A stretch of DNA of 47,415 nucleotides, the filler included, from Jimgerdemannia flammicorona (taxonomy: Eukaryota): assembly GCA_003990765.1 (NCBI GenBank). It is 2 parts of 2 records of this genome, joined end to end, with 100 filler letters (N's around TTAATTAATTAA, not from the genome) between each part and the next. Parts side by side here need not be neighbours in the genome. Positions count along the whole stretch, not along the records: positions 1 to 23,665 come from RBNJ01001082.1; positions 23,766 to 47,415 come from RBNJ01001083.1. One strand, 5' to 3'. A program made the position numbers and the translations under genes. Position 1 is the stretch's first letter. The number at the start of each line of letters is the position of its first letter. The notes under the pieces are model-generated. The model searched no databases. It saw nothing but the letters and a program-made list of their open reading frames with translations, and was not told the DNA's origin. This document shows positions 1-47,415 of the stretch, in pieces.

Positions 1-1
1 C

Positions 2-643
2 CCATTCTTCGCTAATACTGGACAAAACCCAAACACCCCTTTGACACTTATCCGAACTACTGAAGAACCCTCCACAGTCGAAGCTGTTGAAGAATTCCTA
101 CTCCGAATGCGCAATCTAAGCCAGATCGCAATTGAGAATTTATCACGAGCTCAAGAACAACAGTCACAGTATGTTAACCAACACCACCGAGAAGAAACTT
201 TTGATATTGGAGAAAAAGTCCTACTAGACATCAGAGGATACCGAGTTGACAACCTCAAGCACAGACCATCCACAAAGCTGAACAGCAAGTTCATTGGACC
301 ATTTGAAGTCATTACACAAGTCTCTCCAACCTCCTACAAACTGGTGCTACCAGACACCATTAAGATTCATCCAGTCTTTAATGTGCAACGTCTCAAGCGA
401 TACAATGACAATGATGACAAGCTATTTCCAAATCGAACCACCAAACCACCTGCACCTGTCATCATTAATGACCAAGAAGAATACGAAGTTGAACAAATCC
501 TCAACAAACATGGCAACAAGAACCATCCTGAGTACCTTGTCAAATGGAAAGGTTACCCGATCCACGATGCAACCTGGGAACCCAAGACCAATCTTCAGAA
601 TGCTACCGACTTAGTTCAGGAATATGATTCCTTGAACAACTAG
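2..643 (+). CDS. Pol C-terminus: integrase GPY/F module plus chromodomain (partial, runs off the window start)
   Basis: Frame is open from position 2 (PFFANTGQNP). Contains KLNSKFIGPFEV...IHPVFNVQRLKRY and the chromodomain EEYEVEQIL...EYLVKWKGY...ATWEP. Confidence 0.95.
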   Translation, partial: PFFANTGQNPNTPLTLIRTTEEPSTVEAVEEFLLRMRNLSQIAIENLSRAQEQQSQYVNQHHREETFDIGEKVLLDIRGYRVDNLKHRPSTKLNSKFIGPFEVITQVSPTSYKLVLPDTIKIHPVFNVQRLKRYNDNDDKLFPNRTTKPPAPVIINDQEEYEVEQILNKHGNKNHPEYLVKWKGYPIHDATWEPKTNLQNATDLVQEYDSLNN

Positions 644-1300
644 AACCAAATATTCTGCACCCATCTACATATATTATATATTATCCTCCTGAACATTATA
701 ACTATCACGAACCAAGTCAAGAACTCAGCAAAACAAGACAAGAATACTGAACCTCTGGAAAAATAGCAAAACTGAAAGCAAGCCTATTCTCCCTGTACCA
801 CTGGTGGGAAACGAGACATAGACGATTAAGAAGATTCCTTAGAGGAAATTCTCCAGCAGTGATTGACATCAGAATCACTTCCAGTGCACAGCATTGAACA
901 CACAACCCTTTAACGTGTGAATCCAATGCATTAGGCAACTGTACTACGAGCATGTCACTTTCTGAGAAAATGGACCTTACCAGACTTTTGACCTCCCAAA
1001 CGGTGTAACAACACTAGAACAAATTAGAAGGCCCCAACGAGGACATCGAAAGCTAAGAAGGGGAGAGTTGTAAGCGCACAACCTCCAAGCCACCGAAATT
1101 ATACGTCACCCTCTGAACAAAGCCACTGAAATCACACACGACCTCCAAACAAATCTGGAAATCACCTGCTTGATCACAAAGCTGAGTCAAACTGAAGTCA
1201 CAGTGCACAAAGCTGAGTCAATACAAAGTCACAGAATACAAGATCTACACAAACGGAACCTTACCAATCAGGACCAAATGCATATATACTGAGCACTGAG

Positions 1301-2452
1301 ATGCGTCGAATTAGAGAACCAAAACAAACAACAACCACAACTTCCAAACACACAAACATGACCACTGAGATCTACAACCGCATCTGCGCTGACATTTGGA
1401 ATGCCATTGTCAACCAAGCCACACCCCCTCTGCCCCTCATGAATATCCATAGCCTAGCACCCCTCTACTTCATGGAAGCCCGATGGAATGCCCTGAACAT
1501 GCTTAGCGAGGCCCACCGAATCAGACAAATCTCAAGCTACTACCAGATCAGCCGCCTCCTAGAAGACATGGTCGAACACCACCATGATACAGATATTACC
1601 CAGATGTCTCAATACCAGAAGCTTATCGCCCACAAACATCGAGAACTCTTCTATGAGTACAACACCTTTATTCCCCGCCTCCAAGTTACTACCAGCGAAA
1701 TGGTTGCTATCCTGTCCTATGGCCAAATCGATGACATGATACAAGAACTCAACCACAAGTACCTCGAGTATGTCGAAACCACAGACAGAACCTTCCTGCA
1801 CCCTGATGACTACATCCTGCAAATGCCTCAAGTCAGATATGCTATGAAGGACGTCTACGATATAATCCACTTCGATGAAGATGAAGCAGAAGACAATGAT
1901 CCCTCTGATGCCGACATGACCTCTAGCCAAGGATCTCTGCCAACCCTGATCACTCCGCCAACCTTGCCGATGAACCTACAATAGTTCATAACTACATACG
2001 AGACTTATTGGGACAATGACCACTGGCACGAATACCAACCCGCGTTCACTCCCGATTACTTCAATTACAATGAAGAGACTGGAGAATACAACCTGTACCT
2101 TCAGACAACCCTCAAGATCGAACCAACCACTCCACCACCCAAGTATGAGCAACATGAACAGCCGCCAGCATACTATAACCCCGCAACTCATAGTGCCATA
2201 ACCTATAGAAGGTATGCAGACAGTAAATCCGATAAAAGCGAAGACAGTACACCCATCCTTCGCCCACCAACACCTTATCCAGCATACGAAACAGACAATG
2301 CTATCCTGTGGGACGGAGATGAAGTCCCAATATATTACTACCTCAGCCAACAAGGAGAAGTAATCCGTGAACCACTCTTCCTAGATGACTACTTTATCAG
2401 AGATGATGCAATCGATGGTGATGTCATTGAAGACTACCCAGATAGTGCCTAA
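1301..2452 (+). CDS. Accessory ORF inside the LTR U3 region, 383 codons with one internal TAG (1982-1984); likely start ATG 1358
   Basis: The track ORF 1301-1984 continues in frame for 155 more sense codons (FITTYETYWDNDHW...PPPKY...PPAYY...DYPDSA) to TAA 2450-2452. The TAG is explicable as CAG>TAG. Confidence 0.7.
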
Positions 2453-2641
2453 ACCCATAAATAGCCTAGCAGTTATAGTATACTTAGATTAGCCTTATAC
2501 GATGTGACTGTGAACTGACTCAGCAGTCAGACGATCCCTTGATATGTCAGATCACACTTGTACTACATGACTGCATTCCGACTCAGCAAAGCACTTAGTG
2601 CTACATCCATATCTAGCCTAGTCCAGATAGCCCCTCACTAG

Positions 2642-2649
2642 TATAAATA
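2642..2649 (+). promoter_or_regulatory. LTR TATA box
   Basis: TATAAATA followed by a C-rich run, about 125 bp upstream of AATAAA. Confidence 0.6.
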
Positions 2650-3130
2650 CCCCCTCCCCCAGACCTCAGAATCTCAGACTTGAACAATCCGAACACAACT
2701 CCTGAGCACTTCCCCACAATACTCCTTCACACAATTACTCCTAGTATAGCAATATTATGAATAGCAAATAAACCTATTCCATAACCCACAAACCACTTTT
2801 AAGTAAATCTGCTCCCTGTTAGGTCCTACTCCTAACCCCATCATGAAATTTCCTAATTGGGTATTGTCTGCAGCGATATGCCAATTCAACTAAGCTGGTC
2901 TTAGTTTCTTGAACTTCCTGAAACACGGAAAATCCTGAACATCCAGAACTAGTCCAGAAAAGGACTTTGGTTGAGACGTCAACCCGATCTTGAAATCAAT
3001 AAGCATAGAGGACGTACTCCATATGAAATTGATCTTGACCATAAGAAAACGGTCTTCCAGAATATCCAGAACTTCCAGAAAACCCTTCTAGAACTACATA
3101 ACGGTTACCCTAAAAAGTAACCCTCTTACA

Positions 3131-3334
3131 GTACTGGTGGGGGATATCAAAAATGATTAGTAGAGACTATCTATAGGAAGAGTGGGAAGAAGATTGGAGT
3201 AGCAGAAAAGTTAACAGTATTTTGGAAAAATAGTGAGAGAGAGAGGGAGTTTCTGAGAGAGATAGGGTGAGGAGCTCATTTGTATTAGTAGTACATTATA
3301 GATAGTTTGATAATAAAGTAGAAGTCTATATAAC

Positions 3335-3366
<32 letters not shown>
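3131..3366 (+). mobile_element. LINE 3'-end fragment with poly(A), interrupted by the chromovirus
   Basis: G-rich sequence ending AATAAA-GTAGA-AGTCTATATAACT-AT-(A)n, matching the tail of the full-length LINE at 38444. Confidence 0.7.
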
Positions 3367-3370
<4 letters not shown>

Positions 3371-6118
3371 AAATTCAGAAAATACTTTTACACTAATGAA
3401 AAATACTCTAACTATCAGTTCCACTAGTTTTAGTATCAGCACCAATGTAAGCTATATATTGAGCAGTACTAATATATATTAAAAAGATCTAACTTATAAA
3501 TTCTAATATAATATAGTATATAATAGTATATTATGAGTAGTTCTCTATATATAAAAAGTTCAAGCACTCTATACCTATCAAAATGAGTAATGTTAGTATA
3601 TATCTATATGGAAATATTAATGAATCCTCAGATATCTTTATAGATATACTATATATATTAGATATAGGTAAGAATCTCTTCTCAATAGACTAGATGATGG
3701 CTCAAGAAGATAAAGGAATAAATATGCATCTGAATAGTATAATGGTAATTAATCTAAAGAATAATAAAGAGCTAATATATATATTCAAAAAGGAAAACCT
3801 ATATATAATTAACAGTATATTAAGTAGTATATCATCTATATATTCTATAATAGTAACTTATATCTAGTATATATAGTATAAATACTTAGGATACATCAGT
3901 AAGATAGATTTAGAATAGATGATAAGGAGTAAATTTATATATAAATTACTAAACTATATACTATCAGATTTCTGCTTTTGTAATAGATACATAGTAAACA
4001 AGGCTTTTTGATAACTTTTTCAAAAATAAATAAAGTAAGTAGCCAGTATTCTCAATATAATATATATGGATATCTGTAGCCTTATGTAAACTATAACATC
4101 CTTTGAGAAGAGGTACTTTATTATCTTCATTGATGATTATACTCATAAAACCTATATATACTTCCTTATAATAAAGAATAAGATATTTAAAAAATTCTGA
4201 GAATTCAAAACAACTATAAAGAATGAAACAGGATGTAAGATATAGACCCTATACTTAGATAATAGTAAGAAATATATTAAAAAAGCCTTTAGAGACTTCT
4301 TGAAGAAGCATAGTATCTAATACTCTATGATAGCTCTCTATATATTTAAATAGAACAGTATAGTAAAATACTTTAACCAAACAATAGTAGAGATGACTTG
4401 AATAATAATAAATATAGCTAGCTTACTATACTTCTTCTAAGCTGAGGTAGTAAATATAGTAGTATATACTTAAAATTGTTATATTTGTTAAGCTTTAAGC
4501 AAGGATTCTGATGAATCTGATAGATTTGACAATAATCAGCAATCCAGAAATAGTAAATTCAGAAATAATAGTGATCTTACTCCTGAAAAATTATAGAGTA
4601 GATCTAAGCCCAATATCTCACACTTATAGATATTTAGAAGTAAGGCTTATATCTTAGATAAGAATAGTAATAGAGACAAACTTGAGTCTAAGATAGATAA
4701 ATATATATTTCTTAAATATGACAGAGTGATATATAGATTGTAGAATCCACAGAAATACTATATAGTTATCACTCATAATATTCAATTCAAAGAGACCAAA
4801 GAATAGAAAATTTATATAGAAATTCCTATCTCTATATTCAATCTGATGGTATAGCTAATAATATATATGCCAACTTCAAAGACATCTCTGATATCTATAT
4901 TAGTGCTAGTGTAATCTATATATATGCTAATGAGACTATTAGACCTAAAAATTATGAAAATTATAGATAAGAATGACAATTAGAATACCTCTCCAAAAGG
5001 TAAGAAAAAGTACAAATCTAGACTATAAAATGAAGTTAAAGCAGATTTAGAAGATTATTGGAACCAGTCTAAGACATTTTGTCACAACAGCAGGTATTAT
5101 AAACTATATCTATAAGTATACCTATATAGTAATAACTGATGAACTAGCAAACTATGATAAAGTCATATACTCAGATAATAAAAAGGAGTAGAAAAAGACT
5201 ATAGATGAGGAGTACAGTTTGCTCATTGAGAATAATATATGTGATCTAGTCTCTCTTTCAGTAAATCAATAAGCTATAGGATTCTACTGAATATATAAAA
5301 TCAAATATAATAGTAATGATAGTATTAGAGTAATATAAGGCTTAACTTGTAGTAAAGGAGTATTCACAAGGATATGGCATAGACTATGATGAGACCTTCT
5401 CTCTAATATTCAAGCTTACTTCACTTAGAATACTTCTTGTAATCAAAGTCAAATATAACTATTAAATCTACCAAATAGATATTAAGACAGTCTTCTTGAA
5501 TAGTAATATAGATATAGAGCTATATGACCATCAACCACAAGGATACAAACTATATAATGATAAGCAAAATAAGCTCATATATAAATTATATAAAGGTCTC
5601 TATAGTATCAAATAAGCAGTAAGGCTATAGAACTGAAAAATCAACAAATACCTCTTGAATAATAGATTTGAGTATTGTGAAGCTAATCTATATATATATA
5701 CCTAGTATATATTCTCAAGAATAGTATATCTAGAAATTTAGATTGATGATATCATTTTGGTTGAAATGACAAATAAGATTAATGATGTAAAAGTGATACT
5801 ATATCAAGAATTCAAGATAATAGATATGTGTAATATATTCTATCTTCTTAGAATATCAATTATACATGATAAGTGTGAACATACTATATATCTATCACAA
5901 GCCACATATATTCAGACTATACTCAAATGATTCAGTTTGAGCAAATATAAGTCTGTTGAAACATCTATAGAGATATCTGTAAGACTAAGAAAGTCTGATA
6001 CATCTAAGAAATTCAATGATATCCCCTATTGGTAAGCTGTGGGATCCCTTATATATCTTATGTTCAGGATGAGATCCAACATATTATATGCAATCAACAA
6101 AGTGGTACAGTACTCATC
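3367..6118 (+). mobile_element. Ty1/Copia pol relic (protease, integrase, RT), heavily mutated
   Basis: Degenerate motifs in Copia order: DILYILDIGKNLFSI (~3645), RYFIIFIDDY (~4110), IDEEYSLLIENN (~5200), YGIDYDETFS (~5375), IDDII (~5742), AVGSLIYL (~6036). Many stop codons. Confidence 0.9.
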
Positions 6119-6134
6119 CTATTGTCATTCTGAT

Positions 6135-7316
6135 TTTTTATTTTATGGACTCTATGTCCTGTGGTTTTTATTAGAAGAGAATCTAGACTATATAGGCCAA
6201 AACCCTCCCCCACCACCCATCAAGCACTGCCCCCCCATTAATCTAGGCTAGCTATTGTCTAGCAGCTTGACCATGCCAGGTGCAGCAGGGCAAAGTAGCC
6301 TGCACCTCATTCTGCACACCATGCTCTCCCTACCACCAGGGGAAACTCAGTCATATGCCAATGACTAAAAGCGCATGCCCGAGAACCCAACATACATATG
6401 TACAAGGCCATGCCCGAGCTGAATAGAATAGCCCCTGCCACCCCAAAGAGAATGACAGGCAAAGAAAAAACCCTCATCAAAGCACAATATGGTGGGTAGG
6501 GCCTAGTTCTCCCAGTCAAGATGAGTAGAGGACTTATACGTGAGGCAGGAGAAGATCCCCAATACCCCACTACTCAAGCCTGCAGGCCTCGATCACGTTG
6601 CTGTATCAGCTCCCAGTTCCAGTTAAGTGCAGCCAAGATGCCTGAAATGGGTAGCCTCGGGCCCCCCAACCCCCCCTGACGACTGGGGCCCAACCCCATG
6701 AATCGCCAAAAGAAGCCGAGAGTGACACCTACCACCTAACCACACCACACCAATCAAAAGGCCCCACCAAAGCAGCACCTGCCTCAGCCCTAATGACCAC
6801 CCTCAGCCTGGCACCCTACTGGTTCACTGTAATCACCCTTCCTCCTATCTGTGACGGCCATCTCCCCTCCCATCCCGACATCACCCCAAAAAACAGTCAC
6901 CTACACCAGAACCGTGCTCGCTGGGAAGCTCGCCAAAGCCAGAGGGCCCCACTACAGGCACCGAGGACCTACAGGTAACCTACACTGAGCACTTGACACC
7001 CAAGGTCGGCCGACTCCCTACGTAGCCCAAGACACACCGAAATAACTCCTTGTTGGTGATGGCAAAAGGAAGAAGGCGCCGCACCAAAACGGGTACACCC
7101 CAGATGCAGCTGAAGGCACTAGAATCCACAAAAAAGTGGAGGAAGCACCGATCTGACACCGATAAAGGGGCAACTCATCACCATTGCCCTCCTCCCACCA
7201 TGCCCCTACAGGCACAGCAAACCAACCTGAGGTAGAGGGGGTAATATTAGGGGAAAGAGGACTTGGAAGGTCACCTACCAAACCTTGTGACCGGTAAGGT
7301 AGCAGAGAAAGGAGCA
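6135..7316 (-). mobile_element. 5'-truncated non-LTR (LINE-like) insertion, second family
   Basis: 16-bp TSD CTATTGTCATTCTGAT (6119-6134) / CTGTTGTCATTCCGAT (7317-7332). T-rich tail and TTTATT at the left end. Same strand skew as the large LINE. Confidence 0.7.
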
Positions 7317-7964
7317 CTGTTGTCATTCCGATATCAGACGTTATTCTAATTTTATTAGACCAATTATAATTTTATATGTGGCTGCTCGTTTCCGGGCTTG
7401 CCGCTTTGTGTAACATAGGTCGATTACAGATTTACATCAGATTTTTTTTTTTTTATTATTATATAAAATACATACTAAATTATTAACTAATTAATTATTA
7501 TATCTAATTATAATATAAAAAGATTTATATTGAAAATGAATCAAGTTTTATAATTATCTATATATACTCAATAAAATGTTATTCTTATCCAACATTTGTT
7601 TTCAGCGATCACCACACCCGAGCTGCCCACTTTCTACCACGAGTGTTTTGAGCGCGAAGCTGACTTTGGACAATAGATCGTTATCACCGTCGAAGTACTC
7701 GCTGATTATCGAAGTCAGCGGGACGTGGACATGTGACGACGAGATGAAAACTCGGTTTCACAATGGTTATATTTCGATATACACCAAGATGCAATTGGAG
7801 CGGATACCCGGTTCGATTAGTCATAGACTTAAATGCGTGTCACAAGTGGCCTGCCAGAATTCCTAATCCGATTGTTCGGATCTCAGATCCAAATCCAAAC
7901 ACGCGGCCAAAACAGAACCCCCGTCAATTTCTCTCCCCTCTCCAAAGGCATCCGCTCGCGTTCC

Positions 7965-9651
7965 ATGGGCCATTCTCTATCTAGATTATTCAGATACAAA
8001 GAAGGCCGCCGCAAGGATCCTGTATCTGAGACGCCCAATGTCGAGCCGCCTACCCAAGACTCGCTCGGGAACCAAATTCCCGAAGACTCCAAGGTCATCG
8101 ATGGTCGCATTTTCAAGAAGAATGGGAGCCCCGTTTACCCGCTACCAAACGACAAGTCTGAGTATGGCCGCTTGAACTCCCAGCACTATGTTCTCCGGTG
8201 AGTTTTAATTCTCAACGGCCCATTGCTACATGTTTTGTATTGAAAACACAGCCGTTGAAAGTGCTTTGCGAGTTGGTTGGAACTATAGAAGCGTTGACAT
8301 AAAGACTACAAAAACTGACTGACTTTCACATCCTGAATTAGCTATACCTTCCAGAGGTAAGAATTGATATTTAAACCTTTTGTGTTGTGATAACCATTAT
8401 TTATTCATACAGTGTTAAACACCGATCCTTCTGCTTGTAGTAATTACAAAGCACCTGTCACTGAAGACCTAAAGCGCGGAATAAAAGTTCTTGACGCTGG
8501 GTGAGTTCTTCCATCCCTATCATTTATTCCACCAACAACCATCTCCACAAGTGCTAATAGGAAGCCCTCTGCACCTGTCAGATGCGGCACTGGTATCTGG
8601 TCCGTCGTAAGTACCCTGCCCATTGTCCCGTGCTCATATATCAATTGTTCTGACCGACTGATCCTCCTCCCCTCTCCTCCACCTCGCCTTCAATCACTAC
8701 ACAGGAGCTCGCTAACGAGTTCCCGAACTCGACCTTCATCGGCACCGACATTATCAACGTCTTCGCCGTGTCAGAGAAAACCGCGCCGTCCAACTGCACC
8801 TTTCACGTGGCCGACACGATTGGGCGCCTGCCATTCGACGACAATACGTTCGACTACGTGTTCCAGCGATTCCAGGTCGCGTGTTTTCCAAAAGAAACGT
8901 GGCCTATTGTTCTCAAAGAGCTCATGAGAGTGTGTAAACCCGGGTGTTTTGTTGAGCTGAGTAGGGGTTTTTTTTTTTTTTTCCTATCCGCCTTCTTTTT
9001 CTCTAACAAAGTTTTCTAAATACTCATTCTCACTTTCTCCATGTTTTTAATCCCTGCTATGCGTAGTCGAAATCTCGTTCGCGCAGGACTGCGGCCCGGC
9101 ATTGTCAAAGCATATTGAATGGTGTACGGATTTTTCCTTCTTATTCCGCGTTCCATTGTTACGTCACCCTCATCACACATCGTATTACCTTACCCGCCCA
9201 AAACTTCCTGCAGTGAAAATTCTCTTCTCCCTCCGCGGCGTCGACATAACCATTTTCAAGACCCCGGAGCTCGTCATCAATGCGGGCCTGGTCGACGTCC
9301 AAAGCTCATACATAACCTGGCCGCTCAACTGGGGCCCTGACAAGGGGCTGGGGGAGCTGATAGCACAGGTTTGTACTCCTGTCCCATTGGTTGCTTCCTT
9401 CCTGTGCTATTAAAGACTCATTCTTGTCCTCCTTTCCATAGAATTACATGGCCGCAGTTCACAACTTCCGCGCGCATGTCGACACAGTCCTCGGCATCAG
9501 CGATGATGAGTACGACGAGGTTGAGCGCGGATGTGAGGCCGAGCTGCTCGCTCCTGTCGTCGAATACAAGGCAACCCAACCCATCTTCGATTACTACGGC
9601 CGAAAGCCCTTCCCCGTCGCAGACGACACCCAACCTAAGATACCCTCGTAG
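7965..9651 (+). CDS. Class I SAM-dependent methyltransferase (LaeA-like/Methyltransf_23-25 type), 8 exons, 336 aa
   Basis: Exons 7965-8197, 8342-8356, 8441-8500, 8582-8606, 8705-8960, 9067-9123, 9214-9368, 9442-9651, all with GT-AG introns, total 1011 nt in frame. Motifs YPLPNDKSEYGRLNSQHY, KVLDAGCGTGIW, LPFDDNTFDYVFQR, ELMRVCKPG. Confidence 0.9.
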
Positions 9652-10124
9652 CCCCGCTTCGTGTTGATGAGCTCTATTGCCACGGTCGAGGTTGCGAGAC
9701 TGGCGGAGGGGCTCATGATTTTTTTTCATTATAAAAATGTAATAAGAGCAATACTAATACTCACCCCAAGTTGACATGTAAATCTTTGATTTGTTCTCTA
9801 CTGAAAAAAATGCTATGATATTGTATAAGGCTTTAATATCTATAGAATATAATATGACAAGTTGTATATAATTCTTCTAGTGTAGCTAGGTTTATTAATA
9901 CAGATGTAGAGTTTTCTCTAATTTAGTTATATTGTACAAATCTGTTTATTTATTATATTATAATTATTTTCAATATTAATATGATCAAGATAGATATTTT
10001 ACAATTGGATATAGCTATTATAATGATGTTATTTTACTAATGGTTTATGTTATCCTTATATATAATTATCTATATAATGAGTAATTTTCTTTTACCCTAT
10101 TAATTATTTTATATTATTTGTTAT

Positions 10125-10890
10125 ATACATTGTGGCGTGCGATTTGCATCTATTTTTTGCTTCAAGCACGGCTCATGTGCCACTTGTAGAAGTCTTAACA
10201 CTTGATCTCCTGGTCTGGTAGCGGTATATGTCATTGTTCACGTCGTTGGTCACGTGACTAGATCGTTCGTTATATCGTTCGTCGTTTTTGAGGGTCGTAT
10301 CTTGCAATTCTTGTTTTCTTATACTCGGTCTTTGGCTGTCTGGTAGCATATTCATGGTCTTGTTCTTGAACTTTGTGGTCTTTTTTTCAATTCATGGAAG
10401 AGAGGTTTGTCTACTCAATCTCTGAGTTTTATGCTCCTTGTTTTCCAGAACCTTTTTAATCTTTCAGAGTCTTTGATTAACTTTCAAGTGAACTGAGGTT
10501 TATTCACTCTTAGTTACTGGTTTTATTTACACAAATTGTACTAAGTTATAGTGTGAGAGAATTCACTAAGTTAAGTTAACTAATAGAGATAAGAACAAAG
10601 TTATTACTAGTAATAGTTTAATAATGGTAAGTTAATAAAAGTAAAGCTAATACTAATAAGAATAAGGTTGTTGCACTAGTCCAGAGCCAATAGCAAAGTA
10701 AAAACTAACTAAATAAGTATAAGGCTGAGATAATTATGGAATCAAGTTAAGCTAAATATATTTAAATTATTATACTTAATAAATAAAACTATTAAAGCTA
10801 AATTATATTATATATGTAAAATTAGTTATAACTGATGAGTAGTAAGGATGAGCTATTGGCTCACTAAATACAAATTAAAAATATTGATAA
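10125..10890 (-). repeat. Dispersed repeat, probable solo-LTR relic, homologous to 32418-33150
   Basis: Colinear with 32418-33150 by eye. Carries the reverse complement of the LTR poly(A) box AAGAGTGAATAAACCTCAGT at 10492-10511. Boundaries approximate. Confidence 0.65.
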
Positions 10891-11962
10891 AGATAATGTA
10901 ATCTTTAATTAATATAGTATTCTTTATTAAAAATAATAAGTATAATATCAAAATCTATAAATTTATCTAATTATTCTTCAAAATATAAGAATAATAATTA
11001 AGTAATAAAAAGACAGTATTTTGATTGATTATTTTTATAGTTTAAAGACAGAGATATAATTATTCTTAGCAGTATTATCTAAAAGCTCTTTTTTTAATAT
11101 TGGAGAAATTTCAGAATCATCTTAAAGTAATTTTAAATATTTAAAATAAATAATTATTCTTAATTAGTTTTTTTTTTTTTAGATATTTTCAATAATATAA
11201 TATAATTTAAATTATATAAGTATAATCTAGGAGTAGTGCTCTAATTAAGTTAGGGAAATTTAAATCTGATTTAAATTTGTCAACTATATAACTAATTTAA
11301 ACTAATTCAAATTTATTATATAATAAATTTGAATTAATTCAAATTGAACCAACTCAAATTCACTCTGTAAGCTGGAATTCTCATATAACAAACTGAATTA
11401 AAAGTCAACTAGTAGATAAGTCTGCTAAAAAGAGCAATTTTTTAGAGAAAAAAAGGATACTACTTCTGCTGAACTTTATAGAATAAGAAAAACTTCTATT
11501 AAATATTTAAAAATATAATATAATATAAAAACCAATTATCAAATATACAAAATATTTATAGATTTTTTTACTCTCTTAAGTTTTCAAAAATAAAATCATC
11601 AAGAGAAAAGTCAGATATAATATATAACTGTTGTAAATAGAGGCATTTTTACTTAAGTTATATAAGTTATATATTTCATATATTACTGATAAATGATGTA
11701 AAACTGATAGAATGGCATTAGTCACATATTGATATATTAAGTTATAATCTCAATACTCTCACTCAATAAGATATGGAATCCAAAAAAAATGCAAACTAGA
11801 GTAAAAAGTAATATAATATATATAAAAACTAGAACTATATAACCCAATATCTAAGAATTTTTCACAAATCAAAAAGTATTCCAAAATATATCTAAAAAAT
11901 AACATATATATATAATCTATATAATCTACTTATAGATGAGAGATGTAATCAATATAGTATTA

Positions 11963-14176
11963 TGTAGTAGGTACAAAGTTCTCCAAGTATATCAGATTCT
12001 CTTCAAGATGTATCTCTTAGACCAACTATAAGTTTCTTATAAGTAAGTTCTATTAGAGTACCTTCCCAATGTCTTATAGTTCTCAAACTTCTTATTTTTA
12101 AACTATTCTGTTGTCTTCTGGATTTATTTGCTTAGAATTGAGTAGAGGACTAGAACTTCTGTGCTTCTTAAGTAGTTGAGTGTTTTGAATACTTGACTAC
12201 TTAATTACTTACTTTATTTCAAAAGAAATGAGAGAGGTATTTATATAAAATATAACTAAGTTATAAAACTAAATATAAATTTCAATAACTAAATAAATGA
12301 GATACTTGAATATAAAAAACTTCAGATTATAAGTACAAATTTGAGTATCTATATAAATAGTTACACAAGATCAGAATGCTAGAATTTTTGATAATTATAT
12401 AGGATCAGAATGCCAGAAAAATTACAGTTATATAAAGAACTCAGAGCAGAATGTTCAGAACTCTGAAGACTTTATTTTTATTACTACTAGAGGTTGGAGA
12501 TAGGATGTCTTCAAAGGAAATGAGATCAGTGAATATTTTGTCCATTTTGCATATATTATGCATTTTTCATACTTCATGTATATTACTAATTAGCAGAATG
12601 ATATCATTATGGATGACATCATTATGTTCAGTAGTGGCAAGAAGAGCAAGGAGATCAGAGGCTCTCTAATCTATAAGATTCTCCTCTATAAAGTAGAGAA
12701 TAAAGGTAGGATCTTGAGGGGGCCTAATCTAGATACTAAGATCTTAGAATACTGAGATTAATTCTTGCAGAAATTGATCAGAATTGTCCTCAAGGATGGA
12801 ATTCCAGAACTCTCCTATCTCATCACTTTTGAGAGTAATAGTAGATTGGGCTTCTGTGGACACTATGACCTCTAGTATATCTGTATAGTAGGCTAATAAT
12901 TCCTTGAAGTCTGAGACCCTGATATACTCTAAGTTGAGAATTGACCAAGGTGTATATCTGAAAATCTGATGGATCTTTTTGGCTATCCTCAATTTATATA
13001 CATCTATAGAAGTAGTATCTTGTATTTCTTAGAGACTGGCCTGAGAAAATTTCTAGTAGAGGAGGTTTTCTATTTCATATTTCTGCTATATTCGGAGATA
13101 TTCAGTAGTGATAGTGATCCTTGTTTCTATTTTACAGTAGTTGAGAATAAAGTGGTAAAGGTCACTAGTATCTAAGTTGAGGCTAGAAGTCCTTCTTATA
13201 TGGATCCTTATAGCTCTTCTGATATCTTAGAATATTCTTTCTTGAACTGAGAATCCTTTATAGTTCCTAGATCTTGAGGCTTGGTAGACAGCAGGTATTT
13301 TGTTTATAGTAAGTCTTTAAGCTATTTTAGAGTTTTGTGAGTCTTGTTTAAGTTACTACTATTATAGTTCCTTAGTTCTTCTTTTATATTTCTTGAGATG
13401 TCTATCTTATGGTCATGATGACTCATAGTTGGTCATCATTACTCATCTTGTAGTCTGGGTAAGTTATGTTATATAATCTTCTTATGCTCTGATATGGTGG
13501 CTTATAAGAAAAGACTGTCTTCTGTAATAATATCACTATTCTGAGATTACTGTTACATCTTTCTCCTGAATAAGAATATTTTCTTAAACATTCTTATTCA
13601 TTGGTCCAGTCTGAAAAATTTGCTAATCCTATAACCTTTAGCAGGGGGTCAAAAAGTAGAGTTTATAGGCTGATATCTTCTTTATATATTTTGGTATAAT
13701 AGTGAAGAATTGCTCTCTTTATATAGAGCAAGGGCCTGATTCTAATCTTGATTAATCAGTTGATGGTTCAAACTTCTCTGACTTCAAAAGTCTCATGATT
13801 AAGTAGTTGCTGGTACTATATCTCTTATAGAATGGTCCAGACAGATTATCTGCTAGTTACAGAATATACTATTATGATTCATGGACTAGAACCTCATGAG
13901 TGGTCATTATATTTTGCTTCTCTTATATAGATTCATAATACTTCTTGAGTTTATCCCTATATACTATGATAGGTAGTATAGTCTTTGAGAGTTTTCTAAG
14001 CCAGAAGGTAGTTCTTTTGATACATATCTTGTATATAGAAGAGTTCTTCTCATTTGGGCTCCAGTTTTCATAACTATGAGACTTCTACTATATTTCAATA
14101 TAGTAGAACCTTTTCTCTAATTTAAATGAATTTTAGAGTCTTGTGATCCTTTTCTGTATTTTTTCTTATTAGTACT
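11963..14176 (-). mobile_element. Ty3/Gypsy element B, 3' part (integrase C-terminus, accessory ORF, PPT, 3' LTR ~11963-12675), cut by element A
   Basis: Minus-strand EKVLLY...KLEPK integrase tail at ~14050-14120. PPT-like AGAGGAGAA at ~12679-12687. LTR ends TGTAG / CTATA (read as decayed CTACA). TATA at ~12240 and short U3 repeats at 12300-12480. Confidence 0.7.
12744..13907 (-). pseudogene. Accessory ORF downstream of integrase in element B
   Basis: C-terminal part reads QKYEIENLL...IDVYKLRIAKKIHQIFRYTPWSILNLEYIRVSDF. An ATG at 13907 is in the same frame, but the N-terminal extent is uncertain. Confidence 0.55.
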
Positions 14177-15050
14177 TGTGACTTAGACTACCAGATAAGA
14201 TATATCTGTACAGGACCTACACACCTGTGTCAGATCTGTATACTTGTACTAGACCTGCACAACTTACTATAAGTAGCAAATCTATAGTTAGCCACATAGC
14301 AACCAGATAGCAACCACAATGTATAAAATACTCCAGAGATAAGAGTGAATAAACCTCAGTCCAAAATACAAATACCAAAGAAGTCTCTAAAGATTGAGCA
14401 TTGGTCCCCTTTTTACTCTGGTCTACTTTCTGATACAAAGCCTTAGTTTGCTTGCCAGATAAGCCTGAAGATTTGCTGCCAAGTTGAAGAAAGAACTTCA
14501 CTACCTTTTGAGTAATCTACCGCTTAAGAAATAAGCCACTATTTCCAAGTTATCCACATTCCCAAAGAACCTAAACCTTGCAACAAGCCAGTCTTCTGAT
14601 ATAACTTCACAGTGATTTATTTGTACAAATGAAGCCAGTCTTTGATGTAACTTTGCCAAGAATCTAAGTTATTACCCAGAACCCTGCTGATTCAGAAAGA
14701 ATCCACACTATCTGAGTTATTAGTTTGTTCCTAGTGAGCCTGATACAGAAGAATCCATACCATTCTCTATTCCCAGTAAGTCACCAATTCAGAAGAATCT
14801 ATACCCAAATCAAGTTATCTATCAAATTGTCAGAATATTATATATAAGGAGATCATTACACTATATAGAGATCACCTATCACTCAAGAAGGAGAACCACT
14901 AAATTGCCAGACCATACTATACCCAAATTGAAACTATACCCAGAGAACTATCCCAATTAGGAAATTGACACATAAATCACTTGCAGATATCCAGTTTTGA
15001 CTATTATACCACTAAATACCAAGAATATTTTGTTGCTTTTAATAAAGTAA
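14177..15050 (+). repeat. 5' LTR of element A
   Basis: Begins TGTGA. Colinear with 22704-23665. Exact 3' end uncertain. Confidence 0.85.
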
Positions 15051-15051
15051 C

Positions 15052-15060
15052 TGGGGGCTC
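15052..15060 (+). other. Primer-binding site, tRNA-Pro-like
   Basis: TGGGGGCTC immediately after the LTR, identical to the first 9 nt of the classical tRNA-Pro PBS. Confidence 0.55.
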
Positions 15061-15093
15061 AAGCCAAACTACATCAACCTCTAATAAATCAAT

Positions 15094-18000
15094 ATGACTT
15101 TTGAGCTCACAAGAACCTACAGTCAAACTAGATACATTTGATACAATACTAATCTCTGCCACTACAAGAGAACCAGTCATTACCAGTATTTAGATAGAAA
15201 GAGAAGTAATAACTTCAAGACTTGTCAATTATATAGCATCAGAAGGATCACAACCAGAACTGAAAGCCAGTACAGTCCAAAATCTCCAACCAGATCAACT
15301 AGACAATATAGGCAGCCCTGTTGGAAAATTTGAAGAACTTGTCTAAGAACTAGAAGATATTATTATATAAGTCTGAAATCATGCAGCCAGATATCCCACA
15401 ACAGTTCCATCAATCTCAATCATAGAACCTTTACCACCAGCTCTTGCAGAATTAGAAATAGCCCTCTACAAGAATACCTAGGCTCATTCTACTTTGTCCA
15501 AGGTCCAGAACACCATCCTCAAGATACCCAAGCACCCCCATCTCCAGTAATAGTTCAGAAAGTGAATCAGAGTCAGAATCTAAATCAGAATCTGGACCAG
15601 AACCAGAATCAGAAGAAAGTGATAATGAAATGGCCACTTTATTGCCAATCTTTGCAGGATATCCAGAGGAAGACCCTAGGGAATTCTTTGATGGAATTGA
15701 AGGAATCACTGCCCTGATAAATCTCTCAGACAAAAGGAAAATTGCCATCTACAAAGCCCAGCTCAGAGAACTAGCCAGAGGAATTTTCCACTGAATTGCA
15801 AATGATCTAAATTTAGAACTTGTAGCAGAAATATAAGCAGCAGCATCTTTTTAGCTAGAATATGTAGCTATGGTCTACTGGCTCATTGAAAAGTATGTAG
15901 GAAATGAAACCTGCCACAAAGCTCAAGAATCTATTTTGGAGATGAAGATGAATCTTGGAGAATTGCCTAGAGCCTTCTTTACAAGAATCTAGAAGAGAAT
16001 ATATACCACTGGGTTCAATGCTACCAATCAAGACATTATAGATCCAATGACCTTCATTAATGGGATTCCTTCAAACATTGCCCAGTATGTCTGTATCCTA
16101 GGCATCAGAAGGTCTGAAGAGCAAGTAGATGTAGCCTAAGGATTCTTTGATGTCAAACAAGGAACTATTTACCATGACAAGAAGGATGATAAGGAAGACA
16201 TTCTGGTTAATGCCCTATAAGGACTCCTCTAAGAATAAGAAAGATCTGAAGAAAGAAGGCCAGCCAAAGAAGGAAAGAAGGACAGAAGTGAAATTCAAGA
16301 CCTCAGCTCCAAGTTGGACAGATTGAAAAACTCACCACATGTGAAAATTGGAGTTATCAAGACAACAGAGGATACCTGCCCCAGAGGAGCCAAGGTTATC
16401 TACCAAGAGATAGCAGGAGCTACCAGTAAGAGGAAAGAAGATACTCTGTCCAAGACAGAGCTCAAGTCCAATGCTTTCACTATGGATAATTTGGACCCTA
16501 TATCACTGAATATGACAATAAAATAAGTGATCAAAGGGACTCAGAACTACCAAATTAAAGATATGACACTCAGTACAAGAAGGCTGAAGCCCATTCTGTT
16601 GAAGATTTCAAAGAAGCAAGCAACAGTGAAGACTACAGTGATCTAGACTTGTACTCTACCAAGGACACTACCTGGAAAACAGTTTATCTAGCAGAAAAAA
16701 AGAAGAGACCTATAGAAAGGCCATTCAGGAATATCAGCAGAAGAATCATCCAAGAAGAAGATGAAGAAGATGAGAAAGAGCAGATAGAAACACCTCTCCA
16801 GACCCCCTCACCTTTTGTCCTCAAGACAAATGAGCTACCATCAGAAGATAAAGAAATAGAACAAGAAAAATGTGAGCCTACTGCTCCAAAGCCCAAGAAG
16901 AAGTACTCCCTGAAGACCATGCTCAGAGACATCTATAATGAAGTCTGGCAGAAGATTCAAGAAGTTAAGATAGAGGTTCCTCTTCTGCAGTTCCTACAAC
17001 TAATACTAGCTAGAGTCTGAAATAAATTACTAAGGACCACCAGATCTAGCACTGACCAAGTTCCAATCTCACAATAAGAGCCAGTCTCCATTCCTATCCA
17101 AGCTGCAGAAAGACATGTCAGTACTTACATATATGGAGATATTGGAGGACAAAAGGTGAAAGTCCACATAGATATAGGAGTAGCTATCTATATCATTGCC
17201 AAATAGTTCCTGAATACCCTCCAATGGCCCATTGATGGACCATCCAACCTCAGCATCATAGTAGCAGATGGTGCCTGAACTCAACCCCTTGGAGAAGTAT
17301 GAAACATTACTATTTCCCTTGGACACATTCAGTTCTCTATTCCAAAAGCTATTGTCACTGAGGCTGTCACCTATGATATGATCCTTGGCACCAACTGGAT
17401 GAAGGAAATGAATGTAGTTGTTGATATTGGTCAACAAGTACTCAAGTTTGACTACTGAGGCAAGAAGTACTGAGTTAAGGTAACTAGCTATGAGCAATTC
17501 AAAAAGAAGAAGGTCACCATCTAGGAAGAATATACCAGTAGTGAAGAATCTACTAGAAGAGGAAGAAGAATCTGAAGATGGAAATGATCCTAGACTCAAT
17601 CCCTGAATTAACCTAGTAGATGATAGATCAGAAGACAATGTATGTGTCTCTATTACCATCAGAGCCATTGCAGGAGAAATCAAAGGATGCTCCACCTATC
17701 TCAAGAGACATAAGTGGCCAGAGCACTCCTCAAAGATCATTGGGACAAGGAATTCGCCTGGCACAGCCTGCCCCAAGTGTAGAAAGAAGAAGAAGAAATG
17801 TAGATATGTTCTAGAAACACCTGCAGCCAAGGCTGCAGAAGTATAAGCAATTTGGGATTAAGAATCATCTGAGGAAGAAGAAATCCCTGAACAGGAGGTC
17901 CCTGAATAAGAAATACCTGAAGAAGAAGAGGTCCCTGAACTCATTCCCTGGGATGACCCTCACTGGACACTATCTGAAGATAATGACCCTTAGAATATAG

Positions 18001-21000
18001 AAGAAGGACCCAGCATAATTCCCATTATTCCTAAGAAAGAAACTCACCAAGAAAAGATATTTTGGTTAGGAAGATATCTATACCAAATGGTCTTCCACTC
18101 TCCCTGAGACTACTGCTATCAATATTATTTATTAGACCAGCAAGATAGACAGAGACCCCAAAGACCAGAACCCCCAACTATAGTTGCACAGTCAACTACC
18201 TTCCAAGAAGTTACCACTAGGTTGCAAAGCTGATTTAGAGGATAAGGTCTCTTTACTCAAACAGAAGTATACCCATTGTCCACTCTTCCCCCAACTTATG
18301 ATCAAGATGAATACTGATTCCCAAGACAACAAGAAATCAACAACCAGGAATACTATTTCCAAGTAATAGAATATTATAACCATAGAAGACATCCTGACTA
18401 CTGAGACTGCAGACATCAGAAGATTTACCTCTGTCATGATGTTGCAATCCATACCTTGAAGAGAGGAGATAACAGAGGTCAGATTTGAAAAAGTCAAACC
18501 AAGAAGCCAGGAAGAAGGACCCTCAAGATCTATAATTTAGGAGAAGACATCCTAGCTTTTATCACATATGTAACCCACTAAGAATGGGTATAGGATGCCA
18601 CCAACTTCATAGAAGCCCTAGACCCTATAGGAAGAAGAGGGATCAACTATCTCTGAGACCCTTCTACTGGAGCCAGATGGCCACACCTCAACCTCAGAGC
18701 CTGGAGGCTCTCTATTAGTGGAGCCTTAGCCCTAGAATAGTCTGAACTTAGCAAGAATATTGCCCAGTATGCCCTGCTACATCCAAAGGCCAAACTTCCA
18801 ACCAAAGCTCACCCAGAAGATATAGGATATGTTCTTTACAGTCTAGAGAAAGAATCTATCAAGCCTGGAAAAATATTCATAATCAGAACCAGACTAGTCA
18901 TGCAGCTACTCCAAGGAGCTTATATCCAACTGACCTCAAGATCTGGACTTACCAGACAAGAAATAACTATGGAAGGAGGAACCATTGACCCAGAATATAT
19001 AGGTGAAATCAAGGTTATTCTACACAACAGTAGTACAGAATAGCACTAAATCATTAGAGGACAGAAGATTGCCCAAGCAGTCTTCATGAAGGTCAAGACT
19101 CTGCAATTATAAGAAGTCTCTAAACTGACTGAAGGAACAAGACAAGCCAAAGGATTTGGAAGTTCAGATAAGAAGGAAGTACATCTCCTTCAAGTCAACC
19201 ATCTCAAGAGGAATATCCCCCAGCAAGTATACCACCAACTAGCAAACTGCATAAGAATCTCATTCTGGAGCCTGGAGAACAAACCACCTTTGAAATCTTT
19301 GTACCACCTGATTTCAGAAATCTTTTCTTTGAACTCAATGAAGATATCCCACACCTGGATATAAAAGGACACACATTCTCTGATAAGATAAATCTGGTAT
19401 ATTCCTGAGCAATCAACCAAAGTTGGGAAACCATCATCTTATCAAAAGGAACCATCATAGGACATCTGGTGCCCTTTCTCAACCAAACTCATAGAGAAGT
19501 TTATGAACTAAACTTCTTGGGAAACAGCAAAAGATCCCAGAAGAAAGGAAAGACCCCTCTGTGATCCAGGAGACAGTGAAGCCTTCCACCAACATTGGAG
19601 AGAAATTGACACCCCAATAACAGCAACAACTAGTTGAACTTCTCAACAAATATCAAGATATCTTCACTACCAATTATGACAACCTGCCATACAATCCATC
19701 ATATCACCATAGCATAAATACAGGAAATACAACACCCATCCAGCAGAAATCCTATAGAATACCCCATCATTTAAAAACATTCGAAAAGGAGTACATTCAA
19801 GAACTCTTAGACAATGGAGTTATTTGACCCTCTACTAGCCCCTGGGTCAGCCCTATACTCATTGTACCAAAGAAAGGAGAATGGAGACTCTGTGTAGATT
19901 ATAGGAAACTCAATTTAGTTACTGAAAAGGATGCCTATCCTTTGCCCAGAATTGATGACCTTTTGGATCAGTCACAAGATGCCAGATACTTCAGCAGTAT
20001 GGACCTTTTCACAGGATTCCATAAGATCTTCATGGACCCCAAAGACATTCAAAAGACAGCCTTTCTTGCTCTAGAAAAACTATTTGAATACCTTCAAATG
20101 CCCTTTGGACTTTGCAATGCACTCCCCATCTTTCAGAGGATGATAAATTCAGTCTATGCCCCCTTGATCCACCACTGTCTGATTGTATATATGGACAATT
20201 CCAACATCTATTCAGCAAATTTCAAAGAATACCTGCACCATCTCAAAGAATTCTTCAAGCTCACCCACAAGTATCACTTGAGACTCAATACAAAGAAATA
20301 CTACTTCAGGAAACAGAAACTTGAATTTCTTAGATTTATAGTTTCAAAAGAAAGAACTCATACAGACTCAAAGAAAACCAAGAAGATCAACAATTGGCCA
20401 GTACCCAAGGCCCCAAAGGAAACACTATCATTTCTGATGCTAGTATCCTACTACAGAAGGTTTATCAAGAACTTTGCCCAAATCACTACCCCAATCTGAG
20501 TTCTTCTCAAGAAAGGAGTACCTTACAAATGGACAGAATTACAAGAAAAAGTCTTCAAAGAACTCAAGAACTACATAACCACAGTACTAATCCTTATGCA
20601 CCCCAATCTATGAAAGCCATTTATCTTATATACAGATGCTTTCAAAGATGGCCTAGGAGCAGTTCTAGCCCAAGAAGGACCTGACCAATAGTACTATGTG
20701 ATAGCTTATACAAGCTGAGCTATCAATCAGCAACAGATAAACTATGGTAGTATCAAACTAGAATGCCTTGCAGTCATATGGGTGGTCACTCTGTTCAAGT
20801 ATTACCTTATTGAAAAAAGATTCACCCTGATCACAACCATATAGCCCTCAAATGGCTATTCAACTGCAAGAAACCCTCTGGAATCCTAGCCTACTGGATC
20901 CTTATCCTCTAGAATTACAAAATTACCATTATCTACAAAGTAGGGAAAGCTCATAATAATGTTGATATACTTTTCCACCAGCCCTAATGAATTAGAAGAA

Positions 21001-22030
21001 GGGTGTTCCAAGGAACTACACTCTAAAGGAAGCTCCTCAGACCATTAAGGCACAAGAAGATCTCATCTAAAAGAAACATCAGAAAGCCCACCAAGGACAA
21101 GCAAATATAGAAAAAAAGTTGTGAACAACATACCAACATTGACTCAATCTCAGAACACAAGTCCAGGACATACTCAAGAAATGTGACATCTGTCAGAAGT
21201 ACCAAGGAAAAAAAAACTACCAAGCACTACTACAACCAATCACACCACTAGACAACATCTTTCAGAGATGGAGAGTAGACATAATTGGACCTCTACCAGT
21301 TATACCAAGAAGAAACAAATACATTCTTATATTTGTGAAACACCTGACTAAGTGGCCCAAGGCTTTTCTAATGAAAATTGCAGATACCTTAACCATCATA
21401 GGCCTTCTCTATAAACTCACACTCAGATATGGACTCTTAGAAGAACTTATCTCTGACTGAGGCACAGAATTCATCAATAACATAATCACAAGTTATGCTC
21501 AAATTTACAAGATCTACCTCAAACAGACCACATTATATTACCCTTAGACCAATGATATGACAGAAAGAATCATTAAGAAAAGACTTGTCTGAGTTAATCC
21601 TACCAACTGAAATCTCTGCTTACCTGAGATTCTATGGAAAATTCAGAACACTCCTACTACTTCCATCAAACAAAAGCTATTCAAAATGATGTTTGCCAAG
21701 AAAACCAGAACTACTGATCATGAGAATCTTGGAGACCTCCTCAAGAAGGCAGAACAGTTATATAATCAGGCCTGAGTTCAGATTATCAAAGCCCAAGAAA
21801 GACAAAAGAAGTACTATTATCAGAAACAGAAGGACCAGAAGATCAAGATTGGAGATCAAGTACTAGTTTGGAGAAGTATGATTAAAACAAACTTTACTGC
21901 CAAATTGGAGCCCAAATGGCAAGGACCTTATCTTGTACACAACATCAGAGGAACCAGTATCTATTTAAGAGGTATGGATAGATGAACCCTGAGGACACCA
22001 GTATATATCAATTGCCTTAAGATATACCTT
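15094..22030 (+). pseudogene. Element A gag-pol, multiply disrupted
   Basis: gag LPIFAGYPEEDPREFF (15630); decayed zinc knuckle CFHYG*FGPY (~16470); protease IDIGVA and DMILGTNW (17168-17400); RT WRLCVDYRKLN, PLPRIDDLL, YMDN; RNaseH YTDA; integrase CDICQ, VDIIGPLP, KLEPKWQGPY. Confidence 0.93.
18768..19169 (+). pseudogene. dUTPase domain within element A pol
   Basis: All five motifs recognisable: LPTKAHPEDIGY, SRSGL, GGTIDPEYIGEIKV, KIAQ, RQAKGFGSS. Confidence 0.9.
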
Positions 22031-22040
22031 TCCCCATATC

Positions 22041-22544
22041 ATAAATCAGAGAGTTGACAACTGCCTTCAGACTCTTGTCCTCAGCTCATTTCAATTACTG
22101 CCAGTTCCTCTACCCCAATTCTGAGAAGTCAATGAGAACACTCTCTAGAGAATTAAGATTCATCAAGAGAATCTTGTCCTGACCAGACAATTATTACAGG
22201 TCCATCAACTTCAGGCCCACTATGTAATTGGAGAACAATTGCAGAACCTCTCAGTCCCAGAACAAACATATATCAGAAATACTACAGGACTATCAAGGAG
22301 AGATGTCACTGCTGCAGACAAGCTCTACACCCTTTATAAATAAAACCCTGCAGCTCTGATATAAGTACAATTCTCCTGGTATGATACATGAGGAATGAAC
22401 CTAGCCACCTACATGAGTATTATTAATGCTATCGAAATCCTGTTCCCAGAAGAAGAAGAAGAACTCCTGGAATAGAGTAACTATGGTACAGATAATAAAG
22501 ATGATGGAATGGATATTAATACAGAAGATGCCTATTCACACTAA
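22041..22544 (+). pseudogene. Accessory ORF3 of element A (~167 aa)
   Basis: Single frame from ATA (probable ATG>ATA) to TAA: ...QAHYVIGEQL...TGLSRRDVTAADKLYTLYK...EEEEE. The internal stops are all of deamination type. Confidence 0.6.
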
Positions 22545-22596
22545 GGTGATGACTAAAGAACAGTCTGAGGACAGACCATCCTTTAGTAGGGGCTGA

Positions 22597-23665
22597 TGTG
22601 ATATATCAAAACATACCACTTGAATTATAACTCAGATGATATAAATATATAGCATAGTAACCAGACATAGCAACCATTGCTGTAGAAAACTATATAAATA
22701 GCCAGACTATCAGATAAGATATAACTGTACAGGATCTGTACACCTGTGCTGGACCTGTACATTTGTGGACCTGCATAACTTATCATAAGTAGCAAATCTA
22801 TAGTTAGCCACATAGCAACCAGATAGCAACCACAATGTGTAAAACACCCCAGAGATAAGAGTGAATAAACCTCAGTCTGAAATACAAACAATAAAGAAAC
22901 CTCTAAAGATTGAGCATTGGTCTCCTTTTCACTCTGGTCCACTTTCTAATACAAAGTCTTAGTTTGCTTGTCAGATAAGCCTGAAGATTTGCTGCTAAGT
23001 TCAAGAAAGAACTTTGTCACCTTTTGAGTAATCCACCACTTAAGGAATAAGTTACCATTTCCAAGTTATCTGTATTCCCAGAGAACCCAAACCTTGCCAC
23101 AAGCTAGTCTCTTGATACAACTTTGCAGTGATTCATTTGCACAAATGAAGCCAGTCTTTGATATAACTTTGCCAAGAATCTGAGTTATTACCCAGAACTC
23201 TGCTGATTCAGGAAGAATCCACACCATCTGAGTTATTAGTTTGTTCTCAGTGAGCCTGATACAGAATAATCTACTGCCAGTATTATTCTTAGTAAGAGGA
23301 ATCCATGCCATTCTCTATTCTCAGTAAGCTGCTAATTTAGGAGAATCTGCACCCAAATTGAGTTATCTGCCAAATTGCCAGAATATTATATATAACATGA
23401 TCATTATACTATACAGAGATCATCTGTCACTCAAGAAGGAAAACCACTAAATTATCAGACTATTACTCACAGAGATTACTATACTATATAAGATTATCAT
23501 GCAGAAAATCACATAAGAAGAACCACTAAATTGCCAGACCATACTACATCCAAATTATCACTATATCCAGAGAACCATCCCAATTAGGATATTGATACAC
23601 AAATTGCTCACAGATATCCAGTTTTGACTATTATATCATTAAACACTAAGAACATTTTATTGCTT
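22597..23665 (+). repeat. 3' LTR of element A (truncated by the gap)
   Basis: TGTGA start after the PPT. Colinear with the 5' LTR, with extra internal duplications. Confidence 0.88.
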
Positions 23666-23765
23666 NNNNNNNNNNNNNNNNNNNNNNNNNNNNNNNNNNN
23701 NNNNNNNNNTTAATTAATTAANNNNNNNNNNNNNNNNNNNNNNNNNNNNNNNNNNNNNNNNNNNN
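23666..23765. other. Artificial contig-joining spacer
   Basis: 44 N + TTAATTAATTAA (stops in all six frames) + 44 N, exactly 100 bp. Confidence 0.95.
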
Positions 23766-23872
23766 CCCGCCCCGCAAAACTGTCACCCTCTATCCCCCGC
23801 GCCGCCCCTTCTGACGCCTTGACCAGTCTACACGGCCCTCACCAACAACTCTATTCAGACACCACTTCCATC

Positions 23873-26054
23873 ATGAAGCGATCCAACGAGTACGTGAACC
23901 AAAACCACGCGGATAACATTAAGAAACCGAGATTTGCGCAGGGCTATGGGTATGCATTTTGTGGCATGTTCTACCTTTAAGGACTCATGTGGCACGATTA
24001 AGGCTTAAAATTAGTATCTGAGAGCGTGGTATATCTCTGCCTGCCTGCTTGCACATGTTGACATGTTTTTATGCTCTCGTAAACCACGTATTCATCCAGT
24101 GATATATACGGCCAGTACCCCATGAATCCCGCGGCAGCCGCCATGATGATGAGCAGCCAGTACTCCCAGCAAGCTGGCGGTGGACCGTTCCACCAAGGCA
24201 ATGGCGGCCCTAGTGGCTTTGGCGGCATGTCACAGTACTCTCAAGCGGGTAACCAACCATCCTATGGCGCTCTCACGCAATTCCACCAGCAACAGCAACA
24301 GGCTTCCGTGGCGCAGCAATTTGCCATGAGCAATGCATCCGCCGCGGGGATGGGTTCTCCTTTTGCGGCGGCGTCGTTTGCTAACGCTGGCGGGTTCGCC
24401 GCTGGTGCAGCCGGCGGTCTCAATAATGGTGCCGGTGGTGTCGCGAATCAAACTGGCCGAACTGTCTACATTGGCAACATCCCGCCCGATACCAATGTCT
24501 CCGATATCCTCGACCATGTCAAGTCCGGTCCGATTGAATCTGTTCGCCTCCTTCCTGAAAAAAACTGCGCTTTCCTTGCATTTTTGGACGGTACGTCTGC
24601 CGCGGCATTCCATCAAGACGCCAACTCCAAAAAGCTCATCGTCAATGGCACAGAGCTCAAGGTTGGATGGGGTAAGCCTTCGGCCGTTCCCGCCAACGTG
24701 CAGGTCGCGGTACAGAACGGTGCCTCTCGCAATGTGTTCTTGGGCAATCTCGACGACGGCGTGACAGAGCAATCCTTGCGTGACGACCTTGGCAAATTCG
24801 GCCAGATCGAACAGGTCAAGATCCTCCGAGACAAATCCATCGCGTTTGTTCATTTCCTGTCAATTGCCAACGCCGTCAAGTGCGTTGCCACTCTCCCCAC
24901 GGAGTCGAAGTGGGCTGCCCGTCGTGTGAATTACGGCAAAGATCGTTGCGCATACATCCCCAAGGCCTCTCAACAAGGATCCCTCGGATCCCTCGGTCTT
25001 CTGCCCGGTCAACAGGGCCTCTCCCATAGTCTCGGACCCTCTTCCGCTCAACAGCAATTTAACGCCTTTAACTCCTCTCTTGGAGGATTCGGTTCTGCCT
25101 TCCAAATGCCTTTCAACTCCTTTTCCGTCGACCCTTACACCGGTGCCATGACCGCTTCCGCGTCCATGGACTCCCATAGTGCCAGTTCTGCCGGTATAGG
25201 CTCACCTTACATGCAGCACCAACAGCAGCATCACGTCGGTCTTCCCGGTTCTCTTGCTTCTCTCGCTGCAACGCAAGGTCAACCCCTTCAAGTCTCTACC
25301 GCTTCCATTGCCGGTACCGCCAACCGCACGGTCTATCTCGGAAATATTCATCCGGATACCACCTGCGAAGAGATTTGCAATGTCATTCGAGGCGGCATTC
25401 TACATCATATTCGCTACATGCCCGAGAAGCATATTGCCTTTGTCACGTTTGTCGACCCACTCGCTGCCGCCAACTTTTACCATCAGGCCACCTATCAGGG
25501 CATCCTGATCAAGAACCGTCGTCTCAAAGTTGGCTGGGGCAAACCCTCTGCGCTCCCCTCCGCGGTCCTCGCTGCCGTCCAGACGGGCGCGTCTCGCAAC
25601 GTTTATCTCGGTAACATTGATCCCCACATCACTGAGGACAAACTCCGCGAGGATTTCGCCGAGTATGGCGAGATCGAGTTGGTCAACACACTCAAGGAGA
25701 AGAATTGTGGTTTCGTCAATTTCACGAGCATCTCGTCGGCGATGAAGGCGATTGACGGGATTCGCGCCAAAGAGGAGTACAAGAAATATCGCATCAACTA
25801 TGGCAAGGATCGGTGTGGGAACCCTCCACGCGGACCCAAAACAGGAGGCGGTAGTTCAAATGGAAATCAGGCGCAGGATACGCAGGTCAAGCAAGAGAGG
25901 AGCGGAAGTACCGGAGGAATGGAAGGGACGAACGGTACGAGGTAATTTTTTCCTTTTCCTTTATGAATGCGTTGGGATTGTCATTGTTCATAAAATTATG
26001 TTGCTAATTTCTCAACCTTTCTCTCGTTTACTTTGGCGTGGTTGTAGCATGTGA
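23873..26054 (+). CDS. nrd1: Four-RRM RNA-binding protein, S. pombe Nrd1 / S. cerevisiae Mrn1 family
   Basis: Exon 1 23873-23949 (MKRSNEY...KKPRF) and exon 2 24100-25941, with a probable 7-nt exon 3 26048-26054 (otherwise the stop is at 25945). Duplicated RRM pairs [31 protein letters not shown]. Confidence 0.88.
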
Positions 26055-26229
26055 ATTGCTGTCACCTCATCGCAACCTTGGGCATGATGAGACTTCTCCA
26101 TGATAGAATTAATCTCAGGCACGTACATTGAAATCCCGGATGGATGGACGATACGGAACCTTCAACTATATTGCGAGTGGACAGTGACGGACGGTTTTTT
26201 TTACTCAGGATATACGACTCACAAACAAT

Positions 26230-26273
<44 letters not shown>

Positions 26274-27113
26274 AGGCCTTTTCATCCTGCTTGCACACTT
26301 ATACATATCCAAGAGGTTATACATAGCACACCTTCTGTCCTTATTAATTAATGTTTGCGAAGTTCAGTACAACTCTGGTCAGACGGCACAGCGCAATAGA
26401 TAGATATTATATACGCATCGCATTTGGGACCCCAGCCCCTTGTTTGTTCTTCCCTCCCCTTCCAAACCTTTTGTGCATGCGGGTATTCATTGTCTTTTCT
26501 TTTCTTTTTTTTTTCTTTCTTTCCTTTTTTAATACTGATTTCGGGAGGTTTTCTACTTTTTCCCTTTCCCCGTTTTTCTTTCGGGGGGTTTTTTTTATCC
26601 ATTCCATTTCATAACACCCACCTCCTTTTACTTCTCTTTGCCTTGCTACCCGCATGCCGTGTGCATCTCTTCTTTTTTTTTTTCTTTTATTTTTCTTGCT
26701 CCCAGCGAGCTGTAACCGGCACCTTTTTGCCACCATCACCACTAATCCATTTTACTCACGACCGATCCATCACATCGGCCATCCAGCAGTCTTACAGACA
26801 AATCCATAGAGCTGCCTAGACAATTTGTTCGCCATGCCATGCAAATTTTCTCAACACACCCCTGTGCATTCATAGGAACATGTCAATGTTGCTATTTGAC
26901 TTCCCTTTACATTTTTCCCTCCCAGTCACCCTTGAGCTCGCCCTCTCGCTTGTCTTCGAACTTAGATGATGCATAACATCGGACCGCCACCGCCATCCTT
27001 CATTTTTTTATCCGTGTCTGGCTAGGCCTTCTATTCTACCTTGTTTTCTCTCCACTCTTCGGCTTCTTTTTTGCCCATTGTGACGCTTTTTGCGGACGCG
27101 ATTTTCCATCTTT

Positions 27114-27160
<47 letters not shown>

Positions 27161-29167
27161 GGGATAGCGGCCAATGAGGTAAACAAACACCCTTTGGTGC
27201 TCCATCGTCTCGGTCGCCCTACTTTTCCTTTGCTCGCTTGCTCTTCAATGTTGCACTAGTCCCGGAATCCCAATGGGATCTAGCTTTTCGTCTTGTTTTC
27301 TTTGCGGTGGCGGCTGTGTAAACTCCTTTCACCCTCCTGTTTCACTTTTTCTTTCTTTTTTCTTTTTCGATTCATATACATACTCTTATAAATATATCTT
27401 TTTCTTTTTGGCTTGCGTGTCTCAGAAGAAATTTTCTCAGATATTTCTTTCCATACCGCTTCTCTTTTGAATTCTTACGCCTTCGAAATCCTTCCTTTGC
27501 TGGGGTATAGACAGATTTCATTCTTGCATTACACGCATGCACCCAACACAAATTTCAACAAGCGTACTCTTGGCAAATTTAATATCACGCTTGTTGGAAA
27601 TAGAGCTCGATCCGCGCATAGTTAGTATTGTTAGATTGAACTATCCGACGCATTTTGCTAGCTAATTCTATATGCCCATAGAAGATACAATAATACCCGC
27701 ATTCTCTTTCCGCCACACGTTCGACACTTTGCAATCCCCTAGTCGAGGATGTAGAAGCGGTGAATCCAGTGAACAGTCGCTTGCGAAGCGCTGAAGTCGC
27801 AGAGGGTGCGGTAGTGTAAGGCACGTGTTGGTTGACACACTGTGTAATTAGTTTGAATGTATAAATACTCAGTAAAGTGAAAAAAAAAAAAAAAAAAATA
27901 CTCAGTGAATATTGAGGAAATAAAGGCAGGGTCGTTCTATTCAGTATTCGAAGTTCGATTCAATCCGCTCCCCAAACACCACACGCACCATACTTTAGCA
28001 ACTCATCCTCGACTTTATCTGCGAGGATGTACTTACGGGTGAGGTGCTCGAGATGTTTGCGAAGGCAGCATTGTAGGATAGACCGTTGGTATTGGAGGAT
28101 GTGAATAAAGATCTAATACCAATTATATTTCAGTAAAGAGATGAAGTGGCACTTTGCGAAATTATATGGCGATAGTCCTTAATTGCAGTTTGTTGCACGA
28201 GGAAAGAGATCGTACAAGACAACTCAAGATGTCGGCCAGATTAGCTACAATCCCAAACCGATGATGATTGTTCCTGGATCGGTTGACTTTTTACCCATGG
28301 GTTGTGAAGGAGTCTTCATGGAGATGGACACATGCTTTCAATGATCTGGACCGGTTTCAAGGGGCTCACAAGAAGCAACCAAGACCGACCGGAACGCGAA
28401 TCGCGTTTGATTGGAAGAATGCGAGTGCACAGTTTGAATTCGGTACGAAAACAAAGGCAAGGGCAAAGGTAACTGACAATACTCAACTTCTAGGCTGCAG
28501 AATGAGTGCGCTCCCCCGTCGCCCGCGTTTCGTCCCACGCAGATGGACCAACCAGCCCCCTTACCTAGGGTTGGCGAGCTATTATTTTTAACTTCAGAGC
28601 AGTAACGAAGGCCACAAACCAGGGCCACCTTTCTTTCCAGTGAAGGAATTTTTTACTTCCTGGTGAATGGAAGTGGGGTTTCCCAGCCCACCTTCGGTAT
28701 ACCTTACGACGGTGTTGGGCTTTCAATCGCTCTTTTGAAGTGAAGCGTTTGATGACATATAGCACTATATATTAAGTGCTTCTTTTCGCAAGCACTTTAT
28801 TAATACCCTTCCCCACGGCCAAGGGGCAAAGAATAAACAAGACAAATGAAAGCCCTCCTTGTCGCTAATGCGAGTCCTTCTCATCGCTAGCTTTAACATG
28901 GGCTTATCCCCTCTTCAAGATTATCATGAATACTTAAAATATTATACAAGCTAGCATCGGAATTATCTTTGATTTTGCCGAATCTGATCAAAAGAAGCAT
29001 TTATGCCAGGAAGATTCGGAGAATTTCACTACGAATGCGAAACGTTTACAATTGGGATCCAGAAAAGTTATTGAAGAACTTCGAAAATGTCTGACGGCGT
29101 ATGAAAGTCGATAAAGGTGAGAGCAATAATTAACTACAGAACGATGATGGGAATACTCAGAGTCTTA

Positions 29168-29212
29168 TAACATAGATTGGTAATCGGGTAATAAAGTGGA
29201 AGTCCAAGTGAC

Positions 29213-29249
<37 letters not shown>
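29168..29249 (+). mobile_element. 82-bp extreme 5'-truncated LINE insertion
   Basis: Perfect 19-bp TSD GGGAATACTCAGAGTCTTA (29149-29167, 29250-29268). Tail is AATAAA-GTGGA-AGTCCAAGTGACT-AT-poly(A). Confidence 0.9.
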
Positions 29250-29252
<3 letters not shown>

Positions 29253-29702
29253 AATACTCAGAGTCTTAGTAATTAAATACCAGATATACATTTTACTACA
29301 GAGGATATCTGATCATAAGGATGTGAACTGCCATCTGTAACAATATTTGTCATATGGTGCAATGCCGAACTCATATATCGGAGCCAGATTGTATGTTGAA
29401 GGCAAGATGGCCCTTTGGGCAAAAAACATTGGTGGTATCGTAACTGTTCTGGCATCCCTTGGACTGGCCATGATATGGTAACAGCAATCAAACAATCGAT
29501 CAAAATATTCGAATTATCGGCTTGGGGGAGAAAAATAAGGGCCCAGCCATGACATCAAACGCTCATTCATCTTTTATCATTTTGCCGAATTGAAAAATGA
29601 TCGAGTTCGACATAGCCAGGTATCTCGGCTAAAAAAGAGGGTACGCATATATTTTATATATTTTCTAATTATTATCCAGAGCGAAGTGGAGGCCTAGCAT
29701 GG

Positions 29703-29774
29703 CGTCGTCCGTTACGTCGTCCGTTACGTCGCCCGCTACGTCGCCCGCTATGTCGTCCGTTATGTCGTCCGTAC
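29703..29774. repeat. 12-bp minisatellite, 6 copies (YGTCGYCCGYTA)
   Basis: Direct reading of the sequence. Confidence 0.9.
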
Positions 29775-30274
29775 ATTACACGTAACAGATCCCCCAATGG
29801 TATCCTTTTACTTTTTATATTTTATGATATAGATTTATGACAGTGTTGGAGCCAACAATTCACAGCTGTTTACATGCATTACACAAATATGGTGACGATA
29901 TTGGCGCAATCAACTTCAGCTTATTTTGGATGTTGAATACCGTATATACGTATTTCAAAATTCTAATGCACGAATTTTATAATATATAATAAGCATCCCT
30001 GGAGCTGTTGGAGCACCTGCAAAATCGTTAGTAATGCAACAGAATGTAATCACGGGATGTTCTTTTATGCGAGGTCCATGCATCGCACGGATGGCTGGCA
30101 CTGATGGCGGGAAGGTATTGTGGAAGTTGAATGAAATCGAATGAAAAATAGACTGAAGATCGCGTTCAAGCAATAGATAAACATATCATTTTGTCTTGTA
30201 TTCGTGTAATTCTTTTAATTCTTGTAATTCTTGTAATTCTTTGTTGTACCCCTGCAACCATCCGTTTCCGTCAG

Positions 30275-30744
30275 CCTGATCAAGAATAAAGTGAACTATG
30301 GAATGAGGTGTACTGGAGCCTAGAATATTTGGGATTGATCTGGAACATGGAGGATAGGAAATGCTAGACAATGGGTCGGGAGGTATGCAATGCCGAAAAT
30401 AATCTTTCATTTCGTTCACCCTAGCCTCTACGAAGTCTATGACTATGATACCCCACAATACCGCCTTGGACGCTGGCGTAAGGGTTGGGAAACCACTGGA
30501 GCCGCTTCGCTCTTCCATCCAGTTCGTGTATCACGAAATCCTCAATGACTACGATACTATCTGGTGCCGTGTTCTATCTAAGGGTTACATATCGATGCTA
30601 CCGGAGGACAAGACCGAGGAACTATGCAAAAGCATATTCGCCGTGCTTGAAGACCCCGAAGACGATATCCAAATTGATCCAACCACAGGACTTATGAGAT
30701 TTCCTTATGAGACGGAGGTAGTGTGGGTGAAAAGGAGGGATTGA
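30275..30744 (+). pseudogene. C-terminal fragment of a class I methyltransferase (Methyltransf_11-like), frameshifted
   Basis: LGLIWNMEDR (~30330), an intron-like GTATG...CTAG (30383-30424), LYEVYDYDTPQYRLGRW, IWCRVLSKGYISML...FPYETEVVW. Frameshifts are present and no SAM-binding motif was found upstream. Confidence 0.6.
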
Positions 30745-32417
30745 CCCATACGGACTGGCATCTTTTATTTTGGGCGAATATTTATCGGGAGATTTACCAA
30801 CCATATCGTGTATTGAAAAAGCAAATTTCATTCGTAAAACAATATGACCACCAAAGTGAGGCGGTTGGCACGTTGGGGCCTTCAGGCCTACTGGATGTGC
30901 CTATTATGTATCTTTCTCAATCATGGCTGATGATTAGCAGCATCACAATTGATTTCAAACCGTGAACGGACCATCGGACTACGTCACGTCGCAATAGTAT
31001 CGTCCACGCTCGCTCTTCGGGTAAAACATGCCCGAGTGGAGGACGCAGCGCCATCCAGAAACGATACCACTGAATGGAGATGATGAAGACGGATATAGAT
31101 ATTGTCAACACCCACAAAAAGTATATCCTCTTCGCCGTTAGCAGATTTTTATCCAGATGCTACGCCTTTTTCTAGAATGGATCAACGATATGTTGCCGAG
31201 AGACGGAGGTCCAACCACGGCATACGTTAATAATCTACAACTCAATCTCTTGCGATGATCAGCGCCCTTTCGTAGCCATTCACTTCCTCAAGTGAATCTT
31301 GCACAGGCGCGATAGAGCATGTGAGAAGCAAGCCGCGGCTTCGCTATCAAACTGATTGGAGATTTTTATTTTCCGCGCTTTGCCAATCGACACCCTTATT
31401 GTGAACATCCGAACAGCTGCATCGCAACACCAGCGCAAACCAGCTTATCATGATTTCATGGCGTCGTCTAGAAATACCTCAGATGATGGAAGCGCAAAAT
31501 AACATTGAGTGAGGGTTCAGTGGCCGGGAAGGTGTACTTGCATTCGATGATGTTCAGATGAACGGTCAACGAGAGTGCTCACCTGTCTGAATTGCACAAT
31601 CTTCGCTTTGGCTCACGACTTGCTTGTCCAAGCTAAATGACGATTGTTGGCAAAAACGACAGAACAATCATTATTAAAGGAACAAAGGTTATTGATAGAA
31701 AACGATTATTGACAAAACGTTGATTATTGGTAAAGCAATTGAAGAATGACAATTATTGCAGAATAACAATTATTAATGTCTCGGTTCTATCCTCTTCGGC
31801 AACATACACGACAAATCGAGTATAATAGTATATGCCGATGAAGACAGGACTGGAAGGGACAGAAAATACGTGTCCCTATTTCCCGGAACGTTTTTCGCAC
31901 TTGCTAAGCCTGCTACTTATGGTAGGCAGGTAGCGAGGAGATGTTCCCCTTCGCCGAGCTGCCCAAACCCACCGCATTTATCCACCCATCCGAATTCAGG
32001 AATCATAAAGGTGGAAGGAGTGAAAATCTCAATTTTCTGTAGCGTTAGGCCTTAGCTAAAAATTTAATTGCTAAAAAACAATTTCTTTCACTTTCCATCA
32101 TGTTTTCCATCAGCTATCTACATATATCTCTACTTTACCTTCTTTTATATAATGATTTACTATCTACAAGATCTCACCTCTCTGCATAGTTATAATAATG
32201 ATATCTTTTCTTCTTATTTCTGCTGACTTCTCTCTTCTGAGCTTTTTATCAAACTTAGAAAATTTGATTTTACAGAGCCCATATGATTTCTCACTTTAGT
32301 TTGTTTTATTTCTCAGATTATTTTATTTTAAAATTATATATTTTTTGTTTTTCTTTTTTGTTTTTTTGTTTATTAAAAAAAAATATTTAAAAATTGGATT
32401 TTTATAAATAACTAATA

Positions 32418-33150
32418 TATATATTATAATATACAATCTGATCTCTTGTTGCTTTAAGTATAGCTTAATATACTATTTATAGAAATGCATTCAGTGGTTT
32501 CTATAGAATATATTATTAAAAGATATTTATTATTTATATATTAATAATTATTTGATTTAATTATATCTTATAGATTTTTGATAATTTCTTTTAGTTTTTA
32601 GTAATTTAGTAGTATATTTCTAAGTTTTAATTTCTTTTAATCTTATTTTTAATTTATAGTATATATAAGAGATTTATTACTTAATTTTAAAGCTTTATAC
32701 TTTAGATAGATATATTATTTTTTTAGAATCTTTTCTAATCTCTTAAAGTTTTTAATATTTTACTAATAAACTAACTTAAAAGCAAACTAGACTTAAACTG
32801 AGATTTATTTACTCTAATTACTAGAATTATTTATATAAGTTTGGCTAAACTATTATATAATAAATTTTATAGAGTCAGACTAATTAATAAGAATAAAATT
32901 AAAATTATTATTAGTAATAATTTAATAATAGTAAGTTAATAATAGCAAACCTAATACTAATAAAAATAAGATTATTATACTTATTAAATTATAGTATTAA
33001 GGATAAAAGTTCACTAAATAAATATATATATAAGATTAGAATATTTATAAAATTAAACTATAGACTAAATATAATTAAGCTATTATACTTAGTAAGTAAT
33101 AATAATAAAATTATTAATTAACTAAATATAGATTAGAAATATTTCAAAAA
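32418..33150 (-). repeat. Extremely AT-shifted copy of the 10125-10890 repeat
   Basis: For example TGTGGCGTGCGAT vs TATAATATACAAT, and TTCAAGCACGGCTCA vs TTTAAGTATAGCTTA. Poly(A) box at 32797-32815. Confidence 0.65.
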
Positions 33151-33252
33151 TAATAGTTAATAAAGAGGCCTAGATAAAAAAAAAAAACTTTTATCAAAAG
33201 AAATATATAAGTAAAAATAATCTTATTTATTTATTTTTTGAAAAATATAAAT

Positions 33253-33733
33253 TATAATATAGTAGATGTATAACTGGATAAGTATATCAGATTTTTGTAT
33301 CTTGAAAACTTAACCTTCTTTGACTCTACAGAGTCCTTAAGATATAAGAGTGGGTGAGTTTGAAGTATATCTGCCTGTAAGCTTACTAGTTCCTTTGCTT
33401 TTTCTTTACTTTAAACTATTTCAATCTGAGATTTATTTACTCTAGATACTGAGAATATTTATATAAGTTTACTAGCTATAAAGTGACTAAGTTATGACTA
33501 TATTTCCTATGAGTCACTTTTTGATATCTACAAAATCTTTGATGATTACCAAAACTTTAACATTTGTAAAGTTTTCAATATTTGTGAATACTTTAACATT
33601 TGCTAAAACTTTAACATTTGCAAAATATAACTGCTATTTGTAAGATTATACTATATTTGGGAATCAGATTCAGGTACTATGATCAAATGTCTATTTCTCT
33701 GATTTATGTTCCTAATTTAGATCAATTATTACA
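33253..33733 (-). repeat. 3' LTR of element C (481 bp)
   Basis: Colinear with 45283-46109. Ends ATTACA / ATCACA. Contains ~18-bp AAAACTTTAACATTTGC repeats. Confidence 0.9.
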
Positions 33734-34235
33734 ACTTTTTCTTGAATAAGTAATTTATCCCTGAAGTATCCTATTCACTCAATTCCCAAGCTTTTATGAT
33801 TTATATCTTCTTGTACTATGTGATTTATACCATTATGTTCTCTCAATAGTATCTCTTGATATATCCAAAGTCTTCTGAAGCTACTTCTTGAAAATGAGCT
33901 AGGGATTATTTATTTTTTTTGAATAACTTATATACTCTTTTGGCAATAGTGATTTGAGTATAAGAGAGCTGACATTCTCTGATCCAGTCTTCTTTTCCTA
34001 TCTCTGGCTATGAGTTTAGTAGTTATCCCAACTTAAAGTATTTTTGAAACTCAGTCTGGTTTTGGTAGGCCTTGAAATACAAGATTCATGACAAATATAT
34101 CTGAACAATACTCTAGATACTATCAAAGGATTCTTCTATGATCAGTAGCTCAGTAGTGCATCATTGTCTTTCTATGGCTCATTGTATAGTACTGGTGATC
34201 TTGAGGGCTTTGGTAGTACTTCATTAATTAGTCAT
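33729..34235 (-). pseudogene. Accessory ORF3 of element C (~168 codons)
   Basis: One frame from ATG 34235 through the PPT: FQKYFKLG*LL...LSYTQITIAKRVYKLFKKNK*SLAHFQEVASEDF. Confidence 0.6.
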
Positions 34236-36846
34236 AATACTTCTTGAGTTAATTTTGGTGAATAGTAGTAGGGATGATTGTATCTGAGAGTTTTCATAGC
34301 CAAAAGGTGGTTTCTTTTATATTTTAGACAAGGTAAGGTTCTTCTTACTTAGGCTCTAGTTTTCATAATTATAAAGTTTCTACTATATTCCAATATATCA
34401 GAACTTTGTCTCCTATCTTAATAATCTCCAGGAGCTTATATATCTTCTCTGCATTATTCTGTTATAGTATCTATATATTTCTATATAGTATATATCTCTA
34501 TTGGATAATAAGGTTCCTTGAGAACTTTCTTCTCTGAACAGTATTTCTCAAGAGGTGAAATGGGTACTTTGTGATCAGATATCTCAGAGAGTAGATAATA
34601 CTATTGACAGATAGTGATCCCAGTTTTTGTAGTTATTGCAGATCTTAGCAATAACATTCTTGAGAATCTTGTTAGTCCTTTCTACTTATCTATTTTCCTA
34701 AGAGTGATAGGCTATAGTCTGAATATACTGGATCTTATACTTCTTGTAGAGAACCTCAAAGAACTGATTCATGAATTCTATTCCTCTGTCTATTGTTACT
34801 TATATTGAAGTTTCAAATTGACAGATGATTTCTTTGTAGAAGAAATTAGTAATTAACTATGCATTAGCTTTTTTGAGAGATTTTGCCTTTATCTATTTTG
34901 TGAAAAGGTCTACAATAATAATAATATATCAGTTATCAGTCAAAGTCAAGGATAGAGAATCAATTACATCTATTGTAATATATATAAAGGGTACTAGTTC
35001 TATATATGCTAATCCTGAGGTCTGATTTTATTGGTCTTATTTCTGTTTCTGATATTTGTCACAGGTCTTGACAAATTGTCTAATATCTTCCTCTATTTCT
35101 GGTCACTACATTGTTCTTCTTACTTTTTTGTAGGTATTTATTCCTTCTAGATAGCCAAGTTTATATACTGATTTCATTATTTGCTCCTTTTTATATTTGG
35201 ATATAACTAGTAGCTTTTCTTTCTTTAGTATTTCTCTATCAGTCTCAAATTGTTTCTATGTTCTGTTGATAATTATTTGTATCCATTTTTCCAGATATTG
35301 AGGCATCTTTTACTATCTTAGGTAGGTAATAATTTCATAGTAAAGTTTCTTATTTATAGTTGATTTGCTAGTTGGGGGTCCTTTGGAGTATCTATGAGAG
35401 AGTATCTATATTGGTATTAGTTCTTCTAGAGCAGTATATGATAGTTATATCATAAGCTTGCAGCTTTATAATCTATCTAGTATAGATTCCTTTAGATTGC
35501 CCAGTAGTTAGTAGCTAGATAATAGCTAAGTAATTTGTCTGAATGATGAGTTTCTCTCTATAAGATAGTAGTAGAACTTCTCTATAGCTCAGATAACTGT
35601 AAGATATTCTAACTTATAGGATTTATACTCTTTTTCAGCTCCTTAAGTTCCTCAGCTGAAATATGTAATGATATATTCTACTTTATCTTTTTTCTATATC
35701 AGAACTACTCCTAGTTCTTGGATGCTTATATCTATTTGTAAGATGAATTATTGAGTCCAATCAGGTCTTCTGAGGATGGGTGCTTGGATCAGTCTGATCT
35801 TGAGTTCATTGAATGCTTTTTGTTGTCTACTAGTTCATTGAAACTTGATATCCTTTGTATTGAGTTTATAAATTGGGTCTGTAATATTGGAGAATCCTCT
35901 AATAAATCTGCAGTAGTATGAGATGAGTCCTATGAAGGCTTAGGCTTTAGTAATAGTGGTGGACCTTAGATATGCTACTACTGCTATATTTCATCTCAGT
36001 TAATAATATAACTCAGATAGGAGATCTTGATTTCTGCAAACTTATACTTCTTGAGCTTGATATATAGGTCATACTTTCTTAGCTTCTTTATTATCTACTA
36101 GATGTACTGCAGATATTCTTCAGCTATCTTACTATGGATGATAATATCATCTATATAAACTATTAACTATCTTTCTATATTATAGTAGAAGATTTTATTC
36201 ATCATTCACTGAAACTTGCTGGTATATTGTATATTCTAAATGATATTTTCAGATAGACATAGATTCCATCTGAGGTGATGAAAGCTGATTTTTCACTTGC
36301 TACTTTGGTAAGGTCAATCTGATAGAATTCTGAGTATAAATTCAAGATACTGTAGTAATGTACTTTATCTCCCAGAGTTACAAGAATGTCACTGATGAGG
36401 GGTAGTAGTTAGTAATTCTTCTTTATAGCTATATTGAGCTTCCTGTAATTAGTGCAGAGTCTTGGGACAAATTCTCCTAGTTTGTTTCCTTTTTTGGGGG
36501 CTAATACAACTAGTAAAGCCTAAGGACTGCTGGCTTCTTTGATGATACTGGCTTCTTCTATCTGCTTGATTTCTTTTCTGAGTTATTTGTGATAAGCTGG
36601 TAGAATTGGTCTTACTTTTGGTAAATGGGTTTGGTAACTTCTATATCTATATTATGATAATAGTATAGAGTCTTTCCCTTAATATTCTTAAAGTCTGTGG
36701 CTAGAACATCCTCAAATTTGTACAGTATCTTCTTGAGTTCCTTCTTGAGTAGAAATTCATCTCTAATGATATATTTATACTTATTTATAGTTTCCTCCTT
36801 CTTGTGGTTCAGTTTGGTAATCTTGGTACTAGTAAATACTCCTCTT

Positions 36847-37260
36847 TCTGTAGATCTAAATCCTTTCTTTTCTCTTTCTATTACCTCTAACTTCTTGACT
36901 TCCATGATCTTTGGCTGAAGAACTAGGTAGATCAATATCTGTATCAATCAGTTCTTCTTCTTGATTGGAAATAGAATTATAGAGTTGTGATTCTTAGTAA
37001 TGAGTAGTATTTCTTCAATATAGTCTGAATTGATGACTCTTCCTTCAATAGTAATCTCACTCTTGGCTAAACTGCTTCTTGTCTTGAGGATTCTGATATA
37101 GTCTTTTGGAATAGTCATCTCCAGACTAGTTGCAAGTAGGGTAGTTATCTGGGGCTCTAGTATAGTTTTCTCTACTATAGTGATATTCATTCTGACTGTA
37201 TTTTCTGACTTATATTCTGATAAAACTGTATTAGAGTAGATTTTCCAAATCTTGATCTTG
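36847..37260 (-). pseudogene. dUTPase domain within element C pol
   Basis: TRSSLAK, IEGRVINSDYIEEI and REKKGFRST, between protease and RT. Confidence 0.8.
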
Positions 37261-38522
37261 ATTTCTTCTTTATCATCACTGTTCTCTAGAAGGGCTGGTG
37301 ATTTGTCATTCTCTTTCTTCTTTTCTTATCTTGCTTATTTCTTAAGAGTCTTCTATCTTCTTTCATAATAGATTTTCTTGATTCTATGAGAGCAGACTCC
37401 TTATAGTATATATCCTTCAATAATCCTTTTATATCATTCTTCTTTACTGATCCATTTAACTTTCTTCTTCTTTTTCTAAATAGTTACATGTAGGCTTCTT
37501 CTTGCTCACTTTCTTCTTCCTCTATCTTAGACAGCACTTCTTTATTAATATTGATGAGAATTCACATCTTCTGATCTCAGTAGATGATCTATATCTTTTG
37601 GGCATTGAGGTTAATTATTGCTCTGGCTTTATGAAGCCATTGGCTGCTGATAAGAATATCATATATAGTTAGTAGTATTGGTTACAATTATATCTACTAG
37701 GATGGTTGCTCCTCCAAACTTGATGGGAATATCTTGGATCTTTTTCAGAGATATGGCTCTTATACCATCTGCTGTGACAAATACTAATTTGATTATTTTT
37801 TCAACTTTCCAACCTAAGCAGTCTACTGCTTTCTTACTGAGGAGACATCCTTCTGCTCTAGTAGCAATGATGGTCTCAAAGATTCTATCTTTGATTTGAC
37901 AGATTGCATAGGCAGATGTTTTGTAATTATCTTCACTCTCTTCTCTTAAGTCTTCTTGAATATTGTTTGCCTTAGTTATCTTCTATCTTTGCTCCTTAGT
38001 TGTCTCAGCAAGTTCATATCTCATTTACTGTCTGAATGTAGGTATTTCTGCCAGCTGACCAAAGGTTGTATTGATCTTTTATTAACTGAGATCCTTGAAG
38101 ATATCATACTTGAAAGTCTTGGTCTTGCAAAGCTTTTTCTCCTTTTCTCCTTTACTGGCTAAGATAGTTTCTTAGATGATATCTTGGATAGCTTGTTCTA
38201 ATACTATATTTTAATCTGTTTCTTTATCTTGACTTTTATAGCAGTTTCTATCTATTTTTCTATAGGGTTTTTCTTGGGTCTTCCTAGTAGTCTCTTGTAA
38301 GATTGCTTGTGGACATCTTTCTTGATAGTCTGTACAGAGTATACCTCTTATTCTTCTTTATCTAATTCTTCAATCTCTTCAAAGGTGATGATATTGGCCT
38401 GTTTCTTGTTTTGAGTAGTATTGCTTAGCTGAGCTTTGTACTTTTTTTTTATTTTTTTTTATTTTTTTTTATAGTCCCTTGGACTCCGTCTTTATTACCA
38501 GTCTATAAATAAGTATACAATA

Positions 38523-41500
38523 TCACCACCCACTAACCGATCCCCATCGGGGGGCCCCACCCCACCTCTTCACATACAAAGACCACCCTCTCACCAACAA
38601 CTCCAACTCTCCCACTACTCTGACCACAGATTTTCACCACCAAGCGGCGCCTCTGACCCCCCTGCAGCCCCCAACCAAGCCACCAGCCTGTCAAGGTATC
38701 CTCCATAAGGAACTGCCACCTAGCTAACTGGTTCCCTAAGCTCTGTCACTTTTTCTCCTCAAATACAAATAGCCAGTGGCCAGCCAGCCCAATCCAAATA
38801 GCCAACACCCAGCCTAGTATAATCCACTCTTCCCCTACCCCTCCTATCAATCGATCCCTCAAGTCCTCCCACCTCCCCCATACATCATCACCCCTATGCC
38901 TTACCCCAAGTGGTCCCCAATGGTCTGCCAAAAGTCTCTCAACACCTCACACTCCCCTAGCCAATGTTCTGGTATCTGTACCAATCCCCCTTCCTGCCCT
39001 ACATTATGGCACTCCTCGCAGTCAAAGTAGCCCCTGACAACAAGGTGTCCTGAGCAGAAGTTAAGCATCACATTCCTCCTTAGCACATGCCACCAGACTA
39101 TCCAGTACTTCGGCGGCATCCAATTTTTCACTATGGCACTCCAGGTCCAAACCCCATACCAGTCCCACTCCTTACCAATTCCAACTCCTTGCCAACCACT
39201 AGGCCACAGATCCTGGCCTGGTCCCCTTTGGCATTCAATGCCATCACTAATGTCGAACTCCAGTAAAGGCATACCTCCCAGAAGAATGCTATCCCATCTC
39301 TACATTGCCAGGCCCCAAGCCCTCTCCCCCTCATCCCCTCACCAGCGAATACCAATATAGTGTGCCCCCTCGGCTATACCCCACCAGAAGCCTTTATATC
39401 TCAGTTGCGCAGTGTTCTGAAGCCCAACTAATGAAAGAAGATCACCAGACAAGCCTCTAGGTGATGTCCTCCTCTCCCATATCTTCTGCAGCAAGGGGAC
39501 CCAGCCCCCTCCATGCAACTCCGCCACCCTCCTCAGCCACCAAGCCCGCAAGCAGTGTAGTCTTTTGGGGAAGTCCACCAGCCCAAGACCACCTCTTGCC
39601 ACTGGTAAGGACAGAGTCTCCCAACCAATCTGACTCCATCTGCCAGCCCAAATCCATCCCTTGGCCACCTTCACCAATCTCTTCACCACCCAGGCTGGGA
39701 AGTCCAGATGATAGGCCAAATACCACAGCTTCAGCAGCCAGTAAACATTCAAAATCGAGATCCTTCCTATCAGAGAGAAGTGTCTACCCCCCCAACCCTG
39801 CAGGTCCTCCTCCCAAATTCCAATCCTCTACTCCCAACACAGCCTGGGCAAAACAGACCCATAGACTGACAAGTAGATGCCCAAATACCATACTACCTCT
39901 CTGGTGGAGACAATTGTTCCAATAACCTCTCTGCCCACCAAGCCATTACCCAGTACCATTGTTTCACACTTGTGCCAGTTCAGCTTTGCCCCAGAGTTCT
40001 CCTCATACCACTCCACTTCTTCTGGAGCTCCTTGACATCTGCAGTCACTCTCAGACCAACCACCATGTTATCCGCAAAGGCTCCAACCTTCCAGCCAACT
40101 CCATAGATAGAGAGCCCCACGATCCTCTGCCGAATCCTGTCCATGAGAGGTTCCAAGGAAAGAGCATACAAAATGGGGGACAGTGGGTCCCCCTGGGGCA
40201 CTCCCCTACCCAGAGGGAAAGCCACCCCTCGATGCCCATTACACATGAGCACAGCCCTACTCCTTTCCAGTAGACTGACCATCGCCGACTGAAATGGGGC
40301 CGGAACTCCAATTCTATCTAATACTTTTGCCAGCCAGACTCGCCACACCCGGTCATAAGCCTTCTCCTGATTCAAGAAGACAAGACACCCATCTAGTCAA
40401 CAGGCTCAAGCACCTTCAATAACTCCATGTACCCAGGCCATGCCATCTCTAATGAGCCGACCCCCTATGAAGCCCCTCTGCTCAACACCCACAATTTGCT
40501 GGGCCACCTTCTGTAGCCTTGCGACCACCACCTTAGTCACCAACTTCCTGTTCATATCTAGCAACATTATTGGCTGCCAGTTCTTCCAATCCTCTTGCCT
40601 TCCCTTGTTCTTATAAAGCAGCATCACCAGTCCAAGGTCTTGCTCCCTCACCCATCTCCCAGACTGCAATATAGAGTCACACAGTGCTGTCAACTCCCCC
40701 AATATGCCCAGGACTCCAACCATATGCTTCCAGAAATCCCAGGAGAGGCCATCCTCCCCAGGCGCCATACCCGAGGCTGTTGCGGCAAGAACCTGGTGGA
40801 TCTCGTCCTCCTTTACAGGCATCACCAGGTCACCTAGTCTCTCAGCTTGTGGTGGGTGCCAATCTTCTAATATTTGGTCAATGGCTGTAGCATCTGCCCC
40901 ACCCTCCTCCTCACTCTATAATCCACTCCATCACACCTTTAGCATTCCAAGGATGTCCTGTACACCATGCACTAGTACATCATCCAAGTCAAGTACCCCT
41001 TCCCACCACTGCTATACCCTTCTCGCTCGAAGTGTCCTTGTGAGAAACTTGGAAGGCCTCTCCCCTTCCTCCACTCCCTGCCAACAAAGCCATGCCACCA
41101 GGCCTTGCACCCTTGACTCTTCCTCTTCCCACAGCACCTGTTGTAGTTCCCCAACCTCCAACCTCACCCTTGTTATTCTCCAATCCTCTTCTCCCTCCAC
41201 TGCTGCCAGTCTTGCCCACTCCTCCAGGAGCCTAGCCAATCTAGTAGAAGCCCAATGCACTTTCTGCCTTCACTGCTTCCCAGCCACTCTGCCAACCTCA
41301 CTCCAATACATCCTGGCCATCTCTTTTATCCTCATCCACCGAACCCCAATCACGGCCCCTTCCTGCCACCAATTCGCCACCTTCAGCTGAATGTCATTCG
41401 CCCACTCCTCCCACTGGACCTCATCATCCAACAAGGAGGAATTCAGGCGCCAATGTCCAGGCCCATCTCTACTTCCCCCAAAACACCCCTGTCCCATGAG

Positions 41501-42187
41501 GCCCCAGTGATCTGACCATGGACACCATTCTACCTCTATCACCTTCCAGACATCGTGGCCCCAACAGTCGGCCATCAGAATCCAGTCAATCCTTGTCCCC
41601 AGACCTCCAGCCCAATGTGTGTATACTCTCCTGTCCCCCCAGTGTACCCTACCAGTATCCACCAGTGCTCCTAGCCTTTCAACCTCCTCTCACATCACTA
41701 ACCCCCCACTCCTACTCTCCGCACCCCGTCCTCCATCAGTTCTATCCAACCATACATCTCGAACCATATTGAAATCTCCTCCCAGCATATCCAACCCAGC
41801 TTCAGCAAGGATCCCACTCTCCAGGAGCCCATTCATCCAATCCACATGCTCCCCCCGCACTGTAGGGCAGTAACAGGAGCCAACTGTGACCGGCTCCCAA
41901 CCTGCTCGAATCCACTCACCCCAGACCAGTCTCTCCCCCTAGCTCCTCACATCCTTTATCTCCCCTCTGCCTTTCCAAACCAGAATCCCAATCTTGCTGT
42001 TCCAAATCGCCATACCACCCCATTCCTTAGTCCATTCCATCCTATCAGCGTCATCCTCGCACCTGATATCCTGCAAGAGGAAGAGATCGGCCTCCAATCC
42101 CTTCAACCAAATAAAAATGTTCCTGAATCTAACTGCGCCCCTTAGCCCATTCATATTCAAAGAAAAAATGTTGGTTGTACTGTTCAT
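38523..42187 (-). pseudogene. LINE ORF2: APE endonuclease, RT and C-terminal domain (disrupted)
   Basis: SLNMNGLRG, LGGDFN, TRIDWIL, WSDH, APGEDGL, EKAYDRV, GVPQGDPLSP, FADN (read as decayed FADD), YLGI, GGLGL. Confidence 0.93.
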
Positions 42188-42216
42188 AATAAAATATGGT
42201 TTATTCTCAATCAATC

Positions 42217-44246
42217 CTACTGCTCCATGCCCCTCTCCTCCTGTGCTGTGTCCAGATTATGTTCAGCCATCACATCCTCCCCTTCAGCCCTCTGAGCCTC
42301 CAGTCCAGCCAACAGCTCATTCATCTCCTCATCAGCCTTCTCCTCAAACTCCTCTCGGTACTCGATGCAAGCCTCCTGCCAAAGCTGCAACCCATGACGC
42401 CTGTTCCAATAGTACTCAGCCTTCTTCCCAGCAACCACCACCAACTCCGCCTCCCTCTTCTTATCTACCTCATACCCTTCCTCCTCCAGATATACCGCGA
42501 GAATTTCCGCCTTCAGCACCATCGCCACTCCTTCCCCTGCAGAATTCTCATCCAGTACTCGTCACCCATCTCATGCAAGTCCACCTCCCCCAGCTCTTCT
42601 GCTGCCAGGTTATTCATCATCTGGCACATCCAAAGTAGGTTCCCCACCTCCTTTCCACCAGGGGTCACTGGCCTCCCTCCATCCACCATCATGGTGTCTG
42701 CTCCCACACTCGCATCCTCATCCCACACCTCCAGGACATCCACCAGTTCCTCCTCCCCTGCCACCACTACTTGGGCCCCATCCAACACCTCCAGAATGAT
42801 GAATTTCACCTGCTGGGTCCCCAGCATCGTCACGTCCTCCCCAGGCTTGTTCCTGGAAGCCGGGCCATGCCTGATTAGAGGGGAAGGGGTGGGGGAGTTC
42901 TCCCAGCCGTCATCCCAAACCTCCAAGGTACCGCCAGCATATAGGTCACTAATCTTTACCTCCTTAGTCTTCCCTGACTCTGCCCCTTTGTTCCCACTCC
43001 TCTCACCAGCCCAGACACTCGCTCCGGCCCCTTCTGTATCTGTCTTCATGCTTGCATCCTTCTGTGGTCCACCCCCCAGCTTAGCCAGCAAATCCTTCTA
43101 CCTCTTCCGCCCCTGAGCCCTTTCCCACTACACCTTGTCCACTCGAATCCTCTTTCCATCCACCACCTCCAGGAGCGTTGACTCCTCGAAAGTCTTCCAG
43201 GCCTTAGCTCGCCGTTCTATAGCCCCATCCAGCTCCTCCAGCGCTTCCAATAAATCTTCCTCCTCTTCTTCACTTCCTTTCACCCACATCACCTTACACA
43301 GGAAAGCCCCCCAGACCAACATCAAAAGCCAGTCCCTTGCCTTCCCAGTAGTCTCTTTCCCAGCCAGCCGAATCCTCACATCCACATCCCCAGTCCTGAG
43401 TGTGGTCCCTTCCCAGACCCTGAATCCGATATCCACCACCTCTCCATACTCCGCCATGACATCCTCTACTCTCTTCCTCATCTCCATCGCCATCACTATA
43501 GGTACTCCTTTCACCAGCAGTTGGACCACCCTCAGATCCCATTTCAAACACCTCACCATCGGAACATACACCTCCCCCACCACTAACCCAACCTTCAGCA
43601 CCTCCTCCAGCAGTTCCACCTCCTCAAATCCCACCTCCACCCCCTCCAGTCTCTTTAGAAACTTCACCGAAGCTGCTCCCGCCACCTGCTTAGCGATAAG
43701 CCCCAACACCATTTTTGCCGTCACTGCTAAGCCCCGGAAGCACAGCATGACTGTGAATGCCGAGATTGACTTCTTGAGTAATGGAGCCACCGCCAGTCCC
43801 ATTACACCATCCACCAGGTCCCCGGGCCTCGTGCCCTTCTCACTGCTTGGCTCACCATCAGCAGTCCCATCTAGATTTTTTTCCAGATCACCTGTCACAC
43901 CCCCATCAGTAGTCCCTGCCCCAGCCACTACCCCCCCAGCTCCACTCCTATGGCCCTCCAGAGAGGCACCCCCAAGAGGTTGCTGCCTGGAAGCCACCAC
44001 TGGTACCTTCCCCCCTCTCAGCCAGCTCTCCAGTCCAGCTCCCTGCTGACCCCCCTTTATCTTCTCCACAAAGCTCACCCTGCCAGACCCTTGACCTCCA
44101 GCTCTGCCCCCTCTTCCACTATGGCCCCCTGCCAGCAGGCCCCTCATACTTCCCCCCAAGCTGGGGTCTCTCCCCACTTGCTGCCATTCAAATGCTCCAG
44201 GGCCACCCTGCCCAGTATGCACCTCCAGATGCTCGTTGATTGCCAT
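42217..44246 (-). pseudogene. LINE ORF1 (disrupted into three track ORFs)
   Basis: Lies upstream of ORF2. Gly-rich N-terminus, RRM-like VKGVP...YGEVVDI segment, acidic C-terminus. Confidence 0.75.
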
Positions 44247-45282
44247 GATACTAGTAGCTTTTCTCCAGAAACTGTGTTGAAAGTGTTGCCAAAGGGTTGT
44301 GTAATCTGAATGTTACTGGAGAAAGATGGCTGAGCTTTGTACTTAGTCTTACTTATATATTTATATGAGTAGTGACCTTCTTCTCTACAAGTATAGTAAA
44401 TATATCTCTTCTTGTCTGAGGTAGTGGCAAACTTCTGAACTAGGTGGCAGTCTCTTCCTTTAATTTTCTTTATCACATCTCTGAGATAGATAGTTATTTC
44501 AGCAAACTTCTTAGTAAGTTTCTCTATAGGGTTACTATCCCTCTGCTGCTCTGTAGCTCTTGGCTGAGATGTATTTTGATTGATTACTATAGTAGGGATC
44601 ATACTGGTTGTCTTGGGTACTTTGATTTTAACTCCAGTAACTCTTTCTATTATATGGTCTTATGGATATCTAACTATCTAATATTACTAGATATAGATGA
44701 TCTTTTGTAGTAAATCTAGGACTATTGGTAATAAGTGGATGGTTATGACTATCTGGGGTGGACTCCTTTCATAAAGGTTACTTCAGCTACTTGATCTCAG
44801 ATAGTATTAACATAATCTGTAAGGATTATCTTATATCAGATTCTAGTATAGAATATGTTTGAATCCTCACTTATTTCTTAGCATATTGTATTGAGCTGAT
44901 CCTTCAGAGCTTGTTTGATCTCATCAGTATAATAGGTGGTTCAGAACTGGGTCTTCTGTGCTGTTAGCATGATATCATTATTGTTTCCCATATAAGTTGT
45001 AGCTGTAAATACTGCTCTTACTGATCCTTAGAGACTAAAGAGTATAAGGACTATTTGCTGTCTTAATATTAGGGTCCTTACAGTAGCATACTACTTAAAA
45101 TCATTAATAAATATGATGATCAATTCATCTGAAGTATATCTATAGAATACTGGTAATCTCATATCAATCTTGTCTAGATATCTTAGTTTAATTTGTATGA
45201 TTGTTCAGGTGGTAGTAGTTATTTATTATTTAGCTTAAAAGTGAGAGATTTATCTTAAATCACTAGCCAATAGGCACTAAGT

Positions 45283-46109
45283 TATAATAAAGTAAATACA
45301 TAGCTAGATAAGTATATCAGATTTCTGTATCTTGAAAACTTGACCTTCTTTAACTCTATAGAGTCCTTGGAATATAGGAGTGGGTAAGTTCGAAGTATAT
45401 CTGCCTACAAGCTTACTAGTTCCTTTACTTTCTCTTTACTTTGAACTATTTTAATCTGAGGTTTATTTACTCTAGATACTAGAGATATTTATATAAGTTT
45501 ACTAGCTATAAAGTGACTAAGTTATGACTTTTTTTTTTTTTTTTTATAGTTACTTGGACTCCTTTCTTTATTAATACCCATCTATTCCATATAAATACAT
45601 TGAGCCCACCCCTCATCTGATCCTCCTAGGAGGACCCCTCCCCCTCTCACCCCTACTCGATGAAAGGCTACTTTGTCTAATACCATCTCTATCTGCCCAC
45701 CACTCTGTTCACAGATCCTTTCTACCAGACCGCGATGTTACCCACCCTGAGGACCCCAACCCACCCACCACCCAGTCAGCAGATCCCCCATTAACCTCTC
45801 CCACCTTAATAACTTCTCTTATAAACCCATCTATTGCCCCTCCTTGAAAACAAATAGCTGATGACTAAGTTATGACTATATTTCCTATGAGTCACTTTTC
45901 AATATCTGCTAAATCTTTGATGATTGCTAAAACTTTAATATCTGTAAAGTTTTCAATATTTGCAAATACTTTAACATTTGCTAAAACTTTAGTATTTATA
46001 AAATGTCTACTATTTGTAAGGCTATACTATATTTAGAAATTGGATTCAGATACTATGATTAAATGTCTATTTCTCTGATTCTTATTTCTAATTCAAATTA
46101 ACCATCACA
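45283..46109 (-). repeat. 5' LTR of element C (interrupted by a LINE fragment)
   Basis: Colinear with 33253-33733 once 45530-45877 is removed. A degenerate PBS (TAGTGCC, read as TGGTGCC) is adjacent at ~45273-45279. Confidence 0.9.
45530..45861 (-). mobile_element. 5'-truncated LINE copy
   Basis: 16-bp TSD TGACTAAGTTATGACT (45514-45529, 45862-45877). The empty site is visible in the partner LTR at ~33484-33499. Confidence 0.92.
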
Positions 46110-47250
46110 AAATATAGATTAGATAATAATAAAGTATTAGCTATATTAATTATTTTTATTTTATTTTATTTTTTATTTTTTCTTCTACAGTACTGAGTTA
46201 TTATTCTAAATAAAATTTTCTAATTCTTAGATAGCTTAAAAACTAATTAAAAATTGATAAAATTCCATCTTATACTTTCAAATAATTCTTTACTCTACTT
46301 CTTATAATTCTATATACTATAAGCTCTAATATCCTGAATAAATACTATATTATATCTCCTGACCTTTAACTATTGAAATAATTATTATTACTTTACTTTA
46401 TCTCTCAGACTATTGATATTTAGCAATAAGATTCATAGACTATTTATAATAAATAAATAGATAATTAAAAGTCTTTAGTTACTACTGTCTCTCTCTCAGC
46501 TCATTTCTTGATAATATTCTTTTAGTTCTTATAAATTATCTTTTAGATATATTTACTATTCTTACTACTATAAAACTCATTTACTTGTTCAGTTGCTATC
46601 CTTCTAATATTAGCTATTTTGGTCTCATCTACCTCATATCTCTCATCCTTCAGTAGTACTACTATCATTGTTATTATCAGTTTTAGTCCTTATAGTATAA
46701 TATTGAGAAACTCAGCTCATTTATTCTGAGATCTATAAAATATATCAACTATCTTATACTAATTCTCTGATATAAACTTCAGAGACTCTAGTATAGTAGG
46801 TCTCAGAGCTCTGTTCAACTTCTGAAGTACTTCTTTATTTATCAAAATATCAGAAAAGACTTCTACTAATTTATTCTCTTCAGTAGTCTTCTTCAGCTAT
46901 ATAATCTCATCAGTCTCAGAGTACTTCTAGTAAATATTTGCAGCCCTAGCTAGTATATCTAAATAAATTAAATCAATTCAAATTAAATCAAATTAAGGAT
47001 CATTTGAATCAAATCAAATTGGAGATTTTTCAATTTGAATAAAGTTTAAATTAAATTAAGAGTCTAATTTGAATACTATTTTTTAAAATATAATAACTTA
47101 ATGAAAATATGTCCAAATTTAATGATCTTTAACTTATTAGATTTCTCTTATATAGAGAAATCTAATAAGCCAAAGATTATTAAATTTAGATATATTTTTG
47201 TTAAGTTATTATATTTCAAAAAATAGAGTTTGAATTAAATCTCAAATTAA

Positions 47251-47411
47251 TTTTTTTTTTTTTTTTATAGTTACTTGGACTCCTTTCTTTATTAATTCCC
47301 TTCTATTCCATATAAATACATTGAGCCCACCCCTCATCTGATCCTCCTAGGAGGACCCCTCCCCCTCTCACCCCTACTCGATGAAAGGCTACTTTGTCTA
47401 ATACCATCTCT
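47251..47411 (-). mobile_element. LINE 3'-end copy, nearly identical to 45530-45690
   Basis: Poly(T) followed by ATAGTTACTTGGACTCC...TACCATCTCT. Confidence 0.88.
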
Positions 47412-47415
47412 TTTT

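Follow-up and report, generated by a model that had tools for sequence, protein, structure and literature searches.

A probable family of accessory genes 3' of pol in Ty3/Gypsy retrotransposons of Jimgerdemannia flammicorona

Elements and accessory genes of the window

The window analysed here, a stretch of 47,415 nucleotides of Jimgerdemannia flammicorona DNA made up of two records joined by filler, holds all or part of four Ty3/Gypsy elements, in each of which (4/4) an accessory gene lies in sense 3' of the integrase end. The first is a chromovirus, represented on the plus strand by the 3' end of its pol (2–643, stop at 641–643) with an integrase SH3-like domain and a chromodomain (Pfam SH3_Tf2-1, E 1.1e-16; Chromo, E 1.9e-16), and then by an ORF of 364 codons plus stop (1358–2452, plus strand) that is interrupted by one in-frame TAG (1982–1984) and was recognised through its database relatives P0003 and P0004 and through a match to a profile of the types found in elements A and C. 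Element B, on the minus strand, retains the C-terminus of its integrase (13923–14174, pol stop 13925–13923; 68% DNA identity to 34232–34469 of element C) and a heavily mutated homologue of the accessory ORF (12741–13259, core from 13085), detected by BLASTP to the copy in element C and by the A/C-type profile; the remainder of the element is truncated by the LTR of element A.

Element A lies on the plus strand and comprises a 5' LTR (14185–15038; repeat families D1, D4, and D6, to which blastn adds 63 matching bases), an internal region (15039–22057, pol stop 22055–22057) with gag, protease, dUTPase, RT, RNase H, and integrase (Pfam gag-asp_proteas, dUTPase, RVT_1, and RT_RNaseH_2), an A-type accessory ORF of 171 codons plus stop with seven internal stops (22041–22556; relatives P0006, at 77%, P0007–P0011, and P0018), and a 3' LTR (22704–23665; repeat families, blastn) that runs up to an assembly gap. 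Element C, on the minus strand, comprises a 5' LTR (45278–46110; repeat families, blastn), a pol with Pfam matches for dUTPase, RT, RNase H, and integrase (34228–38600, stop 34230–34228), a C-type accessory ORF of 154 codons plus stop with 13 internal stops (33771–34235; relatives P0012–P0017), and a 3' LTR (33248–33734; repeat families, blastn, and sequence) that begins TGTAAT with aagaaaaag just 5' of it. Pfam detected no chromodomain in the internal region of element A, nor in element C. A first-pass annotation of the window had reported four related peptide strings, within the chromovirus ORF, at 22041–22544 (plus strand) in element A, at 33729–34235 (minus strand) in element C, and at ~12850–13100 (minus strand) in element B; all four were recovered in these places, that of element B with its core starting at 13085, and the ends of three ORFs were corrected to 1358–2452, 22041–22556, and 34235–33771.

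The gene occupies two positions relative to the LTR. In element A the start of the ORF overlaps the end of pol by 17 nt in a different frame, with ATA at the position of the relatives' start Met, and in element C the ATG overlaps the end of pol by 8 nt; the polypurine tract of both elements lies 3' of the accessory gene, which places the gene internally. In the chromovirus, a candidate polypurine tract read directly from the sequence (1055–1067, plus strand; 13 purines) and the LTR-opening TG one base beyond it both lie 5' of the gene, which is therefore probably inside U3. The probable 3' LTR spans 1069–3130 (plus strand; 2062 bp, ~2.06 kb), its termini TGTAAG...CTTACA form perfect inverted repeats, and it carries TATAAATA near 2643, after the ORF, and AATAAA near 2777. 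Depth and end support for a start at 1069 comes from short contigs of other samples (X1, X3, and X17): depth climbs near 991–1100 in X1 and X3 and is zero before 991 in X17, the X17 contigs start fitting at 1069, and loose contig ends fall at 3128–3132. A start near 2545 is the weaker alternative, marked by a step in X1 depth from 1232 to 2093 and a single loose end at 2547. The polypurine tract, termini, and contig depth thus indicate that the earlier labelling of this copy as an LTR ORF was probably correct. As read from the one chromovirus LTR in the window, which holds no chromovirus 5' LTR for comparison, the gene is probably a part of U3 and hence copied into both LTRs. Element B may share this layout, and we infer that the two layouts would differ solely in the site at which plus-strand priming starts.

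Coding evidence and relationship among the gene types

Public protein collections contain 15 relatives, intact or partial (P0003, P0004, and P0006–P0018), all of them automatic gene calls from short contigs, which fall into three types and of which 0/15 carry a name or Pfam family. Relatives of the chromovirus ORF are P0003 (89%) and P0004 (60–65%), the latter with Q at the position of the in-frame TAG; A-type members are 55–88% identical to P0006 and C-type members 61–79% identical to P0012. The internal stops of the window copies stand opposite R, Q, or W of the relatives in 7/7 cases for A, 10/13 for C, and 1/1 for the chromovirus. The serine in the chromovirus string SYYQISRLL had been interpreted as a mutated glycine, which is borne out by P0003, where the residue is G, and by position 1550, which reads G in most contigs (690/918 of the depth in X1). 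Among the places at which X1 differs, 303/324 are transitions, so that the host clearly mutates its repeats.

These patterns bear on whether a protein is made at all. The ORFs could be by-products of conserved cis-acting sequence, such as U3 enhancers or priming and packaging signals, a reading compatible with the automatic origin of every database entry and with the presence of the stretch in no run on record as RNA; however, the likeness between types lies at the protein level alone, blastn found no match among the ORF regions of A, B, and C, frames of 130–364 codons have stayed open despite the divergence of the copies, all three types retain the start Met at the aligned position, and the stops of A and C fall as described at R/Q/W codons of the relatives. 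We regard this explanation as extremely unlikely.

The shared core takes the form Y-[YF]-x-[IL]-G-x-x-L, then ~15 residues, then [LI]-[ST]-x-x-x-x-x-[IA]-A-x-[RK]-x-x-x-L-[FY]. Being degraded, the window copies alone are weakly similar: pairwise BLASTP yielded E 1.9e-4 for B and C, 0.39 for C and the chromovirus, and at least 5 for the other pairs, and in leave-one-out profiles A and B together found C (E 1e-5) and B and C found A (E 6.5e-4), while A and C missed B (E 1.2); a profile of chromovirus sequence alone had no significant match. Once intact relatives were added, the similarity rose well above chance. Our main profile combined 12 intact database proteins related to the A and C genes and excluded chromovirus-type sequence; run against all six frames of the window, it matched element B at E 9.5e-4, and it aligned with the chromovirus ORF of the window at 13.7 bits, a score that 0/10,000 shuffles reached. 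In profile-profile comparisons, one of the checks on which the first-pass annotation had staked its proposal, A-type and C-type were matched by hhalign at E 3.8e-5 (probability 71%), and the A/C profile matched the chromovirus type across 88 columns, in the register proposed earlier, at E 7.6e-4.

As an alternative, the gene might be shared by descent in A, B, and C alone, as one dUTPase-bearing lineage, with the likeness of the chromovirus core due to chance or to convergence of helical proteins. BLASTP of P0003 against P0006 returned no match, and hhalign of A1 against A2 gave a probability of 0.1%; the single-type comparisons with the chromovirus type reached E 0.0055 (A-type, 19 columns) and 0.026 (C-type), the joint profile reached a probability of 25%, and, since the idea arose from viewing the sequence, selection bias is also to be reckoned with. 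The hhalign probabilities, which for the chromovirus type do not exceed 25%, are low because the profiles are shallow. Against this reading, the chromovirus-free profile aligned with P0003 from residue 1 to residue 112, end to end, at 22.4 bits, with 0/10,000 shuffles reaching this score (highest 13.0), and P0003, which is less mutated, outscored the window copy, as expected for true kin. Once the A and C copies themselves are set aside, the chromovirus ORF is also among the top matches of the six-frame search (E 0.0028, versus 0.11 for the best unrelated match), the types share collinear features (start Met, NR[IL], P-x-PLP, core, and acidic tail), and the gene does not differ in place or strand with respect to pol. 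An unrelated chromovirus ORF is accordingly very unlikely in our estimation.

The two lineages might each have captured the gene from a host gene, or one might have passed it to the other; the layouts differ between the lineages, and capture and sharing of ORF3s among unlike retroelements are described for bdelloid rotifers (PMC5408684). However, phmmer against 1.84 billion representatives returned three matches, none from a cellular family, and a word-indexed profile search matched short element-like contigs exclusively, so that neither search found a host-like relative. Using the integrase end for comparison, the chromovirus RT being outside the window, we found the accessory ORF to be the more diverged in both comparisons and the order of relatedness to be equal for the two, with A and C closer to each other than either is to the chromovirus. 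Separate capture or transfer is thus unlikely, nothing in the data speaks for the exchange that the first-pass annotation had considered, and the pattern fits co-descent of the accessory ORF with pol.

Taken with the Pfam, hhalign, and profile searches, these results uphold the earlier proposal of one family 3' of pol in four elements across chromodomain-bearing and dUTPase-bearing lineages, and we consider it highly probable that a real, homologous, protein-coding accessory gene is present in all four. In kind it is a known thing, an accessory ORF of an LTR retroelement, in sense between pol and R, inside the limits of the element, and both open and conserved among diverged copies; the family itself is an unnamed one of Ty3/Gypsy LTR retrotransposons, probably those of fungi.

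Protein features and candidate functions

The chromovirus-type protein consists of a helical N-domain, with the shared core encoded at 1535–1750, followed by an acidic, Tyr/Pro-rich C-half. Across the types the N-domain is near-neutral, predicted helical, and about 110–130 residues long, and since it is not basic, nucleic-acid binding is not favoured. The A and chromovirus types have a long acidic aromatic C-terminal stretch (net charge -16 to -19 over the last 60 residues of the A type), and the C type has a short one of six residues. In one alignment H41 and A92 are invariant and Q58, G64, L67, P71, I78, and R94 nearly so, in another A92, L67, and I78 are nearly invariant, and in our judgement these residues form no recognisable catalytic motif. 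Structure models are all-helical, as had been anticipated; the AlphaFold mean pLDDT of 45–48 means that the fold cannot be named, and the Atlas model of P0006 (pLDDT 0.76) has long helical bundles as its nearest folds (TM ≤0.37).

Kyte-Doolittle analysis of seven proteins found no membrane segment (highest 19-residue means 0.19–1.11). An env-like ORF3 of the Gypsy/Athila type was rejected on this ground, in agreement with the first-pass annotation, and the product is, judged by its sequence, a soluble protein. Pfam hmmscan of 14 members with E up to 10 returned five unrelated families, one member each (best E 0.031), and no match to GDSL esterase or DEDDy exonuclease; the earlier view that no named family fits holds in these searches. 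The suggested likeness to DUF1016_N/DUF3102 HTH-type domains gained no support, as 0/14 members matched either family and the folds nearest to the Atlas model are the long helical bundles.

The gene would be read in sense, between pol and R of the genomic RNA. Translation would use a subgenomic or spliced RNA; for A and C, re-initiation at the pol stop would be an alternative. We infer a non-enzymatic regulator or adaptor that would act in trans on the cycle of its own element. The likeliest of the single roles, held tentatively, is transcriptional activation of the LTR of that element, in which the helical domain would direct the protein to its target and the acidic, aromatic tail would activate transcription. 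The chance that the family is real and its role instead structural or concerned with assembly or targeting (for example, binding Gag or integrase, tethering to chromatin or histones by the acidic tail, or suppressing host silencing) falls only a little short of even. A near-neutral helical N-domain suits protein-protein contacts, basic proteins, histones and nucleocapsid among them, are also bound by acidic tails, elements A and C lack a chromodomain, and counter-defence would pay in a host that mutates its repeats, as the X1 transitions show. However, the chromovirus carries both a chromodomain and the gene, which is therefore not a simple chromodomain substitute, and the C type lacks the long acidic tail.

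Known retroelement accessory genes and significance

Accessory genes distinguish complex retroviruses from simple retrotransposons, and to our knowledge almost none have been described in the retroelements of fungi. MMTV sag and lentiviral nef lie within or overlap the U3 of the 3' LTR, and their products are a type II membrane glycoprotein and a myristoylated protein, respectively; the present gene resembles them as a sense ORF probably in U3 in the chromovirus, 3' of the last structural gene, that would require a subgenomic or spliced RNA, but its product has no membrane segment or Pfam likeness and it belongs to a non-animal host. Foamy virus Tas/Bel1, a 3'-end gene reaching U3 that encodes a targeting domain and then an acidic activation domain, is similar in position and in proposed domain order and is a putative function-level analogue, although there is no sequence match. 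It is conceivable, if rather doubtful, that fungal retrotransposons possess a retrovirus-style regulator of the Tas or Sag kind that activates its own LTR or blunts host repeat defence, that predates the split between chromovirus and dUTPase-bearing Gypsy elements, and that a shift of the polypurine tract carried into U3, leaving a copy of the gene in every LTR, solo LTRs included.

Among retrotransposons, those of bdelloid rotifers carry ORF3s that are env-like, a GDSL esterase, or a DEDDy exonuclease (Rodriguez, Kenefick, and Arkhipova 2017, PMC5408684). The likeness to these lies in an extra ORF 3' of pol in Gypsy-like elements, some dUTPase-bearing, and in the occurrence of one ORF type in unlike retroelement lineages; the present family differs in having no Pfam match or recognised catalytic motif, in belonging to another kingdom, and in an order of relatedness that fits co-descent. 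A survey of fungal Gypsy elements (Novikova et al. 2010, PMC2864245) reports an "add. ORF" of unknown function in some elements and, for some families, a dUTPase located between PR and RT, and by that description the present genes are likewise additional ORFs of fungal Gypsy elements. The ORF0 of rice Retrosat2, RIRE3, and RIRE8 (PMC3485330) is also an extra ORF of unknown function that evolves faster than pol and is restricted to a lineage, in this case of Gypsy elements whose LTRs are very long; unlike the present gene, it lies upstream of gag-pol in a plant host and is modelled as an enzyme, and its fold is probably unrelated.

Annotation based on Pfam misses the family, and we assume that repeat masking probably hides it too; a profile for it would improve the annotation of fungal elements. 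From the two layouts, a moved priming site suggests itself as a simple means by which an LTR may gain a gene. A conserved gene, neither env-like nor enzymatic, in two Gypsy lineages would help to study how such elements control their own activity or how they escape mutation and methylation directed at repeats.

Ty3/Gypsy elements of the window

The 47.4-kb window consists of GC-normal blocks alternating with very AT-rich blocks and carries four Ty3/Gypsy elements. The first is a chromovirus represented by its 3′ end only, its RT lying beyond the window, with a pol that ends at position 643 in an integrase SH3-like domain and a chromodomain. Element A, on the plus strand, encodes gag, protease, dUTPase, RT, RNase H, and integrase and is bounded by LTRs at 14185-15038 and 22704-23665; element C, on the minus strand, encodes dUTPase, RT, RNase H, and integrase and is bounded by LTRs at 33248-33734 and 45278-46110. 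Pfam searches did not find a Chromo domain in A (E up to 0.001) or in C (E up to 0.01). Element B, also on the minus strand, is a fragment truncated by the LTR of A, and at the DNA level its integrase end (14174-13933) shares 68% identity with that of C. Two runs of N (44 each) in the filler between the joined records (23666-23765) adjoin the 3′ LTR of A and were taken as an assembly gap, so the end of this LTR and its flank are unreliable there. The first-pass annotation had quoted one peptide string per element from an accessory ORF 3′ of pol, sharing the pattern Y-x-I/L-G-xx-L, and all four strings were found where it had placed them.

Several further features were observed around the elements. 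Two apparently intact host genes lie between the elements on the plus strand, one at 24122-25942 (607 residues, three RRM domains, E 3.4e-34) and a second at about 8700-9000 with a methyltransferase domain (Methyltransf_25, E 1.6e-8). Directly after the chromovirus LTR, the plus-strand stretch 3300-6000 is AT-rich (26% GC) and filled with stops, and its translation resembles a Ty1/Copia integrase by eye. Element C contains a GC-rich block at 38450-44300 (52-56% GC), the plus strand of which is strongly C-rich (GC skew −0.34 to −0.53); several ORFs, 150-370 codons long and located on both strands, occur in this block, none of them with a Pfam match, and its left edge (38454-38568) shows approximately 71% likeness to a repeat found at both 45529-45648 and 47251-47369. 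A 161-nt piece of the 5′ LTR of C (45530-45690) recurs with 99% identity at the extreme end of the window (47251-47411), which suggests that this LTR family has another copy immediately past that end. The stretch 32793-33264, just outside the 3′ LTR of C, includes a 50-nt piece of C-family LTR and is 59-71% alike to 10491-11004, approximately 2 kb downstream of the ORF-like stretch of B; the likeness may reflect an extra LTR fragment, or LTRs of B and C that are wider than the repeat finder shows.

Intact relatives and probable common descent of the accessory ORFs

Among 1.84 billion representative proteins, the chromovirus-side ORF has two clear relatives, P0003 and P0004. The first (128 aa) is 89% identical and has G at the residue where the window reads S in SYYQISRLL, in agreement with the earlier proposal that this S is a mutated G. 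The second (247 aa, 60-65% identical) has Q opposite the window's TAG at 1982 and reads on beyond it; the ORF therefore spans 1358-2452 and comprises 364 codons, interrupted by one in-frame stop. With P0002, evidently the product of this ORF, as the query, a third candidate matched in six stretches (E 1.5e-6): P0005 (436 residues, six repeats of approximately 72 residues), which was rejected as a repeat artefact; the match falls on residues 130-167 of the chromovirus-type ORF (the SYGQIDDMIQELNHKY region) and is fairly regular locally, though treated as artefactual.

The ORF of element A has intact relatives in P0006 (171 aa, 77%) and P0007, and a profile search with the joint alignment returned 14 proteins among 886 candidates, ten of them new, with five additional A-type and six C-type members. 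The C-type protein P0012 begins MANNRST, and element C reads MTN, two stops, and ST at 34235. Every database relative from the profile search is unnamed or 'hypothetical' and lies on a contig of 629-3003 nt. Internal stops of the window copies stand opposite R, Q, or W of the relatives in all seven cases in A, in ten of 13 in C, and in the single case in the chromovirus copy, the remaining three in C being opposite N, S/H/P, and N/Q/K. Most differences between the window and copies from other samples are transitions; in sequencing run X1, these account for 303 of the 324 positions that differ. Of the 19 runs listed as containing the stretch, none is recorded as RNA, with an RNA origin of run X17 only guessed; two scans of metagenome contigs for chromovirus-type loci confirmed none.

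Pairwise BLASTP of the degraded window copies linked B with C (E 1.9e-4), gave E 0.39 for C and the chromovirus, and gave E 5 or more for the other pairs. Profiles built from these copies reached C from A (E 0.004), C from A+B (E 1e-5), and A from B+C (E 6.5e-4), and the A+B+C profile had the chromovirus ORF as its best non-member (E 0.047); these real scores were matched by 0-4 of 5,000 shuffles. Profiles of A+C found neither B nor the chromovirus ORF (E 1.2 each), and the chromovirus-only profile reached the core of C (E 3.8) and B (E 20), neither significantly, and did not find A in register.

With intact proteins, hhalign aligned the A-type with the C-type at E 3.8e-5 (probability 71%), the A-type with the chromovirus type at E 0.0055 (19 columns), and the C-type with the chromovirus type at E 0.026 (52 columns). 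A joint A+C profile of 12 intact proteins, from which the window sequences were left out, aligned with the chromovirus type at E 7.6e-4 (probability 25%, 88 columns) in the register that the first-pass annotation had proposed. In HMMER this profile scored P0003 at 22.4 bits (residues 1 to 112) and the window ORF at 13.7 bits, scores reached by none of 10,000 composition-preserving shuffles (maxima 13.0 and 12.3). The single family proposed for the four ORFs is supported by a six-frame search of the window with the same profile, in which B (E 9.5e-4) and then the chromovirus ORF (E 0.0028) ranked directly after A and C, the next match standing at E 0.11. BLASTP of P0003 against P0006 gave no match, and hhalign of the earliest, shallow alignments found nothing (probability 0.1%). 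In the MAFFT alignment, every type is collinear with the others from the start Met onward, with NR[IL] near residue 8, the core, and the acidic end in line, and with a P-x-PLP stretch lining up between the A and chromovirus types. Judged by sequence comparison, the accessory genes of A, B, and C are very probably homologous, and the chromovirus-type gene is likely to belong with them.

At the integrase end, A shares 42% identity with C and 29% with the chromovirus, and the ORFs are 11-22% identical between types. ORF and integrase end agree in the order of relatedness, which fits descent of the gene together with pol; the sequences carry no apparent sign of recent exchange.

Two probable layouts relative to the LTR

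In element A, the ORF starts at 22041 (ATA in the window, Met in relatives), overlaps by 17 nt the pol that stops at 22055-22057 (+), and ends at 22556, approximately 150 nt upstream of the LTR. Similarly, the ATG of the element C ORF at 34235 (−) precedes the pol stop at 34230-34228 with an overlap of 8 nt, and the ORF ends at 33771, with a purine run and the TGTAAT of the LTR approximately 35 nt on.

In the chromovirus, 714 nt separate the pol stop from the ORF start. A run of 13 purines (1055-1067) precedes, with one intervening base, the TGTAAG at 1069, of which the CTTACA ending the repeat at 3130 is the exact inverted complement. Summed contig depth in run X1 was 126-555 over 1-990, 511-1478 over 991-2530, 1791-3291 over 2531-3080, and zero past 3190; depth in run X3 rose from 2.6 to 26 to 67 over bins 881-1210, and run X17 had zero depth upstream of 991, with two contigs that start fitting at 1069. 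Loose contig ends fall at 3128-3132, and one runs on as TGGTAGC, which, judged by the ends of tRNA-iMet, resembles a primer-binding site. Past the ORF come TATAAATA, at about 2643, and AATAAA, at about 2777. An LTR start near 2545, marked by the second depth step and one loose end, is ranked second, as the weaker alternative; with reasonable confidence, the LTR is best read as 2062 bp (1069-3130) with the ORF within U3.

Element B carries aggagaaaga, a purine run, and then TGTAAC at 13567-13552 (−), 366 nt after the pol stop at 13923, as against 425 nt in the chromovirus, and the distance from purine run and TG to the ORF is 298 nt as against 289 nt. As a lead only, B may also have its gene inside a long LTR, despite its C-like pol end. 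In genomic RNA, each of the four elements would present pol first, then the ORF, the promoter part of U3, and R, and the layouts would differ in whether the plus-strand primer site comes after or before the ORF.

Protein features and putative role

The proteins have no membrane segment, as the first-pass annotation had stated (highest 19-residue hydropathy mean 1.11). The A and chromovirus types have a pI of 4.4-4.7; the N-domain is near neutral, and the last 60 residues of the A-type carry a net charge of −16 to −19. C-terminal ends read EAWEFE in the C-type and YWDDD in the A-type and form an acidic stretch that contains F, Y, and I in the chromovirus type. Pfam assigned no family to the 14 members (five unrelated families were matched by one member each, best E 0.031), consistent with the earlier statement that no named family was known, and a profile search of the PDB returned unrelated chains only (best E 0.18-0.21). 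AlphaFold2 models, made from family alignments shallower than the final one, are all-helical with a mean pLDDT of 48 (P0006) and 45 (P0003), too low in confidence for naming a fold. The Atlas model of P0006 (pLDDT 0.76) has long helical bundles as its closest folds, at TM 0.37 or less. Feature searches of the Protein Atlas gave P0006 matches of 0.93 or less with fewer than 170 shared features, and gave no lead for P0002 (best score 0.84). The suggested likeness to DUF1016/DUF3102 HTH domains is thus unsupported, with no Pfam match and Atlas neighbours only at TM 0.37 or less. In one alignment A92 is invariant and L67 and I78 are nearly so; in the other the conserved columns are H41, A92, Q58, G64, L67, P71, I78, and R94. 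Among these columns we judge that there is no recognisable catalytic motif.

The product would have no enzymatic activity and would act in trans on the element that encodes it. Activators are usually built of a helical targeting or contact domain and an acidic, aromatic tail, and a helical domain for targeting or contact followed by an acidic aromatic tail would give the accessory protein an activator-like build. With its position at the 3′ end and its probable extension into U3, the gene resembles foamy virus Tas and, in layout, MMTV sag. A role as an LTR activator is a tentative assignment of fairly low probability, most of the weight being shared by other putative roles, as an adaptor for Gag, integrase, or chromatin or as a counter-defence factor. 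For the gene to be expressed, an RNA that is spliced or starts internally would be required or, in A and C, re-initiation could serve instead where pol stop and ORF start overlap.

Extra ORFs in LTR retroelements are already a known kind: rotifer ORF3s occur across retroelement types (PMC5408684), Retrosat2 has an extra ORF0 (PMC3485330), and an unnamed 'add. ORF' is drawn in some fungal Gypsy elements (PMC2864245). The literature searched yielded no named ORF3 family for fungal Gypsy elements, and the supplementary table of the last source may name the elements with an 'add. ORF'. What is unusual in the accessory family described here is the probable U3 layout and its span over two lineages.
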